This document shows positions 1-64,000 of a stretch of DNA of 64,000 nucleotides, piece by piece. Where the stretch lies: positions 124,001 through 188,000 of IMG/VR virus record IMGVR_UViG_3300036770_007495, one strand, 5' to 3'. The first letter of the stretch is position 1, and each line of letters opens with the position of its first letter. A program made the translations under genes and the position numbers. Under the pieces are notes generated by a model. That model made no database searches. It saw only the letters and a program-made list of their open reading frames with translations, and was not told the origin of the DNA.

Positions 1-216
1 CATCATTGTGCCTTGAGAATGAGCACGATGTTGTTTGCCATTGCATACAAATGTTACAATGGCACCATCATCTTTGATGTCTGTTGCATGCAACACATTG
101 TGTCCATCATTGCCTGTATCAGCTTTGGCATCAAAAGCGCCAATGTTGTGAACTTCAATGCGCACTGTTGGTGGTATTGCGTGTTTTTCAAAAAAGAACT
201 GCTTGAATGTTTGCAC
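1..216 (-). CDS. Retropepsin-like/RimK-associated 'ATP-dependent zinc protease' family protein (partial, runs off the window edge)
   Basis: Not in the ORF track. Hand translation from GTG 216: MQTFKQFFFEKHAIPPTVRIEVHNIGAFDAKADTGNDGHNVLHATDIK; AK(A)DTG...LHA matches the family motif AKxDTG...LHA. TAAATA lies 5 nt upstream. Confidence 0.7.
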   Translation of the reverse strand, partial: MQTFKQFFFEKHAIPPTVRIEVHNIGAFDAKADTGNDGHNVLHATDIKDDGAIVTFVCNGKQHRAHSQGTMM

Positions 217-224
217 GCAGTTAT

Positions 225-1280
225 TTATTTTGCAAATTTGATTTTGTATCCACTAGAATCGTAGCATGCAGAGAAAGTTACATCACATGCTCGCAACTCT
301 TTGAACAATCTGATGCAGCTCCATGCATCATACTCTATGCATGCATTGTTGATGATGAATGCTGTACCAAATGGTGCTGTCTTTTTGCCTGGATGCTTAA
401 ACAATACAAACCAGTCATCTTTTTTGCTGCAAATGTATTCAAGAAGTTGAGCTGCTCCTAAAAAATGCATTGCATCTTCTTTGCATTTGATCAAATTCTC
501 GCAGCAAGCAGCACGAGCCATGCAACCAATGCTGTAAGGCAGCATTGAAAAATCATATGGCACTTCATAAATCTTTGATATTTCAGCAAACTGAAATTCA
601 AACTGCATGGCACTAACTACAGGGCGATCTTTTGCAAACTGATTGATGAATTTTTCAATGTTTGCACGATTGCCAATCCATTTGCTTGATTCTCCAATGC
701 GACCGCCATCGCCTTTCAACTCAATGAGGTTGTTGTTGATCATGATGTCGCCTTTGTCAGCTTTGTATCCACCAGCAAGCAACAACAAAGGCAACTCTGC
801 AGGACCAGAATAGCCACGAGTCTTGCCTTCATCAGAAATGGGACGCATTTTTGTCCACACTTCAGCAGTCAATGCACTTGCTTTAAAATCTGCTTTGTAA
901 TATTCACCCAAGAAATCAACAATGTTGGTTCTTTTGAATGCATTTTCTTGCAGATGCTTCAAGAATAATGGAGCAATTGCATCAGTTGATATCGTTTCCA
1001 ACATCTGCAACACACATTCATTGGATACATCACACAAGTAACCAAACAATTTGTTGAGTTCAGTCAATCTATCAATGACTCTGTTGGCAGCAATGAGCTT
1101 GTTGCTTCTTTTGATTAGATTGTCATTGATAACTTTGAAGCATTTGCCAATTTGTGCATGCTGCTTTTGCAGATCAATGTAATGAACAATTATTTCATCC
1201 CACAAACACCCATCAATAACGTATTCCTTTGCATCATCTGTTGCATCATTTGTTGCTACAACGTTGATCATGCAAATCAA
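225..1280 (-). CDS. Hypothetical protein with probable PD-(D/E)XK nuclease-like C-terminal domain
   Basis: 351-aa ORF; segment GPAE...KGDIMINNNLIELKGDGGR resembles an E...GD...ExK restriction-fold active site. Confidence 0.45.
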   Translation of the reverse strand: MICMINVVATNDATDDAKEYVIDGCLWDEIIVHYIDLQKQHAQIGKCFKVINDNLIKRSNKLIAANRVIDRLTELNKLFGYLCDVSNECVLQMLETISTDAIAPLFLKHLQENAFKRTNIVDFLGEYYKADFKASALTAEVWTKMRPISDEGKTRGYSGPAELPLLLLAGGYKADKGDIMINNNLIELKGDGGRIGESSKWIGNRANIEKFINQFAKDRPVVSAMQFEFQFAEISKIYEVPYDFSMLPYSIGCMARAACCENLIKCKEDAMHFLGAAQLLEYICSKKDDWFVLFKHPGKKTAPFGTAFIINNACIEYDAWSCIRLFKELRACDVTFSACYDSSGYKIKFAK

Positions 1281-1687
1281 GGTGCAGTTGACAAATCCTT
1301 GAGTACCGCACTTACTATCTGCTCAACTTGTGCAGGATCTGAGGTGGACAACTGAGAAATTGCAATGTTGATTTGTTTCTCAACATCAGCTGGAATGCTT
1401 GACCTTACTGCTTGAAGTCTGTCACTATCATTGCCTTCAATTGCACCTGCTGTTTGAGCAACAAGTCTAAGCAATTGAATAATGATGGTTCTGAATGTAT
1501 CATAACCGCTCTGAATTTGCTCAGTTGTTTTGTCTGGCTGTTGTGCCATTGCTGCATCAGGTTGAGCAGGAGCTGCTTGTTGATCTTGTGCTGGCGCTTG
1601 CTGCATAGCTACATCAGCAGCTTCATCTTGCTCCATCAAGTAAGTTGCACGAGCTTCTCTAATTACACTGTCAAATATACTTTGCAT
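1277..1687 (-). CDS. Late hypothetical protein, candidate internal head protein
   Basis: TAAATA 6 nt upstream; N-terminus MQSIFDSVIRE..YLME; Q/A/P-rich linker. Confidence 0.6.
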   Translation of the reverse strand: MQSIFDSVIREARATYLMEQDEAADVAMQQAPAQDQQAAPAQPDAAMAQQPDKTTEQIQSGYDTFRTIIIQLLRLVAQTAGAIEGNDSDRLQAVRSSIPADVEKQINIAISQLSTSDPAQVEQIVSAVLKDLSTAP

Positions 1688-1688
1688 T

Positions 1689-2207
1689 TCAGGTATTTAG
1701 GAGCATGCATTTGGTTTTCAAACAGTTGAAGTAGTTGTTGTTGAGAAAAACCAACTTGTATTTGTCAATGAATCTTGTAGCCTTGTCATAGCTATATTTT
1801 ATCTTGTCACCATTGCTGATTTGCATCAAAAATGATGTGCCTTGATTGTTGCTTATGAGTTTGTTGTAATATTCAATAGGTTTGCTGCTGCAATACCATG
1901 TCAAAGGAAGTTTTTTGGTTGCTTCCATGATGAGTTTGTGAATAAACTCCTTGATTTTACCATTTTCATCATCTGGCACCTGGATGCACTCAGAGCTGTA
2001 ATAGAATACTACTTTGCCTTGTGTTATCCCCATTGCAACATCACAACAATGCTTTATTATGCAATGTGTGAGAACCCTCTTAGCATTAGAATCAAACCGT
2101 TTTATATGATACTGTTGCACCAAATCATTGTATTCAATGAGAATGCATTGCAATAGCTCGCAAAAGTTGCAGATGGTTACATTGTAAAGAGGAAAAGAGT
2201 GCAACAT
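1689..2207 (-). CDS. Hypothetical protein
   Basis: 172-aa ORF tightly packed between its neighbours (1-nt gaps). Confidence 0.65.
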   Translation of the reverse strand: MLHSFPLYNVTICNFCELLQCILIEYNDLVQQYHIKRFDSNAKRVLTHCIIKHCCDVAMGITQGKVVFYYSSECIQVPDDENGKIKEFIHKLIMEATKKLPLTWYCSSKPIEYYNKLISNNQGTSFLMQISNGDKIKYSYDKATRFIDKYKLVFLNNNYFNCLKTKCMLLNT

Positions 2208-2208
2208 G

Positions 2209-2622
2209 TTAGCGGTGTTCTTTTAATTTACACAGCCTGCAGTTGATAATCCCGTTGTAATATTCCTTTTTTGTCAGAACCTCTCTTTTGATTTGTTCCT
2301 GAATTTCATAATAACCAAGTTCCCACTTGCTGTTGCAAAACTTTATGATTTCAAATTTAAAATTCTCTTTGCCAGAGTTTTTGATATCATCATTTAATTC
2401 ATTACAACTTCCAGTGTATGATTTCCAATCTGATTCTTTGATTACTGTTTCACGCTTTTTCTTTCCTTTGCGCAACGGCTTCTTTCTTTTAGATAAGCAC
2501 TGTTTTTTACCAATGTACTTTTTATCATTGAGTTTATTGGTTATACAATATACAAAACCATAGAATTCATCAGGTATTGTTATATTACATTCCCAGTGTC
2601 CTAAATTTTCACATTCATTCAT
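2209..2622 (-). CDS. denA: GIY-YIG endonuclease II (DenA-like)
   Basis: YGFVYCITN...KYIGKK, ESDWKSYTGS, FKFEII, YYE..Q...VL...YYNG pattern of T4-like EndoII; ATG 2622 preferred over TTG 2631. Confidence 0.8.
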   Translation of the reverse strand: MNECENLGHWECNITIPDEFYGFVYCITNKLNDKKYIGKKQCLSKRKKPLRKGKKKRETVIKESDWKSYTGSCNELNDDIKNSGKENFKFEIIKFCNSKWELGYYEIQEQIKREVLTKKEYYNGIINCRLCKLKEHR

Positions 2623-2662
2623 CTTATGCAATTAGTTATTCAATTGCAGAATCTAATGCAAC

Positions 2663-2905
2663 TCACTTTTTCTTACCTTTTTTAACTTTGCCAGTTAAAA
2701 ATACTGTTTCTGGAAAAGTTCTGCGGCCAATTTTCTTCTTTGCACCTAGAATTTTTGGCACTCTCATATCATTGGGCTGCGGAAAATCAGCATTTGGTTC
2801 ACCCATGTTGTTGTAATATTGAGCATTTGAACCAAAGGCAGCAGATGTATTGTCTTCTGCAATGAAATGTTTATAAAAAGTTGCAAAGTTAGTAGCCTTC
2901 TGCAT
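2663..2905 (-). CDS. Small basic late protein, candidate internal head protein
   Basis: Likely start ATG 2905 (MQKATNFATFYKHFIAE); Lys-rich C-terminus; TAAATA at 2917-2922. The longer 5' extension overlaps the uvsY-like gene and is rejected. Confidence 0.65.
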   Translation of the reverse strand: MQKATNFATFYKHFIAEDNTSAAFGSNAQYYNNMGEPNADFPQPNDMRVPKILGAKKKIGRRTFPETVFLTGKVKKGKKK

Positions 2906-2927
2906 AATATATCTTATATTTACGCCA

Positions 2928-3326
2928 ATGAACGAACTGCTCACCAAATACATTGAGCAAATCAAGGCGGATTTGGAAATTAACCAAATCAACATTGCAT
3001 CTGTTGCACGCAACTTGCCTGCACGCAGACACTTTTGGACTGCGCGTCTCATTGAGCACAAGATCAAAATTTCTGCACTTGAGAAACAAAAGCAAAAGAT
3101 TCTCAAAGATGTGTCACAAAAGCTTTCTGATGATTCTCCAGTAAAGATTGATGCAAAAAACATCAGCAGAGCTGCAGAGCAAAGCGATCAAATACAAAAA
3201 ATCAATGAAGAAATAACTGACAACAAAAACATTGTCGAATTTCTTGAGCAGGTGCAGAGAAACTTTTTTTCTGCAACCTATGACGTAAAAAACGTCATTG
3301 ACATCATGAAGCTTGAGCAGTCATGA
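2928..3326 (+). CDS. uvsY: UvsY-like recombination mediator
   Basis: 132-aa helical coiled-coil protein directly upstream of uvsW; size and pattern (I.ADL.I ... VKNVID..K) fit UvsY. Confidence 0.65.
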   Translation: MNELLTKYIEQIKADLEINQINIASVARNLPARRHFWTARLIEHKIKISALEKQKQKILKDVSQKLSDDSPVKIDAKNISRAAEQSDQIQKINEEITDNKNIVEFLEQVQRNFFSATYDVKNVIDIMKLEQS

Positions 3327-3341
3327 TGCAGCATGCATTAG

Positions 3342-4796
3342 ATGTTTGTAAAATTTGACATTGTAGATGATAAACCTTGCATCATTGCAGAGGATCATGT
3401 GTTGGAAGCAATCAGACATGAATTCAGCATTGAAAATGCAGCCAAGTCATTTACAACTGGGTACAAGAAAAAATTTATTCCCAGCAGGTTGTATGCAATT
3501 GCTGCAACAGGCAAGTTTGAAATTGGACTTACGCATGACATTCTGCGCACCATTGCTGCAAAACAATTGGCAAGCAATGTGGAGTTGACGGACAAGTTCA
3601 AAAGAAAGCTGCAACCCACCATTGATACATCAGTCTATGATGATTTGGCTCATGAATTGAGATACTATCAAAAAGAAGGTGTTGAAAAGGCTCTGCACAA
3701 TGGCAGAGGCATTTGTCAGCTTGCAACTGGCGCAGGCAAGACGCTCATCATTGCAAGCTTGGCTGCAAGTGCATATGCAAAATTTGAGAATTTTAGATGT
3801 CTCATTCTGGTACCAGATCCTGGACTTGCTCTGCAGACATTCAATGACTTCAAAAACTATCAAGTGCCATTCAAGACATGTTTGTGGACTGGTACAAATG
3901 AACTAGACTTGTCTGCAAATGTCATCATTGCCAATCAGCGCATTGTGCTCACAAGAGCAGAAGAAAATGAATGGATTGAATATGTTGATGTGTTGATTGT
4001 TGATGAAGTTCACACCATCAAAAAAGACAACAAGATCAACAAAATCATCAGCAAAATAAAAACCAATCATCGATTTGGTTTCACAGGCACTTTGCCTACT
4101 CATGCTGTTGATCGATGGAATGTGTTGGGTGCATTTGGCGACGTTGTCATCATCAAGTCAAGTGCAGAATTGCGCAGTGAAGGATTCTTGACCAATGTTG
4201 AAGCTAAAATTTTGAGCATTGCATACAAAAGCAAAGTTCAAAAGCCCATTGCCACACACAACGACAAAGGCAAAAAAATCTCAACAGCCAAGTACAAAGC
4301 AGAATTGGATTTCATTTATCACAATGAATATCGCAACAATATTCTGCAGCAACTGTGTTGCAACTTTAACAACAACATCTTGGTGCTCATCAATCATTTG
4401 GATCATGGGGAGACGCTGGTAAAGACATTGCAAGCTTGCACCACCAAGCAAGTGTTTTATGTGCACGGTGATGTTGAATTGCAAGACAGAGAAACCATCA
4501 AGCAAATGATGGAAAAACACAATGACGTCATTGTCATTGCCATGAGCAAAATTTTCTCAACAGGCATCAGCATCAACAACATTCACATGATTGTATTTGC
4601 TGCAGGTGGCAAGAGTTTTGTACGTGTGGTGCAGAGCATTGGACGTGGATTGCGATTGCATGAGAGCAAAGATCGTCTCATCATCATTGATGTGTTGGAT
4701 CAATTGCCATATGCTAGTGAACATGCTCAGCAAAGACAAACCATTTACAATTCTGAAAAAATCAAATATTCCATTGTTCCTTTTGTAGAAAAATAA
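3342..4796 (+). CDS. uvsW: UvsW SF2 DNA helicase
   Basis: LRYYQ Q-motif, ATGAGKT Walker A, DEVH, TGT, QSIGRGLR. Confidence 0.93.
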   Translation: MFVKFDIVDDKPCIIAEDHVLEAIRHEFSIENAAKSFTTGYKKKFIPSRLYAIAATGKFEIGLTHDILRTIAAKQLASNVELTDKFKRKLQPTIDTSVYDDLAHELRYYQKEGVEKALHNGRGICQLATGAGKTLIIASLAASAYAKFENFRCLILVPDPGLALQTFNDFKNYQVPFKTCLWTGTNELDLSANVIIANQRIVLTRAEENEWIEYVDVLIVDEVHTIKKDNKINKIISKIKTNHRFGFTGTLPTHAVDRWNVLGAFGDVVIIKSSAELRSEGFLTNVEAKILSIAYKSKVQKPIATHNDKGKKISTAKYKAELDFIYHNEYRNNILQQLCCNFNNNILVLINHLDHGETLVKTLQACTTKQVFYVHGDVELQDRETIKQMMEKHNDVIVIAMSKIFSTGISINNIHMIVFAAGGKSFVRVVQSIGRGLRLHESKDRLIIIDVLDQLPYASEHAQQRQTIYNSEKIKYSIVPFVEK

Positions 4797-4813
4797 CAAC
4801 CCCACACTATACT
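4786..4813 (+). promoter_or_regulatory. Sigma70-like promoter of gp55
   Basis: TAGAAA-N16-TATACT, 10 nt before ATG 4824. Confidence 0.55.
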
Positions 4814-4823
4814 AACAAACATT

Positions 4824-5306
4824 ATGTCTGTCAACGGAAAAAAACCAACAACAAAATTTAGCAAAGAGCAATTTTATGTAGATCCAGATGTGCTCAAACA
4901 ACAAATTACTGAGTTTTACCAAACAGAAGTTTGTACTACAGCACTTGGTGAAAGCATCAACAAAATTGCTCAGGGGCTAAGTTTCTCACCCAGCTTCATC
5001 AATTACACTTATCGTGATGAAATGATTGGTGATGCCATTGTAAAAATGTATAGTGCACTCAAGCACAAAAAGTACAATGTAAACACAGAAACAAATCCCT
5101 TCTCATACTTTACCACCATTGCATTCCATGCTTTCATCAATCGCATCAAGAAAGAAAAAAAGCATCATGAAGCTGTTGAGCAGTATCGTGCAAATGAATA
5201 CGAGAAGCTTCTGACTGCTGGAGAAATACATGACGAAAAATATCACATCTACACCAAACCCAACTGCGATGATTCAGACGACCAGCAAGATAGCGATCTT
5301 CAGTGA
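4824..5306 (+). CDS. 55: Late-transcription sigma factor gp55
   Basis: FINYTYRDEMIGDA and NPFSYFTTIAFHAFINRIKKEKK motifs; directly upstream of gp47/gp46. Confidence 0.93.
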   Translation: MSVNGKKPTTKFSKEQFYVDPDVLKQQITEFYQTEVCTTALGESINKIAQGLSFSPSFINYTYRDEMIGDAIVKMYSALKHKKYNVNTETNPFSYFTTIAFHAFINRIKKEKKHHEAVEQYRANEYEKLLTAGEIHDEKYHIYTKPNCDDSDDQQDSDLQ

Positions 5307-6315
5307 TTTGCATGTGGGTGTGCATTGCAACAGTGCAATGTGGCACGACATTGCCATCAAATGGGCAGAGTGGTTTGCACAAGATTTACGCAGCAAAAAC
5401 ATCACTGAGATAATTTTTTGTGGTGACTTTTTTCATGAGCGTGATGCTGTTGCAGTAAACACCATTCATGTTGCATGCAAGATTCTCAACATCTTGTCAG
5501 AGTTTAAGCTGCATGTGTTTCCTGGCAATCACGACTGCTTTTACAAAGAAAAGAGTGATGTGCATTCGCTTGCCATCATGCAAGGTCGCAGCAATGTGCA
5601 TGTGTATAGTGAGCCATGTGCAATAAAGATTGGCAACAATTGTGATGCATTTGTGTGTCCTTGGGGCACTTCATTGGAGCAAATTTCCAATTGTGATGTA
5701 GTGTTTGGCCATTTTGAAATTCAAACTTTCAAGATGAACACATTCAAAATGTGTGATCATGGTTTTAGCATCAGACCATTGCTTGAAAAAACACCGCTTG
5801 TCTTCTCTGGTCACTTTCATTTTAGAGATGAGAGATTGTTTGAGATTGGTAAAATTGTGTATGTTGGTAATCCATTTCAAATGGATTTGAATGATACCAA
5901 CAATGACAAAGGCTATTACATTTTTGATGGTGATTCCAAGCAGTATGAGTTTGTGCAGAATGAACACTCACCACTCATTTACAAATTCAAACTGTCCACC
6001 ATTGCAATGCAGCAAATGGACATTGAAGAATTGCATCACAAAGTTGCCAACAACATCATCACATTTATCATTGATGAGCATTTGCAAGATGATGATGTAA
6101 ATTTGATCAAAAATAAACTGCTTGCTTTCAAGCCATTGCAAATCAATTTTGAGAGTGAAATTACAACTGAAGCATCTGATGGTGAATCAAAAGACCACCA
6201 CTTTGATGGCATTGACACAGAGCAGGCCATCATTGAATTCATTGAACTAATGAACTACCCCAACAAAGCAGCATTGCAGAAATACGCTGTTGACATTTAT
6301 CGCAAATATTCATGA
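5269..6315 (+). CDS. 47: gp47 Mre11/SbcD-like recombination nuclease
   Basis: SDLH, GDFF, GNHD, GHF and SGHFH phosphoesterase motifs; start may be 5230 or 5269. Confidence 0.92.
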   Translation: MIQTTSKIAIFSDLHVGVHCNSAMWHDIAIKWAEWFAQDLRSKNITEIIFCGDFFHERDAVAVNTIHVACKILNILSEFKLHVFPGNHDCFYKEKSDVHSLAIMQGRSNVHVYSEPCAIKIGNNCDAFVCPWGTSLEQISNCDVVFGHFEIQTFKMNTFKMCDHGFSIRPLLEKTPLVFSGHFHFRDERLFEIGKIVYVGNPFQMDLNDTNNDKGYYIFDGDSKQYEFVQNEHSPLIYKFKLSTIAMQQMDIEELHHKVANNIITFIIDEHLQDDDVNLIKNKLLAFKPLQINFESEITTEASDGESKDHHFDGIDTEQAIIEFIELMNYPNKAALQKYAVDIYRKYS

Positions 6316-8105
6316 AGCACATCAACTTCAAAAAACTCTCCATTGTAAATTTCTTGTCAGTTGGCAAGGAGCCTGTCACAATTCATTTTGAGCAGGGCAT
6401 CAACATCATCACAGGCATCAACAAAGACATGGCTGACAGACGCAATGGTGTTGGCAAGTCCACCATTGCTGATGCATTATACTTTGCAATCTTTGGTACA
6501 ACCATTCGTGAACTCAAAAAAGACTTCATCAGCAACAGCATCACCAATGCTACTTGTGCTGTTGAATTGGAGTTTGATGTTGTTAGCTATGATGCAACCA
6601 AATGCTACAGAGTTGTGAGAACACTCAGCCCAAGCAAATGCTATTTGTTTGAAGATGATGTGGATGTAACTCGCGACTCAATTGCAAATACATCACAATA
6701 CATTTGTGACATTGTTGAAGCTTCTCCAAGCATTTTTCAAAATTGCGTCATCATGACACTCAATGGAACAATTCCATTCATGGCGCAAAGCAAAGTTGAC
6801 AAGCGCAAGTTCATTGAAAGCATTTTCAATTTGCAGGTGTTTAGCAAAATGCTCTCACATGTGAGAGATGATTACAATGACAACAAAAAATTGTATGATT
6901 TGGAGTTGTTTAAACTCAATGAAACGCAATCAAATCTCACCAAGTTTGAAAATCAGAAACAATCAATTCTTACTGACAGAGCATCCAAGCTTAGCAATCT
7001 GCAAGCATCCATTGATTCAAAGCAGAATGAAAAGCAACAATTGGAACAGCAACTGCAGGCAATTGTACCCATTGATGTTGATAAAATCAATGCAACCATT
7101 GAAGCACTCAACAAGGGATGTGACAAGTGTCAAGAAATCATTGATGAAATGATTCAAAAAACTGCTGTTGCAGAAATTCAAATCAAAAATTTAGCAGCCA
7201 AAAAAAATGCTATTGGCACAGATGAGGATGTGTGTCCCAAGTGTTTGAAACCACTTGAGTGCAATGATCATGAACATCTAGAAAAAGAAAAGCAATCTCT
7301 GCAAGAACAGATTGAAAGCTTGCAGCAACAGCTCAATGTTGACAAAAACAAATTGTCTGATGCAAAAAGCAAGAAGGAAGAAATCAAAAAGCTCATCACC
7401 AAAAACAATCAAAAGCTTACTCAGCATGAGCAAAATGAACGCAGCAAAAATGACATCAACAGAAAAATTGACGTCATTGATGAGCATTTGAAGACTGTTG
7501 ATGAATATGCAAATACACTCAAATGCACAACAACAGAAGTTGATGATGTAATTGTTGATAGCAAAGATAAGCTGCAAAAAATTGAAAAACAGGTTGCAGG
7601 TCAGCTTGAAAATGTAAACCTTCTCAACACAATGAAAGTCATTGTTTCAGAAGAAGGTGTAAAAGCATACATCATCAAGAAGATCTTGGCAATTCTCAAC
7701 AACAAGTTGCAACACTATTTGAATCGAATTGGCTTCAACTGCACATGCAAATTCAATGAATTGTTTGAAGAAGAGATTTACAATGACAAAGGCAAAGCAT
7801 GCAGCTATTTCAATTTCTCTGGTGCAGAGCGCAAGAGCATTGACTTGGCGTGCTTGTTTGCTTTCATTGACATTCGCAGAATGCAGGGCAATGTTGCATA
7901 CAATGTAGTATTTTATGATGAGCTTTTAGATACAAGTCTTGACGACAAAGGTGTTGAGCTCGTGCATGACATCATTGCTGATAGAGCCAAGAAGTTTAAT
8001 GAATGTGCGTACATCATCACACACCGCAAAGAAAGCGCATTCTTTGCAACAAGCAAAGTAATTCATCTGGAAAAGCATAATGGCATCACAAAGCGTGTTG
8101 AATGA
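6312..8105 (+). CDS. 46: gp46 Rad50/SbcC-like ATPase
   Basis: NFLSVG, NGVGKST Walker A, coiled coil with CPKC hook, FSGAE signature, YDELLD, ITH; ATGA overlap with gp47. Confidence 0.95.
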   Translation: MKHINFKKLSIVNFLSVGKEPVTIHFEQGINIITGINKDMADRRNGVGKSTIADALYFAIFGTTIRELKKDFISNSITNATCAVELEFDVVSYDATKCYRVVRTLSPSKCYLFEDDVDVTRDSIANTSQYICDIVEASPSIFQNCVIMTLNGTIPFMAQSKVDKRKFIESIFNLQVFSKMLSHVRDDYNDNKKLYDLELFKLNETQSNLTKFENQKQSILTDRASKLSNLQASIDSKQNEKQQLEQQLQAIVPIDVDKINATIEALNKGCDKCQEIIDEMIQKTAVAEIQIKNLAAKKNAIGTDEDVCPKCLKPLECNDHEHLEKEKQSLQEQIESLQQQLNVDKNKLSDAKSKKEEIKKLITKNNQKLTQHEQNERSKNDINRKIDVIDEHLKTVDEYANTLKCTTTEVDDVIVDSKDKLQKIEKQVAGQLENVNLLNTMKVIVSEEGVKAYIIKKILAILNNKLQHYLNRIGFNCTCKFNELFEEEIYNDKGKACSYFNFSGAERKSIDLACLFAFIDIRRMQGNVAYNVVFYDELLDTSLDDKGVELVHDIIADRAKKFNECAYIITHRKESAFFATSKVIHLEKHNGITKRVE

Positions 8106-8125
8106 TGCATAGACACGAATACATA
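8098..8125 (+). promoter_or_regulatory. Sigma70-like promoter
   Basis: TTGAAT-N16-TACATA, 7 nt before ATG 8133. Confidence 0.5.
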
Positions 8126-8132
8126 CAACATA

Positions 8133-9353
8133 ATGAATCATTCACCCTTTAGGCAACCTTTCAGAGCACCATTTGCGCCACCTGCCAGCATTGCGCCATT
8201 GGCTTCTGTGCCTGTTGCTGCACCAACAGTCAATACCCCTGAAGAAAATTTGCCTCGTGCATTGCAGTATGCTGCTGATACATCTGGGTGCGGTTTTTGG
8301 AGAATGATCTGGCCAGAGCATATTTTGAATGCCAATCAAAAAGCAATGATCACTACTACAACAGTGATGAATGCAAGTGAGAGCTTTTATGCACCTCTCA
8401 AAGCAATTCGCATTCAAAGACAAGCTACAGCACCTCAGCTTGAGTTTGTCAAATATTTGAAAGCTCTTCAGGGCAAATACGGTTTTCGCATCATTTACGA
8501 AATTGATGATGTTGTATTCCATGAAGATATTCCTGATTACAACAAATTTAAGTTTGCATTTGAATCACAGGAAATCAGAAACAACATCATGCAAATCATC
8601 AATTTGTGTGATGAGGTTACTGTGACCAACGAATTCATGCGCGATTATTTCCGCGAGAAAACAAACAAGCGCGAAATCTCTGTCATTCCAAACTTCCCAC
8701 CTGAATGGTGGATTGGTAGATACTATGATCCAAAGCGCAGCTACAATGCACTCTTGAAACACAAAAAGAAGCCACGCATTCTTTATGCTGGATCTGGTGC
8801 ACACTTTGATGTTGAAAACAAAGCTGGTCAGAAAGATGACTTTGAAGACATTGTAAAGCACATCATTGATACTCGGCACAAGTATACTTGGATTTTTATT
8901 GGTGCTGCTCCAATGCAGTTGATTCCATACATTCAGCGCAATGAGATTGAATTTCATCCATGGCAGCGCTTGTATGACTTTCCCAAGAAGATCTTTGAAT
9001 TGGAAGTGCAGATGCTCATTGCACCTTTGCAAGACAACAACTTCAACAGGTGCAAGAGTGACATCAAGTTCATTGAAGCATGCTGCATGGGATTGCCTGT
9101 TGCATGTCAGGACATGGTCACCTACAAAGATGCGCTCATCAAGTTTAAGACTGGTGAAGAAATGATGCACAAGATTGAAGAAACTCTCAAGCGTACCAAC
9201 AGGTATGTTGAAGATTCATATTCATTGCGCAAAATTGGTGAAAAGAGATTCTTGGAGCGTGATGAAAATCATGACTGCTACTTGGAATTGATTACAACAT
9301 CATATGGCAGCCCTGAGCGCAAAAATCTTTTGAGATACAATGATAGCATTTGA
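8133..9353 (+). CDS. GT-B fold glycosyltransferase
   Basis: SGCGFWRM..P, YEIDD, VIPN and IAPLQDNNFNRCKSDIKFIE..GLP donor-binding motif. Confidence 0.85.
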   Translation: MNHSPFRQPFRAPFAPPASIAPLASVPVAAPTVNTPEENLPRALQYAADTSGCGFWRMIWPEHILNANQKAMITTTTVMNASESFYAPLKAIRIQRQATAPQLEFVKYLKALQGKYGFRIIYEIDDVVFHEDIPDYNKFKFAFESQEIRNNIMQIINLCDEVTVTNEFMRDYFREKTNKREISVIPNFPPEWWIGRYYDPKRSYNALLKHKKKPRILYAGSGAHFDVENKAGQKDDFEDIVKHIIDTRHKYTWIFIGAAPMQLIPYIQRNEIEFHPWQRLYDFPKKIFELEVQMLIAPLQDNNFNRCKSDIKFIEACCMGLPVACQDMVTYKDALIKFKTGEEMMHKIEETLKRTNRYVEDSYSLRKIGEKRFLERDENHDCYLELITTSYGSPERKNLLRYNDSI

Positions 9354-9377
9354 TTTCCATTGATATGCACTTATAGT
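9350..9377 (+). promoter_or_regulatory. Sigma70-like promoter of gp43; -35 box contains the upstream TGA stop
   Basis: TTGATT-N16-TATAGT, 8 nt before ATG 9386. Confidence 0.6.
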
Positions 9378-9385
9378 GTATTCAT

Positions 9386-11935
9386 ATGATCGGCTATCGC
9401 AATGCAGTTTATCTGCCTCAAGAAGAATGCGTGAGAGTGTTCACATGGGATGAACATGGCAACAGAACTAAGTTTGATGCACATTACAGTCCGTATGTAA
9501 TGATTGAAGATCCTAACGGCAAAGAAGTTAGCATTTTCAATACCAAGTTGCGCACACGCAAGTTCAAAACTCAATACGATCGCAACAAGTTCATCAAAGA
9601 ATGTGGTACTCGTCGATTGTTTGAAAATCTCAATCCGGTGCAGCAATTCTTGGTTGATGCATATTGGAAGCATAATGCAGAAGCAGACTTTGGTAAATTT
9701 GCTGTGCGTGTCATCACCATTGACATTGAGGTGTATTCACCTTCAGAGTTTCCAACCGCAGAGCATGCTCGTCATCCCATCAACATCATTACGTTTCATG
9801 ACTCTCTTACCAACAGATTCTATTCATGGGGCACTAAAGAATATCATCATAATCGTGATGATTTAACTTATGTGTATTGCAAGACAGAGCGACAGCTGCT
9901 GCTTGACTTTATGGAGTTTTTTGGTACGCTTGAAGTGGATCTTCTCACAGGCTGGAACAGCGCAGGATTCGATATTCCGTACATCATCAATCGCATTGGT
10001 AATGTTCTTGGTGATGAATACTACCAGCAATTGTCTCCTGTGAAGCGTGTTTACAACAGAACACTCAATTCGGGTTTGTTTGGCAAGCAGCAAATTCGCT
10101 GGTACATTGATGGCATCTCTTGCGTAGATTACATTGACATCTACAAGCGCTTTAGTTTTGCCAACAGAGAAAGCTACAAGCTTGACTACATTGCAGAACT
10201 TGAATTGGGCGAGAAGAAGGTGGATTATGGTAATACAAATCTTGCAAGCTTAGCCAATGATGATTGGCAATTGTTTGTAGATTACAACTTGCAAGACGTT
10301 GCGTTGCTTGTGAAGATGGATCAGAAGCTGCAATACATTGAGTTGTTGAGAATGCTTGCATACATGGGTCTTACTACCATGGAAAATGCCATGAGCACCC
10401 TGTCAACCATCTCCGGAACTGCAGCCATCCGAGCCAGACAAAAAGGTCAGTTTTTGCCAACGTTTTTGCGTGGTGAAGATGATGGCAAGAATCCTGGTGC
10501 ATTTGTTGCAGAACCATTGGAAGGATTCCAGACTAGTGTTGTATCATTTGATGCAAACTCTCTGTATCCCAACATCATGATTAGTCTCAACATGTCACCT
10601 GAAACCAAGGTGGGTAAAATCATTGAGAGTGGCGATGAAGGTGTAGTGATTCAACACATCAATGGATCCACTTACAACTTATCACTTGCTAAATTTGCCA
10701 AGTTTGTCAAAGATGAGCAGATTGCCATTTCCAAAGCAAAGGTGTTGTTCAGTCAAAAGAACAAAGGCATCTTGCCTGAAATTGTGGATGAATACTACAA
10801 AGAGCGTGTTGCTGTTCGCAAAGAGATGATGAATCTTAAAAAGAGTGGCAACAAAAGCAAAGATGTACAAGACAAGATCACACAGCTCAATGCCAAGCAA
10901 TTGTGCATCAAGATTTTCATCAATAGCGTATATGGATACATGGGCAACAAAAATGCTCCATTGGGTGATGATGACATTGCTTCATCCATTACTCTGACTG
11001 GTCAGTTTGTAAACAAGTCGTCCAGATCATTGGCACGTGAGTATGTTGCAAGCATTGTAGGCAACAATGACTTTGAAGACATTGCTGTTGCTGGTGATAC
11101 TGACTCTGTCTACTTGTCCATTGCACCTTTGCTGAGACATCACAATGTGCCACTTGCAACTAATGGCAAGGTGACACCCAAGGTGTATGACATCATTGAT
11201 GGTCTCAACAATTACATCAATGAAAAGATCAACGAGAGAATGATCAATGAACTCAATTCAAAAGATCCTCGCATTTTCTTCAAACGAGAATCCATCATTG
11301 ATAAAGCATTGTTCTTGCAGAAAAAGCGGTATGTAGCTCACGTCATTGATGATGAAGGCATTGAGTGTGCCAAGTGGAAGTATGTGGGCGTTGAAGTGGT
11401 ACGAACTGCCATGCCCAAGGCTATCAAGCCCTATGTCAAGAAAATCATTGAGACAATGATTACTTCGCAGAATCGTGCTGATACCAACAAGGTATTGAAT
11501 GAAGCATATGAAGTACTCAAGACTCTCAAGCCAGAAGAAATTGCATATGTCATGGGTGTCAAAGATTATGACAAGTATGCATCTCAATGCAAAGAGTTTA
11601 CAACTGTCAAAGGTATGCCTGTGCATGTTAAATCTGCATATTACTACAACACTCTGCTCAACAAGTTGGAACTGTCGAGCAAATATGAAAAGCTGCAATC
11701 CGGAGACAAATTGAGATGGATGTATCTCAAGACACCCAACAAGTATGGGATGAAGACCATTGCATTCAAGTACTACTATCCAGAAGAATTTCACGCATTG
11801 TTTCAGATTGACTATGAAACAATGTTTGAGAAAATTGTATTCAGTGTTGTGGAGAGATTCTTTGCATGTGTCAAATGGCCTGCGCACAAGCCAAATGAGC
11901 AAATGAGCGCAGATTTATTTGATTTATTTGGTTGA
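9386..11935 (+). CDS. 43: Family B DNA polymerase gp43
   Basis: Exonuclease motifs DIE, GWNS.GFD.PY, YN.QD; polymerase motifs SFDANSLYP, K..INS.YG, GDTDS, KKRY. Confidence 0.97.
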   Translation: MIGYRNAVYLPQEECVRVFTWDEHGNRTKFDAHYSPYVMIEDPNGKEVSIFNTKLRTRKFKTQYDRNKFIKECGTRRLFENLNPVQQFLVDAYWKHNAEADFGKFAVRVITIDIEVYSPSEFPTAEHARHPINIITFHDSLTNRFYSWGTKEYHHNRDDLTYVYCKTERQLLLDFMEFFGTLEVDLLTGWNSAGFDIPYIINRIGNVLGDEYYQQLSPVKRVYNRTLNSGLFGKQQIRWYIDGISCVDYIDIYKRFSFANRESYKLDYIAELELGEKKVDYGNTNLASLANDDWQLFVDYNLQDVALLVKMDQKLQYIELLRMLAYMGLTTMENAMSTLSTISGTAAIRARQKGQFLPTFLRGEDDGKNPGAFVAEPLEGFQTSVVSFDANSLYPNIMISLNMSPETKVGKIIESGDEGVVIQHINGSTYNLSLAKFAKFVKDEQIAISKAKVLFSQKNKGILPEIVDEYYKERVAVRKEMMNLKKSGNKSKDVQDKITQLNAKQLCIKIFINSVYGYMGNKNAPLGDDDIASSITLTGQFVNKSSRSLAREYVASIVGNNDFEDIAVAGDTDSVYLSIAPLLRHHNVPLATNGKVTPKVYDIIDGLNNYINEKINERMINELNSKDPRIFFKRESIIDKALFLQKKRYVAHVIDDEGIECAKWKYVGVEVVRTAMPKAIKPYVKKIIETMITSQNRADTNKVLNEAYEVLKTLKPEEIAYVMGVKDYDKYASQCKEFTTVKGMPVHVKSAYYYNTLLNKLELSSKYEKLQSGDKLRWMYLKTPNKYGMKTIAFKYYYPEEFHALFQIDYETMFEKIVFSVVERFFACVKWPAHKPNEQMSADLFDLFG

Positions 11936-11959
11936 AAAACCAACAACAGAGGGTAAATT
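11932..11959 (+). promoter_or_regulatory. Sigma70-like promoter; -35 box contains the gp43 TGA stop
   Basis: TTGAAA-N16-TAAATT, 5 nt before ATG 11965. Confidence 0.55.
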
Positions 11960-11964
11960 ACTGC

Positions 11965-12315
11965 ATGAGTCAAAATCTTATCGCAATCAAGAGTCAAGGT
12001 GAAACAGTCATTGGTGAGCTCATCGAGCGCACCGAAACCAGTGTAAAGGTCAAGAATCCAGCAAGCTTGTATATTCAGCCAACGCAGAATGGTCAGCTTA
12101 CTGTGCAGTTGTTCCCAGTATTTTTTGGTGAGTTGCTTGATGCTGTAAAGCGCAGCGAAGGCACCGTCTGGACATACAATGTTGCAGGTGCAGGTGTTGG
12201 TGAAGACATTGCTTTTGATGAAAAGCTTGTTGCTCAATACACCAAGATTTTCAATCCTAGCCCCATCATCACCCCAGAAGGATCTGGCAAGGTTGTGAAG
12301 CTTTTCGATGATTGA
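11965..12315 (+). CDS. Small beta-rich hypothetical protein
   Basis: ATG 11965 follows the promoter; GETVIGEL...VKNPA pattern is typical of small SH3/Sm-like T4-type proteins. Confidence 0.7.
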   Translation: MSQNLIAIKSQGETVIGELIERTETSVKVKNPASLYIQPTQNGQLTVQLFPVFFGELLDAVKRSEGTVWTYNVAGAGVGEDIAFDEKLVAQYTKIFNPSPIITPEGSGKVVKLFDD

Positions 12316-12337
12316 GATCATTGAAAAACAATGAATT

Positions 12338-12365
12338 AGAGCCGCAGAAATGCGGCTCTTTTTTT
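12338..12365 (+). terminator. Intrinsic terminator
   Basis: AGAGCCGCA-GAAA-TGCGGCTCT followed by a T run. Confidence 0.9.
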
Positions 12366-12376
12366 GTGGTTTGATC

Positions 12377-12404
12377 TTGATTTTCACTGGTGTCGCCATA
12401 CATA
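12377..12404 (+). promoter_or_regulatory. Sigma70-like promoter of uvsX
   Basis: TTGATT-N16-TACATA, 5 nt before ATG 12410, just after the terminator. Confidence 0.6.
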
Positions 12405-12409
12405 TTAAC

Positions 12410-13522
12410 ATGGACAAAGACATCATTTCAGCACTTGATAGCATCAACGAAATCAACCCCTACGCAACTTATCTCAACAACAATACACTCAGCACAGTCA
12501 AAGAATGGATTGATACTGGTTCTTATGTCTTGAATTCAATCATTTCTGGTTCACGCAATGGAGGTATTCCCAAGGGAAGAGTAACAATGATTGCAGGTGA
12601 ATCCATGACTGGTAAGTCTCTTTTTGTGCAAAAAATTCTTGCAAATGCACAGAAGATGGGTTTATTTCCTGTGATCTTTGACACTGAATCTGCCATTGAT
12701 CCTGAAGGTGCAAGTAGATTGGGATTGGATATTAGCAAAGTAAAGTATGTCCCATGTGTTAGCATTGAACAAACTAGAAATGCAGTATATAAATTTTTAG
12801 AAAGCATCAAAGAAAAAGGACTTGAAGGCAAGTTCATCGTAGCCATTGATTCTCTTGGCAACTTACAATCAGAATTGGAGTTGAAGCGCATGGATAAAGA
12901 AAGCACCAGCGCAGACATGGGCACCAAAGCTCGTGCCATGAAGTCACTTTTGCAAACATGCACCAACCTCGGAGCCATTACTCAAACAACTTTCGTAATA
13001 ACTAATCACGTATATGATGATCCAGCAGCAATGTATCCTAGCATTGAGAAGAATATGCCTGGCGGTAAATCAGTGGTATATCTCCCATCTGTCACTATTC
13101 AATTGGCTCGCAAGCCTCTGAAAGATGATGGAGGCAAAACTGTATCCAACAGCGATCTTGCAGTTGGTCAGAAGAATTATGGTGGCATCATCATCAGAGC
13201 ACTCACTCGCAAAAATCGATTCATCAAGCAGTACTTGGAGGGTGAAATGTACCTTTCATTCTCAACTGGGTTGGATCGCTATTACGGACTGCTTGATCTT
13301 GCTGTAGGCATGGGCGTTGTTGTGCAGAATGGTGCAACATATGCACTTGCTGATGGCACCAAACTTGGTTATGCTAAGAATTGGCGCAATGATGTAAAGT
13401 TGTGGGAAGAAACAATTCTTCCACAGCTTGAAGAAAAAATGAAAATTGAATGGGCATACGGCAACAAAAACAGCGAAGAAATTCCAGAAGAAGGAGGCAT
13501 TGAAGATGAAACCCAAGATTGA
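12410..13522 (+). CDS. uvsX: UvsX RecA-like recombinase
   Basis: IDTGSY.LN, GESMTGKS, FDTE, IDSLGNL, ADMG, TNHVY, PGG; the true start is ATG 12410. Confidence 0.95.
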   Translation: MDKDIISALDSINEINPYATYLNNNTLSTVKEWIDTGSYVLNSIISGSRNGGIPKGRVTMIAGESMTGKSLFVQKILANAQKMGLFPVIFDTESAIDPEGASRLGLDISKVKYVPCVSIEQTRNAVYKFLESIKEKGLEGKFIVAIDSLGNLQSELELKRMDKESTSADMGTKARAMKSLLQTCTNLGAITQTTFVITNHVYDDPAAMYPSIEKNMPGGKSVVYLPSVTIQLARKPLKDDGGKTVSNSDLAVGQKNYGGIIIRALTRKNRFIKQYLEGEMYLSFSTGLDRYYGLLDLAVGMGVVVQNGATYALADGTKLGYAKNWRNDVKLWEETILPQLEEKMKIEWAYGNKNSEEIPEEGGIEDETQD

Positions 13523-13775
13523 AATTCTATATTTTAGTGCAACATGGTGCGGTCCATGCAAGATGTTCAAACCCATTTTTGATCAATTCATCAGTGAGCA
13601 TCCTGAAGTTGAATGCAAATTCATTGATGTTGAACAGAGTGAAGGGTATGAACATTTCAGAGTAATGGCTGTACCCACCATTATTTTTCTTAAGAATGGC
13701 ATTGAGTGTGAAAGACTCTCTGGTTCAAAAAGTAAAAAAGTGCTTGAACAGACATTAGAAGACATTACATTCTAA
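13506..13775 (+). CDS. Thioredoxin
   Basis: FSATWCGPCK active site and cis-Pro loop AVPT. Confidence 0.92.
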   Translation: MKPKIEILYFSATWCGPCKMFKPIFDQFISEHPEVECKFIDVEQSEGYEHFRVMAVPTIIFLKNGIECERLSGSKSKKVLEQTLEDITF

Positions 13776-13776
13776 C

Positions 13777-14511
13777 ATGAAGAAAATTGTTGTACCTCTT
13801 TCTGGTGGCATGGACTCTGCAGTGCTGCTTTACAAGGCAGTTGAAGAAGCAGATGAAGTGCATTGCATCACATTTGATTATAGTCAGAGGCACAACAGAG
13901 AGTTGCAGTGTGCAGGATGGTTGTATGCAGATGCAAAATACAAAAGCAAGAAGCCAGTATTCTTGAAAAATGTAGATGCATCTTTTATTCGCCATCTTGC
14001 ACCAACTTCTTCTCTCACCAATGATTATATTGAAACACCAGACATCAGAAAGATTGCTGGAGAAGCACAGCCCAAGAGCTATGTACCATTTCGCAATCTG
14101 ATGTTTTTGAGCATTGCATTGTCTCATGCTGAGGCAGTTGGTGCAACAGAGGTGTGGCATGGTGCAACATCAGTTGATTCTTTGGCAGGGTATTGGGATG
14201 CTTCTCCTGAGTTTCTCCCACAGTTAAATGCTGTTGCAGCTCTCAATAGAGAGCACAAGATTCAAGTTGTTGCTCCATTGATTGCTTGTGATAAAGCAGA
14301 CATTGTGAAGATGGGTGTACAGTTGCAAGTACCATTTGCCAAGACATACACTTGCTATTCAGGTGAAGAGCTTGCAGATGCAACAACTCCAAGCAGCAGT
14401 CTCAGAATTCAAGGATTCCTCAAAGCAGGATACAAAGATCCCATCAAATACAAACAGCAAGAACAGATTGACAAGCTGTACATTCAGCACAACTGCCAAG
14501 ACATTGCTTAA
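13777..14511 (+). CDS. queC: QueC-family PP-loop ATPase, atypical (Zn-binding cysteines absent)
   Basis: LSGGMDS PP-loop, FDYSQRH..E, YVPFRNL.FLSIA, APL...KA.IV, TYTCY; YPDC is replaced by YWDA and CGxCxxC by ADATTPSS. Confidence 0.85.
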   Translation: MKKIVVPLSGGMDSAVLLYKAVEEADEVHCITFDYSQRHNRELQCAGWLYADAKYKSKKPVFLKNVDASFIRHLAPTSSLTNDYIETPDIRKIAGEAQPKSYVPFRNLMFLSIALSHAEAVGATEVWHGATSVDSLAGYWDASPEFLPQLNAVAALNREHKIQVVAPLIACDKADIVKMGVQLQVPFAKTYTCYSGEELADATTPSSSLRIQGFLKAGYKDPIKYKQQEQIDKLYIQHNCQDIA

Positions 14512-15518
14512 TAATAGCGATAGCGCTCTTCAATGCGCTGCATGTGCTGCTTGCGAGCAATTCTCATTTGTTCAGCAAGAATAGTTTGCTGTTTAGAATT
14601 GAGTTTGACGCTCTCTTCCAAATCCAATTGAATAGGACGTGCTTCACGAGCTTCTGGTTCTGGAGCAGGAGCAGCAGCTGCTGGAGCAGCAACTTGACCA
14701 AGCTTGTATTTTTCTGATCTATCACCACGCTCCAGCTCAATTTCTGTGACGTGAGATGCAAGAAGTTCATTGCTGACAATGTCACCAACCTTCTTAACAG
14801 CCTTGAGTGCAGAACTGTATTGAGGAGTTCTTGGTACATCCTTCAAACGCACATAGGTAAGCTTGTCACCATCCTGACCCATGAATGAAATGGATGCAAA
14901 TGTTCTCTGATCTTCAGAACGAATTGCTCCCTGTGGCTTGATGTCATTGTTGGTGATGCGCTGCATCAATTCTGCAGGCATTTCTTCTAAATCACCTGCT
15001 GGTGCAGCAGCTGCTGGTTCAGCTTCAACATCACCTTCTTCTGGAACTTCATCTTCAATTTCTTGAGCAATGTCTTGAACAGCAGCACGAACTTGACGTT
15101 CTCTTTGATTGGCAACATTGGCGAGATCCATGCCAAATGTTTCTTGAGCATATTCAATCCAACCTTGAATCCATTCATCTACTGAATTGTATCCTTTTTC
15201 TTGCAATTTTTCAGCAGTCAATTCTCGAAGAATTTCTTTGACCTCTTTGGTAGCAATGACGTTTTCAGCAATTTCAAGTGATTCTGCACAATATCTTGCA
15301 AAAGCAAGTTCTGCTTCACGATAAGATGTGCCTGCAACTTTGCGCAATCTACCATATCGACCTGTAGGAACTTCTTCGCCAATCTTGCCTGCAAAGAATT
15401 TTTTTGCTTCTTTGCCAGGGCCCCATCCAGGAATAGTCTTTTCAACATCTCCAATTTTGACCTTTTCATTCAAAATGTTGTGAGATGCCCAGCCTGGTCT
15501 TTTCAAAATATTGCTCAT
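14508..15518 (-). CDS. Late hypothetical protein, candidate internal head protein
   Basis: TAAATA 5 nt upstream; acidic with A/P-rich linkers; N-terminal segment ends ..ILNE. Confidence 0.75.
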   Translation of the reverse strand: MSNILKRPGWASHNILNEKVKIGDVEKTIPGWGPGKEAKKFFAGKIGEEVPTGRYGRLRKVAGTSYREAELAFARYCAESLEIAENVIATKEVKEILRELTAEKLQEKGYNSVDEWIQGWIEYAQETFGMDLANVANQRERQVRAAVQDIAQEIEDEVPEEGDVEAEPAAAAPAGDLEEMPAELMQRITNNDIKPQGAIRSEDQRTFASISFMGQDGDKLTYVRLKDVPRTPQYSSALKAVKKVGDIVSNELLASHVTEIELERGDRSEKYKLGQVAAPAAAAPAPEPEAREARPIQLDLEESVKLNSKQQTILAEQMRIARKQHMQRIEERYRYY

Positions 15519-15549
15519 GTTTTTATTTATTTATCTCACAACATAATTG

Positions 15550-15577
15550 TTGAAAAATGAATGGCTTAATGTATATT
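15550..15577 (+). promoter_or_regulatory. Sigma70-like promoter of the GATase gene
   Basis: TTGAAA-N16-TATATT, 7 nt before ATG 15585. Confidence 0.6.
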
Positions 15578-15584
15578 GTTGAAT

Positions 15585-16286
15585 ATGTGTGCCATTTTTG
15601 GATCATTTGACCGCAGCATGTACGATGTTTTGTTTGAATCAAACAATGCAAGAGGCAATTTTGCTTACAGTCATTGTTTTCTCAACTCAAAAAGTGCTGC
15701 ACCTTTTCACATCAAAAAGTTCAATAAAATTCCAAAAATCAATGATATTACAGATGTGAGTTCAAATGTGTATCATTTTGGTCATTTTCAAGCACCCACC
15801 AGTTCAGTAAGAACATGGAAAGAAGAAACAAGTCACCCATTTGAGCATGGTGATTGGATTGTTGCTCACAATGGCGTTCTCACCAACTTTAAAGAGCTTG
15901 CTGATGAATATGCGCCCATGCTCAACATCAAAGTTGATAGTGCAATCATTCCAATGATGCTTGCAAATCATACATTTGAAATTGATGCCAAGCAAAAAGA
16001 TGCAGCAATGATTGAAAATGCTGTAAAAACTGTTTTGGAAAAACTCAAAGGCACATTTGCATTGTGGATCATCAATCGCAAGCACAAACGAGCTTTTGTT
16101 GCGCGTCAAGGCAGCACTCTTTTTGCAAATGCTAGCACCGGGAGCTTTTGTTCTGTTGAATGCAAAAGTGAAGGGTGGAGTGAACTATCAGAAGGTTACA
16201 TCTACGAAGTGCTCTTCAAAGCAAAGTGCCTTGCTCCATTTGCTAAGTTTAGCATTGACTCTCCATTCTTGTTTATTCAAGAGTAA
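15585..16286 (+). CDS. Stand-alone class II (Ntn) glutamine amidotransferase
   Basis: Starts M-C-A-I-F-G (catalytic Cys1); RG, GHFQAPT, HPF, VAHNG.LTN..EL, VDS, LKGTFA, AR motifs. Confidence 0.88.
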   Translation: MCAIFGSFDRSMYDVLFESNNARGNFAYSHCFLNSKSAAPFHIKKFNKIPKINDITDVSSNVYHFGHFQAPTSSVRTWKEETSHPFEHGDWIVAHNGVLTNFKELADEYAPMLNIKVDSAIIPMMLANHTFEIDAKQKDAAMIENAVKTVLEKLKGTFALWIINRKHKRAFVARQGSTLFANASTGSFCSVECKSEGWSELSEGYIYEVLFKAKCLAPFAKFSIDSPFLFIQE

Positions 16287-16629
16287 GGAGATATCTGAGA
16301 TGATTCATTGCTCCAATCATCTCATCTCTAATGTTGAGCAAATCAGAATGAGATTGAATGTCTTCAACTTCATTGGTGAGCATTGAAATTGCATTGGTGA
16401 GAATCTTTTCAAGGTCAGTGGTTTCATCCAAATTTCTCAAATCCAGGCTCTGTGCAAATGCAACGCGGCCATAAATGCCCTGATAAGTTTCAACAAATGT
16501 ATCCAACAAATCGCCCAAAGAATCATAGAATTTGCCAAAAGCTTTGTGACGAGCATATGATTTGGTTTGCCAATGATAAATTCTAATCTGAAGTTGCAGA
16601 TAAATGAGCTGAGCAATAATTCTTGACAT
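16273..16629 (-). CDS. Ferritin/Dps-like four-helix protein (DUF5856-like)
   Basis: IYHWQTKSYARHKA..FY..L..LLDTFVE.YQG.YGR ... NIRDEM...YLLTL; TAAATA 5 nt before ATG 16629. Confidence 0.8.
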   Translation of the reverse strand: MSRIIAQLIYLQLQIRIYHWQTKSYARHKAFGKFYDSLGDLLDTFVETYQGIYGRVAFAQSLDLRNLDETTDLEKILTNAISMLTNEVEDIQSHSDLLNIRDEMIGAMNHLRYLLTLE

Positions 16630-16639
16630 ACATGTATTT

Positions 16640-16954
16640 ATGAGCGAAATAAGAAAATTTGAAACTGGTGCACACAGAAATGATGATGCTAACAAACCCA
16701 AAATGTCATTGATTCCGCATGCTGAATTGATGCGAGTGCTTGCACGATATCGAGCAGGTGCTGATAAATTTGGAGCACACAATTGGAAAAATGGCATGCA
16801 ATTGTCTGAATTGTATGATAGTGCTCAGCGACATTTGACCAGCTGGTACATGAAAGATCAGAGTGAGGATCATGCTGCAGCTGCAGTTTGGAATATTCTT
16901 TGTGCCATGTGGATGGAACAAAACAAACCTCAAATGGATGACAGAATTTTATGA
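16640..16954 (+). CDS. DUF5664-like (dATP/dGTP diphosphohydrolase N-terminal domain) protein
   Basis: FETGA.R....KP..SLIP, GA.K.G..NW..G, SA.RHL..W, EDH.AA..WN. Confidence 0.8.
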   Translation: MSEIRKFETGAHRNDDANKPKMSLIPHAELMRVLARYRAGADKFGAHNWKNGMQLSELYDSAQRHLTSWYMKDQSEDHAAAAVWNILCAMWMEQNKPQMDDRIL

Positions 16955-17628
16955 AAACAACGTTGTATGTGAGTTGCACACAAAAAAGCAATGAAGAGGA
17001 TACTTTGATTAATCAGAGTGCGTACAATACAGGCTTCTTGGGTGAAGATGATACACTGCACATTGTTACCAACAATCGCAGAGGTCTCAGCAAAGTTTAC
17101 AATGAGTTCATCAATGAAAAAATTGCCAAAGAGCATGACCGCATCGTTTTCGTTCATGATGATGTCTACATTGATGATGTCATGATCAATGTGAAGCTCA
17201 ATGAAGCAATGTATGGTGAATCAAAGTTTGACATTGTGGGTCTTGCTGGAACACGCAACCCACAAATTAAACACCCTGCATTGTGGCACATCATGGGCAA
17301 GCGCGAAGATCATCGCGGATATGCTGGTCACATTTTTGGCAAACACAAAGTCATGACTGGGTTTGGACCCACTCCAGATCGTGTTGCCATCATTGATGGT
17401 TTGTTTGTTGCAGTCAATGTTGCTCGTGCACTTGAAACTGGATGGAGGTGGAATGAAAACTTTGATTTTCATCATTATGACATTGCAAGCTGCATTGATG
17501 CAAATGCCAAAGGCATGCGCATTGGAGTATGGCCCATCAATGTGTTTCATGCATCTCCTGGACTTGCAAGCCTAGAAGATGTTGCATGGAGCAAGAGCAA
17601 TGAAAAATTCTTACAGTTGTATTCCTGA
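16951..17628 (+). CDS. GT-A fold glycosyltransferase
   Basis: GLSKVYN, FVHDDV (DxD-like), GLAG, IDGLF, FHHYD; ATGA overlap with the DUF5664-like gene. Confidence 0.85.
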   Translation: MKTTLYVSCTQKSNEEDTLINQSAYNTGFLGEDDTLHIVTNNRRGLSKVYNEFINEKIAKEHDRIVFVHDDVYIDDVMINVKLNEAMYGESKFDIVGLAGTRNPQIKHPALWHIMGKREDHRGYAGHIFGKHKVMTGFGPTPDRVAIIDGLFVAVNVARALETGWRWNENFDFHHYDIASCIDANAKGMRIGVWPINVFHASPGLASLEDVAWSKSNEKFLQLYS

Positions 17629-17651
17629 TTTTTGACATATCTTACTAACAC

Positions 17652-18974
17652 ATGAATTTAGACTTGGATTGGATGGAAAAAGTAGTGACATACAAGTCAC
17701 TGGTGGATGAAGAATATTTGCTAACAATCATTGATCATGTAAAGCCAGAGTATTTCACAGACAAGAATCTGCAGGTTGTGTTTGATGTAGTATGCAATTT
17801 CTACAACAAACGCAAAGCATTGCCTACCAACTCTGAAATCAGAGCATATCTTGATACAGATGAAAAACGAGAGAGCTTCAAGAAAGCACTCAACATCATT
17901 TCAACTGTTGACAAGAATCTCAACAGAGATGAATTGTATGACAATACAGAGCGCTTTTTAAAAGAACGCGGCATTTATCAGACCATGATGTCTGTTGCCA
18001 AAGATGTTGGCAGTGGCAACATTGATACCAGTAAAATTCTGGATCAGTTTGAAAAATCATGCACTGTTACTTTGGTGCATGACATTGGATTGGATCTGCT
18101 CACAAATTTTGATCGAGTAGTTCAAGATCTCAAGCGAGTTGATCCTACAATTTCAACTGGATACAAATGGCTTGATGAAAAGCTTGGTGGGGGTTTCATG
18201 CAAGATGGAAGAGCCATGTATGTGTTTGCTGGTGAGACCAACATTGGCAAAAGCATCATTCTAGGCAATTTTGCAGTCAACATTGCCAAGCAAAAGAAAA
18301 CTGTGCTGGTAATTTCTCTTGAAATGTCAGAGATGGTTTATGCTAAACGTCTAACAGCTCAAATTGCAAAAACACCAACTGGCAAACTTGCCGATGATGT
18401 TGAAGTTGTTGAAGCAAAAATGCACAACTTCAAAGATGCGACTGGCGGCAGAATCATCATCAAAGAGTTTCCGCCAAGCTGCATGTCTCCAAGAGACATT
18501 CAAGGTTACATCACCAAAGTTATCAAGAAAGGTATTCACATTGATGCAATTGTTCTAGACTACATCAACTTGCTTACAACCACACGAGGCAAAGATTCAT
18601 ATGAACGCATCAAATACATCAGTGAAGAAACTCGTGCACTGACATACATCTTCAAATGCCCCATCATCACTGTTACTCAGCTCAACAGAACAGGTTACTC
18701 TGTGAGTGAACCAGGACTGACATCATTGAGTGAGAGTTATGCTCTTGGTGCAACTGCTGACTTCATTGCCAGTGCATGGCAAGGTGAAGGTGACAATGAA
18801 GCAGGCATTTTGAGACAATCCATTCTTAAAAATCGCTTTGGTCGTAATCTCGGAACCAATGCATTCAAGATTGATTATTCAACACTCACCATCTCTGAAG
18901 ATCAAGCGCTCAACAACATGACTCAAGATTCTGAAGATGTAGCCAAGGCACTCAGCATCTTAACACAAGGTTGA
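17652..18974 (+). CDS. 41: gp41 DnaB-family replicative helicase
   Basis: GETNIGKS, SLEMSE, IIKEFP, LDYINL, TQLNR, KNRFG. Confidence 0.95.
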   Translation: MNLDLDWMEKVVTYKSLVDEEYLLTIIDHVKPEYFTDKNLQVVFDVVCNFYNKRKALPTNSEIRAYLDTDEKRESFKKALNIISTVDKNLNRDELYDNTERFLKERGIYQTMMSVAKDVGSGNIDTSKILDQFEKSCTVTLVHDIGLDLLTNFDRVVQDLKRVDPTISTGYKWLDEKLGGGFMQDGRAMYVFAGETNIGKSIILGNFAVNIAKQKKTVLVISLEMSEMVYAKRLTAQIAKTPTGKLADDVEVVEAKMHNFKDATGGRIIIKEFPPSCMSPRDIQGYITKVIKKGIHIDAIVLDYINLLTTTRGKDSYERIKYISEETRALTYIFKCPIITVTQLNRTGYSVSEPGLTSLSESYALGATADFIASAWQGEGDNEAGILRQSILKNRFGRNLGTNAFKIDYSTLTISEDQALNNMTQDSEDVAKALSILTQG

Positions 18975-19002
18975 TTTTTATCAAAATCATGTAAATACCC
19001 AG

Positions 19003-19896
19003 ATGTCAAAGCAAAAAATAGTTGTTTGGTCTGATGTAGATCTTGATGGCGCCATGTGCCAGCTCATGTTGCGATGGCTGCATGGAGCGGAAAACATTGA
19101 GATGCGCATTTGCAATGTGGCGCGTCTGCGTGAGGAGTTGCTCAAATGGTTGATGACTCACAAATTCGCTGATTACAATCAAGTAGTTTTTGCTGATCTT
19201 GATACCACACATGTGGCAGATTTGATTGATGTAGCAAATGTTACCATTTACGATCACCACAGTTCACATGCAGCAAACATCTATACCAAAGCCAAGACCA
19301 ACATCATTGCATGCAAATCTGCTGCAGAAGTAATTTACAGATGCAACAAAGAAGCATTCAGCAAATGCTTGACAGCAGAGAAGATGAAACTGCTGTTGCT
19401 AGTGAGCGATTTTGATAGTTACACTCTTGAACTCAAAGACTCTAAAAATTTGAGCATTGTATTTTGGAGTCAAACAGGCAACAGAGTGGAGCAGTTCTGC
19501 AAAGACTTTGCCAATGGTTTCAAAGGTTTTACACAGCTGCAGCACAATGCCATTGTTTTGTATGGCAAAAAACTGCAAGACATTTTGAGCAACTTGCAGC
19601 TGTTTGTAGGAAGCATCAAAGAAAACAAAGTCATTAGCTGTTTTTGTGATACCGCCCACAATGATGTTGCAACTCACATCATTAATACTCACAAAGCTGA
19701 TGTTGTGATGCTTGTGAATCCCAAAACTCAAACTGTATCTTTTCGCAAACATGATGATTGCAAAATTAATCTTGCAGAATTAGCTGCCAAACTTTGTGAA
19801 AATGGCGGTGGTCATGAAGATGCTGCTGGTGGCAAAATTTCCGAAAATTTCCTTCTGTTTACCAAAACTTTGACACCATATGAACTTAGCGAGTGA
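19003..19896 (+). CDS. DHH/DHHA1 phosphoesterase
   Basis: DxDLDG, DHH, SFR and GGGH..AAG motifs; TTGATT-N15-TAAATA upstream. Confidence 0.88.
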   Translation: MSKQKIVVWSDVDLDGAMCQLMLRWLHGAENIEMRICNVARLREELLKWLMTHKFADYNQVVFADLDTTHVADLIDVANVTIYDHHSSHAANIYTKAKTNIIACKSAAEVIYRCNKEAFSKCLTAEKMKLLLLVSDFDSYTLELKDSKNLSIVFWSQTGNRVEQFCKDFANGFKGFTQLQHNAIVLYGKKLQDILSNLQLFVGSIKENKVISCFCDTAHNDVATHIINTHKADVVMLVNPKTQTVSFRKHDDCKINLAELAAKLCENGGGHEDAAGGKISENFLLFTKTLTPYELSE

Positions 19897-20146
19897 ATTT
19901 GAACAAGAGTATAACATGCTCGCATTTTGTAGCTTTCTTACCATCATTCATGGCAAGAAACTCAATCTGCCCAACATCTTTTTGTTGTTGCTGAAGAACA
20001 AAAAATACAGAGAACTGTTCAAAACCATGCTTGATTTGGAATGCGATTACCAAATATTCAAGATGTTCATTGATTACGATCCTACACTTTACAAAAGCAA
20101 ATACATTTCAAAATACCTCAACAAAACCAAAGATGCACTTAAGTGA
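19880..20146 (+). CDS. Hypothetical protein (sits where T4 has gp33)
   Basis: 88-aa ORF overlapping both neighbours; the gp33 link is positional only. Confidence 0.55.
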   Translation: MNLASEFEQEYNMLAFCSFLTIIHGKKLNLPNIFLLLLKNKKYRELFKTMLDLECDYQIFKMFIDYDPTLYKSKYISKYLNKTKDALK

Positions 20147-20783
20147 GTTTGAGAAACGCATTTACAACGAATATCTAAAAGCACTTCGCAGAGGCAAGCC
20201 ATACAGCACAAGAAAAAATTTCGACAAGGTAGATGATGAGACGTTTGTTTGCTTGAAGCAACTGTCGCAGTTTTTTCTTTCTTTTCCGCACATCAGAATA
20301 GATGCTTTTTTTGATGCAGGATTCAAAGATGCAGAATATCAGCCCTTGTCTTTTTTCAAGAGCATGCGAGCCATCAAACTGTATAATGTTTACATGAATG
20401 ATAAGCTCAACAAAGCAGATGATGAATGGGTGCTGAGTTTTGTCAAAGAGTCTTTGCAATTTGTGTATAAATTCTGCAAAGACAACAACATCAACATAGA
20501 TGAATACATTGACAGTGAATCACCTAGCGGTGTACCTTGGTATGCAATTCATCTGAAAGAATTTAAGGTATGCATATATTTGTTACTTGCATTTCCAATG
20601 TTTGAGAATAAATTAATGCAGCATAGTGATGAGATTGAATTGATTCTTGGTAAAGAATTTATCCAGAATTTTGCCCGTCACAGAACTATGTTTGTCACGT
20701 CCAACAAATGCAAAAAAATTGCACGAGCTGGCCTTGACATCTTAAAAACAGAAACCAAACTAAAACAAACCAAACCTAACTAA
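20133..20783 (+). CDS. Hypothetical protein, candidate gp59 helicase loader
   Basis: 216 aa, helical and basic, directly upstream of gp32 as gene 59 is in T4; no diagnostic motif recognised. Confidence 0.5.
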   Translation: MHLSEFEKRIYNEYLKALRRGKPYSTRKNFDKVDDETFVCLKQLSQFFLSFPHIRIDAFFDAGFKDAEYQPLSFFKSMRAIKLYNVYMNDKLNKADDEWVLSFVKESLQFVYKFCKDNNINIDEYIDSESPSGVPWYAIHLKEFKVCIYLLLAFPMFENKLMQHSDEIELILGKEFIQNFARHRTMFVTSNKCKKIARAGLDILKTETKLKQTKPN

Positions 20784-20791
20784 ACTAACCA
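20752..20791 (+). promoter_or_regulatory. G-free A/C-rich leader of gp32, candidate translational autoregulation operator
   Basis: 40 nt without G, built from AAAC/TAAC units, ending at the gp32 ATG. Confidence 0.55.
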
Positions 20792-21646
20792 ATGAAATAC
20801 AGCACCAACATGTTTGATAGCATCAGAGATGCTCTCAACAACCAACAACAGAAACAAAACACTGGCACACGTGACATTCTTACTCTTGAAAAGGGTAATA
20901 CTTATGTGGTGCGCCTTCTGCCTAACATCAAGGATCCAGACAAGACCTGGTTCAAGTATTCCACCTTTGGATGGAACAGCTTTGCAACTGGTGCATATGT
21001 CAGCGCCATTTCTCCAACCAGTTGGAATGAGCGTGATCCCATTGCTGAAGAACGCGTTCGCATCTACCGCAATGGATCTGAGGCAGACAAGGAGAAGATC
21101 AAGAACATTCGCCGCAGTGATCGTTGGATCATGAATGCTTATGTTGTCTCTGATCCAACCAACCCAGACAACAATGGCAAGGTGAAGCTCATTCGCTTTG
21201 GCAAGCAGCTCTTCAACATCATCAACAACGCAATCAGCGGTGAAGATGCAGATGAGTTTGGTGCCAAGATCTTTGACCTCACTTCTGCAGGTGTCAACCT
21301 CAAGATCAAGGTTGATGATCAGGGCGGTTTTGCAAACTACACTGCAAGCCGTTTCACCAGCCCAGCTGATTTGAAGCTCACCGAAGATCAGATTGAAAGC
21401 ATCTACAATTCCGTCAAGGAACTTGACAAGGTGTTCACAATTCGCTCTTATGATGATCTCAAAAAGCTGTTGGATGATCATTACCACTGTCAGGCTTCTG
21501 CTCCTGCTGCAGCTCATGTGCCTGCCAAGGCACCAATCAGCCATGCAGAGCAGTTCACACCAAGTGAAACTACTTCTGAAACCTCTTATGTTGATGAAGA
21601 GGATGACGAAGAAAAAATGCGTAAACTCATCAACGACCTCGGCTAA
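20792..21646 (+). CDS. 32: gp32 single-stranded DNA-binding protein
   Basis: VRLLP, N.YVVSDP.NPDNNGKVK..RFGK.L, FD...G.NLKIK, ANY..SRF; acidic C-terminal tail. Confidence 0.9.
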   Translation: MKYSTNMFDSIRDALNNQQQKQNTGTRDILTLEKGNTYVVRLLPNIKDPDKTWFKYSTFGWNSFATGAYVSAISPTSWNERDPIAEERVRIYRNGSEADKEKIKNIRRSDRWIMNAYVVSDPTNPDNNGKVKLIRFGKQLFNIINNAISGEDADEFGAKIFDLTSAGVNLKIKVDDQGGFANYTASRFTSPADLKLTEDQIESIYNSVKELDKVFTIRSYDDLKKLLDDHYHCQASAPAAAHVPAKAPISHAEQFTPSETTSETSYVDEEDDEEKMRKLINDLG

Positions 21647-21648
21647 TT

Positions 21649-22245
21649 ATGGACGACAGATCTGCAATTCTCAATTTCGTAGGCCAAATGTATGGCCAAA
21701 TGAAGGAAATCGATTCTAACATTGCTGCTGCTGGCAGTAATGCAAAATTCGGTGGACGAAGTGCAGAAATCAAAAAGGTGTTTGAGGAGGTTGCAGTAAA
21801 TCTGCAACCTCCCGCACCAACTACTGTTGCACCACAAATGATGCAGCAGCCTGTGTTTATACCTGCTCCAATGCCTGCACCTGCTTTGATGCCGGTGCCG
21901 CAACCAGCAGCTGCACAGGAGACACAAGAAGAGCAATTGGAGCTCAAATTTTCATCTTCAGACAAAGATGTTCTCAACAGCATTTACAATGTGCTGTTTG
22001 ACATCAAGAAGCTCTTGTCTGAAGCCATTGATTTGCAAAAGCAGCAACTACAAATGCCTGCAGTTAAGAAGGAAAAGAAAGCATCAACATTAGCTTCATG
22101 CTGTCTATGCGGTGGAGCAGCCAAAGGCAAGAAAGTGAATGAAAAGCTCTACACTGTAACTTGTGAAAGCTGCAAAAATTCAGAAGATGGCGTCAATGAA
22201 TCTGTTGCAAAAGTAGCCTGGAATAACAAAAACAAGCAATTATAG
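21649..22245 (+). CDS. Hypothetical protein with Pro-rich linker and C-terminal Lar-like Zn ribbon
   Basis: CCLCGG...VTCESC...A..AWN. Confidence 0.65.
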   Translation: MDDRSAILNFVGQMYGQMKEIDSNIAAAGSNAKFGGRSAEIKKVFEEVAVNLQPPAPTTVAPQMMQQPVFIPAPMPAPALMPVPQPAAAQETQEEQLELKFSSSDKDVLNSIYNVLFDIKKLLSEAIDLQKQQLQMPAVKKEKKASTLASCCLCGGAAKGKKVNEKLYTVTCESCKNSEDGVNESVAKVAWNNKNKQL

Positions 22246-22251
22246 TTCTAA

Positions 22252-22968
22252 ATGAACCAAATTTGTGTAGATAAGAAAGACTTCTCATCTTTTGTCAAAA
22301 GTCTCGTTAAAATCAACGACTCAGCAATTTTTGCAGTCAGAGAAAATCAAATCACGTGCCTCATTGGATCACCAGACAATGTAACCATTGCATACGGAAC
22401 CTTCAAGTGTGGTACTTCATATGAAGGATGCATCAACATTTCAAGCTTGGTGAAGTTGGGCAAAGCCATTGACCAGATTGGTGAAAATACACCACAACTC
22501 ACTGTCAATGCAAACAATCTTGAATACAAGTCACCTTCTTTGCGATTCAAGTATCATTTGTTGGATCATGGCATCATCAATCAGCCAGCCATCAATGTAA
22601 AGAAAATCAATGAATTTATATTCAACATTGAATTTAGACTTGCTTCTAGCAAGCTCATTGATTTGAGCAAATTCAGTGCATTCAGCACTGACAGCAACAA
22701 AGTGTATTTGTCTTGTGATGGGGAGTCAGTGTTTGCTAACCTGACAGATAGAGCACGCTCCAATGTGGATAACATTGAGTTTGAATTTGCAAAATGTTCA
22801 ACTCCTTTTGATGCTATGCCATTCAATTTGGACTTTTTCCGCAGTCTCAGCTACACAAATGAGAGCAACATCAATGTCAGCATCAATTCTACAAAGCCAG
22901 TTATTGCCATTGATATAGAAAATGAGCGGTATAAATTAAAGTACATCACATCAGCATTTACGTCATGA
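22252..22968 (+). CDS. 45: Sliding clamp gp45-like
   Basis: 238 aa with two alpha/beta repeats, L.KIN near the N-terminus, FKY..LD..I..P interdomain segment; replication context. Confidence 0.65.
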   Translation: MNQICVDKKDFSSFVKSLVKINDSAIFAVRENQITCLIGSPDNVTIAYGTFKCGTSYEGCINISSLVKLGKAIDQIGENTPQLTVNANNLEYKSPSLRFKYHLLDHGIINQPAINVKKINEFIFNIEFRLASSKLIDLSKFSAFSTDSNKVYLSCDGESVFANLTDRARSNVDNIEFEFAKCSTPFDAMPFNLDFFRSLSYTNESNINVSINSTKPVIAIDIENERYKLKYITSAFTS

Positions 22969-23312
22969 GAAAACAACGCAACAAAATTAGTACACCGAGC
23001 TACTTCATCAAGAGACTCAAAGACAACAAGTTCGTTACTTTTAGGATCTTCAATGATTATGCTCCAAGTGATCCACGTCGTTGGACCATTTTGGTAGAGC
23101 CAGGAATTTACAGCGTCTTCATTACGTGTTATGAGAACAAAGAGTTTGCCAATGACATCATGTTTGAATTCAATGATGGCGGCCTTTTGTTTCCTAAAAA
23201 TTTCAGCCTCAAAACTGATTCAATTGAAGTGGTGATCACACATCTCATTAGCAAAGGTGTTAACCCTAGTGCATCAACTTCCATCCATGAAAAAAGACAA
23301 CAACAGCAGTGA
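22965..23312 (+). CDS. Hypothetical protein
   Basis: ATGA overlap with the clamp-like gene; 115 aa. Confidence 0.7.
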   Translation: MRKQRNKISTPSYFIKRLKDNKFVTFRIFNDYAPSDPRRWTILVEPGIYSVFITCYENKEFANDIMFEFNDGGLLFPKNFSLKTDSIEVVITHLISKGVNPSASTSIHEKRQQQQ

Positions 23313-23652
23313 GTTTGTAAATCTTTCTGGTAATTCAGACAACAAAAAGCCTCGCAAAAAGCAGATCAAAGTAACATCTGGTGAGCAGAAGCTTTTGAAT
23401 GCACTCATCAAAGATGCTCTGTTGCAAAATGTAACTGTCAACAAAGAGCGCATGTACAAGGAACAATGTGCTCAAGCAGTCATTGCTGTGCTGAGTGAGT
23501 TCTTGGCAAGTTACATGGTCATTGGTTATGACTTTGAAGGCACCCCCATTCGCATTGTATCAGCCAAAACAGGCATGGATGCTGATGCACTTGCTCAAGC
23601 AATTCAACGATACATAATGACGTCTCATTTAGGCAATGATTTCAATTCTTGA
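23287..23652 (+). CDS. Hypothetical protein
   Basis: ATG 23287; overlaps both neighbours in the operon. Confidence 0.65.
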   Translation: MKKDNNSSEFVNLSGNSDNKKPRKKQIKVTSGEQKLLNALIKDALLQNVTVNKERMYKEQCAQAVIAVLSEFLASYMVIGYDFEGTPIRIVSAKTGMDADALAQAIQRYIMTSHLGNDFNS

Positions 23653-23914
23653 AAAATGGCTAAAACATGAACATCACAGAAAAATTTTTGCTGTTACCAA
23701 AGGCACGTTTTTAGGTGAAATGTTGGTGTTCATAAAAGAGGAGGGAAGCAATTTTTGCTTCCTTTCTCTCCCTTCTTGTACAAACAGAAAAATACCCAAA
23801 GAAAAATTTGACTTTGGAATAGAAAATGGTATATTGGACTTTGTTGAGAAATCTCCAAGAGATGTCTACAAAGTAACAGTCAAACAATACCAAAAAAATG
23901 AATCTAATCATTGA
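23636..23914 (+). CDS. Hypothetical protein
   Basis: 92-aa ORF filling the gap before rnh. Confidence 0.6.
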   Translation: MISILEKWLKHEHHRKIFAVTKGTFLGEMLVFIKEEGSNFCFLSLPSCTNRKIPKEKFDFGIENGILDFVEKSPRDVYKVTVKQYQKNESNH

Positions 23915-24776
23915 CGCAAGCAACATCATCCACCGCTCTTTTTGGATGGCCAACAAGAATGCAGGTGATGAGCAAAACAATGGAAGCTTGCATGCATACA
24001 TCTTTTTGCGCTCTCTAAAAAGTTATTGCGACAAGTTCAAGCCAGACAATGTATATTGCGTCTGGGATAAGAAGCTTGAACCCAAAGTGCCAAGCTTTCG
24101 CAAAGTCATTGCTGCAGAGACGTATAAAACCAATCGAGATGCAGAAAAGACCAAAAGTGTCTACACAGACTTTGACATCATTGAGCAATTCGTTAGTGCT
24201 CTTGGGTGCTTTAATGTCTACCCCTTTGCACTTGAGGGGGACGATGTTATTGCATATCTCACTAGAAAGATCAAAGAACCCAAGCTAATCATTAGTGCAG
24301 ATCGTGATTTGCTGCAGCTCATTGATGCAACAACGAGCTATTATGATGTAAACAAAAAAGCCATCATCAATTTGAGCAACTTTGAATCCACTTTTGACAT
24401 TGCATTCAATGACTTTGTCAAATACAAATGCCTCATTGGTGATGCTGCTGACAACATTGCCAAAGTGCTCACACCTGCCAAAGCCAAAAAGGTCATCAAA
24501 GGTGATATGCAACTCACCGAAGAACAACAACAGCAGTTTGAGTTCAATTTTAAGCTGACTGATTTGCACAATTCATATGAACACCAGCCCGGTGAACTGG
24601 AAAAAATGGATGAACAATTTGAGCATATGACTCACAATGGCAGCTTCAAGCTGTTTCAAACCATGTGCAGGCAGCATCAAATGAATGACATCATTGCCAA
24701 AGATCAAGATTGGCAGCAAACTTTCTTCGGGCGCAAAAGCCTATTTAACATTGTAAATATGTTCAAAGACGCCTAA
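23898..24776 (+). CDS. rnh: T4 RNase H-like 5'-3' exonuclease
   Basis: IIDASN, WD, FRK....YK.NR, EGDD, SADRDL.QL, GD.ADNI. Confidence 0.92.
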   Translation: MNLIIDASNIIHRSFWMANKNAGDEQNNGSLHAYIFLRSLKSYCDKFKPDNVYCVWDKKLEPKVPSFRKVIAAETYKTNRDAEKTKSVYTDFDIIEQFVSALGCFNVYPFALEGDDVIAYLTRKIKEPKLIISADRDLLQLIDATTSYYDVNKKAIINLSNFESTFDIAFNDFVKYKCLIGDAADNIAKVLTPAKAKKVIKGDMQLTEEQQQQFEFNFKLTDLHNSYEHQPGELEKMDEQFEHMTHNGSFKLFQTMCRQHQMNDIIAKDQDWQQTFFGRKSLFNIVNMFKDA

Positions 24777-24786
24777 ATACATTCAT

Positions 24787-24975
24787 ATGAACTTTGTACG
24801 TCCAGTCAGAATGGTATCTCCATCAGGAGCAATGACCAATCCACGCATTGTAGAGCAGCGCGTGGGAGATAAAATCTATGTTGAAGCACATTGGTATGAT
24901 CCCAACAATGGCACCTTTTTTCACAAAGGTACTGTTGAGATCAAGGATGCCAATCCAGATGCTAACAAACATTAA
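24787..24975 (+). CDS. Small late hypothetical protein
   Basis: TAAATA (built on the rnh TAA stop) 7 nt upstream; 62 aa. Confidence 0.7.
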   Translation: MNFVRPVRMVSPSGAMTNPRIVEQRVGDKIYVEAHWYDPNNGTFFHKGTVEIKDANPDANKH

Positions 24976-24989
24976 ATCTGATATATCAG

Positions 24990-25018
24990 TTGATAAAAGG
25001 TAAAAGAGACATTACATT
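24990..25018 (+). promoter_or_regulatory. Sigma70-like promoter of primase
   Basis: TTGATA-N17-TACATT, 5 nt before ATG 25024. Confidence 0.65.
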
Positions 25019-25023
25019 TGGTA

Positions 25024-26094
25024 ATGCAATTGCCTGAAGCATATGTAGTCAACAAATTCTACCAATTTGCTGGTGCACCAAAATACAACAGGTACACCAA
25101 GACATATCAAGCATCTTGCCCCATTTGCAGAGAAGGCAAAAGTTGGCTCAAAAAGCGCAGATGCTACTACATTCCAAATCGCAACAATGTGTTTTGTCAC
25201 AACTGCGGTTGGAATGGTACAGCATACAAATGGGTCAAAGAAGTAACTGGATTGAGTTACAATGAAATTATGCTGGATAGTCTCAACTATGAGACTTTTG
25301 ATTGCAACAAATCAAACGCAGAAGAGACTGCAGCATTTGAGGTAGCACCAACACTGCCAGGAGATTGCATCAATTTGTTTGATGAGCAGCAAGTCAAGTT
25401 TTACAAAGACAATGACATTGTTGCAAAAGCAGTGCAATACATTGAGCATCGCAAATTGCATCAAGCCATCAACAAGCCAGATGCATTGTATTTGTGCTTT
25501 GATAGAGAACAGAAAACTGGCCACGACAAGCGCATTGTGATTCCATTTGTTGATTGCAACGGCAAAATCATCTTTTATCAATCACGCAGCTTCTTGCAAA
25601 ATCCTGATGATGTGTTGCCAAAATACCTCTCCAAAGCAGGTGGAGACCGATCATTGTTTAACATCAACAAGCTTGATGCTTCTGCTACAACAATGTTTGT
25701 ATTTGAAGGTCCGTTCAATGCATTCTTCTGCAAAAACTCTGTTGCTGTAGGCGGCATTCAAGAACGAAGCATGATGCTGTTCTCCAACAAACAACAAGAA
25801 CAGATTGATGTTTATTGCAAATTCTATGATGTTGTGTGGGTGCTTGATTCACAATGGATTGACAATGCAAGCTACCTCAAAACACAAAAGCTCATTGAAA
25901 TGAAGCAAAAGGTGTTCATTTGGCCCAAATTGATTGGAATGAAATGCAAAGACTTCAATGATGTTTGCATGGCATTAAATGCCAAAGAAATACCCCCTCA
26001 TTTTATTCTCAAGAACACTTATGAGGGGGTACAGGCTCAACTGATGCTGTCAAGCATGCGTCAAAACAACAGCATGCCAATCAGTGCAGCTTAA
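25024..26094 (+). CDS. 61: gp61 DNA primase
   Basis: CPIC...CHNC Zn ribbon, RIVIPF, Q.R, KY, TOPRIM EGP, KD.ND. Confidence 0.92.
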   Translation: MQLPEAYVVNKFYQFAGAPKYNRYTKTYQASCPICREGKSWLKKRRCYYIPNRNNVFCHNCGWNGTAYKWVKEVTGLSYNEIMLDSLNYETFDCNKSNAEETAAFEVAPTLPGDCINLFDEQQVKFYKDNDIVAKAVQYIEHRKLHQAINKPDALYLCFDREQKTGHDKRIVIPFVDCNGKIIFYQSRSFLQNPDDVLPKYLSKAGGDRSLFNINKLDASATTMFVFEGPFNAFFCKNSVAVGGIQERSMMLFSNKQQEQIDVYCKFYDVVWVLDSQWIDNASYLKTQKLIEMKQKVFIWPKLIGMKCKDFNDVCMALNAKEIPPHFILKNTYEGVQAQLMLSSMRQNNSMPISAA

Positions 26095-26546
26095 ACAAAG
26101 CGATATTTTGGCTCATTGCTGGTTGCAAGATAACCCTTGAAGGTTTCTGCAAGAGCAGAGATTTCTTTGGCAACACGAGCAATCTTCTTGGCTTCAGCAG
26201 TGCGCATCTTGTCAAAAATGGTGTCAGGTACAGCTTTCTTGAGCTGCATCTGAATGGAATTGCCATCAGTTCCGTTGAGATAATCAACCATGCCATCCAA
26301 CTGCTCAATCCATCCTTGCAAATTCTTGATCATTTGCATTTCACGCTGAGCGGCATGCTGCAAAATCTGACGATCTTCTGGGCTGATGTCTGAAGCACCG
26401 AGATCAGCAGCATTGCTACCCTCATCTCCTGCTCTAAAATCAGGTTGTGCGGGTGCTGCATTGTCGCTAGCCTGCGCAGGTGTTGGAAGACCTTCATCTT
26501 GCTCCAACAGAGTTGAGAAAACATTGCTGAAAATATTTTGTGACAT
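26091..26546 (-). CDS. Late hypothetical protein, candidate internal head protein
   Basis: TAAATA 5 nt upstream; N-terminus MSQNIFSNVFSTLLE. Confidence 0.75.
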   Translation of the reverse strand: MSQNIFSNVFSTLLEQDEGLPTPAQASDNAAPAQPDFRAGDEGSNAADLGASDISPEDRQILQHAAQREMQMIKNLQGWIEQLDGMVDYLNGTDGNSIQMQLKKAVPDTIFDKMRTAEAKKIARVAKEISALAETFKGYLATSNEPKYRFV

Positions 26547-26551
26547 GTAGT

Positions 26552-26574
26552 TATTTATTGTCTTGCTCTAAATA
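26552..26574. promoter_or_regulatory. Back-to-back divergent late promoters
   Basis: TATTTA 26552-26557 (-) and TAAATA 26569-26574 (+). Confidence 0.75.
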
Positions 26575-26580
26575 TTCACG

Positions 26581-26985
26581 ATGGATAATAACTTTATGAG
26601 CAATCAGCAACGCAGCTTTGGTCCAGGAGCTGCAAACACAACTGGCCCAGGCAAGGGCCGATCAGGTGCTGATGGTGAGGGCAAAATGGAACCATTGATG
26701 AAAGTTGCTCCAGTCAATGGACCAACTGTGCAGAATAAACCAGTTGCAGAGCAATTGCTTCCACATGAACTCAATCAAATGGTTCAAAAGTTTGGATCTC
26801 TCATTTACACCATCAGCAACATTACAGAAGATCTGCGCAAGTCTCTTGACAACCCAAGCTTGAAAGATCACCAGAAAGTTATCATCATTGCTGTGATTAG
26901 AATTCTCAGACCACTTGGCAAAAAGATATTCAATGCAGGCATGAAGCTGCAAGATGCACTCTTGCCATTTGAGAAAAACAAGTAA
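26581..26985 (+). CDS. Late hypothetical protein
   Basis: TAAATA 6 nt upstream; 134 aa. Confidence 0.7.
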   Translation: MDNNFMSNQQRSFGPGAANTTGPGKGRSGADGEGKMEPLMKVAPVNGPTVQNKPVAEQLLPHELNQMVQKFGSLIYTISNITEDLRKSLDNPSLKDHQKVIIIAVIRILRPLGKKIFNAGMKLQDALLPFEKNK

Positions 26986-26993
26986 ATTACTGC

Positions 26994-27437
26994 ATGGAAC
27001 GTCCATGGATCCCCATCGTAATTGCATTGGTTGTTAGCACCATTGGCGGCTTTGTTTTGCAAAACATTTTAGGTTTTTGGCCTGGTTTTGGAGCTGTTAC
27101 ATTGCTGCAAATCATCATTGGAAGTGCAACCAACCAAATGGCAAGAGTCAAGACTTCTCTTGAAATGGAGAATCAGCTCACACAGCGCATCAAAGATGCA
27201 GCCAAGCAGACTCTGAAGCTCAAATGTCCTTGCACCAACATGGTTGAGCAAATTGTACCAATTCGATTGGATGAACCCAATTTTTACAAATGCCTCAATT
27301 GCGAAAAGAACATCAGTGTCAATTTGCAAGCATCCACTGCTCTCATGACTGACATCATCAACATTGATGCAACTCACAGTCAAGTGGTAAAAACCATGGA
27401 AGAAGTTTCAAAAGAAGAAAAGTATGATGACCAGTGA
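26994..27437 (+). CDS. Membrane protein with two N-terminal TM segments and a CxC...CxxC motif
   Basis: Hydrophobic residues ~5-42; CPC...CLNC. Confidence 0.7.
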   Translation: MERPWIPIVIALVVSTIGGFVLQNILGFWPGFGAVTLLQIIIGSATNQMARVKTSLEMENQLTQRIKDAAKQTLKLKCPCTNMVEQIVPIRLDEPNFYKCLNCEKNISVNLQASTALMTDIINIDATHSQVVKTMEEVSKEEKYDDQ

Positions 27438-27822
27438 ACGATTCATTGAAAGCTTGCCTGAAGTAGCTGCATCAATTACACAACCACTCAAGCCTGAAGT
27501 ACCAGATGTTGAGCAAGTTGTAAAGCTATTTGATCAAATTGTCGCAGATGTTGCAAAAGCAGGAGACTATGTTGCAATCATGAACATTTACAATGCTGCG
27601 CAACTGTATGGTAAAAATGGTTCCTTGGAACACTTCATTCAAGCTCTCACAGAAATGTTCAAGAAGAGCGCCAAACAAGAGCATTTGCACACCATTGATT
27701 TGCTTTGCAAAAACATCAAGAACACCACTACATGCATCAATGCATTTTCTGATTACAAAAAAGAGATGCTCATGGTTGCATTTTTAGGATTTACAGGATC
27801 CATTTTGACACAAAACAGTTGA
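27424..27822 (+). CDS. Hypothetical protein
   Basis: 132-aa ORF overlapping the previous gene. Confidence 0.65.
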   Translation: MMTSERFIESLPEVAASITQPLKPEVPDVEQVVKLFDQIVADVAKAGDYVAIMNIYNAAQLYGKNGSLEHFIQALTEMFKKSAKQEHLHTIDLLCKNIKNTTTCINAFSDYKKEMLMVAFLGFTGSILTQNS

Positions 27823-27852
27823 TCAAAATTGGAAACGCATTTACATTGTGGA

Positions 27853-28119
27853 ATGAATACCACTGATATCCAAAATGCTCCCTCCAAGACAATGTCTCTT
27901 GATGAAATCGTTCGCTGGAACTGTTTGATTGAAGCCATCAAAGTTGCAGACATTCAAATGAAACATCTAGGCATTGATCCAGAAAAGTACGATTGGGTCA
28001 AGCCTGTTGCCATTGAAAAATACATTGATGAGCGATTTCATTCCATGAAACACGACATTGTGTATGAGATCAAAAATGGTGTGGAGGTGGAAAAAGAAGA
28101 AGATCTGTTTTTCAAATGA
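27853..28119 (+). CDS. Hypothetical protein
   Basis: ATG 27853 lies 5 nt after TTGATC-N17-TACATT (27819-27847). Confidence 0.7.
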   Translation: MNTTDIQNAPSKTMSLDEIVRWNCLIEAIKVADIQMKHLGIDPEKYDWVKPVAIEKYIDERFHSMKHDIVYEIKNGVEVEKEEDLFFK

Positions 28120-29093
28120 TATACGTTGTAAGCTCAACAAACAAAACAGGAATTAGCATGTCGGCGCAGGGTTACCTGCGCCCTCTGCGTGTTGCCGGCA
28201 TTGATCATGAGTTTGTTGATTACAGAGATTTTTTGAAAGATGTTGCTGCTTATCAAAACAAGAAGTGTTTGATTGTGCCAGTTCCATCTGCATGGAGATT
28301 CACCTTAAAAGATCAAGTGCCTTTCATCAATGCATTTGTTTGTGAGTCCAACGTAATACCAGAATCTGATGCAAAGAAATTGAGATACATTGAACAAATC
28401 TGGACACCCAGCAGATTTTGTCAAAAGGTGCTTTTCAACAATCATTTTGCAAGCAAGTATGTTCCATACAGCATGGAAATGCCTTTGAGAGAATGCACCA
28501 AAAATCAAAAGGTGTATACATTTCTTTGTTCCTTTGACGGCAAGTTTACCATTCATCGCAAAGGTATTATTCATGCCATCACTGCATTCAAAAGAGCATT
28601 TGAAGATATTGAGAATGTTGCAATGGTGATCAAAACATTTGACCTCAAGCCAGCAAGTGAAAAGCTTTTGAATGAATGCATCAATGGTGACAAAAGAATA
28701 ACAATCAAAACCAATTTTGTCGAGACAGTTGATGAAATCTATGATGATGTAGACTGCTATGTTTCATTGCATGCATCAGAAGGTTTTGGACGACACATTG
28801 CAGAAGCAATGCTTCGCAAAATAACTGTCATTTGCACCAACTATGGAGGCAATACTGATTTTTGCACACCTGAAACAGCCAAACTTGTAGACGGTGAATT
28901 TATTAACCACAAACATGATGCACAATATCATTGGAATGGGCTCTGGATTTATCCCAACATTCTTCACGCACAATTGCACATGCGCCGATTGTATGAAGGA
29001 TGGGTGCATACAGATGTTGAAAAAGCTTATAAACAAGTTAAATCTATGTATAGTGATGAAGCTGTAGCAAACATCATTAAGAAAATTTTATGA
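28116..29093 (+). CDS. GT4-family glycosyltransferase
   Basis: IWTPS.F, RKG, DCYVSLHASEGFG..IAEAM...VI.TNYGGN. Confidence 0.9.
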   Translation: MIYVVSSTNKTGISMSAQGYLRPLRVAGIDHEFVDYRDFLKDVAAYQNKKCLIVPVPSAWRFTLKDQVPFINAFVCESNVIPESDAKKLRYIEQIWTPSRFCQKVLFNNHFASKYVPYSMEMPLRECTKNQKVYTFLCSFDGKFTIHRKGIIHAITAFKRAFEDIENVAMVIKTFDLKPASEKLLNECINGDKRITIKTNFVETVDEIYDDVDCYVSLHASEGFGRHIAEAMLRKITVICTNYGGNTDFCTPETAKLVDGEFINHKHDAQYHWNGLWIYPNILHAQLHMRRLYEGWVHTDVEKAYKQVKSMYSDEAVANIIKKIL

Positions 29094-29827
29094 ATATACT
29101 ATTTTTTCATATTCCTAAAACAGCAGGAACTTTTTTTGCTAATCAACTAAAACACACACTCAAGCTTAATCTGTATAGATATTTTACACAGAGCAAAATA
29201 CTCGAAGCATTGAACTGTAATACAATGCCTGAAAACTCTCTAGAGGCTCTCAAGAATGTAAGATGCATCAAGACCTCACAATATGAACCTTGTATAAATG
29301 CAGATACTATTTTTGATAATGATGATATAGCTTTATATGCACATGAATTTGATGAATCAATACAAAAATTTTTTAATTCAGATAAATGGATAAAGACAAC
29401 CATTGTGCGTGATCCTACAGAGAGATTATTTTCTGCATACGCGCAGCGCCAGCGCAATAATGATTTAAATGAGTTTGCGCATTGTGTAGACTTATATCAG
29501 TTTTATTTTGTCTATCATTCACTTACACGTGATGAGCATAAGATGGAATTAAATGATGATACTGCCCCCATTATTCTAGAGCAGTCAATTAAAATTATGA
29601 AAGATAAATTTAATACTATCTTTCATCAAACTCATTTAACTCAGCAATTTACAAGAGTTTTCTCACATGTAAATAGTTTAAATGTAATAAGTGAAAGAAG
29701 TTGCAATATTACAGACGATCATGAGATACTAACAATAGATTATTCAACAGCAAAAAAACTCTGCAAATTTATTAACTATGATTATGAGTTTGTAAGAATT
29801 TTTAATGAAAGTCTACTTTACGCATGA
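29090..29827 (+). CDS. Sulfotransferase (family 2-like)
   Basis: FFHIPKTAGT (5'-PSB) and RDP.ERL.SAY (3'-PB) motifs. Confidence 0.85.
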   Translation: MNILFFHIPKTAGTFFANQLKHTLKLNLYRYFTQSKILEALNCNTMPENSLEALKNVRCIKTSQYEPCINADTIFDNDDIALYAHEFDESIQKFFNSDKWIKTTIVRDPTERLFSAYAQRQRNNDLNEFAHCVDLYQFYFVYHSLTRDEHKMELNDDTAPIILEQSIKIMKDKFNTIFHQTHLTQQFTRVFSHVNSLNVISERSCNITDDHEILTIDYSTAKKLCKFINYDYEFVRIFNESLLYA

Positions 29828-31089
29828 AAAAACAATTAGTAGTTGCAAGATACAAAGAGAATTTAGATTGGGTTAAAGACATTGCGTGTGTAGACAATAT
29901 AGTAATTTACAACAAAGGTGATGAAATTGTTGATTGTGATTTAAAAAGACACACAATAATACAATTATCAAATGTTGGCAGAGAAGCTCATACATATCTA
30001 TTTCATATTATAGAAAATTATTATAATTTAGAAGACATAATAATTTTTTCACAGGGTGATCCTTTCCCACACATACATACTCATAAAATAAACAAAGGAA
30101 CAACACTCAACGAGCACCTGTCAGCTGTTAATTTTAACACACTTGACTGCAATTCGTTGTTTGGTAAAGATTATGATGAGAGTGTAGGTCTTTTTGCAAA
30201 AAGTCTCTTTGAATACTGTTTCAAAAATGAGCTACCACCCGCGGTAAATTTTTCACCAGGTGCACAATATATAGTACCAAAATCTTGCATACTCACTAAA
30301 TCTCTTAATTTTTACAAAGACTTATATGAGAGTTTATGCATACATAGAACTGGTGTAAAAGACGGAATTTGCAATGCATGGACTGTAGAAAGAATATGGA
30401 CGTACATTTTCAATAATAAATACAAAGAAAGAGATGTATTTGCAAACTCCTCAGTAGCTACAATGTATAGTACAAAATACAATATTGAACACCTGACTCA
30501 AAAAGAAGATCAAGCAGTTATTGGTCCGCTGCAGGATGATGAAGCGCTTCTGTTGTATGCTATGATACGAGTTACAAGAATAAAGAATATCATTGAAGTC
30601 GGATTTGGACAAGGTCACTCAGCTCGCAATTTCTTAAAGGCTGTTGGCTTAGACGGAAAAGTCGTAAGTATAGACAGTAGTACAGCTCATCAACTTTCAC
30701 CCAATCATACGCCAATTTTGCAGAATGCAGAAAACATTAAAGCATCAGATATCCCATTTACAAAAGCAGATTTAGTTTTTTATGATTGTCATCACTACGA
30801 TGCACAAATGTCGCTGCATAAAAAATTGCTTGAGAGTAATATTATTACAGATGATACTATTTTGGCGTTGCATGATACAGGTCTTCATCCATACAAGGTA
30901 GTAAATTGGTCATATGAAATAGATGGTGGATGGGTACATCAAGCTGTAGAGAGAAGAATGGTTAACACTCTCAAGAGTCAGGGGTGGGATGCAATGTGCT
31001 TGGATACAAAAAAAGAAGATTATGATTGTGGGCTACTTTATAGACATGGTATTACAATTATGAAAAAATTTAAGCAGCTTATCACATGA
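29824..31089 (+). CDS. DUF3431-like domain fused to class I SAM methyltransferase (Methyltransf_24-like)
   Basis: N-terminal VVARYKE.LDW, NVGREAHTYL.HI..NY, F.QG.PF.H, GAQY.V; C-terminal IIEVG..G.S, D..H.Y, LHDT. Confidence 0.85.
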   Translation: MKKQLVVARYKENLDWVKDIACVDNIVIYNKGDEIVDCDLKRHTIIQLSNVGREAHTYLFHIIENYYNLEDIIIFSQGDPFPHIHTHKINKGTTLNEHLSAVNFNTLDCNSLFGKDYDESVGLFAKSLFEYCFKNELPPAVNFSPGAQYIVPKSCILTKSLNFYKDLYESLCIHRTGVKDGICNAWTVERIWTYIFNNKYKERDVFANSSVATMYSTKYNIEHLTQKEDQAVIGPLQDDEALLLYAMIRVTRIKNIIEVGFGQGHSARNFLKAVGLDGKVVSIDSSTAHQLSPNHTPILQNAENIKASDIPFTKADLVFYDCHHYDAQMSLHKKLLESNIITDDTILALHDTGLHPYKVVNWSYEIDGGWVHQAVERRMVNTLKSQGWDAMCLDTKKEDYDCGLLYRHGITIMKKFKQLIT

Positions 31090-32072
31090 AGATTGTAATA
31101 GTAGGTGCAGGATTGTCTGGTGCTGTAGCAGGTCGGCTACTAGTAGAAAAAGGACATTCTGTGACTATTTTTGAAACACGGAGCCACATAGCAGGTAATT
31201 GCTACGACTCAAATGTATGTGGCACAATGGTACACAACTACGGACCGCACATCTTTCACACAGATGATGAAGAGGTCTTTGCATTTTTATCTCAATTTAC
31301 TGAATGGGTGCCTTTTGAGTATAAGCCAAAAGGTATAACACGGCTTGGTGTTATTTCTTTACCATACAGCAAAAAAACACAGAATGAACTCAAAAGAGAA
31401 CTTTCACAGGAAGAAATTATTGATGTAATATTCAAAGACTATTCAGAAAAACAATGGGGCACATCATTTGATCAAATTCCTAAATCTATTACTAATAGAA
31501 TTCCCAAGACAAAGGATTGTGAAGATCCAACATGGTATGAAGGACAAAAATACCAATGTATCCCTAAAGATGGGTATACAAAAATGTTTGAAAAAATGCT
31601 GCAGGGAATTGATGTAAAACTAAATTGTTCCAGTAATGATTGGAGAGAGGAGTTTGCGGACCTTGTAATTTTTACAGGCAAAATAGATGAGTATTTTGAT
31701 TACTGTTTCGGACATCTTCCATATCGATCTCTTTGGTTTAAACACATCACATCTGAAAATAAATTTGATGTTGTTGCCTACAACCAGAATACAAAAATGG
31801 TTGATTTTACTAGAACGTATGATCATAGTTTTTTTACACCCAATCACAAAGGCACCACTATAATTACAGAAGAATATCCAGAGCCATACAATGGCAAAAA
31901 TACTCCTTTTTACCCAATTCCATGGGGTGAGGGATTACAGATGTATGCAAAATATAAAGAACTTGCTGATAAAGAGCAAAACACTATTTTTATAGGTAGA
32001 CTCGCAACATATACTTATCTCGATATGTGGATGGCAGTCAAGCAAGCATTTTTAAAGCTCAAAAACATATAG
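31086..32072 (+). CDS. glf: UDP-galactopyranose mutase
   Basis: GAGLSG, GNCYD, HNYGPHIFHT, YQ.IP.DGYT, LPYRSL, PFYP, GRLATY.Y.DM. Confidence 0.95.
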   Translation: MKIVIVGAGLSGAVAGRLLVEKGHSVTIFETRSHIAGNCYDSNVCGTMVHNYGPHIFHTDDEEVFAFLSQFTEWVPFEYKPKGITRLGVISLPYSKKTQNELKRELSQEEIIDVIFKDYSEKQWGTSFDQIPKSITNRIPKTKDCEDPTWYEGQKYQCIPKDGYTKMFEKMLQGIDVKLNCSSNDWREEFADLVIFTGKIDEYFDYCFGHLPYRSLWFKHITSENKFDVVAYNQNTKMVDFTRTYDHSFFTPNHKGTTIITEEYPEPYNGKNTPFYPIPWGEGLQMYAKYKELADKEQNTIFIGRLATYTYLDMWMAVKQAFLKLKNI

Positions 32073-32101
32073 AAAAATCAAAATTTATGCATATGATATC
32101 A

Positions 32102-33121
32102 CTAAAAATGAAAGTTAATTGACGCAAAAGAATCTTTTACTATTTTCCAAACATGATCCTGATATGTATTATCAGGCAGTAGTTCAAAATATTCCTGATA
32201 TGTTTCATATGATTTCTGTGCCCGTATTATAGACTCATCTACCTTTTTAATTGAATCTGTAAGTACTAGCTCAAAGTTTGACAGATCGTTTTTTAAAAAA
32301 TAAAAGCTATTATTAAACATATTTTGAAATAACCATTCACCGGAGTCACTTGATAATTCAAAAGAAATTATTGTATTCCTACACACTAAAGAGTGCAAAT
32401 GACGATACCCCCATGCAGTATTGCCAGGCAAACACAAAGAAATTTGATATTTTTTGAGTTCTGAATAATACTCAGCTAATGATAAAAGCTTATCTTTAGC
32501 TCCTACAACTGACAAGTAATAATCTTTACCTCTCAATCTTTCAGGCAATACTCTATCATCAGGATGCAGCCAGCCATAAAAATTATCCTTTAGAAATGAA
32601 TTATTTAATATCTTATTAAATGCTTCAATTCTCCAATTCTTGTTGTTAAAAAAATCACTACCAGTTATCTTTCCAACAAAGAAAATTTTATTTTCCCTTG
32701 CGAGATCATTAGAGTGCGGTGTGAAGTCAATCGTAAATCTAGGTATTAAGATAGTTTTTTTGGATATGCCTCTGCTATGTGGGCTGCTTTCTTCAAACTT
32801 GTTGAGAACAATTACACCATTAATTCTTTCAATTAAGTCGCTATTCAATTTAGCAGTGAGGGTAGGACATGAGTCACCTACATTCAGAAGAAATACCCCG
32901 CCTTTAAATTTCAATATTTGTGGAAGCAAAGAGTTAAATCTATCTATATTATCTTGTGCGTAATTTGAAGTATAGACATAGTCAATTATCCATATATCTG
33001 ATTGTGGAATTTTTGCTATGTCTATGTGTTCTACAATTTCATGCTTATCTCTTTTTAATGTATTTAAAAAATGCTTATAGCGTAATTGTAGTGTATTTGA
33101 AGAAGTAACAGCTATGCGCAT
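32102..33121 (-). CDS. Glycosyltransferase, GT90/CAP10- or GT47-like
   Basis: FFVG..TG...R and Y...LKKY.I.L.LPGN.AW.YR...SL; TAAATA 5 nt before ATG 33121. Confidence 0.6.
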   Translation of the reverse strand: MRIAVTSSNTLQLRYKHFLNTLKRDKHEIVEHIDIAKIPQSDIWIIDYVYTSNYAQDNIDRFNSLLPQILKFKGGVFLLNVGDSCPTLTAKLNSDLIERINGVIVLNKFEESSPHSRGISKKTILIPRFTIDFTPHSNDLARENKIFFVGKITGSDFFNNKNWRIEAFNKILNNSFLKDNFYGWLHPDDRVLPERLRGKDYYLSVVGAKDKLLSLAEYYSELKKYQISLCLPGNTAWGYRHLHSLVCRNTIISFELSSDSGEWLFQNMFNNSFYFLKNDLSNFELVLTDSIKKVDESIIRAQKSYETYQEYFELLPDNTYQDHVWKIVKDSFASINFHF

Positions 33122-33129
33122 ACTGCTAT

Positions 33130-34860
33130 TTACGCACCATAGCACTTGATGGCAAACTGCCATTCTGCATCATCAAATGGTGTCTCAACAACAATTTTGA
33201 GGCTGCTTGGTGTTGCATTGCCCTTGGTCATTGCAAGAGTACCAGTCAGTGCAGTTGTTGTAATTGCCGCATAACCCAAAGCTGTCAATGCAGCATTGTA
33301 TGTCTGACTGCCAATGAAGCAAGAGCTGCTGATGTTGGGTCCCCAAATGACGCTAAAGCGTGCAGGAGCCGCAGATGCAGCGCTGTATGTAACACTATAT
33401 GGTCCAGTCTGTGAACCAGCATCAAATGCAAAGTTGTATGTGCCTCTTGCACCAGCACCACGTACAGGAGTATCGCAATATACAAATGGCAATGCAGGGC
33501 AGCTTGGGAAGTAATCGTACTTGACAACAGGTGACTCTGTGATGTAATCAGAATATTTTGTATTCTCATCTGTAACAGAGCTTCCAATGTTCATCCATGC
33601 TGCATCTGCATAATCATTGAGCATTTGATTAACTGTGAATGCACCATATGTGTTGTTAGCAAAATCAGCTGTATCTGTTATGAAATACACATACTTTTTG
33701 TACGTGGTATTATAATCACGCAAGATGGTTGCAGCAAGATACAATGCATCAATGCCGTTTTCTGGTGCTTCTGCACCACCTGCATCACAATAGAAAGCAT
33801 TGCCACCTTTTGCGGCTTCAAGCAAAAATTGCTGTGCATCACTCACTGAATCATTAAATGTAATGACTTGCGGACAAACAATATTTCCAAAAGAGATGAT
33901 GGAAACTTTCTTGACAGCATTGGTGTGTTCTGCAAGCACTTGCAATGCAAATTGTGCGCTTCGTGTTCCCATGCTTGCGGTTTGATCCAAAACAAACACC
34001 AACACAAATGGATCCAAGCAAAGATTTGGGCATGCAACTGCTTCAGGAACTGGTGGCTCAATTGCAGCATATGCACCACCAAGCATGGTTGTTGGCAATG
34101 GCTTCAGCGGAATGGATTGTGGTGATTCAATGGAGAGGTTTTGAATCACTGGAAACTGATAAACAAAAGGAGCAGCAGGAACAGATACAACTGGTACTGC
34201 ATCAAATCCTTCAACATGAAAGTTTTTGATGGCAAATTTTGCTGCTGGTGCATTGCCGCACAATGGTGCAGCATATGAAACACCCACTTTGTAAAAAGAT
34301 GATGTTGCAACATTAAGTGATACTGGATAATCAAGCAGCACTTTGTATGCATCACCATCAAAGCGCGCTATTTCTATGAACGAGCCTGCACTATGAAGAC
34401 GAAACCTAAGAGTCTCATATGCAAGTGCAGAGCTCATGAGAGCATAGGAGGAATCCAGTGCAGACAATGCAATGGTGGTAAGATATACAAAGGTGGATCC
34501 TGTTCTGATGGTTAGTGAAGCAACATTGTTGGCTGCAACACCTGTATCCTTGCCATTACCTGATGCTGCAAACAACCCATGTGTATCAAATCCAATGCCC
34601 AAGACACCACCACTCAATCCAGAGATGGAAGCAAATGCATTGTATCCAGAACTTGGCGCATATCCAAGTGATGCGCCAATTCCGCCTCCTGTTAGTGTCG
34701 CAACAGCTGCATCATACAAGAACGTGCAAAAGCCGCCTTGTGCATTGTTGGCACCGCACAAAGCATACTGCAATGACCAAACAATGTCTTGATATGCATT
34801 GAAAGGTTCATCATGAGCAATGCTTGCTGCAAAAGCAGAGTTGGATATTTGTGTTGGCAT
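33130..34860 (-). CDS. Virion protein with legume-lectin/ConA-like and vWA domains
   Basis: GGFC.FL...LGY...LGIGFDT (L-lectin-like); FVLDQTASM...GG..PEN..DAL...FITD (vWA MIDAS). Confidence 0.75.
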   Translation of the reverse strand: MPTQISNSAFAASIAHDEPFNAYQDIVWSLQYALCGANNAQGGFCTFLYDAAVATLTGGGIGASLGYAPSSGYNAFASISGLSGGVLGIGFDTHGLFAASGNGKDTGVAANNVASLTIRTGSTFVYLTTIALSALDSSYALMSSALAYETLRFRLHSAGSFIEIARFDGDAYKVLLDYPVSLNVATSSFYKVGVSYAAPLCGNAPAAKFAIKNFHVEGFDAVPVVSVPAAPFVYQFPVIQNLSIESPQSIPLKPLPTTMLGGAYAAIEPPVPEAVACPNLCLDPFVLVFVLDQTASMGTRSAQFALQVLAEHTNAVKKVSIISFGNIVCPQVITFNDSVSDAQQFLLEAAKGGNAFYCDAGGAEAPENGIDALYLAATILRDYNTTYKKYVYFITDTADFANNTYGAFTVNQMLNDYADAAWMNIGSSVTDENTKYSDYITESPVVKYDYFPSCPALPFVYCDTPVRGAGARGTYNFAFDAGSQTGPYSVTYSAASAAPARFSVIWGPNISSSCFIGSQTYNAALTALGYAAITTTALTGTLAMTKGNATPSSLKIVVETPFDDAEWQFAIKCYGA

Positions 34861-34863
34861 TGA

Positions 34864-37440
34864 TTAGAGCTGTACAAGTGTAGGTACGAGAACGTTTGCA
34901 ATGGATGTCGGCAAACCACATTGTCCATTTGTATTTTTCCCCCATGCATACAAGTCTTTCTGTATTACACTGTCAGTGATTGCATAAACTGTTTTGTTTG
35001 ATGCATAACCAATTACAATGAAATCATCAAACTTGTTGCGCTGAATTTTTACTGCTTTGGTTTTTGTTGTTGTAGCAGCAGTTGTTGTACCATCGCCTGC
35101 AGCACCATCTGTATTAACACCACCAACACTGTACAATTCACCTGCTGTGGTGAGCATAAACAGTGTATCTGTGTGGTATTGAATTTTTTTGATGCCAGTA
35201 AATGGTGCAAGTGGCACTTTAGGAATAGTTCTATCAGTTGTTGTACCGTCTCCCAACTGATAAGCTCCGTTTTCACCCCATGTAACAATGTTGTTGCCAG
35301 TTAGTCGTGCAGCTATGCTTAGCAAGTTAGTACTGTCAGCATTGATTGTGAGAGCTACAACACCTGACAATTGAAAAGCACCAGATACACTTGAAACAGG
35401 CTTGAATACGGTTTGATCTGCTACAGCATTGTTGCCAAGAGCACCACTATTAAAGCTGCCTACGCTCCACAAATAATTTTTATCATCTGTAGTGACATAT
35501 GCATTAGAATTAGTCGTATACCCGCCAGCATATACATTGTTTACAGTTGATATGTTTGCTGATACCTTGTAGAAGATAGTTCTATTTGACTTGTTGGTCA
35601 AGCCAAGATTACCATTTTGATTGTTGCCTGCAGCATGCAATTCATCATTTTCATCAATTACAAATGCAAATTGAGTTGCTGCAGAGTTGCTAGTTGTTAC
35701 CTTTTTAACTTTGAGTGCACTCAAGCTTGAATAGTTTCCATCTTGAATGTAAATTGTTTCATTTATTTTTACTGGGGTTGTTTGATCTGTAGTTGAGCCA
35801 ATTCCAAGACACCCACTAGAGCCTTCACCCCAACCGTACAAATTGCCTGCATCAGTAATTGCAAACATACATACTTCTGGTACTGCATCTGAAGCATTTG
35901 TATATGATCCTGCAATTTGTGTTACCTTCTCATAATTAAAATACAGAGGATTAATTTGTTTGAAAGTGTTGTTAACAGTTGTTGCACCTGCACCTAGCAG
36001 ACCTACGGAACTTTTACCAGCTGTATATACATTACCTTCACTTGTTAAAAGTGCAGAGAAATTACCAATGGAGTATGCACTAATTGCATATTCATTAGCA
36101 CTAAATCCAACAGCAATGGAGAAGAAAAATGGTACATCCACATTGTTGCTGCCATAGCCAATTGCTGATCCATATGTTGCAGTGTCTGAATTACCTGCGC
36201 CTCTAACATTGTTTGCAGCATCCAAAACAAATCCATGTTTGTAACACACCATGGTTGTACCTGTATTTAGAGTAGGAATAATGATGCGGCTTGCAAATCT
36301 TGGATTTTGTGACTGTAGTACATCTACTGTTGCACTCAAGCTGCTGATTTGAGAATCAACAGCTGTTTTGCTGATGTAATCATTGATGCCCAATTGATAT
36401 TGAATTCCTTGATTTGGGAAAACTAAATTTGTAGTTGATGTATCAGTTGTTACATTGTATGCTGTAAGGGCAACATTGTCTACAGTTACAGTTGAAGGTT
36501 CAAAAATTACATCTTGCAGATACTTGATGATGTAAACAAAATTTGATGCAGTGAGCAAAGGAACATTGAAGTTTGTTCCTGTGCCACCATAATACTGGCC
36601 AATGGCTGCACACAGTGCTGAATAAACTGTACCATCTTTTGTAGAACCATCACACAAGAAATAGCCATGAGGTACTGTGGTTGAAGTTGCATTGAAATTG
36701 CCGCCTGATCCATATGGCACAATGCTGCCCACTGGAACCTGATTGCTGCTCAACACCATGTATTGAGTTTGATAAGTTCCAGGAGTTGCAAACACAAGAT
36801 TGCCAAAGCTGTCAGTTGTCAAGACAGATCCTGCAGCACCATCAAATGCGGGCATGTTGAATACTGCTGCACCACCAGCTGCACCAAACTGAATTGCTTG
36901 TGACAATTGCAAAAATGCATTGTTGCGAGGTGTAATTTGATCAAACTGTTGATTTGCAGTTGTTTGAAGCTCACGCGCACCAACAAATTCTAATCCTAAT
37001 CCTGCAAGTTCAGTGTCAAGTTGCGCTGCACTCACAGTCTTGACACTCATGACACCAGTTGTTGCATTCAACTGCAATGTCTCATCATCAACTCTGTTGG
37101 CAAGAGGTCCAGAGAAAAGTGTCCAATTGCCAGCGGTGCTGTATGGCTTTGCTGCAAGGCGATAAATGCCACCAGCAATGCTGTCATATGCTACATCACC
37201 TGCTTCTGCTTCTGCAGCCCATGTGCTTGGATGCCCTGTTCCAAAATAAAGAAACAAAGATGTTGGAAGTGCACCAGTTGTTACACCATCACCAACAAAA
37301 AGTCTGCGAGTATCAACAGTGTAGCCCAGTTCTCCTTCAGAGAGTACAACATTTGTACGTTCAGTATTAGAGCCGCGACGAATAAGCAGCTTTAAAAGTG
37401 TATTTTCTGTGATTTCAATTCTACCAGCACTATTGCTCAT
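34864..37440 (-). CDS. Tail fibre: Mtd_N-like + tail collar + RCC1-like beta-propeller
   Basis: IRRG....L.EGELGY..DT.RLFVGDG; PVGSI.PY...P.GYFLCDG...Y.AL...IG; repeated G.LY.WG.N..G.LG.G. Confidence 0.85.
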   Translation of the reverse strand: MSNSAGRIEITENTLLKLLIRRGSNTERTNVVLSEGELGYTVDTRRLFVGDGVTTGALPTSLFLYFGTGHPSTWAAEAEAGDVAYDSIAGGIYRLAAKPYSTAGNWTLFSGPLANRVDDETLQLNATTGVMSVKTVSAAQLDTELAGLGLEFVGARELQTTANQQFDQITPRNNAFLQLSQAIQFGAAGGAAVFNMPAFDGAAGSVLTTDSFGNLVFATPGTYQTQYMVLSSNQVPVGSIVPYGSGGNFNATSTTVPHGYFLCDGSTKDGTVYSALCAAIGQYYGGTGTNFNVPLLTASNFVYIIKYLQDVIFEPSTVTVDNVALTAYNVTTDTSTTNLVFPNQGIQYQLGINDYISKTAVDSQISSLSATVDVLQSQNPRFASRIIIPTLNTGTTMVCYKHGFVLDAANNVRGAGNSDTATYGSAIGYGSNNVDVPFFFSIAVGFSANEYAISAYSIGNFSALLTSEGNVYTAGKSSVGLLGAGATTVNNTFKQINPLYFNYEKVTQIAGSYTNASDAVPEVCMFAITDAGNLYGWGEGSSGCLGIGSTTDQTTPVKINETIYIQDGNYSSLSALKVKKVTTSNSAATQFAFVIDENDELHAAGNNQNGNLGLTNKSNRTIFYKVSANISTVNNVYAGGYTTNSNAYVTTDDKNYLWSVGSFNSGALGNNAVADQTVFKPVSSVSGAFQLSGVVALTINADSTNLLSIAARLTGNNIVTWGENGAYQLGDGTTTDRTIPKVPLAPFTGIKKIQYHTDTLFMLTTAGELYSVGGVNTDGAAGDGTTTAATTTKTKAVKIQRNKFDDFIVIGYASNKTVYAITDSVIQKDLYAWGKNTNGQCGLPTSIANVLVPTLVQL

Positions 37441-37448
37441 GCTTATAT

Positions 37449-38288
37449 TTAGCTAAGAGCCATCAATTCGCTAGGAATATCAAACACAGGAATTGCTTTT
37501 TTACCATATGGTGCGCCCATGTCAACAACAATGAATCCTGCTGATGACAGAGTGTATGTTGCAGAACCTGTTCCAGTGGATGCAAGATACTGAGTTGTGC
37601 CTTCTTTTGAACCCAACGGAAACTGGTTGTAGAACCCTCCAAATGCACCATATGAGCTCAAAGGCAAACGTGATGCATTGTAGAGTGATGACAATGCAAT
37701 GGCATTGCTCTTGATCTGAAGAGATTGTTCATCAATTGCTGCACACAAAGTCATTGAAGCTGTTGAGCCAATGCCCTGACCCAGCAAAGTTGAAACATTG
37801 ATGTTTGCATTTGTGATTGTACCAACACGCAATTGATTGCTGCTAATGATGATGGTGGAATTATCCACTCTTGCACTCAATCCTTGTGTTGTTGCTGCAA
37901 TTGCACCAGACAAGAATACAAGTGAAGAACTTGCAGTATTGATGGTGAGTTGATTGGATCCATTAAATTTGATGGAAGTACCATCAACTTGTGCACCAAT
38001 ATACTTCCATGCTGATGTTTGCGTTGCATCAGTACCAGTCAATTGGTACAGCAAACTGTTTTCAACAACCAAGTCACCTTGATATGCTGCAAGAGATGTC
38101 TTGTTTGCAGCAATGGGTGTAAATGATTTAGACCCCACAACCAATCCGCCCATTGTTGCACCATCACCAACAAAAACTCTTTTGGAGTCAATGGTGTAAC
38201 CCAATTCACCTTGATCAAGAGTAATCAGCAGTCTTTGTGATTCAAGACCGCGGCGCAATTTGAGTTTAATGATTTTTATGTCAGGCAT
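37449..38288 (-). CDS. Tail fibre-associated protein with Mtd_N-like N-terminus
   Basis: LRRG....LDQGELGY..D.KRVFVGDG; VD..SI/TI repeats; start ATG 38288. Confidence 0.8.
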   Translation of the reverse strand: MPDIKIIKLKLRRGLESQRLLITLDQGELGYTIDSKRVFVGDGATMGGLVVGSKSFTPIAANKTSLAAYQGDLVVENSLLYQLTGTDATQTSAWKYIGAQVDGTSIKFNGSNQLTINTASSSLVFLSGAIAATTQGLSARVDNSTIIISSNQLRVGTITNANINVSTLLGQGIGSTASMTLCAAIDEQSLQIKSNAIALSSLYNASRLPLSSYGAFGGFYNQFPLGSKEGTTQYLASTGTGSATYTLSSAGFIVVDMGAPYGKKAIPVFDIPSELMALS

Positions 38289-38293
38289 ATTGT

Positions 38294-39895
38294 TTAGGGA
38301 ATATAAAATTCTTTGACGTACTTCCACACACCAATGCCGCCATCACATTCACCGCTGTGTGCAGCTCTGAAGCTTGTAGAGATAGTAGCGGATTTGATGC
38401 GAATAAAACCAGTTGCAACTGCAGGCTGCAATCCATACTTTGTCAAATAATCAGTGATGTATGAAGTTGTAGTTCCTGTGCCAGATCTATTCTTGTAACA
38501 GAAAGCAATGTTGCGCTTGTCAATGTTGGGTGCATTGTTTGCGTCTGTTGTCTTGATGTCTACAGCAGAAGAAGTTGTTACATTTGTGACACTTGCATAG
38601 AAATTCTTGTAATACAATTGATTGTCAAGATAAATGATGAGAGTTGTTACTCTATCAATAACTTTTGGTCTGCTGCTTGTGCCTGTTGATCTTGTGAAAG
38701 AAGAATTGTAAACATTGTCGCTGATGTCTGTTACAGAATTGTTGACAGTGAATGTGTAAAAACCGTCTCTGCACTTGTCATATGCGCGTGTAACAATTTC
38801 TACAGCAATGAGTTTATTCTGCGCCATGTATTCAGGTGTTATTGTGTAAGTTTGAACACCAGTATTAATTGAGCAGCTGCCTTTCTCACCCTTTTCAGCA
38901 AGATAGTAGTAATCTTTGTATCTGAAATTTGTGTAGAACATTTGAGGTTCATCAATTGCATAAAAGAGCGTATTGCCAATTGTGAGAACATTCATGTTGG
39001 TGCTGTCACCATTTTGACTGTACACACTAACTGATGATACTCCTTGTGAAAGTACAATTGCCCATCCATTGTCACCTGTTGCAGGAGTTGCAGGATTTGC
39101 TGCAGGGTTCACATGAGATCCTTTGGATACCTGAGTCATGTACATGTTGTTGTTGTACTGCTCATTGAACCAAACGGTGTATCTTCCTGCACCGCTGCGA
39201 GATACACTTGCAACATTGTATGCAGAACGAATAGTGGTGCTAACGCCCAGTGTGCCGGGTGCTGCAGTAACATTTTGTGGCAGCGGAAATGTAAAGTTGT
39301 TTGTATCAGTTCTTGTAACTGGGTATGAACCATTAAGTGTTGCATCAGAAGCAGTGAGGCTAATGATTTGTCCTGTAGCAAGACCATGATTAGCTTTGGT
39401 GCACTGTACAATGCCACCGCTTGAACCTGTATCAACTGTATATGAAATTCCTGTGATGGGCTTGCCATCAAAATTTACCCAGCATTGACGAATGGGGCTA
39501 AGAAAAATTTGCTCAACAAGTCCTTTGCTGTTGACGTTGATGGTATCAATTTGAGAATATGATCCTTCAGGATTTGGATCCAAGTCAGGCAATGCTTCCA
39601 AAACAACTTGACCAAAATCTACATGTCCATTGCCATCTGTCACAAGTGGAAACCCTTCACCAGAAACAGAATCAGTGTTAGTGTATTCCAACTCACCAGC
39701 AGAAAGTTTGCCAGAAATTGTGACGCTGCCACTCACCTGAATGCCATTGCCAGATACACCCAAAGCAAGTGCAGAAGCTTGACCACTACCATCATACATG
39801 GTTTGCAATCCCTGTGTAGGAAGTGCTGCACCTTCAGCATGCAATACACCCTCGTAGGTAGATTCAACTGTTTGATCGAGTAAACTGGTAGGCAT
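38294..39895 (-). CDS. Tail fibre-like structural protein
   Basis: INVNSKG.V, WVNFDG, HGL.TG, IRSAYNVASV.R.G.G.Y.V.F; TAAATA 7 nt upstream. Confidence 0.75.
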   Translation of the reverse strand: MPTSLLDQTVESTYEGVLHAEGAALPTQGLQTMYDGSGQASALALGVSGNGIQVSGSVTISGKLSAGELEYTNTDSVSGEGFPLVTDGNGHVDFGQVVLEALPDLDPNPEGSYSQIDTINVNSKGLVEQIFLSPIRQCWVNFDGKPITGISYTVDTGSSGGIVQCTKANHGLATGQIISLTASDATLNGSYPVTRTDTNNFTFPLPQNVTAAPGTLGVSTTIRSAYNVASVSRSGAGRYTVWFNEQYNNNMYMTQVSKGSHVNPAANPATPATGDNGWAIVLSQGVSSVSVYSQNGDSTNMNVLTIGNTLFYAIDEPQMFYTNFRYKDYYYLAEKGEKGSCSINTGVQTYTITPEYMAQNKLIAVEIVTRAYDKCRDGFYTFTVNNSVTDISDNVYNSSFTRSTGTSSRPKVIDRVTTLIIYLDNQLYYKNFYASVTNVTTSSAVDIKTTDANNAPNIDKRNIAFCYKNRSGTGTTTSYITDYLTKYGLQPAVATGFIRIKSATISTSFRAAHSGECDGGIGVWKYVKEFYIP

Positions 39896-39918
39896 TTGCT
39901 TTTATTTATCGCAATCGG

Positions 39919-41802
39919 TTAGTTTAACAATACTGTTTTAGAGCCTGATACAGAAGGTACAAAATTATTGATGCGTGTTTTTGTAATTTGAAGCACATCA
40001 TTTTGCAAATCCCATATTTGCTTCAAAACTCTGTTGAGTGTACCTGGACTTGATGCAATTTCATTGTCATGCACATAGAAGTTGTTGGCATTGTCAATGG
40101 TAATGCTGTTGAATTCATCATTTGTCAAAGCAACAATGCCTTGATTTACAAGATTGCCGATGTAGTCATAACTTGCTGCATATCTACCAGCAAGATAATT
40201 CTTTATGTACATTGTATTGGAGATGATTTTGTGCAATTCTTTGTTGAGAACAAATGCTTGAATCATTTCTGAATCATTAACTCTCAAGTTGTTGATTGCA
40301 TAAATGGTGAAGTCAGTTGATCCGAGCACACTTGTGTAGAGTGTTGGTTCTGTGTAATGTAAAATTCTGTTGAATGACTCACTCAAATATCCTGCAAAAA
40401 CAAAAATCTCATCAGCATCCAAGTTGCTAGGCAAGAGTGACATGCTGCTTACTGCAATGCCTTTTCTCACAATGGCTCTTCCATCATTCCAGCGCCATTT
40501 TGCGCGATTGTAACGAGAAAACTCATTGTTCCAAATGTGGTCATTTGTAAATCCGCTTTTGTAAAATAGCCATTTGCCAATGCTTACATCTGGTCTGTTG
40601 ACAAACTTTTTGAACACGTTTACATTGGTAAACATGTACATGATGTTGCTGTCATTGTATGAAAACTGCAATCCCTTGAAATATTCACCATCAATCAATT
40701 CATCCTGCAAAATGTATTCTTGCTCAATGTTGAGATCCACATCACAAATTTGCAGAGTATTTGTTTTGGTTGTTAAATTGCTCACAATTACATAGACCTT
40801 GTCAAAAACATCATTGTATTGAAAAGCACGTGCAACTGTTGATGTGCCAATGGTGAATGCTCTGGTTGTTATGTATGATAGATTAGAATCATACACTTTG
40901 ATGCATCTGTTGCCCTTGTCATGCACATACACACGATCAATGGAATCATTTGCATAAATTAAATCAGGGCCATTGAATTTTGTCTTGGCAAGAGCATTAC
41001 CCTCACCACCAATTGATGCAACTAAAAATCTCTTGTTGGTAAGAGGTACATCATTGTTGTAAAAGCCACCAACATCATATTTGTAGACATTGTTTTGCTT
41101 AACATCACAAACATACATGAAATTGTTAGTGATGCTGAAGCTGCTGAGTTGCAAAAATGTTAAATCGCTGTTGGTATCAACATTTGCATTGTCATGAGTC
41201 ACTTGCAATGATGTTAAATCAGGATTGCTACTCAACGCAATGATGGATGTAGGCGAAATGCCCAAGAAAGCATAGCCTACTTCATCTTGAATTTTTACAG
41301 CTTGCAGCTGAATTGCATTACCAATTGCACCAAGACCAACACCAGAAAAAGGTGTAAAAGTTGTAGCATCAGTTGGATCCTGTGCAATCCATGCTGGCAA
41401 TGCACTTAAACAACCTGCTGCACGATCAAAATTGTGTGGAATATCATTGCTTGCAATGAAGCATTTGGAATACAGATACAAAGAGTTGTTGTAGAGCTTA
41501 TACAGTCGGTCATTCAAAACTCTACCATTGAATGTCTCATTTGCTGCAATTTGTACATCAACATTGAAGTCATATGGCAGAGACAATTCATCTTTCAGAA
41601 TTCTATCTCTAAAAAACTTTGAAGTCACCACATCTGCTGCATACGTATTTTTATCTGCAAGTTCTGCTGCATTATCAGCAATGTCTCTAGAAGCATAGAT
41701 GTTTCCATCAACTACATGGTAGTATCCAACGTAGTCATTTCCGGTCAATGCAAAGTCTTTGCCGTTGGTGTATCCAACTTTGATGGAGGAGTAATCAATC
41801 AC
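39919..41802 (-). CDS. Virion structural protein with NHL-like beta-propeller
   Basis: YV.D..N.V.KY, KFNGP..I, VYV.D.GN..IKVYD repeats; GTG start 5 nt after TAAATA. Confidence 0.7.
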   Translation of the reverse strand: MIDYSSIKVGYTNGKDFALTGNDYVGYYHVVDGNIYASRDIADNAAELADKNTYAADVVTSKFFRDRILKDELSLPYDFNVDVQIAANETFNGRVLNDRLYKLYNNSLYLYSKCFIASNDIPHNFDRAAGCLSALPAWIAQDPTDATTFTPFSGVGLGAIGNAIQLQAVKIQDEVGYAFLGISPTSIIALSSNPDLTSLQVTHDNANVDTNSDLTFLQLSSFSITNNFMYVCDVKQNNVYKYDVGGFYNNDVPLTNKRFLVASIGGEGNALAKTKFNGPDLIYANDSIDRVYVHDKGNRCIKVYDSNLSYITTRAFTIGTSTVARAFQYNDVFDKVYVIVSNLTTKTNTLQICDVDLNIEQEYILQDELIDGEYFKGLQFSYNDSNIMYMFTNVNVFKKFVNRPDVSIGKWLFYKSGFTNDHIWNNEFSRYNRAKWRWNDGRAIVRKGIAVSSMSLLPSNLDADEIFVFAGYLSESFNRILHYTEPTLYTSVLGSTDFTIYAINNLRVNDSEMIQAFVLNKELHKIISNTMYIKNYLAGRYAASYDYIGNLVNQGIVALTNDEFNSITIDNANNFYVHDNEIASSPGTLNRVLKQIWDLQNDVLQITKTRINNFVPSVSGSKTVLLN

Positions 41803-41810
41803 ATGAATAT

Positions 41811-44800
41811 TTACTCATAGTCAACAAATTCAACACCCAAGATGTTGATTGTTGCTGGCAGAGATTGTGAAACTTGGCTCAAGACTTGTTGTTTGAGTGA
41901 TGTCTTGAGTGATTCATTTGCAATGCCAGAGTTTTTGATGATGATGGATACATTGTTGCTCTTCATGCCTGGTGCTCCAAATGCAAACATGCGCTTGATG
42001 ACATCAATGTTGTTGCGCATGCCACAAGGCAAATGGAATGTTAAGTCAGATACATTGTAATCCTGCATTGTGATGAATCTTACATCATTTTCTGAAAGAG
42101 CTTTAGCATAAATTTTCGGATACAGCAGTGTTGCATTGCTTGCAAAGTATGCTTGCGGCTGTTTCAAGAATTGAGCAAGTGTTGCACCATTGACAAATTG
42201 TGTAGTTCCAAATGCAATTGCATTTGAAATCAATGGCTGCTGCACAGCATATTTTGCTGCACCAAAATTAACTACATCTGCTGTCTTGCCATCAATGAAT
42301 ATGGTTGCATTGCCCTGAATGCCATCAAGTCTCAAAGCAAAATGCTTGGTTCCTGGCAAGATGTTGTCAAGATCCACAGTTGTTGTGACTGTTTTGATGT
42401 CTCTATTGTTGTATTTGTTAGCAAGCTTCACCACAAAATCAAGCTTGTTGCCGCGATTCTTGTATTTTTGCTGCAAATATTGTGAATTTGTGAGATTGAG
42501 CGTTGCATTTTCAGAGTAAAGCACATCAGTTGCAACAGATGCAATGATGTTGCCTTGTGTATCCAGCTTTGCAAGATGTATTTTGTTGTTTGCATCTTTG
42601 GATGCAACAATGGTTGTATGAACCAATGCACTGCCAATGTATTCATAGCAGTTGGTGATTGCAAAATTGATGGTGCTCAATGCATTGAGTGTACTGACAT
42701 TGTATTGCAACACACGCTCACTATTGTATTTTACAACCTTGAAGTCGCCATTGAGGATGTAAATGTTTTGATCCTTATCAACATCAAAATCTCTGATGTA
42801 GTTGATAACTTGAGCAGAGGAAAGTGACTTGAATGCTACATATTGCTCATTGGTTGCATAGTTGTAATTGACAATTTGATTGTTGTTATACAGATACAAG
42901 GCAGCATTGGTGCCATAAGGTATTGCTTTTGTGCCTAGAGTACCTACAATGCCACGATCACCATACAAAATACTCTTGGATGCAGGTGCTACTTCAAATG
43001 TTGACAGAGTCTCTGTAGCAAAATTGAAGCGAGATACAGTCGTCTCATCAGCATGAAGAATATACACATCATCATTGTTTTGAACAACATCAATCCAGTT
43101 GAAAGTTGATGGAGCATTTGACAAAAGGCCAATGTCGTTGAGTGTTCGTACAATTAAATCAGCATAAAAGCTTGGTGTACTTGCTGCCAACACATTGTAA
43201 GAATAGCTGATGTTGTTAAAATCAGACAATCCATTGGCGCCTGCATATGCACCATATCCATTTTGCACAGCTTCTAAAAATTGTCTAAAGCCTGTGTAAA
43301 GATTTGGACCAGTATTGACTTGAAATACAACTGCACTATAAGCATATGGTGAAGTTGTTAGCAAATCACGCGCAGTAACAATATCATTGTTGTAAGTTGC
43401 AGTAGAAGCATTGATGTTGAATGTTGTGGAATCAGCACCATAAGGAGATGATTCATCTTGAAACACCAAATTAACAACTCTGGTTATTGTTGATGTTGTT
43501 CTTGGTGCAGAGACAACAATCATTGTGCGTTCTGTAGCACCATATTCACTAAAGAGCCTCACATTGACACGTTCATCATACAATGCTTCATCATTATTGA
43601 AGTAAGGAAGCAGTGTTTGCTTGAGAATTGTATCACGCATTTGAATCAAAGGCTCAAGAGTTGAGTTCATGGACCCTGAATCATCAAACCAAATGTTGAG
43701 CTCTGTGTTTACATCAATGAGACCTGCATCAGCAAGATTGTATTTGTCATACAGAGTGCCATCAGCATGCATTTTGTACAATGCATAGTTGGAGATGGCA
43801 CCAAAGTCATCAATGGCATCAAAGCGTGGCACAAAAAGAGTTGGTTCAGGCAACAAAGTCTGTGTGATGCGATTGAAATCACTGTTGTAAATGTTGAGAG
43901 CAGATGTGCTCTGCAACATGATGAGTGGTGTTACAACAGGATCTTTGATGAGAGCAAATCCAGTATCAGTCAAATTGCCAAGAACTTGATAAGCATTGAG
44001 ATTTTTCCAATCATCACACTTGAGCCAGAAGGAAATGGTGAATGCATAATTTGCATTAATTGCATCATAGTTCTGAACTACATCATATGAATTGCCATTG
44101 AGTTCATATGCTTTGTTTGCAATGTAGGCATCTGAATACAGTTGATTGTTGCTTGTCTTCCACTGCAAACTATCAATGATGAGTGCATTGTCATGAGTTG
44201 CAAGATGTTCATTGATGCGTTTGTTGCCAATTCTGTAGTAGAAGTATTCTTGATTGGGTTCAAAAACTACATCACTCTTCTTATCAAAGAAATCATATGC
44301 AAATGATTGCTGTTGCAAGTATGCAGATACAAAATCCTCATATGTTCCATATGTTACATTAACAGCTTTAGCTGCATCCAATGGTGACATCTTGTTGGAA
44401 TTGTAGTATCTATCCACCCATTCAGCAGATGAATTATTTGGACCAGCAGATAGCCAGGTGCAAAGATATTGACCATCTTCACCTTGTGCAGCATTCTTGA
44501 GAGCAAGGATTTGATCAGCTGTGTAAGGTGAATCACCAGCATAAGCACCATCTGTTCTCAATGAAGCATCATTTACATTGAGTTGCTCATACGGATACAG
44601 AGATGCAGATGTTTTGAATGATGAATATGCATCAGACTTAGCAACAAAGTCATTGGAAAACATTGTGAAGTTGATGGTGATGTTTTCATCACCCTTTTCT
44701 TGACTGTTGCCTGCAAAAATGTTGGTGTAATCTCTGTTGATGGGACCAGCATTGTTGTTTCTTTGGTTGGTGTAACTTGCTTTGTCAAGAGTACCAAGTT

Positions 44801-45740
44801 GAGTTGACTGATTCTTGAGAACAATGGGTCTTGCTGGCACTTGCAGTGGAGTTGCATCTGCATATTGAGTAGCAACAAGCAAATTGCTTGGCAAATCATT
44901 GAGCAAAGTTGCATCATTGATGTTTAGCTTGTTGACATCATCAGTTGTGTATGAAGCCCATGAAGCATTCAATTTGCTACCCACTTGCAGTTCATTGGAC
45001 CTCACCAAAAAGTTAAAATTGTTGAACAGCAAGTAGTTGCTTGCATTGTATGCACTCAGCAATTGCAATTTGTTGCTATCAAAACCAGATACACCCAAAA
45101 ATTTGGTGCGATTGCCTGAGAGAGGCTTTCTTAAGAACAAAGACTCACCAGATGAATCAAAAATGTATTCAAAAATTGTTTCGTCAATGTAATTGAAGTT
45201 GAGATCATCGTAATCTGTGTATCCAGTAGCAAAAACTACATCTTCATTGCTGTTGATGGCAAGATAAAACTTCTCATGCTTGTATTTGTAGCAAATGCGT
45301 GCATACTTCTCATCAAGCATTTCAAAATTGAAGAATGACTGATCAGGCACAGGCATGGAATCAAGTGCAAGCAATCTATGTGAAGTTGCTGCATTGAAAT
45401 CAAATGTGAATGTCTCTCTTTGACCATCAAAATACAAATACTTGGTAGCAGCATTTTGAGTAGCATCAATTGATAGACCCAGCTGTGTGGTTATGATTGA
45501 GCCCGGTTTCTTTTGCAGAGGTCTTAACTCAAAAACATCATCAAGACTCAATTCATTGGACAGCACCAGCGCGCTGTAATTGTTCATGGCAACATCTCTT
45601 GCGCTCAACATGAAATTGTGCAAGAAAATGTTGATGCCTTGCTGATTGTTGCTTGTGTTGCCTTTGAATTTAAAATCAACATCATCATGATAAGTGCAGC
45701 TTGCACTAGTCATGTGTGTCGAATAATTGAATACCTGCAT
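41811..45740 (-). CDS. Large virion/baseplate protein with LamG-like and inserted vWA-like domain
   Basis: FTISFW.K...H.AL...IFIDG...IY.KALS (LamG-like halves); IWFDDSGSM (MIDAS-like). Confidence 0.7.
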   Translation of the reverse strand: MQVFNYSTHMTSASCTYHDDVDFKFKGNTSNNQQGINIFLHNFMLSARDVAMNNYSALVLSNELSLDDVFELRPLQKKPGSIITTQLGLSIDATQNAATKYLYFDGQRETFTFDFNAATSHRLLALDSMPVPDQSFFNFEMLDEKYARICYKYKHEKFYLAINSNEDVVFATGYTDYDDLNFNYIDETIFEYIFDSSGESLFLRKPLSGNRTKFLGVSGFDSNKLQLLSAYNASNYLLFNNFNFLVRSNELQVGSKLNASWASYTTDDVNKLNINDATLLNDLPSNLLVATQYADATPLQVPARPIVLKNQSTQLGTLDKASYTNQRNNNAGPINRDYTNIFAGNSQEKGDENITINFTMFSNDFVAKSDAYSSFKTSASLYPYEQLNVNDASLRTDGAYAGDSPYTADQILALKNAAQGEDGQYLCTWLSAGPNNSSAEWVDRYYNSNKMSPLDAAKAVNVTYGTYEDFVSAYLQQQSFAYDFFDKKSDVVFEPNQEYFYYRIGNKRINEHLATHDNALIIDSLQWKTSNNQLYSDAYIANKAYELNGNSYDVVQNYDAINANYAFTISFWLKCDDWKNLNAYQVLGNLTDTGFALIKDPVVTPLIMLQSTSALNIYNSDFNRITQTLLPEPTLFVPRFDAIDDFGAISNYALYKMHADGTLYDKYNLADAGLIDVNTELNIWFDDSGSMNSTLEPLIQMRDTILKQTLLPYFNNDEALYDERVNVRLFSEYGATERTMIVVSAPRTTSTITRVVNLVFQDESSPYGADSTTFNINASTATYNNDIVTARDLLTTSPYAYSAVVFQVNTGPNLYTGFRQFLEAVQNGYGAYAGANGLSDFNNISYSYNVLAASTPSFYADLIVRTLNDIGLLSNAPSTFNWIDVVQNNDDVYILHADETTVSRFNFATETLSTFEVAPASKSILYGDRGIVGTLGTKAIPYGTNAALYLYNNNQIVNYNYATNEQYVAFKSLSSAQVINYIRDFDVDKDQNIYILNGDFKVVKYNSERVLQYNVSTLNALSTINFAITNCYEYIGSALVHTTIVASKDANNKIHLAKLDTQGNIIASVATDVLYSENATLNLTNSQYLQQKYKNRGNKLDFVVKLANKYNNRDIKTVTTTVDLDNILPGTKHFALRLDGIQGNATIFIDGKTADVVNFGAAKYAVQQPLISNAIAFGTTQFVNGATLAQFLKQPQAYFASNATLLYPKIYAKALSENDVRFITMQDYNVSDLTFHLPCGMRNNIDVIKRMFAFGAPGMKSNNVSIIIKNSGIANESLKTSLKQQVLSQVSQSLPATINILGVEFVDYE

Positions 45741-45761
45741 ATGAGTATTTAACTCATTGCA

Positions 45762-46718
45762 TTAGTATTTGATGCAAGGAAGTAATGCAATGTTGCGTGG
45801 TCTGGTTTCTATACCCTGCAACTGAACATTGCTATTTTCAACTCTTGCTAGAGTATTTGATGGCGGGCTATTTACAAAAGAATCTGTAAATGCATTTGGA
45901 GAAGACTTAACAAATCCTGCTGCAAGAGCAGACTCAGATGTAAGATATCTAGCAGAAAATTCTGAACCTACATCTACTACGCGTGTCAGGAGATTGTGCT
46001 CACCAACTTGATGAGATTGATTGCTGCCAAAGGTTCTGCCTACATCAACATCAGCACGCTGATCACCGCCTGCTCGACTCCAGCCGCGAATAAATTCACC
46101 ACGCAAATCTGGTAGTTCACCGCCACTGCCATATGTAGCACCAAGAATAGCGTAAAGATTAGAGAAATCAGCAGCAATTCCTTGTGCTATACCATTGCCA
46201 TTCGGCACTTGACCACCACTGCAGATGAGATATCCAGTTGGCGCAGTTTGACCAGCAAACCAAAATACTGCGCCTGTTGGAACAGCAAATGCACCAGCAC
46301 CAACTGCTGCATCAACATATTGCTTGGTAACTGCATCCAGCAATTGAGTAGGATTTCCTGTGAGCGTCAAGTGTCCAGTCATGGTACCACCCGACAAAGC
46401 CAAAAATCCGGATTTTACATTGGCTAGAACTTGCGCGTCTTGTGTATCAACGTAGCCTTTGTTTGCTGCATCAAGAGTTTTAAATGGGCTGCCAGTAAGA
46501 GCCAAATAACCAGTCATTGCATCACCTGTTTTGCTCACTTTGTTGGTATAGATATCAGGTAGAATGATGCTGCTGATGGATTTGTAAAGTGTTGCAAAGC
46601 TTACTTTTTTGGTGTATCCATCACCACCAATTTGATCAACAACAAAAACATCGCCATTGTAAAGCAATGAAGCTGGTGGGAGTTGAGAAATGTTGACTTG
46701 TTGTGCTTGCTGGGCCAT
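45762..46718 (-). CDS. Tail collar domain fibre protein
   Basis: GD.MTG.L.L / DA.NK.YVD repeats, PTGAV..F..P.GYL.C.G, LPDLRGEFIRGW, ETRPRNIALLPCIKY. Confidence 0.92.
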   Translation of the reverse strand: MAQQAQQVNISQLPPASLLYNGDVFVVDQIGGDGYTKKVSFATLYKSISSIILPDIYTNKVSKTGDAMTGYLALTGSPFKTLDAANKGYVDTQDAQVLANVKSGFLALSGGTMTGHLTLTGNPTQLLDAVTKQYVDAAVGAGAFAVPTGAVFWFAGQTAPTGYLICSGGQVPNGNGIAQGIAADFSNLYAILGATYGSGGELPDLRGEFIRGWSRAGGDQRADVDVGRTFGSNQSHQVGEHNLLTRVVDVGSEFSARYLTSESALAAGFVKSSPNAFTDSFVNSPPSNTLARVENSNVQLQGIETRPRNIALLPCIKY

Positions 46719-46733
46719 ATGTGTATTTATGCG

Positions 46734-47381
46734 TCAAGAGGTGAGACGTGGAACGATGGAATACTGGAAAAAGCGTGTGGTGAGAGGCAACCCACTGCGA
46801 GTAGCAAGTTCTGCACCCACAACCTTGAGATTATCATCTTCTGCAACAATGGGCAGCTCGTTTTTGCTCAAATACAAATTGAAAGCATTGCCTTGAGCAT
46901 CACTTGCAACAGCAAAAACATCATGTGATGTAACAGGCATCAACTGTGTTGACATGATGTTGATCTCTTTTACAGTGTTGTAATAAGAATCTTTTGCCAA
47001 CTCAAACAACACCTTGTGAGTGCCTGTGTAGCTGGATGCATACTGCAAAACAAACAAAGCAGTTAATGTTGTGACAAATGAGGATGTCTGTTTGACATAA
47101 GTATGATTTATGTTTTGAGTGATGCTCATTATTTTGCCTGATTCAGCAATTTCAATGGCACCTGCAGATGCAATGGTGTTGTGCAAATCCAATGCATCTT
47201 CATATGTTGTTCCATCACCAAAATCCGCTACAATGTGCAGCACAGGATCTGTCTCTTCTTGAATTTGATACAAGTTGAAGTTGATGGGTGCAATGCCCTT
47301 GATGAAATAAGGTCCATACACACTCACATAATCAGCAACAGGCTGTGTAGCAGATAGGTTGATGTTTAAAGTTGCATTCAT
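46734..47381 (-). CDS. Structural protein with PKD-like Ig domain
   Basis: DFGDG...HTY motif; located in the tail block. Confidence 0.6.
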   Translation of the reverse strand: MNATLNINLSATQPVADYVSVYGPYFIKGIAPINFNLYQIQEETDPVLHIVADFGDGTTYEDALDLHNTIASAGAIEIAESGKIMSITQNINHTYVKQTSSFVTTLTALFVLQYASSYTGTHKVLFELAKDSYYNTVKEINIMSTQLMPVTSHDVFAVASDAQGNAFNLYLSKNELPIVAEDDNLKVVGAELATRSGLPLTTRFFQYSIVPRLTS

Positions 47382-50353
47382 TAGTTGAAGAAGAGAGCAC
47401 CATTTTGTGCATTGAAAGATGCATTGGCTGTTGACAACACATCAATGGTGGAGAATGTTGACAAAGCATTTACAAAGTTGTAAGTGAATGGCAAATCATC
47501 AGGAGCAAACACACCTGTCAAGTTGTCATCAAACACAATGGCATCACCAACCAAATTAAACCATGCGGCAAAAACATATGACATGTTGTTGAGGTCATAA
47601 CCTGTCCATGACAATGCATATTTGTCATTCTGCTGTGCATATGAAACATTTGCATTTCCATAACGAACAATGTTGACGCTGCTCAATGGATTTGCAAACA
47701 TTGAAGATAATGTTGATACATCTGCATTTGTTGGGAATTTCTTTTCAAATGCATTTGTTTTGACATTGTATCTGTAGATGGTTGGGTAAATGCATTTTGC
47801 ATTGGTTGCACTCAAAGCATCTTCAAGCAATGTTGTTTTGAATGTCCAGACATCATTTGTATGTTCCACAAAGAAGCTGTTGGAGCATTGCTCATTTGCA
47901 TTGATAGTGATGGTGCTGTTGAATGTGCCAGTTTTGATGAAGTTGCCTACATCATCCATTTCAATTTTATCAAACACAACATAGTGAGGTGTTTTGATGA
48001 TGATGGTGTTGTAAATGAGATTGAAATTCTCAACACTTGTTGAGTAAATTTCATTTTTAACTGCAGCAGGATACTTGAAGAAGGTTGCAGACAATGCTGA
48101 TGAGAGCGGCATCACCTGATTCTGAATGATGTTTTTCACAAGAATGCTACCAATCTTAGCTTTGATTTGCTCAAGTGTTTCATTGCTAATTTGTGCACTT
48201 GCTGCAACAATGGTAGTACATTCAGGATTTACTACTCCAATGTAATTGTCTAGTGATTCAGAATAATCATAATCAGCAATGGTGTAGCATTCATTGTTGA
48301 AGTAGTTGCTGTCAAACACCTGATAGATGTTGCTAGAGAGTGCTGGTGCTACAACAGTTGCTGTCAAAGCAGCCATGTTTCTACCAGGCACAAGCACATT
48401 GGTAGCGCTCAAACCTGCATCACACAAAATTGCATAATACACTTTGGAGTTGGCATTCCATGCAACAGAATCTGATGATACATCTGGTAAGATTGAATTG
48501 TCAGGTGCAGCAAAAAAGCCACCATCTCTGATGGAGCAAATGTAATTTGGATTGATGCTTGCGCATGCAAAGTATGGTGAGTATTCTCTAAAGTAAAGAG
48601 TGTATTTGCTGCCTGTGAGTGTAAACATTCCTGCACTTGCAAATGTGTATCCAGTGGAGAAGGTTCCACCTCCAGGAGGCAATGCATCAATGGTCTTTGC
48701 AGTCAATCCTGTTCTGATGGATCCAAAATAATCATCATCTACAATTGCATAGTCGAAACCAAATCCTTGTTCAACATCATTGAATACATGTCCATCAATG
48801 GTGATGCATTTGGAGTTGATGTTGTTGATGTTGTTGATGTTTTGATTGTAACGCTTGACATCTTTGAGCAAGCCAAATTCATTGCCATACACATCCTGCT
48901 TGTATTGTGTAAAGATGCCTTCATCAAAAACGCGCTGCAAATGCACATCAAATGCAGATGCATTGTGTGTGTCAGCATTGATGTACAGAGGTTCAGAAAA
49001 GTATGCAAAGAAGTTTTGCAAATACTCACTGCTCTTGATGTATCCATAAGCAAGACCTGCATCAAGCTTTTTGACATTGCCAGAATAGTCTATTGCAAAC
49101 TGCAAAGGATATGGCAAATTGCTGAAGTAAAAATTGGTTACATTGCCATAAATGTTTGGATCAGGAAATACGTAAACATGGTTGGGCTTCAAGCTGCCCT
49201 GATTTACATAATATGACTTGCTGGGAGCAGCAAATTGCAACACACCCATTTTGTCTGGGCGGAAAAACAATCCCAGCTGCTGGGCAGTTTTGAGTTGATC
49301 TTCTGGAACAGTTGCTGTGGTAACAAATCGTTTGTTGACAAGATTGCCACATGCATTTTCAGCCTTGAAAAGTGTGCCTGAAACAAACTGACTTTGCGAG
49401 TTGGTGGACAGGTAATAGAAGTCTGTACCAATGTATTTTTGCACCAATTTGCGCTTGAGTGCATATGTGGAAGACAATGCTTGTGTATCTGCATTGAGCA
49501 ACTCAGCAATGGGATTGATTTCGCAATTGAAATCAAACAAAGTTTTCTCAATGAAGCGCTGCGGATTAATGACCAAGCCTGCACCAATTTCTTTGAGATA
49601 AAAAGGTGTTGCAAAGATGTCTGCAAGAACAGCATTGCTAAATCCAAGAAACAATTGCGCAGAAATTGTATTCACATTGCTTGTGAAGTACTTGCGACGC
49701 AATTCATTTGTTATCTGCAAATCATCAGGTGTTGCAGATGGATCCAAATCAAAATAATTGCTGTATGTATCAAAGTAGTCAACTACATCAATTTGCAAAG
49801 TCTGCGCAATCTGCTGCAAATCAATGTTGATTGCGCCTTCATCTTCTGCTGCATACAAATAGTCAATGATGTTTTGAAATACTGTTTTCTCAATGGATGT
49901 TGTTGATCCTTTGATGCGTACTTCTTGAGATCTGGACTTTATTGCTTCACGCTTTTTAGCATAAAACAAGCAGATGTCTTTGAGCTTTTGAGCATAAAAT
50001 GGAATTGCAATGGCAAGATCTGATGCATCATCATAATCAAGATTGCTGAGAAATCGCTTCTCATCAATGGTAGTAAAATTGATGGCAATGTCTCTGAGCA
50101 GATCCACATAACGCTGCCTGATTTCATTGGTTTGAACTGCAGGTGTTTCATTGGTCTGCAAATACCATTGCTGCAAATAATCATTGTAGCCTTGAGTAAA
50201 TTGCTCTGGCGTAGCCACCTGCTTGGAATACTTGAGATATTCAAAGAAGGAGAATGGCTGAAAATTGTCCAAAGTGTCGGCGGTGCCAACGTTTGCATTG
50301 GTTATTGAGTAGTCAACTGTTGCAGACCCAAAGTTGAAGTTGTTAGATGCCAT
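47381..50353 (-). CDS. Large virion structural protein
   Basis: ~990 aa, first gene of the tail block; TAAATA 6 nt before ATG 50353. Confidence 0.7.
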   Translation of the reverse strand: MASNNFNFGSATVDYSITNANVGTADTLDNFQPFSFFEYLKYSKQVATPEQFTQGYNDYLQQWYLQTNETPAVQTNEIRQRYVDLLRDIAINFTTIDEKRFLSNLDYDDASDLAIAIPFYAQKLKDICLFYAKKREAIKSRSQEVRIKGSTTSIEKTVFQNIIDYLYAAEDEGAINIDLQQIAQTLQIDVVDYFDTYSNYFDLDPSATPDDLQITNELRRKYFTSNVNTISAQLFLGFSNAVLADIFATPFYLKEIGAGLVINPQRFIEKTLFDFNCEINPIAELLNADTQALSSTYALKRKLVQKYIGTDFYYLSTNSQSQFVSGTLFKAENACGNLVNKRFVTTATVPEDQLKTAQQLGLFFRPDKMGVLQFAAPSKSYYVNQGSLKPNHVYVFPDPNIYGNVTNFYFSNLPYPLQFAIDYSGNVKKLDAGLAYGYIKSSEYLQNFFAYFSEPLYINADTHNASAFDVHLQRVFDEGIFTQYKQDVYGNEFGLLKDVKRYNQNINNINNINSKCITIDGHVFNDVEQGFGFDYAIVDDDYFGSIRTGLTAKTIDALPPGGGTFSTGYTFASAGMFTLTGSKYTLYFREYSPYFACASINPNYICSIRDGGFFAAPDNSILPDVSSDSVAWNANSKVYYAILCDAGLSATNVLVPGRNMAALTATVVAPALSSNIYQVFDSNYFNNECYTIADYDYSESLDNYIGVVNPECTTIVAASAQISNETLEQIKAKIGSILVKNIIQNQVMPLSSALSATFFKYPAAVKNEIYSTSVENFNLIYNTIIIKTPHYVVFDKIEMDDVGNFIKTGTFNSTITINANEQCSNSFFVEHTNDVWTFKTTLLEDALSATNAKCIYPTIYRYNVKTNAFEKKFPTNADVSTLSSMFANPLSSVNIVRYGNANVSYAQQNDKYALSWTGYDLNNMSYVFAAWFNLVGDAIVFDDNLTGVFAPDDLPFTYNFVNALSTFSTIDVLSTANASFNAQNGALFFN
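48815..48841. repeat. Short tandem 9-mer repeat encoding NINNINNIN
   Basis: (GTTGATGTT)x3 on + strand; coordinates approximate. Confidence 0.6.
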
Positions 50354-50396
50354 CACAGTTATTTAAACGCATGGCGCAGAAATGTAAATCATTTTA

Positions 50397-50855
50397 TCAA
50401 CGGTACCAGGAATCATTACGCTCAAAAGCATCTTGAAGAGTTGATTCAGCAATTTCCATTTCTTCAAAAGTTACATCCTCAGTAACATCTACAGCATCTT
50501 TGTGTTCATCACCAACTTCAAAAATGCCTGTTACTTCCAAATCTTCAATTTCAGGCCAACGACTTCCAATGTATCCATTTGATGCATTTGGACGCTCTTC
50601 TTCTATGGTGTATGTAACTTCTCCTTCAAGCACATAATCACCTGGTCTGTTTGGAAATTTCACAGTAATGTCATCACCCTTCCATGTCTGCTGAACGAAT
50701 CTAAAATCATCATCAAGATCACCATCATAGTCACGTTCTTCTTCCTGCTCCGCAGCAGAAGCAGAATGATCGTACTGCTCAACGTTTTCTTCACGCTTCT
50801 GCTTTTCTTTGGTTTCATTGTATACAACTCGATTGTAGAGTCTGTTAAAATTCAT
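50397..50855 (-). CDS. Acidic late protein, candidate internal head protein
   Basis: TAAATA 5 nt upstream; N-terminus MNFNRLYNRVVYNE. Confidence 0.75.
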   Translation of the reverse strand: MNFNRLYNRVVYNETKEKQKREENVEQYDHSASAAEQEEERDYDGDLDDDFRFVQQTWKGDDITVKFPNRPGDYVLEGEVTYTIEEERPNASNGYIGSRWPEIEDLEVTGIFEVGDEHKDAVDVTEDVTFEEMEIAESTLQDAFERNDSWYR

Positions 50856-50863
50856 AATGCTAT

Positions 50864-51328
50864 TTAATACTCGCCAATTGTTATTTTTGACATGGTTTTG
50901 TACAGCTGCAGCACATATTTGAACTGTTTTTCATGCTTGCGGCACATTTTTTCTGCAGGTGAGCTAAAGTATTTGGACTCTGGCACAATTTGCTTTTCAT
51001 GCCACTTCATCACATTGAATTGATGCCAATGCATCATCTCATGCATGATGCTGATGAACAATTGTTTTTGTAGTTTTTTTGCATCAGTGCATTCAATTAT
51101 TCTGTTGCACAAAAAAACTTCATCCTCAAATGCATAATATCCATAATTTACATCATCTCTCTTGTCTACTCTCAATGCAATGTAATGATGCTTTACTGGT
51201 GTTGAATCACAGTCAAAATGAACATTGTAGAATGCTGTATATGCAGCACCAAAAGTGACGCAATCAAAATTACACTCATCAAGAATTTTCTTGGCTATGC
51301 CTGATGGATAAAAATGAAATACTTTCAT
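50864..51328 (-). CDS. Zincin-like metallopeptidase (HExxH)
   Basis: SIMHEMMHWHQ...Y..SP.E; likely start MKVFHF at 51328. Confidence 0.7.
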   Translation of the reverse strand: MKVFHFYPSGIAKKILDECNFDCVTFGAAYTAFYNVHFDCDSTPVKHHYIALRVDKRDDVNYGYYAFEDEVFLCNRIIECTDAKKLQKQLFISIMHEMMHWHQFNVMKWHEKQIVPESKYFSSPAEKMCRKHEKQFKYVLQLYKTMSKITIGEY

Positions 51329-51373
51329 AGCTTTTGCAAATGGGCATAAATAAACTTGTCCATTGTATTTACT

Positions 51374-51784
51374 ATGAGCTTTCCAACATTCAAAACATTT
51401 TTTGAAACTACTGCAACTGATCCGACTGTTAATAAAGCTGTCAATGGATATGGTGATGGAAATGCTGCAGGCAAAATGAGAACCAGCCGCATAACTGGCA
51501 CCAGCAAAAACCCAAATTTGCTTGCTCAAAGCTCCATCAACACTCAAACTGCAACTAAAAACAACAAGATTGACAAAGTTGCAAATAATCCTGCAGCACA
51601 AGAAGTTTTGAATGATCTTGATTTGCAAGAAATTCAAAACACTCACGGCATTGATTTGAATCAAATGCAAAATGATCAGCCCAAGCAAGTCAATGCAAAA
51701 ATTAATGCAGCAGTTGTAAAGTCTGTTGATGCAACAGGCAAGCCAATTTACAGATTGATTCACTACAAGCCAATTCAGCAATGA
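51374..51784 (+). CDS. Hypothetical protein, candidate internal head protein
   Basis: N-terminus MSFPTFKTFFE; ATGA overlap with gp14. Confidence 0.7.
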   Translation: MSFPTFKTFFETTATDPTVNKAVNGYGDGNAAGKMRTSRITGTSKNPNLLAQSSINTQTATKNNKIDKVANNPAAQEVLNDLDLQEIQNTHGIDLNQMQNDQPKQVNAKINAAVVKSVDATGKPIYRLIHYKPIQQ

Positions 51785-52575
51785 GTTACTACTCCGGAGC
51801 ATATCAAGCACCAACATGCGGCGTGTTTTACACTGGCGCTAACAATGGAAACTTTGATTGTCAAGTCAATGTCAACAACTTGAACAACAATGCTTCTGAA
51901 CGTGAAACCATCTCCAATTCCATTCAAGAAGCCATCAATCGATTTGGATCCACTGTAGCATACTATGTGAATACATACAATGTATCTGCTGCAAACAACA
52001 TTTATGGTGAAGATCCAACCAGCACATTCTTTGGTCCAACCAATGTGGTGATGTACATCAAATTGTCTGAAAATTCAGTTACATTGCGCAGATTTGGCTT
52101 TGATAGTGGTGATGACATTACAGCATATGTGCACATCAGTTCATATTATGCAACATTTGCACCATTGAGTGTGTATCCTGCATTGCAGCAAGCCATTGAA
52201 CCCAAAGCAGGTGATGTATTCCAGATGATTCAGTATGGTGCAACCAGACCAGGTGATCGCAATGGCAAATTCTTCGAAATCACTGAAAGAGTTGATCAAG
52301 AAATGGATGATCCAAGCATGAATCCATTGGGTGGACACTACATGTGGAAATTGCGTGCTCGCCGTCTTGACTTTAGCTTTGAGCCTGGATTGTCTGGTGA
52401 AAGAGGTGCTGCACAGGTGTTTGACAATGCTCTCAATGGCATCATGCCTGGCGGTACACAACAACCTTCACCTGACAAGACATATCCCGGCAGCGCAGAT
52501 GCAGAAAGCCTCAACATTTTTGATCAAAGTGTAAACAACACAAGTGTTTATGGAGAATATGGTTACAACCCTTGA
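51781..52575 (+). CDS. 14: gp14-like neck protein
   Basis: E.I..FG..V.Y...IYGED....F...MY...FG...D...PK.GD....FFEIT. Confidence 0.8.
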   Translation: MSYYSGAYQAPTCGVFYTGANNGNFDCQVNVNNLNNNASERETISNSIQEAINRFGSTVAYYVNTYNVSAANNIYGEDPTSTFFGPTNVVMYIKLSENSVTLRRFGFDSGDDITAYVHISSYYATFAPLSVYPALQQAIEPKAGDVFQMIQYGATRPGDRNGKFFEITERVDQEMDDPSMNPLGGHYMWKLRARRLDFSFEPGLSGERGAAQVFDNALNGIMPGGTQQPSPDKTYPGSADAESLNIFDQSVNNTSVYGEYGYNP

Positions 52576-52599
52576 TTTTTCATTGCATGGTGTTATTAT
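52572..52599 (+). promoter_or_regulatory. Sigma70-like promoter; -35 box contains the gp14 TGA stop
   Basis: TTGATT-N13-TGT-TATTAT (extended -10), 7 nt before ATG 52607. Confidence 0.65.
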
Positions 52600-52606
52600 T
52601 TGATAG

Positions 52607-53323
52607 ATGATCACATTTGATGAAGCAAATCACAAGTATTACAATGAGTTTGGCACTGAATACATTAGTGTAACAACTTTTTTGAATACATTAAAGAAGC
52701 CTTTTGATACTGAAAAGCACGCTGCACGTGTTGCTGAAAAGAACAATACTACACCTGATGCAATCAAAGCAACATGGAAAGCATTGACTGTTGAAGCTCA
52801 AGAAAAGGGCAAGGCTTTTCACAAAGCCATGGAAGATTACATCAAATATGGAGAGATTGATGCTCAATATTCAGATCTCATCAAAAGTCTCAACAAGGCC
52901 AGTGAAGGCTTCAAGGCCAACAAGAAGACAGCAGAAGGTTTGCTGTGGAATGATGAATCACAAATTGCAGGAACAGCGGATTTGGTGTTGGAAAATGATG
53001 ATGATTTCTTCATCTTGGACTTCAAAACCAACAAAAAGTTCACTTTTATGAATGCTTTTGGTGAAAAATTACTTGCACCTCTCGACTTCTTAGATTATTG
53101 TGAGTTTACAATTTACTCTTTGCAATTGTCCTTGTATGCTTACATGAAGCAAAAGCTCACTGGAAAGCACTGCAAGGGGTTGAAAGTGCTTTACTTGACT
53201 GTAAATACATTCAACAACACAAGATATTGGAGAGAAATTCCCATCATCTATTGCAAAGACACCATTGAAAAACTAATACAACATCGCAAAGCATCTCTAT
53301 CTACACAGCATGCAAATACATGA
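52607..53323 (+). CDS. PD-(D/E)XK exonuclease
   Basis: H.Y...SVTT, G..FH..ME, AGTADL, DFKT, Y.LQLS.YA. Confidence 0.88.
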   Translation: MITFDEANHKYYNEFGTEYISVTTFLNTLKKPFDTEKHAARVAEKNNTTPDAIKATWKALTVEAQEKGKAFHKAMEDYIKYGEIDAQYSDLIKSLNKASEGFKANKKTAEGLLWNDESQIAGTADLVLENDDDFFILDFKTNKKFTFMNAFGEKLLAPLDFLDYCEFTIYSLQLSLYAYMKQKLTGKHCKGLKVLYLTVNTFNNTRYWREIPIIYCKDTIEKLIQHRKASLSTQHANT

Positions 53324-53723
53324 TACTGCAAATAGTCGGTTCTCCAAATCCAAAGTTGAAGAGTTTTGGAGAATGGTTGAAGGGGTAAAATGGGAAGAAG
53401 GCCGTAGTGCTGAAACCATTAAATTGGATCTGATGAAAATCATGACTCCCTCTTGTGCTGAAACCAACAAGCGCATTGCTTATTTCTATGCTCTGCATTT
53501 GGTTGATGCTTTCAAAAAGTGGCAGCATACAGCAGGTGATGAAGAGAAGTATGACATGATTGATCTTGAATTTGCTGCAAGCAATGCAGTTGGTGGTGGT
53601 AAATTCAATTATGATCAGTTTGTTGCTGCACCGCAGTATCTTGCAGCAGAAGCTAATAATGTGTCTATTGAAGACAACTTCATGAAATGCTTGCCAACTG
53701 ATGATGATTACTACTATCAATAA
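53310..53723 (+). CDS. Hypothetical protein
   Basis: 137-aa ORF ending before the bidirectional terminator. Confidence 0.65.
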   Translation: MQIHDTANSRFSKSKVEEFWRMVEGVKWEEGRSAETIKLDLMKIMTPSCAETNKRIAYFYALHLVDAFKKWQHTAGDEEKYDMIDLEFAASNAVGGGKFNYDQFVAAPQYLAAEANNVSIEDNFMKCLPTDDDYYYQ

Positions 53724-53743
53724 TTAAAACAACAATCAACAAC

Positions 53744-53777
53744 AAAAAAAAAGAGCGGCATTTCTGCCGCTCTTTTT
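53744..53777. terminator. Bidirectional intrinsic terminator
   Basis: A-run + GAGCGGCA-TTTC-TGCCGCTC + T-run between convergent genes (GAAA loop on the - strand). Confidence 0.92.
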
Positions 53778-53800
53778 GTTTTCAATGTTCTCTTTTACTC

Positions 53801-54607
53801 TCAGTCAAAGATTGATTTGCCAGGAGTGAGCTTGCTGTTGACTTTCATGCTGCCTTTGCTCATGAGAGTCTTGCCCTTGTCACCAAGTGCCTTTGGTTCT
53901 GCTTCAAGATCAACGTTAACAGAGGCATCAGCCTTGCCGCCAGTCTTGCCTGTTACAGTACCGCCCACTTTCATCTTGCCCTTGCCCATGAGATCATGGC
54001 CTTTGTTGCCAATTGGCTTTGGAGAAGGCTCAACTACAACGCTTTCTGGAAATGCTCCTTCATCTTCGTCTTCATCATCCATCATCTCATCACCGAGATC
54101 AGCGCCAAGATCTTCTGCGCCCAATTCTTCATCGGTCATTTCATCTTCCATGCCGCCTTCAAGCTGGCCCATGAGTGCATCATGAAGCTTCTGTGCAAGT
54201 TCACGTGGAAGAGAAATTGTGATTTCTGTTTCATCACCCATGTCATCAGAAACATCAACATCAAGAGCTTCAAGGTCTTGGTTTTCAGTATCCATGTCAG
54301 ATGGGTTGTCCATCACTTCTTCGTAGAGAGTATCAAAAAGAGATTTTTGTGTCATACCGGTATTTAGGGCCACTGCCTGTGCTTTTTCAACTCCTAAAGA
54401 AAATTTTTGAGGCTCAAACAAATTATTTTTCTTGCCCTTCTTGGAGTCCAGTGCTGGTACAAAGCCTGAAGCATTGGCAGGGCCACCTTTTTTGTCCATG
54501 TCCATGATTTCAGCGCCCATGGTTGGCTTTTTAATTTTCATTGTTGGCAGTGGCTTGCCGCCTTTGCCGCCTTTGAGTTTGATTTTGACTGTAGATTTGC
54601 GTTGCAT
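53801..54607 (-). CDS. Late low-complexity protein (basic N-terminus, acidic core, two C-terminal repeats); possible prohead core/internal protein with an internal isoform from 54355
   Basis: TAAATA 5 nt before ATG 54607 and again 5 nt before in-frame ATG 54355. Confidence 0.75.
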   Translation of the reverse strand: MQRKSTVKIKLKGGKGGKPLPTMKIKKPTMGAEIMDMDKKGGPANASGFVPALDSKKGKKNNLFEPQKFSLGVEKAQAVALNTGMTQKSLFDTLYEEVMDNPSDMDTENQDLEALDVDVSDDMGDETEITISLPRELAQKLHDALMGQLEGGMEDEMTDEELGAEDLGADLGDEMMDDEDEDEGAFPESVVVEPSPKPIGNKGHDLMGKGKMKVGGTVTGKTGGKADASVNVDLEAEPKALGDKGKTLMSKGSMKVNSKLTPGKSIFD

Positions 54608-54612
54608 AGCAT

Positions 54613-54633
54613 TATTTAGGGCTGCAATAAATA
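54613..54633. promoter_or_regulatory. Back-to-back divergent late promoters
   Basis: TATTTA 54613-54618 (-) and TAAATA 54628-54633 (+). Confidence 0.75.
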
Positions 54634-54641
54634 AAAGCACT

Positions 54642-56360
54642 ATGGCAAATAAAAAAGGTGACTATTATCTCAACAATCCTGCGCTGCCTACCAGCAGGGC
54701 AGAGTTTGAGTATACACCAGAAATGTTGAAGGACATCAAAAAATGCGAGCAGAACTTGCTATTTTTTGCTGAAAACTATTTTTACATCATTGATCCAGAT
54801 GAGGGCAGAACCATCATCAAGCTCTACAAGTATCAAAAAGATGCTTTGAGAATGCTGCGAGACAACAGATACAATTTGTTGCTTGCAAGTCGACAAATTG
54901 GTAAAACCACATTGCTGACCATTTATGCACTGTGGATTGCATGTTTCAATGAAGATCAAAACATCATGATTGTGGCTAACAAAGAGAGCACAGCCATTGA
55001 AATCTTCCGAAGAGTGCGTCTAGCATATGAGCAATTGCCCAACTGGCTCAAGCCTGGTGTTGATGAATATGGCAAGACTAGTATGACGCTCAACAATGGT
55101 TCCAGAATTGGTATTTCCACAACAACAGGCAGTGCTGCTCGTGGTACTTCCTTGAATGTATTGATTCTTGATGAGTTGGCTTTCATTGATCCACCTTCCA
55201 TCATGGAAGATTTCTGGCGTTCTGTGTGGCCTACCATTTCTCGCTCTAAAAAATCCAAAGTTCTCATTGCATCCACTCCCAAAGGCACAGACAACTTGTT
55301 TTATCAATTGTATGATGGCTCAGTAAAAGGTGAAAATGGCTTTGCCAGCATGACCATCAAATGGGATGCTGTGCCAGGGCGTGATGAAAAGTGGAAAAAA
55401 GAACAAATCAAGCAAATTGGCAGCGTTGAATCATTCCTCCAAGAATATGAATGTGAATTTTTGCAGAGCGGTGAATCTTCCATTGACGTAGAAACATTTG
55501 AACGCCTCAAGCAAAATTGTTCCATTGCACCCTATTCTTTGGATGATGGCAAGTATATGATTTGGCAGCAGCCCAAAGCAGATAGATTATACATTGTGGG
55601 TGTTGACGTTGCTGAAGGTGTGGGTCAGAACTATTCTGTTGCACAAATTCTCGACATAACTGATTTGACCAACATTGAACAAGTTGCTGTGTATCGAGAC
55701 AATGTAATTGCACCTGCTCAATTCACAACAAAACTGTTTGAGATATTGCAGCAGTGGGGTAATCCATTGGTGCTCATTGAAAGAAACAATTGCGGTGCTC
55801 AAGTTGTTGACAATTTGCGCAACATTCATCAGTATGAGAACATTGTGAGCTATGGTGCTGAACTAGCAGGTCGCAAAAAAGACTTTTTGGGTGTTGTTGC
55901 TCATACCAACACCAAGCAGCGAGGTGTTCTCAACATGAGATATTGGGTGAATGTGCTCAATTGTGTTCGTTTCAATCACATGCAGACCATCATCGAGCTC
56001 AAAGACTTTGTGCGCAAAGCCAATGGCACATGGAGTGCACGAGGCAATGGCACAGATGACTGCGTCATGAGCCTCATTTGGGCACTTGTTGTTTTGGACA
56101 ATGATCCACAGTTTGGCATTTGCAGCCAATATTTTGAAGTTGTTGACTTGGATGAAAACAGCAAACCAAGAAGCATCAAGCCCATGGATTATGGCCTCAA
56201 ATATTTTACAGCCAACAACAAAAAATTTGATATGTTTGGCAACATGCTAGAGGCATCTAAATATGAAGATGCAGCTACTTTGCCAATTCTGTTTGGTTCT
56301 GCTGGTCAACAAAATGAAGATTTAGCTGACTTAGAATTGCAAGGCTGGAAAATTTTATGA
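54642..56360 (+). CDS. 17: Terminase large subunit gp17
   Basis: YL.NP.L, LY.YQ, SRQIGKTT, ANK, LP.WL, LDE.AFI, ASTP.G, QEYEC.F, GVDVAEG, DD.VM. Confidence 0.96.
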   Translation: MANKKGDYYLNNPALPTSRAEFEYTPEMLKDIKKCEQNLLFFAENYFYIIDPDEGRTIIKLYKYQKDALRMLRDNRYNLLLASRQIGKTTLLTIYALWIACFNEDQNIMIVANKESTAIEIFRRVRLAYEQLPNWLKPGVDEYGKTSMTLNNGSRIGISTTTGSAARGTSLNVLILDELAFIDPPSIMEDFWRSVWPTISRSKKSKVLIASTPKGTDNLFYQLYDGSVKGENGFASMTIKWDAVPGRDEKWKKEQIKQIGSVESFLQEYECEFLQSGESSIDVETFERLKQNCSIAPYSLDDGKYMIWQQPKADRLYIVGVDVAEGVGQNYSVAQILDITDLTNIEQVAVYRDNVIAPAQFTTKLFEILQQWGNPLVLIERNNCGAQVVDNLRNIHQYENIVSYGAELAGRKKDFLGVVAHTNTKQRGVLNMRYWVNVLNCVRFNHMQTIIELKDFVRKANGTWSARGNGTDDCVMSLIWALVVLDNDPQFGICSQYFEVVDLDENSKPRSIKPMDYGLKYFTANNKKFDMFGNMLEASKYEDAATLPILFGSAGQQNEDLADLELQGWKIL

Positions 56361-56935
56361 GCGACATTAGACAGGCACCATTCAACAAAGCACGCGTTGA
56401 CAAGTTTACACTGGTTGTAAATTTGCCGCCTGCTTTGAAAGGCATCAACAGCAAATTTGAACGCAACAACAAAACAGTGAATTTGGATGCATTGCAATTT
56501 TCTGTGTATGGAACCATCATTCCTGACATTGTTGTACCAGCCATTGAAACACGTTTTGGAGGCAGCACCATTTATGTATCATCTCACAACAGACCATCAT
56601 TTCCTGCTGTGAGCATCAATTTCACCATTGACAATGAGTTCAACAATTACTGGTACATCTATCAGTGGCTCAACTTGATGCGTGATGAAAAGGAAGGTGT
56701 ATTTGGCATTGTAAATGGCCGCGGCCTTGCTGAATCCAATGCTGCTCTCAAGCAATATTCCACCACTTTCACCTTGTATGGGCGTGATGAATTCAACAAC
56801 AATGTCATCAAATTTGACTATTTTAATGCTTTTCCTACAAAATTAGGCAGCATCACCTGGAATTATCAAGACAGCAAGGAAATAACATGCTCCTTTGATT
56901 TTGTGTTTTCCAACATTACTTCTGCCTTGCTTTAA
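56357..56935 (+). CDS. 3: gp3-like tail terminator/completion protein
   Basis: Tail-tube-like fold: IP.I..P, F.ID....NY..IY.W, F...FPT.LG. Confidence 0.6.
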   Translation: MSDIRQAPFNKARVDKFTLVVNLPPALKGINSKFERNNKTVNLDALQFSVYGTIIPDIVVPAIETRFGGSTIYVSSHNRPSFPAVSINFTIDNEFNNYWYIYQWLNLMRDEKEGVFGIVNGRGLAESNAALKQYSTTFTLYGRDEFNNNVIKFDYFNAFPTKLGSITWNYQDSKEITCSFDFVFSNITSALL

Positions 56936-56954
56936 ATTTGTGCCTGGATTTTCA

Positions 56955-56960
56955 TAAATA
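56955..56960 (+). promoter_or_regulatory. T4-type late promoter TAAATA (representative of 24 copies listed in findings)
   Basis: cATAAATA-tctac-ATG of gp18; gp55 is encoded in the window. Confidence 0.85.
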
Positions 56961-56965
56961 TCTAC

Positions 56966-59608
56966 ATGGCATCAAGAATTATCAACTCTCCAGGGGTTCA
57001 AATCAATGAAATCGATGAATCAGCAATTCAGGCAAATGTTTTTGGTACTGATGTATTGATCACTGGTTTCGCAAGCAAAGGCCCAACAGATGAAGTCATC
57101 AGTGTTTCTTCACTTTCTGAATTTGAACAGATTTTCGGCACACCAACCAATGCTGCAGAGCGTTATTTCTACTACTCTGTAAAGCCTCTGTTTGGAACAG
57201 GTGCTAATTTGCTGCTCAGCCGCTTGCCATATGGCGGCGGAAATGGTGATGGCTTTGGTTCACAATACAGCGCAGTAGTTTACCCTGTTGTTGCTGTATC
57301 TGGTAACCCAATTGATTTTAATCTTGCTGATGCTACTGCAACAGCTACAGCAGACATTAATCTTGCAACAGGTGCAGTATCATCTGTAGCAGTAGTACTG
57401 TCTGGTCAATATTATGCTGTTGCTCCAACAATCACAGTATCTGCTCCTCAGACACCTGGTACAACTGCAACATTTACAGCAAACATTACCCTTGCAGGCG
57501 CTGTATCTTCTCTTACTACTACTCAAGCAGGATCTGGATATACTTCTGCACCAACCATAACAATTGCTGCACCAAGCTACAACAACATTGGTGGTATTCT
57601 GCCAACACTTGATAGTGCAAGTGTTGATGCATATGTTCTTGGCAAGCCTCTTCACTTTACTCTTACCAAGGCTCAATATTTGTCATGCATCAATGGTGAA
57701 GCATTTGTGTGGAACAAAACTCCAACAACAGCAGGTGTTGTACAAAACATTGCAAGCATCAGCGATTTCGGCAAAGCTGGCGTTGTAATCTTCAACAAAG
57801 CACAAACAACCATCAATGACAAGTATGAAGGTTATTACATTGGCATGGTTGACAACACCAATGCAAATCCTGCAACTCAGTTTGATGGCATTGTTACAGC
57901 AACAACAGTTAACGTTGCTGCTCCAAACGTTGGCAGCAAGGATACAACAACACCTGTTCCTGCAACTCGCCTCAACTTTGCATTGTCGGGTAGCAATGCA
58001 TCCAATGGCACAATGTCGCAGGCATTTGAAAATGCTGCTTCATTCAACATTGGCACAAATCAATTCAACGATTACCTCACACTTGGAGTTGTGAAGCTTC
58101 GTCAGAGCATCTTCTCACCAGACACAATCAAGCTTGATTATGTTCTTGAAGAGAAGTTTGTTGCAAGCCTTGACTTCTACCGTCAGCGCACACCAGAAAA
58201 TGGTGGTCCAATCACTTCTGCATACATTGGCAATGAAGTTGATAATGGCTCACGCAACATCACCATCATGGTCAACGACTTTGTGTCAAATCGCAATGGC
58301 GCAACCTGGATTGGTCTTGATGGCTTGCCAAGCAAGAGTGTTAGAATGCTCAGCCGCGAGCTTGAAGGCTTGCTTACTGATGCAACAACATTTGCAAGTG
58401 TCTCTGGCACAATCGGCATTACACCTGGTGCATTCAATGCTGCAAAAACATCATTTGCAACTAATCTCAATGGTTATGCTGACGACTTGCTTGCACTTGG
58501 TGCATATGTAAATCCAGCACCTGCTGATAAGACCATTGGTAGCTTGCCAAACAAGATTGATCGCATCCTTCAGTTGGTTGAAAATGATGAATTGTTTGAC
58601 ATTGACATCTCTGTTGAAGCTGGTCTTGGTACCATCTATGCAACAACTTGCGCAGCACGCACAAGTTACTATGATGACACCTTGATGAATTCAACATTGC
58701 AGCAAGCTCTTGGTTACTTGCAGACAACTCTCAATTACACCGCACCATCTGATGATACATTGGACTTGAGAGGCAACTACAACACCATCTTCAGCAAGTT
58801 TGCTGACTTTGCACGTGACAGACTGGATCACATCTTCATTGCTGATCCAATTCGTCACATCTTGGTGCAGGGCAACAATTCCAAGACACTCAATGACAAT
58901 TCCAAGAGCTGGTCACAGCATGTGTTCTCACCATTGCGTCACCAGTTTGAGCTTGCCAACACCAGCTATGCAGCAGCATATGCAAACTGGGCACGAGTCA
59001 ATGATGGCTTCTCTCAGACAAATGTGTGGGTGCCATTCTCTGGCACAGTTGCATCAGACTTTGCTCGTTCCGACAGAGACTTTGCATACTGGGCAGCACC
59101 AGCAGGCTTCCGCCGCGGTTTGGTGAGCGAAGTGGATGACATTGCAATTGCTCCTAACCAGAAGCAGCGCGATGACTTGTACAAGTTCAACCTCAATCCA
59201 ATCACACAGTTTGTGCGCGAAGGCATTGTAATCTTTGGTCAGAAGACTCTCAACCGCATTCCAAGTGCATTTGACCGAGTCAACGTCCGCCGCTTGTTCA
59301 TCTTGCTTGAGAAGCAGACCAAGGCAATTGCTCGCTACTATGTGTTTGAGCCAAACACCTTGTACACTCGCACACGTCTTGTGGATGACTTGACACCAAA
59401 CTTTGAAGCTGCTAAAACAGCAACAATCAATCAGGGCATCTACGACTACATCATTGTTTGCGATGACAGAAACAACCCACCATCTGTCATTGATGCAAAC
59501 GAGCTTGTGGTTGACATTTACATCAAGCCAGTTCGCACTGCAGAGTTCATCTTGGTGAACTTCCATGCAACAAGAACAAGTGCCAACTTCCAAGAAATCT
59601 TGAGATAA
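56966..59608 (+). CDS. 18: Tail sheath protein gp18
   Basis: SPGVQINEID, G.A.KGP, F..IFG.P, WAAPAG..RG, NPI, GQKT, SAFDRVNVRRLF, FEPN, IKP.R.AEFI. Confidence 0.97.
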   Translation: MASRIINSPGVQINEIDESAIQANVFGTDVLITGFASKGPTDEVISVSSLSEFEQIFGTPTNAAERYFYYSVKPLFGTGANLLLSRLPYGGGNGDGFGSQYSAVVYPVVAVSGNPIDFNLADATATATADINLATGAVSSVAVVLSGQYYAVAPTITVSAPQTPGTTATFTANITLAGAVSSLTTTQAGSGYTSAPTITIAAPSYNNIGGILPTLDSASVDAYVLGKPLHFTLTKAQYLSCINGEAFVWNKTPTTAGVVQNIASISDFGKAGVVIFNKAQTTINDKYEGYYIGMVDNTNANPATQFDGIVTATTVNVAAPNVGSKDTTTPVPATRLNFALSGSNASNGTMSQAFENAASFNIGTNQFNDYLTLGVVKLRQSIFSPDTIKLDYVLEEKFVASLDFYRQRTPENGGPITSAYIGNEVDNGSRNITIMVNDFVSNRNGATWIGLDGLPSKSVRMLSRELEGLLTDATTFASVSGTIGITPGAFNAAKTSFATNLNGYADDLLALGAYVNPAPADKTIGSLPNKIDRILQLVENDELFDIDISVEAGLGTIYATTCAARTSYYDDTLMNSTLQQALGYLQTTLNYTAPSDDTLDLRGNYNTIFSKFADFARDRLDHIFIADPIRHILVQGNNSKTLNDNSKSWSQHVFSPLRHQFELANTSYAAAYANWARVNDGFSQTNVWVPFSGTVASDFARSDRDFAYWAAPAGFRRGLVSEVDDIAIAPNQKQRDDLYKFNLNPITQFVREGIVIFGQKTLNRIPSAFDRVNVRRLFILLEKQTKAIARYYVFEPNTLYTRTRLVDDLTPNFEAAKTATINQGIYDYIIVCDDRNNPPSVIDANELVVDIYIKPVRTAEFILVNFHATRTSANFQEILR

Positions 59609-59625
59609 GACACAAAAACAAAGAG

Positions 59626-59654
59626 GAGTGCAGCGCAAGCTGCACTCTTTTTTT
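59626..59654 (+). terminator. Intrinsic terminator after gp18
   Basis: GAGTGCAGC-GCAA-GCTGCACTC-TTTTTTT. Confidence 0.92.
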
Positions 59655-59675
59655 GTTTAAACCATAAATACTAAC

Positions 59676-60170
59676 ATGAACGAAGACCTAAAAGAGCTGC
59701 AAAACATCTATGAAAGTGCTGTCAATGAAGGCATTTTGAATAGAATTGGTGCCAACATTGCAGGTGCAGTTGGGACTGCAGGTGGTGCACTCAAGGGAGC
59801 ATATTATGGTGCAACAGGCAATGTGCAAGGTGCAGCTGATGCAGCATTAAAAGCAAAAAATGCTAAATTTGATTCATACAAAAAAGCTGCTGATGCAAAG
59901 TTAGAAAAAGTTTTTAACGAAGTGGTGACCGATCTTACAAAGCTCAATTTGGTAGATCAAGCAAGAATGAAGCCATACATTGATGGATTCAAACAAAACC
60001 TTGCAACTTCTTTTACTCAATTTTTGCAGGGATTGACTGCTACAGTTGCACAAGCTCCAGCAGCCCCCACTCAAACCACACAGCAAACTACTCAAACCAT
60101 CCCACCATCTCCACCAGCAAGTACTACTGCTACGCCTCCTGCTGCATCACAGCCGGTTGGTCCTATGTAA
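59676..60170 (+). CDS. Late protein with Gly/Ala-rich segment, candidate internal head protein
   Basis: TAAATA 5 nt upstream; MNEDLKELQNIYESAVNE followed by GILNRIGANIAGAVGTAGG; P/T-rich tail. Confidence 0.75.
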   Translation: MNEDLKELQNIYESAVNEGILNRIGANIAGAVGTAGGALKGAYYGATGNVQGAADAALKAKNAKFDSYKKAADAKLEKVFNEVVTDLTKLNLVDQARMKPYIDGFKQNLATSFTQFLQGLTATVAQAPAAPTQTTQQTTQTIPPSPPASTTATPPAASQPVGPM

Positions 60171-60186
60171 TGCATTTGCATAATTT

Positions 60187-60627
60187 ATGGCTCACAAAGA
60201 GTTTAAACAAGGCGTTTACAAGCCCATCAACAGGCAGAAATACATTGGTGATAAACTGCCTTTTTATAGATCAGGTTATGAGCTAAAATTCATGCGATGG
60301 GCTGATGCTAACCCCAATGTTTTGAAGTGGGGAAGTGAAAGCATCATTGTCCCTTACAAGAGCCCCATTGATGGTAAAATGCATCGCTATTTTGTAGATA
60401 ATGTGGTCATCATCAAAGAAGGAGAAAACATCAAAAAATATCTCATTGAGATCAAACCACACAAACAAACACAGCCGCCAACTGCTCATGGCAACAAAAA
60501 ACAGACCACCATTTTGTATGAGCAAGCTACATATGTCATCAATCAAGCCAAATGGGAAGCAGCAAAGAAGTGGTGCAAAGATCATGAATGGGAGTTTCTC
60601 ATCTTAACAGAGAAGCATTTGCCATAA
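60187..60627 (+). CDS. 4: gp4 head completion nuclease (TnsA-like)
   Basis: G.YKP.N..KY.GD, YRS.YE..FM.W.D.NP.V..W.SE, HRYF.D, EIKP..QT, NQAKW.AA, ILTE. Confidence 0.92.
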   Translation: MAHKEFKQGVYKPINRQKYIGDKLPFYRSGYELKFMRWADANPNVLKWGSESIIVPYKSPIDGKMHRYFVDNVVIIKEGENIKKYLIEIKPHKQTQPPTAHGNKKQTTILYEQATYVINQAKWEAAKKWCKDHEWEFLILTEKHLP

Positions 60628-60635
60628 ATACTATG

Positions 60636-61523
60636 ATGCAAGATTTTAAAACATTTTACAGACAGCACTTAATTGAAGAATCATTCAAACAAGATCTTGC
60701 AATGATGGCACTTGCTGTATCACTTGCACTCACAACTGGCATTGGGCTGCATAAAATTGGTTTCATACAAGACAGGGACAGCGTTGAATATGCATTGAGA
60801 AATGCACAAGACATGGGATACAATGTTCAGGAGATTGTACAGCAATCTAAACAGCCAGAGATTCAACAAAAAGCAAAAGAAATTCTGCAACAAAAACAAG
60901 ATGACAAGGCTGAACAGATGTACAAAAAAGCTGTTGAGCCGCCTGCTCAGCCTCTACAACCTTCTGTTTTGAAGCCTGCTAAAGAGACTGAACAAGAATT
61001 TCTCAGAGCAGCCATGGAATACATCAAAGAAAATGAGCTTGGTCAAGCAGGCATAGAATATCATAAACCATACCGAGATCACAAAGGCAAACCCACCATT
61101 GGCATTGGTCATTTGATTACACCCAAAGAGCAAAGCAAGGGCATTTTTAAGAAAGGCATTTCTGAAGATCAGGTTTATGAGTTGTTTACCAAAGATATTC
61201 AAACCAAGCTGCAAACAGCACGCAGAATATTTCCCAAGTATGATGAATTTCCGCTTGATTTGAAAATCAAGTTGTTGGATGGAATTTTCCGTGGTGATGT
61301 ATCAGGATCACCCACCACCATCAAGCTCATCAATGCAGGCAAATGGGAAAAAGCGGCAAATGAGTTTCTTGACAACAAAGAATACAAAGAAGCAGTTAAA
61401 AAAGGATATGGTACTGGGCCACGCATGAAGAAAATTGCAGATGCAATCAAAGCAATGGGTAATAAACAGCAGCCAGAAGCAACAAAACCTAAATTGCAAC
61501 CAGAAACAACGCCGTTTTATTAA
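60636..61523 (+). CDS. GH24-like lysozyme with N-terminal leader and hydrophobic anchor
   Basis: E...PY.D..G.PTIG.GHL, TI.LIN.G.W..AA.EF, GPR; TAAATA 5 nt before ATG 60636. Confidence 0.85.
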   Translation: MQDFKTFYRQHLIEESFKQDLAMMALAVSLALTTGIGLHKIGFIQDRDSVEYALRNAQDMGYNVQEIVQQSKQPEIQQKAKEILQQKQDDKAEQMYKKAVEPPAQPLQPSVLKPAKETEQEFLRAAMEYIKENELGQAGIEYHKPYRDHKGKPTIGIGHLITPKEQSKGIFKKGISEDQVYELFTKDIQTKLQTARRIFPKYDEFPLDLKIKLLDGIFRGDVSGSPTTIKLINAGKWEKAANEFLDNKEYKEAVKKGYGTGPRMKKIADAIKAMGNKQQPEATKPKLQPETTPFY

Positions 61524-61544
61524 CGGTGAACAATAAATACTCAT

Positions 61545-62093
61545 ATGGCACAGACAAATCAAACCATTGGAAACTTTTATGACCGCGCAGTAGCTCGTGA
61601 ATTCTCACGCGACTTCTTGTTTCGAGTTCTGAACATCACTTTTGCAGGCGGTGCTGTCTTCAATGAAGATGAGCTTGTTTATGCAAAAACAGCAAAACTA
61701 CCTGCTCGTCAAATTACCAACGTGCAGAGCAAGTACATGGGTCTCAACTTCAACTTAGCTGGCACAGCTGTATATCCAGGCAGCGACAGCTATGCAATTT
61801 CTTTTTATTGTGATGCCAATTCTTTGCTGAGAAACAAATTTTTGCAGGAATCTCGTCGTGTGTTCGATGATGCAACCAGCACAGGTGATTACAACATTGC
61901 TGGTCGTGCAAGTTCCATCACTTTGTTGCAGCTTGACAAGGCATTGGAACCAGTTTCCACATTCCGTCTTGTGGGTGCCAACATCAAAAACGTGGGTGAA
62001 ATTCAATACAACATGGCAGATGGCACTGGTCAGCCTGTTAATTTTGATGCTACCATCTCTTATCACTTCTTTGAAGAGAACGCACCAGCCTAA
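61545..62093 (+). CDS. 19: Tail tube protein gp19-like
   Basis: R.F.F.V, A.LP.R.I....YMG....AG...Y, L.QLD, VGEI.Y, F..TI.Y..F. Confidence 0.75.
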   Translation: MAQTNQTIGNFYDRAVAREFSRDFLFRVLNITFAGGAVFNEDELVYAKTAKLPARQITNVQSKYMGLNFNLAGTAVYPGSDSYAISFYCDANSLLRNKFLQESRRVFDDATSTGDYNIAGRASSITLLQLDKALEPVSTFRLVGANIKNVGEIQYNMADGTGQPVNFDATISYHFFEENAPA

Positions 62094-62104
62094 TAAATAG
62101 TTAG

Positions 62105-62812
62105 GTGCCACAGTCACCACGAGAAACCTATTTAGCACTCCTAGACAGATGGGAGTATAATCTTGCACTCAATTCTCAGTGGGTGCTCATCATTCACGAT
62201 TTGCCCCGCATTCAAGGCATTGTGAGAAAAGTACAGCCTCTAGAAGCATGGACACCCAACTCAGATTGGAACATCAATGAAGTCATCTACGAAAAACTCA
62301 CCAACGAGCAGGTGCAAACAACAGAAGCCATGGGATGCTTCTTTGTCAACAATGTTGTTGTGCCTGGTGAAGCATACAATCAAGAAGAAGCTACCATTTC
62401 CAACAGTGGTGGTTACATCAATGTGGGTGTAGCAGGCAAGAGAACATCTTTTTCTGGCAAACGAGTAGCAACATCATTCAGAGAAACCAATTTAGACTTT
62501 GTTGAGACAGTGCTGCGCCCATGGGTCATTGCATGTTCACACATTGGCTTCTTTGCTTTTCAGTCAGCTGCAGACAATGTTAAGATTCCTAGAATGCAGC
62601 TCATCAATTTTTCACGCCTCAAGCATACTCCTGTGTCACCTTATGATTCTGAAACATTCAGACCCATCAGAAAAATCTACAACTTCTACAATGTAGCACC
62701 CATTGAGATTGATACCAAGACATACGATTACACTGAAGACCAAGGAACACCGCAAATGAGACAAGTGGGCTGGATTTTTGACAATTACAGCATACAATAC
62801 TCTAGACAATGA
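62105..62812 (+). CDS. Baseplate tail-tube initiator (gp54/gp48-like)
   Basis: Tube-fold pattern V..PG, F.ET, W, Y.FYN..P; GTG start 5 nt after TAAATA. Confidence 0.6.
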   Translation: MPQSPRETYLALLDRWEYNLALNSQWVLIIHDLPRIQGIVRKVQPLEAWTPNSDWNINEVIYEKLTNEQVQTTEAMGCFFVNNVVVPGEAYNQEEATISNSGGYINVGVAGKRTSFSGKRVATSFRETNLDFVETVLRPWVIACSHIGFFAFQSAADNVKIPRMQLINFSRLKHTPVSPYDSETFRPIRKIYNFYNVAPIEIDTKTYDYTEDQGTPQMRQVGWIFDNYSIQYSRQ

Positions 62813-63669
62813 TGCAACATGCATTTTATTCAGAGCTAGACTTGCCTTGTGCTAAACAAAAAATGTTGGTGAGTCAAATGAGCAGCAGCATGTTTATGCA
62901 GCTGCAAAAGTATTTGTTGGAAAACAATGATGATCTCATTGAACAATATTTCAATTACATCATTACAAATTGCAACAAACATGCAATGGATGCAAAAAAG
63001 CTCAACTGCATTGATAAGCTTGCATGCTTGATGAAGATTCGAAGCATCAGTTGTGGAGATGCAGTCATTTTCACCAATCAACAAAACGTTCAAGCAAGCA
63101 TGAGCATGAACAGCATCATCAACTCATTGTTGTGCTGCAAAGAACATGTATTCAATGTTTCCAAAGATGTTCAAATAACCATTGGACTACCAAACAGCAT
63201 AAATTTGCATGAAGCATCCAGAGTAATTGAGCAATGCATCAAAAGCATCACTGCAAATGGTGCTTGCTTTGATGCAAATGACTTGACTGAACAACAGATG
63301 CAGCAATTCATGCAAAATTTGAATGCATCTGCTGTTGCACACATCAACAGATTCATTTCAATGCATGCAGATTTGAAAATCATTGCATTTCAAGGCAATC
63401 AACACCTGCAACTTGATGACATCATCTTGAGCCCATTCAATGACTCCATCATTGAATTTTGCAAGTTCATTTTCAAAGATGATTTGATGAATCAATACAA
63501 GAATATTCACACTCTGTGCAGCAAATCTCATCTGACACCTGACTTTTTGCTGAGCATTGCACCCATTGAGCAGCAATTGTATATCAAACTGTTGGCTGAA
63601 GAGATTGAAGCAACCAATGAGCAGTTGAAACAACAGGATAAATCAGTAAATATGCCAAATTATGGATAA
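62809..63669 (+). CDS. Baseplate hub gp26-like with gp51-like C-terminus
   Basis: LP, L...D....LMKIR..S.GD; C-terminal HL....L.I.P.E..LYI.LL.EE. Confidence 0.6.
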   Translation: MMQHAFYSELDLPCAKQKMLVSQMSSSMFMQLQKYLLENNDDLIEQYFNYIITNCNKHAMDAKKLNCIDKLACLMKIRSISCGDAVIFTNQQNVQASMSMNSIINSLLCCKEHVFNVSKDVQITIGLPNSINLHEASRVIEQCIKSITANGACFDANDLTEQQMQQFMQNLNASAVAHINRFISMHADLKIIAFQGNQHLQLDDIILSPFNDSIIEFCKFIFKDDLMNQYKNIHTLCSKSHLTPDFLLSIAPIEQQLYIKLLAEEIEATNEQLKQQDKSVNMPNYG

Positions 63670-64000
63670 CTTCTCAAATGTACTGACTCAACTCAAGAAA
63701 ATCAATGAAGAGTCAATCATTGACTGCTTTGTACCTTCTGCCAACAAGCAAGTCAAGTTCAAACCCATGACTGTTGCACAACAACAGCAAATCATCAAGA
63801 ATCTTGCCAATGGTGCATCTGACAACCTCAAAATCATCAACAGCATCAATGACATCATCATTGCCAACAGCATTGATTGCAATGATTTGAAAATCATTGA
63901 CAGAGAAGTTGTGTTGCTGCAATACAGACTGCATGATGCAACCATTGATGAACAAGATCAAACAAAAATCAAAGATGCAATCAAGAGCATCAAAAAAGAA
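63662..64000 (+). CDS. Second gp26-like baseplate hub protein (partial)
   Basis: Not in the ORF track; MDNFSNVLTQLKKINEESIIDCFVPSANKQVKFKPMTVAQQQQII...L.IIDR...LLQ.R. Confidence 0.65.
   Translation, partial: MDNFSNVLTQLKKINEESIIDCFVPSANKQVKFKPMTVAQQQQIIKNLANGASDNLKIINSINDIIIANSIDCNDLKIIDREVVLLQYRLHDATIDEQDQTKIKDAIKSIKKE

What the first reader, a model, noticed from the sequence alone, without database searches (positions are those of the whole stretch)
1..64000. Strong TGCA and TG/CA excess with TA and CG depletion
Seen: 10 TGCA counted by eye in nt 1-360 against roughly 1-1.5 expected at my rough estimate of ~38% GC; the first 60 nt have 9 TG, 7 CA, 1 CG and 2 TA. The bias runs across both strands, plausibly inflates Cys/Met/His/Gln/Ala use, and explains the many spurious off-frame ORFs (few TAA/TAG). 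Phages usually avoid 4-bp palindromes, so an excess suggests restriction immunity and/or a context-specific mutational footprint of a base modification (inference), possibly linked to the QueC/GT genes.
Basis: partly seen in the sequence, partly recalled or inferred. Interest (0 to 1): 0.65.

Follow-up and report, generated by a model that had tools for sequence, protein, structure and literature searches.

The report
Extreme dinucleotide bias in jumbo phage
The surplus of TGCA is real, but it follows from an unusually strong, genome-wide preference for TG/CA and GC and avoidance of TA and CG at silent sites in a clade of uncultured freshwater jumbo phages; protein content, restriction immunity and the queuosine-type genes do not explain it, and its cause is still open.

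Summary
The counts are exact (10 TGCA in nt 1-360). The bias holds across the window and the whole 224.7-kb phage genome. Window odds ratios are CA/TG 1.68, GC 1.53, CG 0.37 and TA 0.47, and TGCA is 4.1x the mononucleotide expectation.

TGCA itself is not special. Given its dinucleotides it is 0.95x expected. Other palindromes are avoided in the usual phage way (CATG, GGCC, TCGA, CTAG, TTAA at about 0.5x).

The bias is not amino-acid driven. It is absent at codon positions 1-2 and extreme at 2-3 and 3-1. It persists in long intergenic DNA and survives synonymous-shuffle controls. At NNY codons C is chosen 75% of the time before A and 12% before G.

The link to QueC/GT is not supported:
- Relatives with the same syntenic gene module range from flat (CA/TG 0.95-1.13) to extreme (1.7).
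- Accessory genes do not track the bias.
- Known 7-deazaguanine phages lack it.
- No DpdA transglycosylase or DNA methyltransferase was detected.

TA and CG fall together as CA/TG rises across the clade, along one axis.

The host was not identified. 401 cyanobacterial genomes do not match.

Best reading: a heritable, DNA-level, selection-like dinucleotide signature whose ultimate cause is unresolved.

The parts
1..64000 (.). Window-wide, strand-symmetric dinucleotide signature: TG/CA and GC in excess; CG, TA and GG/CC depleted. The TGCA excess is a by-product of these.
9386..11935 (+). Family-B DNA polymerase. It is part of a complete phage-encoded replication and recombination set: UvsY 2928-3326, gp46/47-like 5230-8105, UvsX 12350-13522, DnaB 17652-18974, gp32 20792-21646 and FEN 23898-24776.
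   Evidence: Pfam/PHROG hits. PolB is only about 30% identical to cultured T4-like phages.
13563..13775 (+). Small thioredoxin-like gene upstream of QueC.
   Evidence: Gene call and Pfam; TIGR01068.
13777..14511 (+). QueC (7-cyano-7-deazaguanine synthase family) that has lost three of the four zinc-ligand cysteines.
   Evidence: PF06508 E 7e-51. TIGR00364 155 bits against a cut-off of 150. Alignment with canonical QueCs.
14508..15518 (-). Conserved gene of unknown function (336 aa) between QueC and the amidotransferase. It is not a recognisable DpdA/TGT.
   Evidence: 48-59% identical in relatives L022-L027 and absent or divergent in L019-L021. No Pfam, PHROG, NCBIfam or PDB match. The AF2 model has pLDDT 55 and no TIM barrel. 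The Atlas gave no usable hit.
15576..16286 (+). Class-II glutamine amidotransferase. Together with QueC it resembles a split Gat-QueC.
   Evidence: PF13522/PF13537. phrog_10428 is matched by both QueC and this protein.
16640..16954 (+). dGTP diphosphohydrolase N-domain protein (PF18909).
   Evidence: Precomputed Pfam on the called gene. It is present in flat-signature relatives L026/L027 and absent in extreme-signature L019-L021.
16951..17628 (+).
   Evidence: PF13712 E 1e-8. It is conserved at 54-99% identity in all relatives, whatever their signature.
28116..32072 (+). Glycan-gene island (GT1, sulfotransferase, DUF3431+methyltransferase, UDP-galactopyranose mutase) with lower GC (34.5%) and a weaker signature (CA/TG 1.43, TA 0.73).
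   Evidence: Glf is 86.5% identical to that of a weak-signature phage lineage whose core genes are only 40-61% identical.
225..1280 (-). Unknown 351-aa protein next to FolE. There is a weak, chance-level hint of a restriction-endonuclease-like fold.
   Evidence: Atlas feature score 0.83 to SmaI and HinP1I clusters. No Pfam or PHROG match. AF2 pLDDT 37.
54432..56360 (+). Large terminase (T4 type), used to find relatives.

Best explanation
The window belongs to a complete 224.7-kb genome of an uncultured freshwater T4-like-distant jumbo myophage.

Shown: its DNA carries an extreme dinucleotide 'genome signature'. At every silent position, a pyrimidine before a purine is resolved as TG or CA rather than TA or CG. 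G:C pairs are tolerated mainly as GC, TG and CA, not as CG or GG/CC. The TGCA surplus, the TTGC/GCAA/GCAG surpluses, the shortage of TAA/TAG and the long shadow ORFs all follow arithmetically from these dinucleotide preferences. The signature acts on double-stranded DNA irrespective of reading frame. It is inherited within a crown clade of related phages and varies in strength along a single axis.

Inferred: the signature is maintained by a weak but pervasive selection-like pressure, rather than by plain mutation bias, protein composition, the 7-deazaguanine genes or immunity to restriction. That pressure could be selection on dinucleotides or context-biased mismatch correction/gene conversion during the phage's own recombination-dependent replication. 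Whether it comes from the unidentified host cell or from the phage's own machinery is not resolved.
For: - Dinucleotide level only. TGCA is 0.95x its first-order and maximal-order expectations.
- Frame-independent and silent-site specific. Window odds at codon positions 1-2, 2-3 and 3-1 are TG 0.84/1.67/1.68, CA 1.08/1.82/2.11, GC 1.17/1.76/2.07, CG 0.88/0.23/0.26 and TA 0.65/0.42/0.39 (genome). Long intergenic stretches give CA 1.5, CG 0.59 and TA 0.49.
- Controls. With proteins kept and codons drawn by base composition, TG is 1.08, CG 1.04 and TGCA 988. With proteins and codon usage kept, TGCA is 1788+-22. Observed TGCA is 2643.
- Positive context choice. The C fraction at NNY codons is 0.75 before A and 0.12 before G. 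At four-fold sites C is 0.49 before A, T is 0.58 before G and G is 0.22 before C.
- Strand symmetry.
- Heritable single axis. Across 19 related loci r(CA,TA) = -0.97, r(CA,CG) = -0.94 and r(TA,CG) = +0.94. The tree places flat L028 outside, weak L026/27 next, and a crown clade at 1.35-1.72.
- Not the modification genes.
- The phage has its own replication and recombination set.
- Genes recently exchanged with a weak-signature lineage are less biased, as expected if resident DNA is ameliorated over time.
- Near-identical strains differ mostly at third positions (35 of 40 sites), with balanced TA/CG gains and losses. The state is stationary, not decaying.
Against: - No agent was identified.
- The distinction between selection-like pressure and mutation rests on an argument: a roughly 21-fold context effect with no known chemistry for TpA. 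It does not rest on polymorphism-frequency data.
- The host is unknown, so simple host mimicry is not excluded.
- Relatives with 65% identical PolB and the same gene module are nearly flat, so no obvious phage gene explains the difference.
- My gene calls are crude: 274 ORFs chosen by a codon-score greedy filter.
Confidence: 0.55

Rival explanations
1. Host mimicry. The phage simply shares the dinucleotide signature of its bacterial host, because it replicates in that cell's nucleotide pools and repair and defence environment. Differences among relatives reflect different hosts.
For: It is established that phage signatures tend to resemble those of their hosts. Signature strength differs between sister phages and co-varies with GC% (33 to 41%), as a host shift would produce. 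The phage is widespread in freshwater, soil and subsurface samples, which fits a common host.
Against: - CA/TG of 1.6-1.8 with CG 0.3-0.45 and TA 0.4-0.5 lies far outside anything sampled here. In 401 Cyanobacteriota genomes the TGCA-cluster density was at most 7.8/Mb, against 26.7/Mb in the phage. In 20-kb samples CA/TG was at most 1.26 and delta* at least 0.156.
- Two Bacteriovoracaceae loci gave CA/TG 0.97-0.99. E. coli (3-kb sample) and three phages of known hosts are likewise distant, with delta* 0.196-0.217.
- Outgroup relatives are almost perfectly flat.
- Recent gene exchange with a weak-signature lineage suggests overlapping hosts.
- None of 80 metagenome loci rich in TGCA clusters was a gene-dense contig with this signature. 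That test had low power.
- No other phyla could be screened with these tools.
Confidence: 0.25
2. Footprint of a base modification. A 7-deazaguanine or glycosylated base made by the QueC/GATase/GT genes changes mutation, or selects for modifiable contexts (G in TG or GC), and protects against restriction.
For: A full preQ0 pathway is present (FolE, QueD, QueE-like, QueC), together with an amidotransferase, a dGTP-diphosphohydrolase-domain protein and a GT in the replication module. G sits preferentially in a T-G-C context and is rare in CG and GG. In known phages DpdA modifies only about 25-32% of G (PMC10516641), which I take to suggest short context rules.
Against: - The same syntenic module sits in relatives with CA/TG 0.95-1.13.
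- dGTP_diPhyd_N and orf336 are present in flat relatives and missing in the most extreme ones.
- Campylobacter (100% dADG type), CAjan (dPreQ0) and Vibrio R10Z phages have CA/TG 1.00-1.19.
- No DpdA was found with Pfam TGT or two phage probes, although all known 7-deazaguanine-DNA phages have one (PMC10516641).
- There is no C5 or N4/N6 methyltransferase and no ThyA-like hydroxymethylase.
- G-containing palindromes are still avoided.
- TA depletion has no G in it, yet it co-varies with CG at r = 0.94.
Confidence: 0.07
3. Pure context-dependent mutation bias. One form is CpG methylation followed by deamination, plus an unknown TpA to TpG/CpA process. Another is a context-specific error spectrum of the phage polymerase or nucleotide pools.
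For: CG depletion with TG/CA excess is the classical deamination pattern. TA and CG are exactly the two transition neighbours of TG/CA. The bias is strand-symmetric and frame-independent. The phage has its own PolB and nucleotide-pool enzymes.
Against: No cytosine methyltransferase is encoded. No known chemistry drives TpA to CpA/TpG. The required context effect on C/T equilibrium is about 21-fold. GC enrichment and GG/CC depletion need further ad hoc processes. Relatives with similar polymerases are flat.
Confidence: 0.1
4. Protein or codon-usage artefact. The bias reflects amino-acid content or translational codon preference.
For: Codon usage is strongly skewed: GCA 2.17, TTG 2.05, NCG 0.11-0.27, ATA 0.24.
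Against: The bias is absent at codon positions 1-2 and strongest across codon boundaries. It persists in intergenic DNA. Shuffles that keep proteins and codon usage recover only part of it.
Confidence: 0.02

Closest known systems
Dinucleotide relative-abundance 'genome signature' of prokaryotes and phages (Karlin), with near-universal TpA under-representation and variable CpG
   Same: The bias is genome-wide, strand-symmetric, frame-independent, lineage-specific and heritable. TA is depleted, as in most bacteria (PMC11282364).
   Different: The magnitude is much greater: CA/TG 1.6-1.8, CG 0.25-0.46 and TA 0.4-0.5, against conventional limits of 0.78-1.23. The other natural phages compared in PMC11409064 have median CpG 1.00 and TpA 0.77. 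CG falls as GC% rises within the clade, opposite to the bacterial trend. Close outgroup relatives are flat.
Joint CpG and UpA/TpA suppression with TpG/CpA excess in CpG-methylating eukaryotic genomes and in vertebrate and plant RNA viruses
   Same: The same three dinucleotide classes move the same way. Metagenome contigs with the most similar signature look eukaryotic, with low ORF density.
   Different: This is a tailed dsDNA phage with no detectable cytosine methyltransferase. GC is also strongly enriched and GG/CC depleted. No ZAP or RNase L-type reader is known in bacteria (own knowledge).
Restriction-site (palindrome) avoidance in phages
   Same: After dinucleotide correction, CATG, GGCC, TCGA, CTAG, TTAA and (by maximal order) GATC and GTAC are under-represented.
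   Different: TGCA is neither avoided nor enriched (0.95). The main effect is on dinucleotides, not on palindromic words, so restriction avoidance is a minor second layer.
Phage 7-deazaguanine DNA modification systems (9g, CAjan, CP220; Hutinet 2019, Cui 2023)
   Same: The phage encodes FolE, QueD, QueE-like, QueC and an amidotransferase reminiscent of Gat-QueC.
   Different: No DpdA was detected. QueC lacks its zinc site. Gat and QueC are split by an unknown gene. Known members do not show this composition.

Membership tests
TGCA-specific enrichment (restriction immunity or motif selection) | The word deviates from the expectation given its sub-words (dinucleotides or trinucleotides). | tested here: not met
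   O/E is 0.95 by first-order and by maximal-order Markov models, in both window and genome.
Restriction-site avoidance | Short palindromes are under-represented after correction for composition. | tested here: met
   CATG 0.51-0.61 (the lowest 4-mer by z-score against the first-order model), GGCC 0.45, TCGA 0.49, CTAG 0.53, TTAA 0.50 and TGATCA 0.68.
Amino-acid or codon-usage driven bias | The bias vanishes when protein sequence (and codon usage) is held fixed and the rest is randomised. | tested here: not met
   Observed TGCA is 2643, against 988 (proteins kept) and 1788+-22 (proteins and codon usage kept). Codon positions 1-2 are unbiased.
7-deazaguanine DNA modification system | A preQ0 biosynthesis set (FolE, QueD, QueE, QueC). 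| tested here: met
   PF01227, PF01242, phrog_2076, PF06508/TIGR00364. QueC lacks 3 of its 4 Zn cysteines.
7-deazaguanine DNA modification system | A DpdA guanine transglycosylase that inserts the base into DNA. | tested here: inconclusive
   No hit with PF01702, CAjan DpdA1 or a Vibrio R10Z neighbour protein. Neighbouring unknown proteins have no family, and their AF2 models are poor. Divergent DpdA3/4 types were not probed.
7-deazaguanine DNA modification system | The modified base is present in virion DNA. | not testable with these tools
   Only assembled contigs are available.
7-deazaguanine DNA modification system as cause of the bias | The bias co-occurs with the genes across relatives and in known modified phages. 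| tested here: not met
   The same module sits in flat relatives. Accessory genes are anti-correlated with the bias. Known 7-deazaguanine phages have CA/TG 1.00-1.19.
CpG methylation-deamination decay | A cytosine-5 (or other) DNA methyltransferase acts on the genome. | tested here: not met
   No PF00145 or PF01555 match in the complete genome. A host enzyme cannot be excluded.
Host-mimicking genome signature | A small signature distance (delta*) to the host genome. | tested here: inconclusive
   The host is unknown. 401 Cyanobacteriota were screened by TGCA-cluster density and 20 of them were sampled: delta* at least 0.156. An E. coli sample is also distant (delta* 0.212), and two Bacteriovoracaceae loci have CA/TG 0.97-0.99. 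Other phyla could not be reached.

The most novel reading that the evidence does not exclude
The signature is intrinsic to this phage lineage and does not copy any host. A selection-like drive pushes both TpA and CpG to TpG/CpA, and ApC/GpT to GpC. One candidate is context-biased mismatch correction in the heteroduplexes of T4-type recombination-dependent replication. Another is selection against a nuclease (host or phage) that reads dinucleotide steps. This would be a bacterial-virus counterpart of the CpG/UpA suppression seen in eukaryotic viruses, evolving quickly between sister phages.
Probability: 0.3. Interest if true: 0.75.

Novelty: new member of a known kind. Interest (0 to 1): 0.45.

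Why it matters
Composition-based tools such as host prediction, binning and gene calling assume that phage signatures are moderate and host-like. This clade breaks the usual ranges and generates many false ORFs.

If the signature turns out not to match the host, it would show that a phage lineage can evolve its own extreme dinucleotide grammar within a short phylogenetic distance. Flat and extreme forms occur here in phages sharing one gene module. That would give a natural system for separating mutation, biased repair and selection at dinucleotides in a DNA virus.

The result also warns against reading base-modification genes as the cause of compositional oddities.

Tried and rejected
- Close relatives among cultured phages: none. 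Megablast found nothing, TerL was at most 38% identical and PolB about 30%.
- Host through genome contigs. TerL gave nothing. The QueC alignment gave only a mis-binned 2-kb contig in a Melainabacteria MAG and two Bacteriovoracaceae QueCs at 31-32% identity.
- Reaching other phyla through an E. coli reference record gave only a W handle, which has no relatives.
- Composition-biased weak BLAST against plasmids returned 16 random hits, which were uninformative.
- Glf as a possible host-derived gene. Its homologues are all phage or metagenome contigs, and NCBI records are unnamed metagenome assemblies.
- Metagenome scan for TGCA clusters. Of the 80 loci read, those resembling the signature are at 45-63% GC with low ORF density, probably eukaryotic. 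None resembled a bacterium or this phage, so the test had low power. I did not follow those contigs. One locus (L069) with animal-like CpG depletion and two contigs labelled as human-gut metagenome entered only the bulk dinucleotide tally and were not examined, saved or searched further.
- DpdA candidates. orf336 (AF2 pLDDT 55, no barrel) and the 351-aa protein at 225-1280 (pLDDT 37) gave models too poor for fold searches, so none was run. Atlas features give only a chance-level restriction-endonuclease lead.
- Strain differences from Logan contigs. Only 40 of 245 sites were listed, gains and losses of TA/CG are balanced, and the data cannot separate selection from mutation.
- Supplementary tables of the bacterial dinucleotide survey are not held. 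The paper that mentions the source sample id does not hold it in its main text.

Full report
**What the window is.** The window is bases 124,001-188,000 of a 224,703-bp IMG/VR virus record with direct terminal repeats, rated complete. The source contig is JGI 3300036770 Ga0310126_0000060. It encodes a T4-type large terminase, tail sheath, family-B polymerase, DnaB, UvsX, UvsY, gp32, gp46/47-like proteins, a FEN nuclease and a tail fibre with Mtd_N/Collar/RCC1 domains. Elsewhere in the genome there are 24 tRNA genes. No cultured phage is close: TerL is at most 38% identical and PolB about 30%. Near-identical DNA occurs in freshwater, lake, lagoon, soil and subsurface metagenomes from 12 studies. 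It is an uncultured freshwater jumbo myophage of a lineage with no cultured close relative.

**The observation.** Window odds ratios are CA/TG 1.68, GC 1.53, CG 0.37, TA 0.47 and GG/CC 0.73. The genome gives 1.62, 1.47, 0.46, 0.48 and 0.77. TGCA is the most over-represented 4-mer relative to base composition: 932 vs 229 in the window (4.07x) and 2993 vs 822 in the genome. These values lie far outside the customary 0.78-1.23 band (PMC11282364). They are also far from the medians reported for the other natural phages in PMC11409064, CpG 1.00 and TpA 0.77.

**TGCA is a by-product.** The product of its three dinucleotide ratios (1.68 x 1.53 x 1.68 = 4.3) already predicts the 4.07-fold excess. Against a first-order model TGCA is 932 vs 984 in the window and 2993 vs 3145 in the genome, and against the maximal-order model it is 0.95. 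No trinucleotide effect for TGC/GCA appears either. What does stand out after dinucleotide correction is ordinary palindrome avoidance: CATG 0.51-0.61, GGCC 0.45, TCGA 0.49, CTAG 0.53, TTAA 0.50 and TGATCA 0.68. By maximal order, GATC is 0.73 and GTAC 0.59-0.66. So the phage still behaves as if exposed to restriction, including at G-containing sites.

**Not protein-driven.**
- With 274 crude gene calls (87.5% coding), the bias is absent between codon positions 1 and 2 and extreme at 2-3 and across codon boundaries. Window values at positions 1-2, 2-3 and 3-1 are TG 0.84/1.67/1.68, CA 1.08/1.82/2.11, GC 1.17/1.76/2.07, CG 0.88/0.23/0.26 and TA 0.65/0.42/0.39.
- Amino-acid composition is ordinary.
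- Keeping every protein and drawing codons from base composition gives TG 1.08, CA 1.05, CG 1.04, TA 0.88 and 988 TGCA. Keeping proteins and codon usage gives 1788+-22 TGCA. The observed count is 2643.
- Long intergenic stretches show CA 1.5, CG 0.59 and TA 0.49.
- Third-position choice depends on the next base. At two-fold NNY codons C is used 75% of the time before A, 12% before G, 25% before C and 42% before T. At four-fold sites C is 49% before A, T is 58% before G and G is 22% before C. This is a positive preference for CA, TG and GC, not only avoidance of TA and CG.
- On the coding strand TG and CA are equal (1.65 and 1.64), so the target is duplex DNA or a strand-blind process.
TAA is 0.39x, TAG 0.36x and TGA 1.6x expected, and 73 shadow frames of at least 100 codons lie inside longer ones.

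**Comparison with relatives.**
- TerL and QueC searches of IMG/VR gave 20 related loci.
- Loci with TerL 71-97% or QueC 72-97% identity share the signature, with CA/TG 1.35-1.72 and delta* to the genome 0.04-0.09. L026/L027 (QueC 68%) are weak (1.13). L028, L007 and L015 are flat, with all ratios about 1.
- The block PolB-orf127-UvsX-QueC-orf336-GATase-DUF5856-GT-DnaB-DHH-orf250-gp32 is syntenic in flat and biased members alike.
- The dGTP-diphosphohydrolase-domain gene is present in flat L026/27 and absent in the most extreme L019-21. orf336 is also missing or divergent in L019-21.
- A PolB+UvsX+QueC tree puts L028 outside, then L026/27, then a crown clade. Within the crown clade the sister of this genome (G002) is clearly weaker: 1.35-1.49 against 1.63.
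- Across loci, TA and CG fall together as CA/TG rises (r = -0.97, -0.94 and +0.94). This fits a single force acting on the two transition neighbours of TG/CA.
- CG falls as GC% rises, which is the reverse of the bacterial trend.

**The modification genes.**
- The genome has FolE, QueD, a QueE-like radical-SAM protein and QueC. It also has a class-II amidotransferase (together resembling a split Gat-QueC), a thioredoxin-like gene, a dGTP_diPhyd_N protein and a glycosyltransferase.
- QueC has lost three of its four zinc cysteines.
- No DpdA was found with Pfam TGT, CAjan DpdA1 or a Vibrio R10Z neighbour as probes. According to Cui et al. 2023, every phage known to carry these bases has one (PMC10516641). 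Divergent DpdA3/4 types cannot be excluded.
- No C5 or N4/N6 methyltransferase and no ThyA-like enzyme is present.
- Phages with known or presumed 7-deazaguanine DNA (Campylobacter WX1, CAjan, Vibrio R10Z) have CA/TG 1.00-1.19 and delta* about 0.2 to this genome.
- Together with the within-clade comparison, this removes the support for a QueC/GT footprint.

**Host.** The host could not be identified.
- The two genome-contig scans gave nothing useful.
- Only Cyanobacteriota and Bdellovibrionota could be reached by handle. In 401 Cyanobacteriota genomes a TGCA-cluster pattern reached at most 7.8/Mb, against 26.7/Mb in the phage and 0.4/Mb in E. coli.
- 20-kb samples of the top-scoring and other genomes gave CA/TG 0.91-1.26 and delta* 0.156-0.29.
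- A scan of metagenome contigs for TGCA clusters returned signature-like loci only at 45-63% GC with low ORF density, probably eukaryotic. It returned no gene-dense match, but the test had low power.
- The glycan island at 28,116-32,072 is less biased. Its Glf, and ThyX elsewhere in the genome, are 80-87% identical to those of a phage lineage with a weak signature (GC 32%, CA/TG 1.27) whose core genes are only 40-61% identical. So lineages with very different signatures have exchanged genes fairly recently, and imported DNA appears to be ameliorated afterwards.

**Mechanism.**
- Shown: a stationary, heritable, duplex-level dinucleotide preference at silent sites. Strain differences are 35 of 40 at third positions, with balanced TA/CG gains and losses.
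- Inferred: the roughly 21-fold context effect on C/T choice, the lack of any chemistry for TpA to CpA/TpG and the absence of methyltransferases make plain mutation bias unlikely. In the huge populations of phages, weak selection or biased mismatch correction during recombination-dependent replication would suffice.
- Not decided: whether the pressure is host-derived or phage-intrinsic.
- I rate the descriptive core at about 0.9 and the selection-like reading overall at 0.55. The rivals are host mimicry 0.25, pure mutation bias 0.10, modification footprint 0.07 and protein/codon artefact 0.02.

**Verdict.** In kind it is a genome signature, which is a known phenomenon, in an extreme and rapidly evolving form within a new phage clade.

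Noticed in passing
window 13777-14511 (+): QueC passes the TIGR00364 cut-off but has lost three of the four zinc-ligand cysteines. It reads DATTPSSSLR where bacterial, CAjan, R10Z and Campylobacter-phage QueCs have C..C..C.LR.
   Followed up: partly
window 13563-17628; G000 119790-123822: A complete preQ0 gene set is split into two groups about 14 kb apart. Amidotransferase and QueC are separate genes flanking an unknown conserved gene on the other strand. A thioredoxin-like gene and a dGTP_diPhyd_N (PF18909) gene are also present. No DpdA was detected.
   Followed up: partly
window 225-1280 (-): Unknown 351-aa protein next to FolE with a GD...ELK motif. The nearest named Atlas clusters are SmaI and HinP1I restriction endonucleases at score 0.83, which is chance level. 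The AF2 model is unusable (pLDDT 37).
   Followed up: partly
window 28116-32072 (+); G000 67-726 (-): A glycan-gene island (GT1, sulfotransferase, DUF3431+methyltransferase, UDP-galactopyranose mutase) has lower GC and a weaker signature. Glf (86.5%) and ThyX (80%) are much closer to a weak-signature T4-like lineage (L056) than its core genes are (40-61%), which indicates recent exchange.
   Followed up: yes
L003 1998-4760; L009 10001-12772: In two relatives the terminase match spans about 2.77 kb, against 1.9 kb here. This suggests an inserted element (intein or intron) in TerL.
   Followed up: no
G000 62309-71668 (outside the window): A cluster of 24 tRNA genes includes tRNAs for TTA, CTA, ATA and GTA, although TTA, CTA and ATA are rare codons in this phage (RSCU 0.24-0.44). 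This may be a relic of an AT-rich, flat-signature ancestor. The region shows the weakest bias.
   Followed up: partly
upstream of gene starts, genome-wide: A promoter-like NATAAATA motif (mostly CATAAATA, also AATAAATA and ATTAAATA) is enriched 19-25-fold in the 60 nt upstream of starts. The T4 late-promoter form TATAAATA occurs only 4 times in the genome and never upstream of a start.
   Followed up: partly
window 34864-37440 (-): A tail-fibre protein combines an Mtd_N domain, a phage tail collar domain and RCC1 repeats. No search for a diversity-generating retroelement was made.
   Followed up: no
L007, L015, L028: Outgroup relatives have almost perfectly flat dinucleotide ratios, including TA 0.96-0.98. 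That is itself unusual, given the TpA median of 0.77 reported for natural phages.
   Followed up: no
L133, L113, L118, L101, L103, L073 (metagenome contigs): These contigs have a similar CA/TG-high, CG/TA-low signature but 45-63% GC and low ORF density. They are probably eukaryotic DNA in metagenomes and were not examined further.
   Followed up: no
runs X4 and X5 on window 54432-60170: The two runs give identical contig pieces and depths, so they are probably one data set filed twice and should count as one. Contigs in this stretch also show skips of 85-456 bases around 57305-57791 in the sheath gene in some strains.
   Followed up: no
G000 58613-59056: ARAGORN calls a tmRNA there with the tag peptide GAEQCMLLNQTLG. 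It is probably a false positive and was not checked against Rfam.
   Followed up: no

What the first reader, a model, noticed from the sequence alone, without database searches (positions are those of the whole stretch)
216..62105. Genome-wide leaderless late transcription: TAAATA-N5-start codon
Seen: TAAATA lies exactly 5 nt before 18 start codons: (-)216, 15518, 16629, 26546, 33121, 37440, 41802, 45740, 46718, 50855, 54355, 54607 and (+)19003, 56966, 59676, 60636, 61545, 62105. It lies 6-8 nt before 1687, 24787, 26581, 39895, 50353 and 54642. None of these spacers contains a Shine-Dalgarno sequence. Known: T4 gp55 recognises TATAAATA and initiates a few nt downstream of it. Inference: transcription starts at or next to the AUG, so most late genes, including those inside the tail block, have their own leaderless mRNA. 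T4 instead uses leadered, SD-led late mRNAs. This points to a distinct expression strategy and a host that translates leaderless mRNA well.
Basis: partly seen in the sequence, partly recalled or inferred. Interest (0 to 1): 0.85.

Follow-up and report, generated by a model that had tools for sequence, protein, structure and literature searches.

The report
Promoter boxes fused to start codons
In this uncultured freshwater T4-like phage, the late-promoter box TAAATA sits exactly five bases before the start codon of most virion genes, so these genes are probably transcribed as messages with no leader; this has not been shown by RNA 5'-end data, and a weaker form of the same layout is present, apparently undescribed, in the cultured Pelagibacter phage HTVC008M.

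Summary
TAAATA-N5-ATG occurs 16 times (plus 3 GTG) against 0.84 +/- 0.92 in shuffles. All 18 N5 sites and all six N6-N8 sites check out.

The window is part of a 224.7-kb contig of a very divergent T4-like phage that encodes a gp55 late sigma factor. The box precedes tail, baseplate, fibre, sheath and terminase genes. It precedes none of the recognisable replication and recombination genes.

In T4, TATAAATA spans -13 to -6, so a 5-nt spacer puts +1 on the A or G of the start codon. Five further results fit this:
- The base before the start codon is almost never A.
- The base 6 nt after the box is a purine at 25 of 25 sites.
- There is no -35 element.
- Relatives keep the box and its spacing while the spacer letters change.
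- Boxes fill 34-nt divergent gaps, and one lies 9 nt after an intrinsic terminator.

Nine other genes carry a sigma70-like TANNNT at the same N5 distance, five of them with a TTGNNN -35. Shine-Dalgarno motifs are nearly absent from the whole window, not only from late genes.

HTVC008M and many marine relatives share the N5 layout for a subset of genes. T4 and Melnitz do not.

No direct 5'-end data could be obtained. Verdict: a leaderless organisation is likely (about 0.7), and it is a new variant of known kinds.

The parts
4824..5306 (+). gp55 homologue (late sigma factor), lying between a uvsW-like helicase and gp47/gp46 as in T4-like genomes
   Evidence: phrog_234 late sigma transcription factor, E 1e-25
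214..227 (-). TAAATA-N5-GTG; the TAA of the box is the stop codon of the upstream gene 225-1271
1685..1699 (-). TAAATA-N6-ATG (136-aa gene); the 6th base after the box is A
15516..15529 (-). TAAATA-N5-ATG (336-aa gene); a second overlapping box at 15528-15533; kept at N5 in relative L042
16627..16640 (-). TAAATA-N5-ATG of the 118-aa gene 16273-16629 (phrog_858, starvation-inducible transcriptional regulator); N6 in L042
18992..19005 (+). TAAATA-N5-ATG of a DHH phosphoesterase-like gene; N6, N7 or N5 in relatives
24774..24789 (+). TAAATA-N7-ATG (62-aa gene)
26544..26583 (.). Divergent pair: two back-to-back boxes in a 34-nt gap. Box 26552-26557 (-) lies N5 before the ATG at 26546; box 26569-26574 (+) lies N6 before the ATG at 26581. 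Both are kept in L042.
33119..33132 (-). TAAATA-N5-ATG (339-aa gene); the TAA of the box is the stop of the upstream gene
37438..37451 (-). TAAATA-N5-ATG of an 858-aa tail-protein-like gene; the TAA of the box is the stop of the upstream gene
39893..39908 (-). TAAATA-N7-ATG of a 533-aa tail-fibre-like gene
41800..41813 (-). TAAATA-N5-GTG (627-aa gene); the TAA of the box is the stop of the upstream gene
45738..45751 (-). TAAATA-N5-ATG (1309-aa gene)
46716..46729 (-). TAAATA-N5-ATG of a tail collar/fibre-like gene
50351..50365 (-). TAAATA-N6-ATG (990-aa gene); N6 kept in L002, L003, L004 and L008
50853..50866 (-). TAAATA-N5-ATG (152-aa gene); the TAA of the box is the stop of the upstream gene; kept in L002
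54353..54366 (-). Internal in-frame TAAATA-N5-ATG (Met85) inside gene 53801-54607. It is kept in six relatives, down to 40% amino-acid identity, with four different spacers.
54605..54644 (.). Divergent pair in a 34-nt gap. Box 54613-54618 (-) lies N5 before the ATG at 54607. Box 54628-54633 (+) lies N8 before the ATG at 54642, which starts the large terminase gene.
56955..56968 (+). TAAATA-N5-ATG of the tail sheath gene. The box and N5 are kept in L002-L005, L008, L023 and L024, with spacers tctac, ctagc, caagc and aatgc.
59626..59655 (+). Intrinsic terminator after the sheath gene: a 9-bp G+C-rich stem, a 4-nt loop and T7. It ends 9 nt before the next box.
59665..59678 (+). TAAATA-N5-ATG of a 164-aa gene that is absent from a relative's RNA contig
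60625..60638 (+). TAAATA-N5-ATG of a lysozyme-domain (gp5-like) gene; kept at N5 in seven relatives with four spacers
61534..61547 (+). TAAATA-N5-ATG of a tail-tube-like gene; kept at N5 with five different spacers
62094..62107 (+). TAAATA-N5-GTG; the GTG and the N5 spacing are kept in five relatives
63647..63664 (+). TAAATA-N9-ATG of a gene that runs off the window (239 aa in L001); the 6th base after the box is A
11932..11967 (+). Second class: TTGAAA-N16-TAAATT-N5-ATG, a sigma70-like promoter abutting the start; TAAATT-N5 is kept in L042
13744..13779 (+). Second class: TTGAAC-N16-TACATT-N5-ATG (QueC-like gene); not kept in L042
15550..15587 (+). Second class: TTGAAA-N18-TATTGT-N5-ATG (amidotransferase-like gene); TATATT-N5 in L042 and L044
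20781..20794 (+). Second class: TAAACT-N5-ATG of gp32 (ssDNA-binding protein)
22241..22254 (+). Second class: TATAGT-N5-ATG; TATAGT-N5 is kept in L042 with a different spacer
24990..25026 (+). Second class: TTGATA-N17-TACATT-N5-ATG of the primase gene; TATATT-N5 in L042
26962..26996 (+). Second class: TTGCCA-N15-TAAATT-N5-ATG; kept in L042; same 14-mer as at 11954-11967
27819..27855 (+). Second class: TTGATC-N17-TACATT-N5-ATG; TACAGT-N5 in L042
62798..62811 (+). TACTCT-N5-ATG of the baseplate-hub-like gene; not clearly kept in relatives

Best explanation
TAAATA is the core of this phage's gp55-dependent late promoter. It occupies -11 to -6, has no -35 element, and is fused to the start codon so that RNA polymerase starts on the A (or G) of ATG/GTG. 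Most virion genes therefore get their own mRNA with no 5' leader, or with a 1-4-nt leader at the N6-N9 sites.

Because almost no terminators separate the genes, these transcripts form nested sets that run on into downstream genes. Genes without a box mostly overlap or abut the stop codon of the gene before them, and are presumably translated by coupling or by SD-independent internal initiation.

A second set of genes, among them the primase, gp32 and QueC-like genes, uses sigma70-like promoters (TTGNNN, 15-18 nt, TANNNT) fused to the ATG at the same distance. Leaderless organisation is thus a property of the genome rather than of the late class only.

Shown from sequence: the motif, its spacing, its class specificity, its conservation and the presence of gp55. 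Inferred: the transcription start position and translation from a 5'-terminal start codon.
For: 1. Statistics: 16 ATG plus 3 GTG at N5, against 0.84 +/- 0.92 in shuffles. The word is depleted elsewhere: 15 copies away from starts against about 27 expected for the whole window.

2. A gp55 homologue is encoded at 4824-5306.

3. Class specificity: boxes precede sheath, tube-like, baseplate, fibre, lysozyme-domain and terminase genes. None precedes uvsW, gp47, gp46, gp43, uvsX, gp41, gp32, the exonuclease-like gene 23898-24776 (phrog_107) or the primase.

4. Geometry: in T4 the first T of TATAAATA is at -13 (PMC2988020). The last A is then at -6, and a 5-nt spacer puts +1 on the first base of the start codon.

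5. Start-site signature: the base at -1 is A in 0 of 18 window sites, 2 of 44 clade sites, 1 of 11 HTVC008M sites and 0 of 67 marine sites, and is usually a pyrimidine. Genes without a box have A at -1 in 13 of 45 cases. At the seven N6-N9 sites the 6th base after the box is a purine every time.

6. No -35 element: information is below 0.4 bit at every position upstream of -12 across 65 sites.

7. Conservation: orthologous sites in relatives with 40-90% protein identity keep the box and N5 while the spacer letters vary. Boxes that are gained or lost always lie N5-N6 from the start. An internal in-frame box at 54355 is kept in all relatives.

8. Placement: two 34-nt divergent gaps hold nothing but two back-to-back boxes. 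One box lies 9 nt after an intrinsic terminator.

9. Second class: TANNNT lies at N5 in 9 of 45 other genes, against about 0.6 expected. Five of these have TTGNNN 15-17 nt upstream, and 6-7 of 8 are kept in L042 with changes that preserve TANNNT.

10. Controls: T4 and Melnitz boxes are followed by leaders of about 14-28 nt carrying SD motifs.
Against: No transcript 5' end was mapped. The RNA-library contigs that could be laid come from 90-95% relatives. They cross at least two of the predicted start sites (56966, 62105), and they may include DNA.

Because SD motifs are absent genome-wide, the host clearly initiates without SD on internal cistrons. Leaderless starts are therefore not needed to explain translation, and an A/T-rich box at -11 to -6 could also help ribosome loading.

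For sigma70-type promoters, N5 is one base shorter than the usual 6-nt gap between the -10 hexamer and the start. Three of the N5 starts are GTG, which is a poor leaderless start in E. coli. gp33 and gp45 were not found in the window.
Confidence: 0.7

Rival explanations
1. TAAATA is mainly a translation signal. On this reading it is an A/U-rich, SD-replacing element on long polycistronic late mRNAs, positioned like an SD at -11 to -6 for a host whose ribosomes ignore SD. The real promoters would lie elsewhere.
For: SD-like motifs are at background level in all 68 genes. The box sits where an SD would sit. RNA-library contigs of relatives run across some boxes.
Against: The box is absent from all the recognisable replication and recombination genes, which are just as SD-less. 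It is identical to the core of the gp55 box, and gp55 is encoded. It fills divergent gaps and follows a terminator, both places where a promoter is required. A is avoided at -1, whereas genes without a box have A at -1 in 13 of 45 cases. The second class has full -35/-10 promoters at the same distance. The word is depleted on both strands away from starts.
Confidence: 0.08
2. TAAATA is the late promoter, but the fixed N5 spacing reflects only genome compaction, with the box squeezed between a stop and the next start. Transcripts would start a few bases off the start codon, so the first gene is read only from read-through RNA.
For: In 5 of 18 sites the TAA of the box is the stop codon of the upstream gene, leaving an 8-nt gap. 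Genes are tightly packed: 98% of the window is covered by called ORFs.
Against: N5 also holds where there is room: gaps of 15-67 nt at 45740, 46718, 56966, 59676 and 61545. It holds at divergent gaps and inside a coding region at 54355. Compaction does not predict a single sharp offset, the purine at +1 or the avoidance of A at -1.
Confidence: 0.12
3. Chance or a composition effect in an A+T-rich genome.
For: TAAATA is an A/T-rich word. Degenerate TANNNT-N5-ATG is not enriched when counted over the whole sequence rather than at gene starts (47 against 51 in shuffles).
Against: 16 occurrences against 0.84 +/- 0.92 expected, with a maximum of 5 in 300 shuffles. The sites coincide with gene starts and are conserved in relatives.
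Confidence: 0.01

Closest known systems
T4 late promoters (gp55/gp33/gp45; TATAAATA at -13 to -6)
   Same: The core TAAATA is the same. There is no -35 element. A gp55 homologue is encoded. The box precedes virion genes on either strand. The first two positions of the 8-mer vary among T4 relatives, as noted for Aeh1 (PMC2988020).
   Different: In T4 the box is followed by a 14-28-nt leader carrying GGAG, GAGG or AGGA. Here the start codon begins where T4 transcripts begin, and there is no SD anywhere. Positions -13 and -12 are not TA: A at -12 in 74% of sites, -13 variable.
Pelagibacter phage HTVC008M and marine relatives placed in Kyanoviridae
   Same: HTVC008M has TAAATA-N5-ATG at 11 annotated starts (DNA end protector, head closure, baseplate tail tube cap, tape measure, tail completion and others), including a divergent pair 26 nt apart. 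In 80 marine loci the N5 offset scores 90, against 6-37 at the other offsets.
   Different: HTVC008M is mixed: its sheath, tube, portal, protease and capsid genes have leaders with clear SD motifs. The window's clade is essentially SD-free, and N5 is the dominant arrangement. The pelagimyophage survey reports that late-promoter prediction was unsuccessful in those genomes (PMC7029224).
Leaderless genes of bacteria and archaea (-10 box a fixed few bases before the start codon, as modelled by GeneMarkS-2; lambda cI from PRM; mycobacterial leaderless mRNAs)
   Same: A -10-type hexamer lies at a fixed short distance from ATG/GTG, with no SD. The second class here (TTGNNN, 15-18 nt, TANNNT, N5, ATG) looks exactly like such host-type promoters. 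That leaderless mRNAs are common in mycobacteria is reported in PMC4633059 (listed). That ATG or GTG at the 5' end suffices there is my own recollection of that paper, not read here.
   Different: Here the main promoter class depends on a phage sigma factor rather than on the host's, and the arrangement covers about half of all genes of a phage.
Methylophilales phage Melnitz and cyanophages (NATAAATA late promoters)
   Same: The late box is the same, and the downstream consensus is similar (TAAATAGTA...).
   Different: Melnitz late genes have leaders of about 14-20 nt with AGGA or GGAG. P-SSM4 shows a single N5 case in 86 kb, and C48C1 shows none.

Membership tests
T4-type gp55-dependent late promoter | The phage encodes a gp55 late sigma factor | tested here: met
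   Window 4824-5306, phrog_234, E 1e-25
T4-type gp55-dependent late promoter | 8-bp box TATAAATA about one helical turn upstream of the start | tested here: inconclusive
   Six of the eight positions (TAAATA) are invariant. Position -12 is A in 74% of sites and -13 is variable. Variation at -13/-12 is known in T4 relatives (PMC2988020).
T4-type gp55-dependent late promoter | No conserved -35 element | tested here: met
   Below 0.4 bit at every position from -56 to -13 across 65 sites
T4-type gp55-dependent late promoter | Precedes late (virion) genes, not replication genes | tested here: met
   A few boxes also precede non-structural genes (16629, 19003).
T4-type gp55-dependent late promoter | Co-activator gp33 and sliding clamp gp45 present | tested here: inconclusive
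   Neither was recognised among the window's proteins. The window is 64 kb of a 224.7-kb contig.
T4-type gp55-dependent late promoter | Transcription starts 6 nt after the last A of the box | not testable with these tools
   Only indirect evidence: a purine at that position in 25 of 25 sites and a pyrimidine before it in most. The RNA contigs are equivocal.
Leaderless mRNA | The primary 5' end coincides with the first base of the start codon | not testable with these tools
   The single read-laying run returned only assembled contigs of relatives
Leaderless mRNA | A -10-type box at a fixed short distance before the start codon | tested here: met
   N5 for 18 TAAATA and 9 TANNNT gene starts
Leaderless mRNA | No Shine-Dalgarno sequence; start codon ATG or GTG | tested here: met
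   5-nt spacers; 15 ATG, 3 GTG and no TTG
SD-led T4-style late mRNA | A leader of some 15-30 nt with GGAG, GAGG or AGGA between box and start | tested here: not met
   Window. T4 control.
Sigma70-type promoter (second class) | TTGNNN, 15-18 nt, TANNNT | tested here: met
   Five gene starts match with a 15-17-nt spacer, and 15585 matches with 18 nt. Three of the nine lack a clear -35.
Bacteroidota -7 promoter (TAnnTTTG) | The motif is enriched and positioned before genes | tested here: not met
   71 matches against 61 +/- 8 in shuffles, and not placed at gene starts

The most novel reading that the evidence does not exclude
A whole lineage of large freshwater T4-like phages expresses about half of its genes from mRNAs with no 5' leader. 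It does so by fusing both its gp55 late promoters and its host-sigma promoters to the start codons, and it has dispensed with Shine-Dalgarno sequences altogether. The same fusion is used for a subset of late genes by the abundant marine pelagimyophages. That would make leaderless initiation a widespread, overlooked mode of late gene expression in aquatic T4-like phages.
Probability: 0.5. Interest if true: 0.75.

Novelty: new variant of a known kind. Interest (0 to 1): 0.65.

Why it matters
T4 late transcription is a textbook system, and its mRNAs are leadered and SD-led. A clade in which the same promoter is welded to the start codon would show that the gp55 system can drive leaderless expression. 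It would explain why late-promoter searches failed in pelagimyophage genomes (PMC7029224). It would give gene finders an exact rule for calling starts in these phages. It would also point to hosts whose ribosomes handle 5'-terminal start codons well.

Because HTVC008M is cultured and has both SD-led and N5 late genes in one genome, the idea is directly testable there.

Tried and rejected
- **Close relatives among cultured phages.** Megablast of 10 kb against deposited phages found nothing. By protein, the nearest cultured phages are only about 30-36% identical, so no annotated close relative exists.
- **RNA evidence.** Two run searches found freshwater metatranscriptomes. One contig matches gene 61545-62093 almost end to end (61556-62087). 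Others cross the starts at 56966 and 62105. The libraries may contain DNA, so I judged this equivocal.
- **Bacteroidota promoter motif.** TAnnTTTG is not enriched.
- **Generic sigma70 scan.** It is not enriched region-wide. The signal appears only when tied to gene starts.
- **Reaching the capsid region of the same contig.** A search with the HTVC008M capsid protein returned marine relatives instead. These were still useful as a survey.
- **Host.** The window has no tRNA genes. The nearest cellular homologues of the UDP-galactopyranose mutase gene are Verrucomicrobiales and Opitutales MAGs (44-52% identity against 36-39% for other phyla). This is one gene and only a hint.
- **Literature.** No paper in the library links gp55 late promoters with leaderless mRNA. 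The Syn9 dRNA-seq paper (Doron 2016) is not held, so I could not check whether it reports such starts.
- **The TAA-stop overlap idea** explains only 5 of 18 sites.

Full report
**What the window is.** The window lies inside IMGVR_UViG_3300036770_007495, a 224.7-kb viral contig. Public runs that hold it are freshwater metagenomes.

It encodes a T4-type replication and recombination set:
- uvsW-like helicase at 3342;
- gp55 at 4824, gp47 at 5230, gp46 at 6312, gp43 at 9386;
- uvsX at 12350, gp41 at 17652, gp32 at 20792;
- an exonuclease-like gene (phrog_107) at 23898 and the primase at 25024.

It also encodes T4-type virion genes: large terminase at 54642, sheath at 56966, tube-like genes at 56357 and 61545, a head-closure gene at 60187, a lysozyme-domain gene at 60636, a baseplate hub gene at 62809, and fibre and tail genes between 34864 and 46718.

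Its DNA polymerase and sheath are only about 30-36% identical to those of any deposited phage, and megablast finds nothing. It is a deep, uncultured branch of the T4-like phages.

**The observation.** TAAATA occurs 40 times on both strands. An ATG follows at a spacer of exactly 5 nt 16 times and a GTG 3 times. Every other spacer from 0 to 30 nt scores 0-4. In 300 dinucleotide-preserving shuffles the N5-ATG count is 0.84 +/- 0.92, with a maximum of 5.

With the N6-N8 sites included, 25 of the 40 copies sit next to a start codon. Only 15 lie elsewhere, against about 27 expected for the whole sequence, so the word is avoided where it is not next to a start.

**Which genes carry it.** I used a working list of 68 genes. 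Their starts fall into four groups:
- 23 have TAAATA 5-8 nt before the start;
- 9 have another TANNNT hexamer at exactly N5;
- 21 overlap or lie within 3 nt of the stop of the co-directional gene upstream;
- 15 are otherwise.

The TAAATA genes are the tail, baseplate, fibre, sheath, tube-like, lysozyme-domain and terminase genes, plus a few small or non-structural ones. None of the recognisable replication and recombination genes has the box. In the two late blocks, about three quarters of the genes have their own box.

**Why it reads as a promoter whose start site is the start codon.**

- *Sigma factor.* The phage encodes a gp55 homologue.
- *T4 geometry.* The review of T4 late transcription places the first T of TATAAATA at -13 and notes that there is no -35 element (PMC2988020). 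TAAATA is then -11 to -6, and a 5-nt spacer puts +1 on the first base of the start codon.
- *No -35 element.* Over 65 non-identical N5 sites from the window and its close relatives, no position upstream of -12 carries more than 0.4 bit. Position -12 is A in 74% of sites.
- *Start-site signature.* The bases around the predicted start show the usual pyrimidine(-1)/purine(+1) pattern. A at -1 occurs in 0 of 18 window sites, 2 of 44 sites in close relatives, 1 of 11 in HTVC008M and 0 of 67 in marine loci. Genes without a box have A at -1 in 13 of 45 cases.
- *Longer spacers.* At the seven sites with spacers of 6-9 nt, the 6th base after the box is a purine every time. This is what a fixed start 6 nt after the box predicts. 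It gives leaders of 1-4 nt there.
- *Placement.* Two divergent gene pairs are separated by only 34 nt, and these gaps hold two back-to-back boxes and little else. After the sheath gene there is a clean intrinsic terminator, a 9-bp stem followed by T7. The box of the next gene begins 9 nt after the T-run ends.

**Conservation.** The sheath protein retrieved 33 viral loci and gp32 retrieved 20.

In the close clade (sheath 52-79% identical: L002-L006, L008, L023, L024, L042) the N5 peak is as sharp as in the window. At orthologous starts the box and the 5-nt spacing are kept while the spacer letters differ. For example, at 61545 the spacers are ctcat, ctaac, aaagt, aatgc and atagt. The GTG at 62105 stays GTG in the five relatives compared. 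Genes that lack a box in the window (56357, 60187) have one in relatives, again 5-6 nt from the start.

An in-frame internal TAAATA-N5-ATG at 54355, inside the acidic protein gene 53801-54607, is present in all six relatives down to 40% identity, with four different spacers. Everywhere it is encoded as CTA AAT A... This argues for constraint at the nucleotide level and suggests a second, shorter product.

More distant sheath relatives show spacers of 6, 9 or 28 nt, or a classical SD-led leader.

Among the 45 genes without TAAATA, the pattern TANNNT lies at exactly N5 in nine. About 0.6 is expected per offset, and the other 29 offsets score 0-3.

The nine sites are:
- TAAATT (11965 and 26994, sharing the 14-mer TAAATTACTGCATG);
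- TACATT (13777, 25024, 27853);
- TAAACT (gp32, 20792);
- TATAGT (22252);
- TATTGT (15585);
- TACTCT (62809).

Five of them have TTGNNN 15-17 nt upstream, and 15585 has it at 18 nt. Of the seven matches to the full pattern in the whole window, five are at real gene starts.

In relative L042, six or seven of eight are kept, with changes that preserve TANNNT: TACATT to TATATT, TACATT to TACAGT, TATTGT to TATATT. These look like ordinary host-sigma promoters abutting the start codon. They are hard to reconcile with the idea that the N5 element is a ribosome signal.

**Shine-Dalgarno.** SD-like tetramers are at background level for all genes of the window and its close relatives. Taking the best of the first three candidate starts, the fraction with an SD-like tetramer is 0-15%, against 60% in T4, about 48% in HTVC008M and about 49% in C48C1. 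The absence of an SD in the 5-nt spacers is therefore not informative in itself. It does show that the host initiates without SD.

**Comparison with known phages.**
- In a 50-kb late region of T4, TATAAATA is followed by 14-28 nt containing GGAG, GAGG or AGGA. The box-to-ATG histogram peaks at 27-29 nt.
- Melnitz is similar.
- P-SSM4 has one N5 case in 86 kb, and C48C1 has none.
- HTVC008M is mixed. Its sheath, tube, portal, protease and capsid genes have leaders with strong SDs. Eleven annotated genes start exactly 5 nt after TAAATA, including the divergent DNA-end-protector/head-closure pair whose starts are 26 nt apart.
- In 80 marine loci found with the HTVC008M capsid protein (680 kb), the N5 offset scores 90, against 6-37 at the other offsets.

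The pelagimyophage survey states that late-promoter prediction was unsuccessful in those genomes (PMC7029224). The cyanophage review mentions NATAAATA only as lying in positions consistent with a promoter (PMC2984593). No paper in the library connects gp55 promoters with leaderless mRNA. I could not read the Syn9 dRNA-seq study.

**RNA evidence.** Two freshwater metatranscriptomes hold parts of the sheath-to-baseplate region.
- One 532-nt contig covers 61556-62087, almost exactly gene 61545-62093.
- Another lacks gene 59676-60170 and carries TATAAATA a few bases before the head-closure gene.
- Others cross the starts at 56966 and 62105.

Read-through is expected when genes have no terminators between them, and DNA may be present in these libraries. 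This neither supports nor refutes the model.

**Host.** There are no tRNA genes in the window. The Bacteroidota -7 motif is not enriched. The UDP-galactopyranose mutase gene (31086-32072) has its nearest cellular homologues in Verrucomicrobiales and Opitutales MAGs. That is a single-gene hint and no more.

**Conclusion.** The most likely reading (about 0.7) is that gp55-type late promoters, and a set of host-type promoters, are fused to start codons so that transcripts begin on or within a few bases of the start codon. The remaining genes would be read by coupling on the run-on transcripts.

The box may in addition help SD-independent initiation on longer transcripts; the data do not exclude a dual role.

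It is a new variant of two known things, gp55 late promoters and leaderless genes. It is dominant in this clade, and it is present but apparently undescribed in cultured HTVC008M, where it can be tested.

Noticed in passing
window 53801-54607 (-), internal start at 54355: A lysine-rich then very acidic 268-aa protein, encoded divergently from the large terminase gene, has a conserved internal in-frame TAAATA-N5-ATG at Met85. A shorter 184-aa product is likely, as with the nested products of T4 genes 17, 21 and 26.
   Followed up: partly
window 13777-14511, 15585-16286, 16640-16954: A QueC-like gene, a glutamine amidotransferase-like gene and a gene with the N-terminal domain of dATP/dGTP diphosphohydrolase lie close together. 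Phage DNA base modification (of the 7-deazaguanine type) is likely.
   Followed up: no
window 28116-32072 (also 8133-9353 and 16951-17628): A run of four genes with 4-nt overlaps encodes sugar-modifying enzymes: a group 1 glycosyltransferase, a sulfotransferase-like protein, a DUF3431 plus methyltransferase protein, and UDP-galactopyranose mutase. Two more glycosyltransferases lie elsewhere.
   Followed up: no
window 31086-32072; loci L060-L068: The nearest cellular homologues of the UDP-galactopyranose mutase are all from Verrucomicrobiales or Opitutales MAGs (44-52% identity). The next tier, at 36-39%, is spread over many phyla. These contigs are cellular (mostly 48-60% G+C, one at 33.5%) and have no N5 boxes.
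   Followed up: partly
window 11954-11967 and 26983-26996: The same 14-mer, TAAATTACTGCATG, starts two unrelated small genes. In relative L042 both keep TAAATT-N5-ATG.
   Followed up: partly
window 59676-60170: A 164-aa gene with no family match sits between the terminator of the sheath gene and the head-closure gene, with its own box. It is missing from a relative's RNA-library contig, where a TATAAATA box lies directly before the head-closure gene. It looks like an inserted, independently transcribed gene.
   Followed up: partly
window 50864-51817 (-) and 51781-52575 (+): The two longest ORFs overlap by 37 nt at their 5' ends, and neither has a box. One or both starts are probably miscalled. 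A stray TAAATA on each strand lies inside (51347 and 51366).
   Followed up: no
window 16627-16642: The starts of the divergent genes 16273-16629 (-) and 16640-16954 (+) are only 10 nt apart. The box of the minus-strand gene overlaps the first base of the ATG of the plus-strand gene, which has only a TTGACA 14 nt upstream and no -10. How it is transcribed is unclear.
   Followed up: no
window 2209-2622 (-): A small gene matches GIY-YIG homing endonuclease families.
   Followed up: no
window 53748-53777: A 13-bp perfect hairpin flanked by A-runs and T-runs lies between convergent genes. It is a bidirectional terminator.
   Followed up: no
L039 (HTVC008M 50001-100000): HTVC008M carries ribosomal protein bS21 (record 91228-91431). 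It mixes SD-led late genes with late genes whose box is 5 nt from the start. No bS21 gene was seen in the window.
   Followed up: no

Follow-up and report, generated by a model that had tools for sequence, protein, structure and literature searches.

Candidate capsid-targeting leaders on a large set of late proteins in an uncultured T4-like phage

Introduction

Ten proteins encoded within a stretch of 64,000 nucleotides of phage DNA (here called the window) begin with short segments resembling the leader that directs T4 internal proteins into the head. Do such segments mark a set of otherwise unrelated proteins for packaging, and possibly for injection into the next host, as was originally predicted from this DNA, or does the likeness have another origin? 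We argue here that some 25-30 late proteins of the phage, ten of them in the window, probably carry cleavable leaders of the capsid-targeting kind, by which they would be loaded into the head and trimmed by the S77 protease, and that some of these at least would be ejected and carried to the next host.

Results

The phage and its head-maturation machinery

The window is part of a 224.7-kb metagenome-assembled genome of an uncultured freshwater T4-like phage which, to judge from its genes, is a distant T4-like myovirus. A profile search identified a prohead protease of the Peptidase_S77 family (PF03420, E 9e-36). Comparison with T4 gp21 gives 40% identity, with both catalytic residues kept, these being His85 (in ELNHP) and Ser140 (in SSR). 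The Gp23 (major capsid protein) and Portal_T4 families were both matched in the genome. The propeptide of the major capsid protein ends C-L-N-E, just ahead of the conserved core, and the capsid proteins of relatives have C-L-R-E, C-I-Q-E or C-I-K-E at the same point. The protease, and a capsid propeptide ending L-N-E, give in silico support to the proposal that the phage encodes a T4-type head-maturation machinery.

A gp55-like late sigma factor is also predicted (4824-5306, plus strand; phrog_234, E 1e-25), and this makes TAAATA credible as a late promoter. The arrangement TAAATA-N5-6-ATG is not restricted to genes with leaders: it is found at 58 ORFs genome-wide, including those for sheath, tube, portal and protease.

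Ten leaders in the window

The ten N-termini listed in the original prediction were all reproduced, in position and in strand, and are numbered here 1 to 10 along the window. The close spacing of TAAATA also holds, being 5-6 nt before the start codon in eight of the ten, with 11 nt for protein 3 and 21 nt for protein 7. The promoters suggest that the leader genes are expressed late, together with the head genes; the RNA contigs cover structural genes and not the candidates.

The translated N-termini have leaders of 10-18 residues. The residue two before the Glu is Leu or Ile in proteins 2, 3, 4, 5, 8, 9 and 10, and is Phe or Tyr in proteins 1, 6 and 7, at variance with the preference for Leu or Ile reported for T4. 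In T4 IPIII, positions 4 and 7 are reportedly needed for targeting and positions 8 and 10 for processing. Hydrophobic or aromatic residues occupy positions 4 and 7 in register only in leaders 1 and 10 among the ten; the remaining leaders have aromatic residues at i/i+3-4 spacing, in shifted registers. When compared with each other, the mature parts are mutually unrelated and mostly orphans, so the description of these proteins as otherwise unrelated stands. The original suggestion of anti-defence or takeover effectors finds no direct support here: recognisable domains number three, one a retropepsin-like protease, another a lysozyme and the third a weak match to FMN-reductase. Family and profile searches found no homology of the mature parts to T4 IPs or Alt.

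Enrichment among late genes

A leader rule was applied that asks for Glu at residues 9-18, a hydrophobic residue two before it, a hydrophobic-rich composition and no Pro or Gly. It also passes the real T4 propeptides of Alt, gp24, gp22 and gp68, as read from NC_000866. Across the genome the rule is passed by 20 of the 58 late-promoter ORFs and by 12 of the 102 early-block genes (Fisher p=0.0009). The leader is therefore not equally frequent in late and early genes, a comparison on which the original prediction had been made to depend. When the N-termini of the 58 late ORFs were shuffled (500 shuffles), 6.3 +/- 2.2 passed, with a maximum of 14, which places the late ORFs more than 6 SD above shuffles of the same residues. 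A stricter rule in the T4 register, with hydrophobic residues at -6, -3 and -2, is passed by eight of the 58, where 1.6 +/- 1.2 are expected. A point against the leaders is their hydrophobic moment, which exceeds that of controls only marginally (p=0.045).

The rule has a background of 8-12% of any N-termini (7.9% for internal Met windows), and those passing it include the sheath, a baseplate hub and a GATase enzyme, so that one or two of the ten leaders in the window could be chance matches. For the set as a whole, the analysis confirms that the motif is enriched in late genes to a degree beyond chance.

Leaders conserved in families

In the families of proteins 1, 4, 5 and 10, the orthologues keep the hydrophobic-x-Glu and key aromatic residues while the other leader positions vary. 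Protein 1 (133 aa) starts with GTG at position 216 on the minus strand (TAAATA-N5-GTG), occupies 1-216, and runs past the left edge of the window (genome 123815-124216). Its 10-residue leader ends F-F-E and is followed by a retropepsin-like aspartic peptidase (PF05618, E 4e-7). Its 15 homologues all share T3, F4 and D-T-G, conservation of F7 is 90% or higher, and an aromatic residue is kept at position 8; the Glu is E10 in 11 of them, E9 with Q10 in two, and present at both positions in two. Leader 1 matches T4 IPIII in register at M1, T3, aromatic 4, F7, hydrophobic 8 and E10, and its conserved residues (T3, F4, F7, aromatic 8, Glu 10 or 9) correspond to the targeting (4, 7) and processing (8, 10) positions of T4. 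In the AF2 model (pLDDT 87) the leader is a separate short low-confidence helix before a confident domain. Foldseek gives a TM of 0.69-0.74 to the RloA/DUF785 aspartic peptidases 2pma, 9g58 and 9g59, and the model thus predicts for the mature part a retropepsin fold of RloA/DUF785 type with the catalytic Asp-Thr-Gly.

Protein 4 (14508-15518, minus strand) is a conserved Glu-rich protein of 336 aa, with an 18-residue leader ending I-L-N-E. Over its 36 homologues (34-96% identity), M1, I4, L5, P8, G9, W10 and E18 are invariant, and the residue two before the Glu is always hydrophobic, the one directly before it being variable. It has 4.1 hydrophobic-x-Glu sites per 100 aa, a density between that of the proteome (2.3) and that of the scaffold protein (6.5), and its sequence is more suggestive of a prohead-core protein than of a cargo effector.

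Protein 5 (26091-26546, minus strand; 151 aa) has a 15-residue leader ending L-L-E. An acidic, hypervariable linker comes next, and then a helical hairpin that is conserved. In its AF2 model residues 10-52 are disordered and helices span 56-142. All 21 homologues (31-93% identity) keep the hydrophobic-x-Glu site, with small register shifts, and F6 and F10 are invariant. Protein 6 (50397-50855, minus strand; TAAATA-N5-ATG) is a very acidic protein of 152 aa (30% D+E), with a 14-residue leader ending Y-N-E and 4.35 hydrophobic-x-Glu sites per 100 aa. E14 is kept in its homologues, for which there are two representatives only, while the residue two before it goes from Y to H to A. It is the weakest of the ten. 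Proteins 5 and 6 are perhaps prohead-core or scaffold-type proteins.

Protein 10 (60636-61523, plus strand; 295 aa) has a leader of 14-15 residues ending L-I-E-E, a hydrophobic segment rich in Ala, Gly, Ser and Thr at about residues 21-40, and a lysozyme domain at 143-248 (PF00959, E 4e-8), whose PHROG matches are endolysin and tail-lysozyme. Its orthologues, located at the same position, have a leader that varies but still ends in hydrophobic-x-Glu, and behind it a Ser and a membrane segment. It could be a membrane-anchored lysin.

Orphans and ambiguous members

Protein 2 (1277-1687, minus strand; TAAATA-N6-ATG) is an acidic orphan of 136 aa (pI 4.2). Its 11-residue leader ends I-R-E, with a second site, Y-L-M-E, seven residues on; family and profile searches matched no family, and the sole relative found is 94% identical. 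Protein 3 (2663-2905, minus strand) is a basic orphan of 80 aa (pI 10.1), whose 17-residue leader ends F-I-A-E, the last four residues of the T4 sequence. Protein 7 (51374-51784, plus strand) is a basic orphan of 136 aa with an 11-residue leader ending F-F-E and with relatives found only at 91-98%.

Protein 8 (53801-54355, minus strand) is an acidic product of 184 aa, with a 12-13-residue leader ending L-Y-E-E, and is nested in frame within an ORF of 268 aa (53801-54607). The frame has two TAAATA-N5-ATG starts, so the longer ORF, starting at 54607, has a late promoter of its own. Over the upstream 84 codons the differences from a 90% relative by codon position are 7, 4 and 24; these fall mostly in third positions, which indicates that the long form is coding. 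The N-terminus is thus ambiguous, and the leader may be internal to a longer protein.

Protein 9 (59676-60170, plus strand) is an orphan of 164 aa, rich in Ala and Gly, whose gene fills a slot flanked by the sheath and gp4-like genes. The leader offers two possible sites, I-Y-E (13) and V-N-E (18), and no relatives were found in IMG/VR. The gene is precisely absent from a strain of about 98% identity seen in a metatranscriptome, where 59654 is joined to 60187. In other relatives the slot holds an ORF of 585-606 aa.

The set across the genome

The original count of about ten proteins holds for the window and underestimates the total, which is some 25-30 genome-wide; the excess of proteins passing the leader rule is about 25. 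A cluster of ten leader genes, resembling an IP locus, lies outside the window at genome 50.7-60.4 kb. Small basic proteins adjoining the capsid gene keep the leader form across relatives, with Glu confined to the leader, and relatives have additional, non-homologous late ORFs bearing leaders of the same kind. Over the whole set the leaders are 9-19 residues long. Internal hydrophobic-x-Glu sites are few or absent in many candidates: five small proteins lack them altogether, and in two the leader holds the only Glu. The set is a mixed one, of small and very basic IP-like proteins, enzymes, and acidic Glu-rich proteins, and the last of these may be core components that are broken down during maturation.

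A protein at genome 59068 has the consensus S-T-R-R-S-F-L-K directly after its leader, and its protein-language-model neighbours are Tat-signal proteins. Here and in protein 10, Tat or membrane export signals stand right behind the leader, and they were counted against reading it as a capsid tag. Plain Tat signals are carried by two late DUF1501 proteins.

Discussion

A proposed route into the head

The head would be built as in T4, from a portal, a scaffold core, a gp23-type shell and a gp21-type serine protease of the S77 family, which would cut after Glu in a hydrophobic-x-Glu motif. The leaders, rich in Phe, Tyr, Leu and Ile and ending in this motif, would by analogy with the T4 capsid-targeting sequence bind the scaffolding core during prohead assembly, so that the protein is enclosed. 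The prohead protease would then remove the leader after its Glu, and the mature protein would stay with the DNA in the head, at least some of the proteins leaving with it at the next infection. We infer these steps, from core binding to ejection, and the functions of the proteins, from sequence. The original reading of packaged cargo is strengthened by the T4-type late transcription, the maturation machinery, the form of the leaders and their conservation in four families, and is qualified by the several members that look like core or scaffold proteins.

The closest parallels are IPI, IPII, IPIII and Alt of T4. These likewise have a short N-terminal propeptide (10-20 residues) ending in hydrophobic-x-Glu, removed in T4 by gp21 and here predicted to be removed; in both sets the mature parts bear no relation to one another, the genes are late ones, and several small basic proteins are included. 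In contrast to the handful in T4, there are some 25-30 candidates here, known from their sequences, with leaders that vary in length and sequence, Phe, Tyr or Val often replacing the Leu or Ile of T4. In the giant phages phiKZ, 201phi2-1 and SPN3US, many proteins inside the head (8-19) are cut after a Glu by a gp21 homologue that has diverged; of these inner-body or ejection proteins some are enzymes, and one carries a membrane segment at the start of its mature form. However, most of their propeptides exceed 100 residues and the motif is S/A-x-Glu, whereas the leaders here have T4 length and the phage is a true T4-like one (gp23, gp20, and gp21 at 40% identity). Encapsulins provide a further comparison: a short terminal cargo-loading peptide is enough to bring unrelated proteins into a shell of HK97 fold, although it is usually C-terminal and uncleaved, and the cargo is not delivered to another cell.

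Alternative explanations

The leaders could be real and yet belong mostly to accessories of the prohead core or scaffold, which are degraded or expelled during maturation and not delivered. The T4 core proteins gp22 and gp68 have N-termini of the same kind, and the T4 prohead core and vertex proteins with short propeptides (gp22, gp67, gp68 and gp24) resemble proteins 4 and 6 in being acidic, rich in Glu and provided with numerous internal sites, protein 4 being conserved clade-wide; the acidic linker and hairpin of protein 5 are also scaffold-like. Most candidates, however, have few internal sites and none has sequence similarity to these T4 proteins. In addition, proteins 1 and 10 are folded enzymes, and the presence or absence of protein 9 between strains ill suits a core assembly factor. 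As an account of most of the set we consider this unlikely. There is a smaller likelihood that the resemblance comes from composition or chance and that the leaders are no targeting tags, since leaderless late mRNAs begin with AT-rich codons (Phe, Lys, Asn, Tyr and Ile) and short helices ending in hydrophobic-x-Glu are common. Shine-Dalgarno sites are missing from the genome, in which the promoters directly adjoin the ATG; the first 15 codons are 67% AT in the candidates and 62% in other late genes; the background of the rule is appreciable; and a position-weight matrix built from the ten leaders, the profile suggested at the outset, proved overfitted. Against this, a leader of this kind is missing from the remaining late genes with leaderless mRNAs (sheath, tube, portal, fibres) and from the leaderless early genes, and the excess over shuffles of the same residues is large. 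F4 and F7 of protein 1, F6 and F10 of protein 5, and the Glu are invariant in orthologues where their neighbours vary, and the leaders share no DNA identity and hence are not recent copies of one another.

A very improbable alternative is that, in members with a hydrophobic or Tat segment straight after the leader, the N-terminus serves as the cytoplasmic n-region for an export or signal-anchor sequence, making protein 10 a lysin of the signal-anchor-release type and the protein at genome 59068 a Tat substrate, neither of them bearing a capsid tag. The order of leader, hydrophobic segment and lysozyme in protein 10, the Tat-like consensus at genome 59068 and the use of Tat by the DUF1501 proteins would all fit, but only two or three members are covered. 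Nor does a lysin explain why the orthologues of protein 10 conserve hydrophobic-x-Glu and Ser while the remainder of the leader changes. A separate Amidase_2 endolysin candidate lies beside a membrane protein gene, and no lysozyme domain was seen in the gp5-like hub, leaving room for an ejected wall hydrolase. Moreover, ejection proteins that begin, once mature, with a membrane segment are already known from SPN3US. Loading by a cleavable leader is thus the reading that we prefer.

Possible implications

The mechanism itself is known from T4; here it would operate on a large scale, some 25-30 proteins in one phage, as deduced from sequence. It is conceivable, though improbable, that a single tag loads more than 10% of the gene products (at least 25 proteins) into the capsid, and that removal of the leader unmasks a second address label on some of them, the injected products then being re-exported. 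If so, the labels at the new N-terminus would be the consensus twin-arginine signal at genome 59068 and the membrane anchor before the lysozyme of protein 10, and the Tat or insertion machinery of the next host would re-export the injected proteins to its periplasm or membrane. The retropepsin-like protease (protein 1), if injected, would represent yet another new type of effector in phages.

Late promoters and the leader-bearing genes

Ten late proteins of the window, numbered #1 to #10 from left to right, begin with a leader-like N-terminus, a short segment ending in hydrophobic-x-Glu that has been likened to the T4 capsid-targeting sequence. Translation of the genes gives all ten N-termini as originally predicted, and the predicted spacing of the upstream TAAATA was also recovered: eight genes have a gap of 5-6 nt to the start codon, #3 has one of 11 nt and #7 one of 21 nt. 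The start codon of #1 (1..216, -) is GTG, and its ORF extends past the window edge. In #8 (53801..54355, -) there are two in-frame TAAATA-N5-ATG starts (window 53801-54607, -), giving products of 268 and 184 aa. Purifying selection acts on the 84 upstream codons, which are rich in Lys and Gly, and the internal TAAATA is kept in a 90% relative; the leader of #8 may belong to the internal start or lie inside the longer protein.

The late promoter is not peculiar to leader-bearing genes: TAAATA-N5-6-ATG/GTG is found ahead of 58 ORFs genome-wide, including those for sheath, tube, portal and protease. Early genes carry GTTGAC-N17-TATAAT-N6-ATG (14 clear cases). Example promoter sites are at window 56950-56968 (sheath), window 61529-61547 (tube) and L001:12853-12900 (L001, L004, L005 and L006 being other stretches of the same genome). 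Across the 286 called genes, the upstream regions are not enriched in Shine-Dalgarno sites. Since the promoters also abut the start codons, most transcripts should start at or beside the start codon, and this T4-like phage should have a leaderless mRNA layout genome-wide. Metatranscriptome RNA contigs cover structural genes and not the candidates.

Frequency of the leader

The original prediction proposed a profile built from the leaders. When the ten leaders were used to train a right-aligned position matrix, and this was iterated over the proteome, it proved overfitted and missed obvious members; it was dropped, and simple rules fixed in advance were used instead. Rule 1 asks that a Glu fall within residues 9-18, that the residue at -2 from it be hydrophobic, and that the seven residues before the Glu include at least three hydrophobic ones and no Pro or Gly. 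It is passed by 20 of 58 late-promoter ORFs, 34 of 232 other genes, 12 of 102 genes of the early block (Fisher p=0.0009 versus late) and 7.9% of internal Met windows, so that the leader is not equally frequent among early genes, in line with the original prediction. When residues 2-22 of the late ORFs are shuffled, 6.3 +/- 2.2 pass, with a maximum of 14 in 500. Rule 2, with hydrophobic residues at -6, -3 and -2 from Glu as in the register of the T4 sequence, is passed by 8 of 58 late ORFs (1.6 +/- 1.2 expected). The summed excess over expectation is about 25 proteins genome-wide.

The leader-bearing set is confirmed and extends beyond the window, but individual membership is unsafe: among the proteins that pass rule 1 are also the sheath, a baseplate hub and an N-terminal-nucleophile amidotransferase, and chance may account for one or two of the ten. 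Leaders and controls hardly differ in hydrophobic moment, and hence a strongly amphipathic helix is not claimed. With no DNA-level identity between leaders, an origin by recent duplication, or by exchange of leader DNA as cassettes, was rejected.

Conservation in orthologues

Comparison of orthologous sequences is the strongest line of evidence for the putative leaders. For #1, 15 homologues (53-91% identity) have T3, F4 and the catalytic D-T-G invariant and F7 at least 90% conserved, with position 8 aromatic in 14 of 15 (Glu in one), Glu at 10 or 9, and positions 5, 6 and 9 variable. The conserved positions are those that matter in T4, where the targeting sequence is residues one to ten of IPIII, residues 4 and 7 being needed for targeting and 8 and 10 for processing (PMC9026906). 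The 21 homologues of #5 (26091..26546, -), with identity down to 31%, all have the hydrophobic-x-Glu site, with slight register shifts, and F6 and F10 are invariant; beyond the site come a hypervariable acidic linker and then a conserved C-terminal domain. Across 36 homologues, #4 (14508..15518, -) retains E18 and the hydrophobic residue at -2 from it, the residue between them being variable. An exception is #6 (50397..50855, -), whose two homologues do not keep the hydrophobic residue.

Single-protein IMG/VR scans gave, for #2, #7 and #8, only relatives at 90-98%, no relatives for #9 and lysozyme-domain matches only for #10 (60636..61523, +). A tube-anchored IMG/VR scan found orthologues of #10 in the same slot, between the gp4-like and tube genes. 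These have three distinct leaders, all with a hydrophobic-x-Glu end, then Ser and then a membrane segment. Relatives also carry extra late ORFs that have similar leaders and are without a homologue in this genome.

Head-maturation machinery

The S77 prohead protease (genome 82134-82799) is 40% identical to T4 gp21, with His85 and Ser140 kept. The T4 protease specificity is reported as L/I-x-Glu (PMC9026906), and the T4 propeptide length is 10-20 residues (PMC5694885). In the capsid protein, the last Glu ahead of the conserved core lies within C-L-N-E, the relatives having C-L-R-E, C-I-Q-E or C-I-K-E at this position, which indicates that the site is a conserved hydrophobic-x-Glu. The N-termini of T4 Alt, gp24, gp22, gp21 and gp68, taken from the head region of NC_000866, are alike in style to the leaders here; four of the five pass rule 1, and gp21 fails solely because of a Pro. 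Published work has already put forward the T4 mechanism as a general route for T4-like phages to load varied proteins.

A 48-aa ORF outside the called gene set lies at L006:7809-7955 (+), between the protease gene and the scaffold gene (genome 82957-83841). Relatives have 47-64-aa ORFs near the same spot, with late promoters and a common N-Y-A-x-A-H/N-K-Y-L motif, and the ORF may encode a small prohead-core protein.

Leader-bearing genes outside the window

About ten adjacent leader-bearing genes, on both strands, lie at genome 50.7-60.4 kb (L004:5760-15371, genome 50760-60371). Their N-termini, read directly, all end in hydrophobic-x-Glu, and the products have 90 to 802 aa; no Pfam family was found for the genes of this run, which resembles the T4 hyperplastic internal-protein locus in layout. 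A gene within this stretch (L004:14068-15084, genome 59068-60084, +) encodes a 338-aa late protein with a 15-residue leader ending V-N-E, followed directly by a consensus twin-arginine S-T-R-R-S-F-L-K and a hydrophobic stretch. If the leader were cut off behind the Glu, the new N-terminus would be a Tat signal.

Further leader-bearing genes are scattered, including two beside the capsid gene for tiny, very basic, Cys-containing proteins with pI above 10 (L006:10461-10742, +, 93 aa; L006:11879-12046, -, 55 aa). In both, every Glu is within the leader and the mature part has none. Orthologues across the clade keep this leader form and layout, which makes them candidate IP-like DNA-associated head proteins.

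The mature proteins

The mature parts are unrelated, as predicted, mutual comparison giving one weak pair among 30. Almost all are orphans: Pfam and PHROGs searches of 20 candidates found three domains only, and ESM Atlas look-ups of three candidates found no function. #1 belongs to the RloA/DUF785 family of retropepsin-like aspartic peptidases. Structure prediction, also proposed originally, gave for #1 an AF2 model (pLDDT 87; Foldseek TM-score ~0.7) in which the leader is a separate helix of low confidence, and for #5 a disordered linker and a helical hairpin.

#9 (59676..60170, +) is strain-variable. In a metatranscriptome contig of about 98% identity, 59655-60186 is missing exactly, and 17 other bases, with a TAAATA among them, link 59654 to 60187. 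This strain therefore has no #9, and its sheath gene is followed directly by the gp4-like gene. Other relatives have a different, larger ORF (585-606 aa) in this slot.

Explanations for the leaders

Judged from the sequences, capsid-targeting is probably the best explanation of the leaders. It is unlikely that the likeness is mainly a matter of composition arising from leaderless translation, because the genome is leaderless throughout and yet structural late genes and early genes are without the leader; moreover, the 5' end of the candidates is only slightly more AT-rich, and conservation falls on specific residues. That the candidates are core components and not cargo fits a few members, since #4 and #6, which are Glu-rich with many internal sites, resemble such components.

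A reading of the N-termini as export signals suits no more than two members, #10 and the protein with the Tat motif at genome 59068. In #10 a hydrophobic segment precedes a lysozyme domain, and a signal-anchored lysin is possible. Its role as endolysin was not taken as the main reading, given the leaders of its orthologues and a late Amidase_2 gene (L001:4641-5768, -), which is a better endolysin candidate; this gene adjoins one for a small membrane protein, and the two look like a lysis cassette. In the gp5-like baseplate hub (805 aa, L006:16977-19394, +) an OB domain was found and a lysozyme domain was not detected. With such a hub, and with the better endolysin candidate elsewhere, #10 could be an ejected wall hydrolase.

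The mechanism, under capsid-targeting, is that of T4, and the set is notable for its scale and some unusual clients. Proteins injected with the DNA act ahead of any phage gene expression, examples from T4 being the anti-restriction protein IPI* and the ADP-ribosyltransferase Alt. By analogy, the leader-bearing proteins may be injected and may have an anti-defence role; the orphans here would be reasonable first candidates for new early-acting functions. If the leaders work as in T4, sequence alone would suffice to list the proteins that these T4-like phages of freshwater and the subsurface, a large, widespread and uncultured group, carry into their hosts. The tag system could then expand to dozens of clients, which is relevant to use of the tag for loading proteins into capsids.

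The phage and its relatives

The genome is a 224,703-bp single contig, the window being its bases 124001-188000. Domain matches identify Portal_T4, Gp23 and Peptidase_S77; also encoded are a T4-type large terminase, a gp55-like late sigma factor (window 4824-5306), UvsY, a UvsW-like helicase, a gp32-like SSB and a primase. Among GenBank phages, megablast gave no match for an 8.5-kb stretch, and the sheath protein gave best matches of about 35% only, with no close relative. The best DNA match is in a subsurface metagenome, and near-identical sequence occurs in many freshwater, lake and soil metagenomes. The major capsid protein has relatives on at least 595 IMG/VR contigs, the best 80 of these being 70-92% identical. 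Together these point to an uncultured yet widespread T4-like lineage.

Genes for QueC, a class-II glutamine amidotransferase and a glycosyltransferase (window 13777-17628) flank #4, and a second glycosyltransferase is at window 8133-9353; they probably represent DNA modification of the 7-deazaguanine type or with sugar. Just upstream of the head module are two DUF1501 genes and a PSCyt2/PSD1 (DUF1549/DUF1553) gene (L005:12465-13721, L005:14846-16633 and L006:1638-2873), all with late promoters. Both DUF1501 proteins have Tat-type signals, and the PSCyt2/PSD1 N-terminus is hydrophobic and signal-like. Such families are characteristic of Planctomycetota and Verrucomicrobiota, and the genes hint at a host in one of these phyla.
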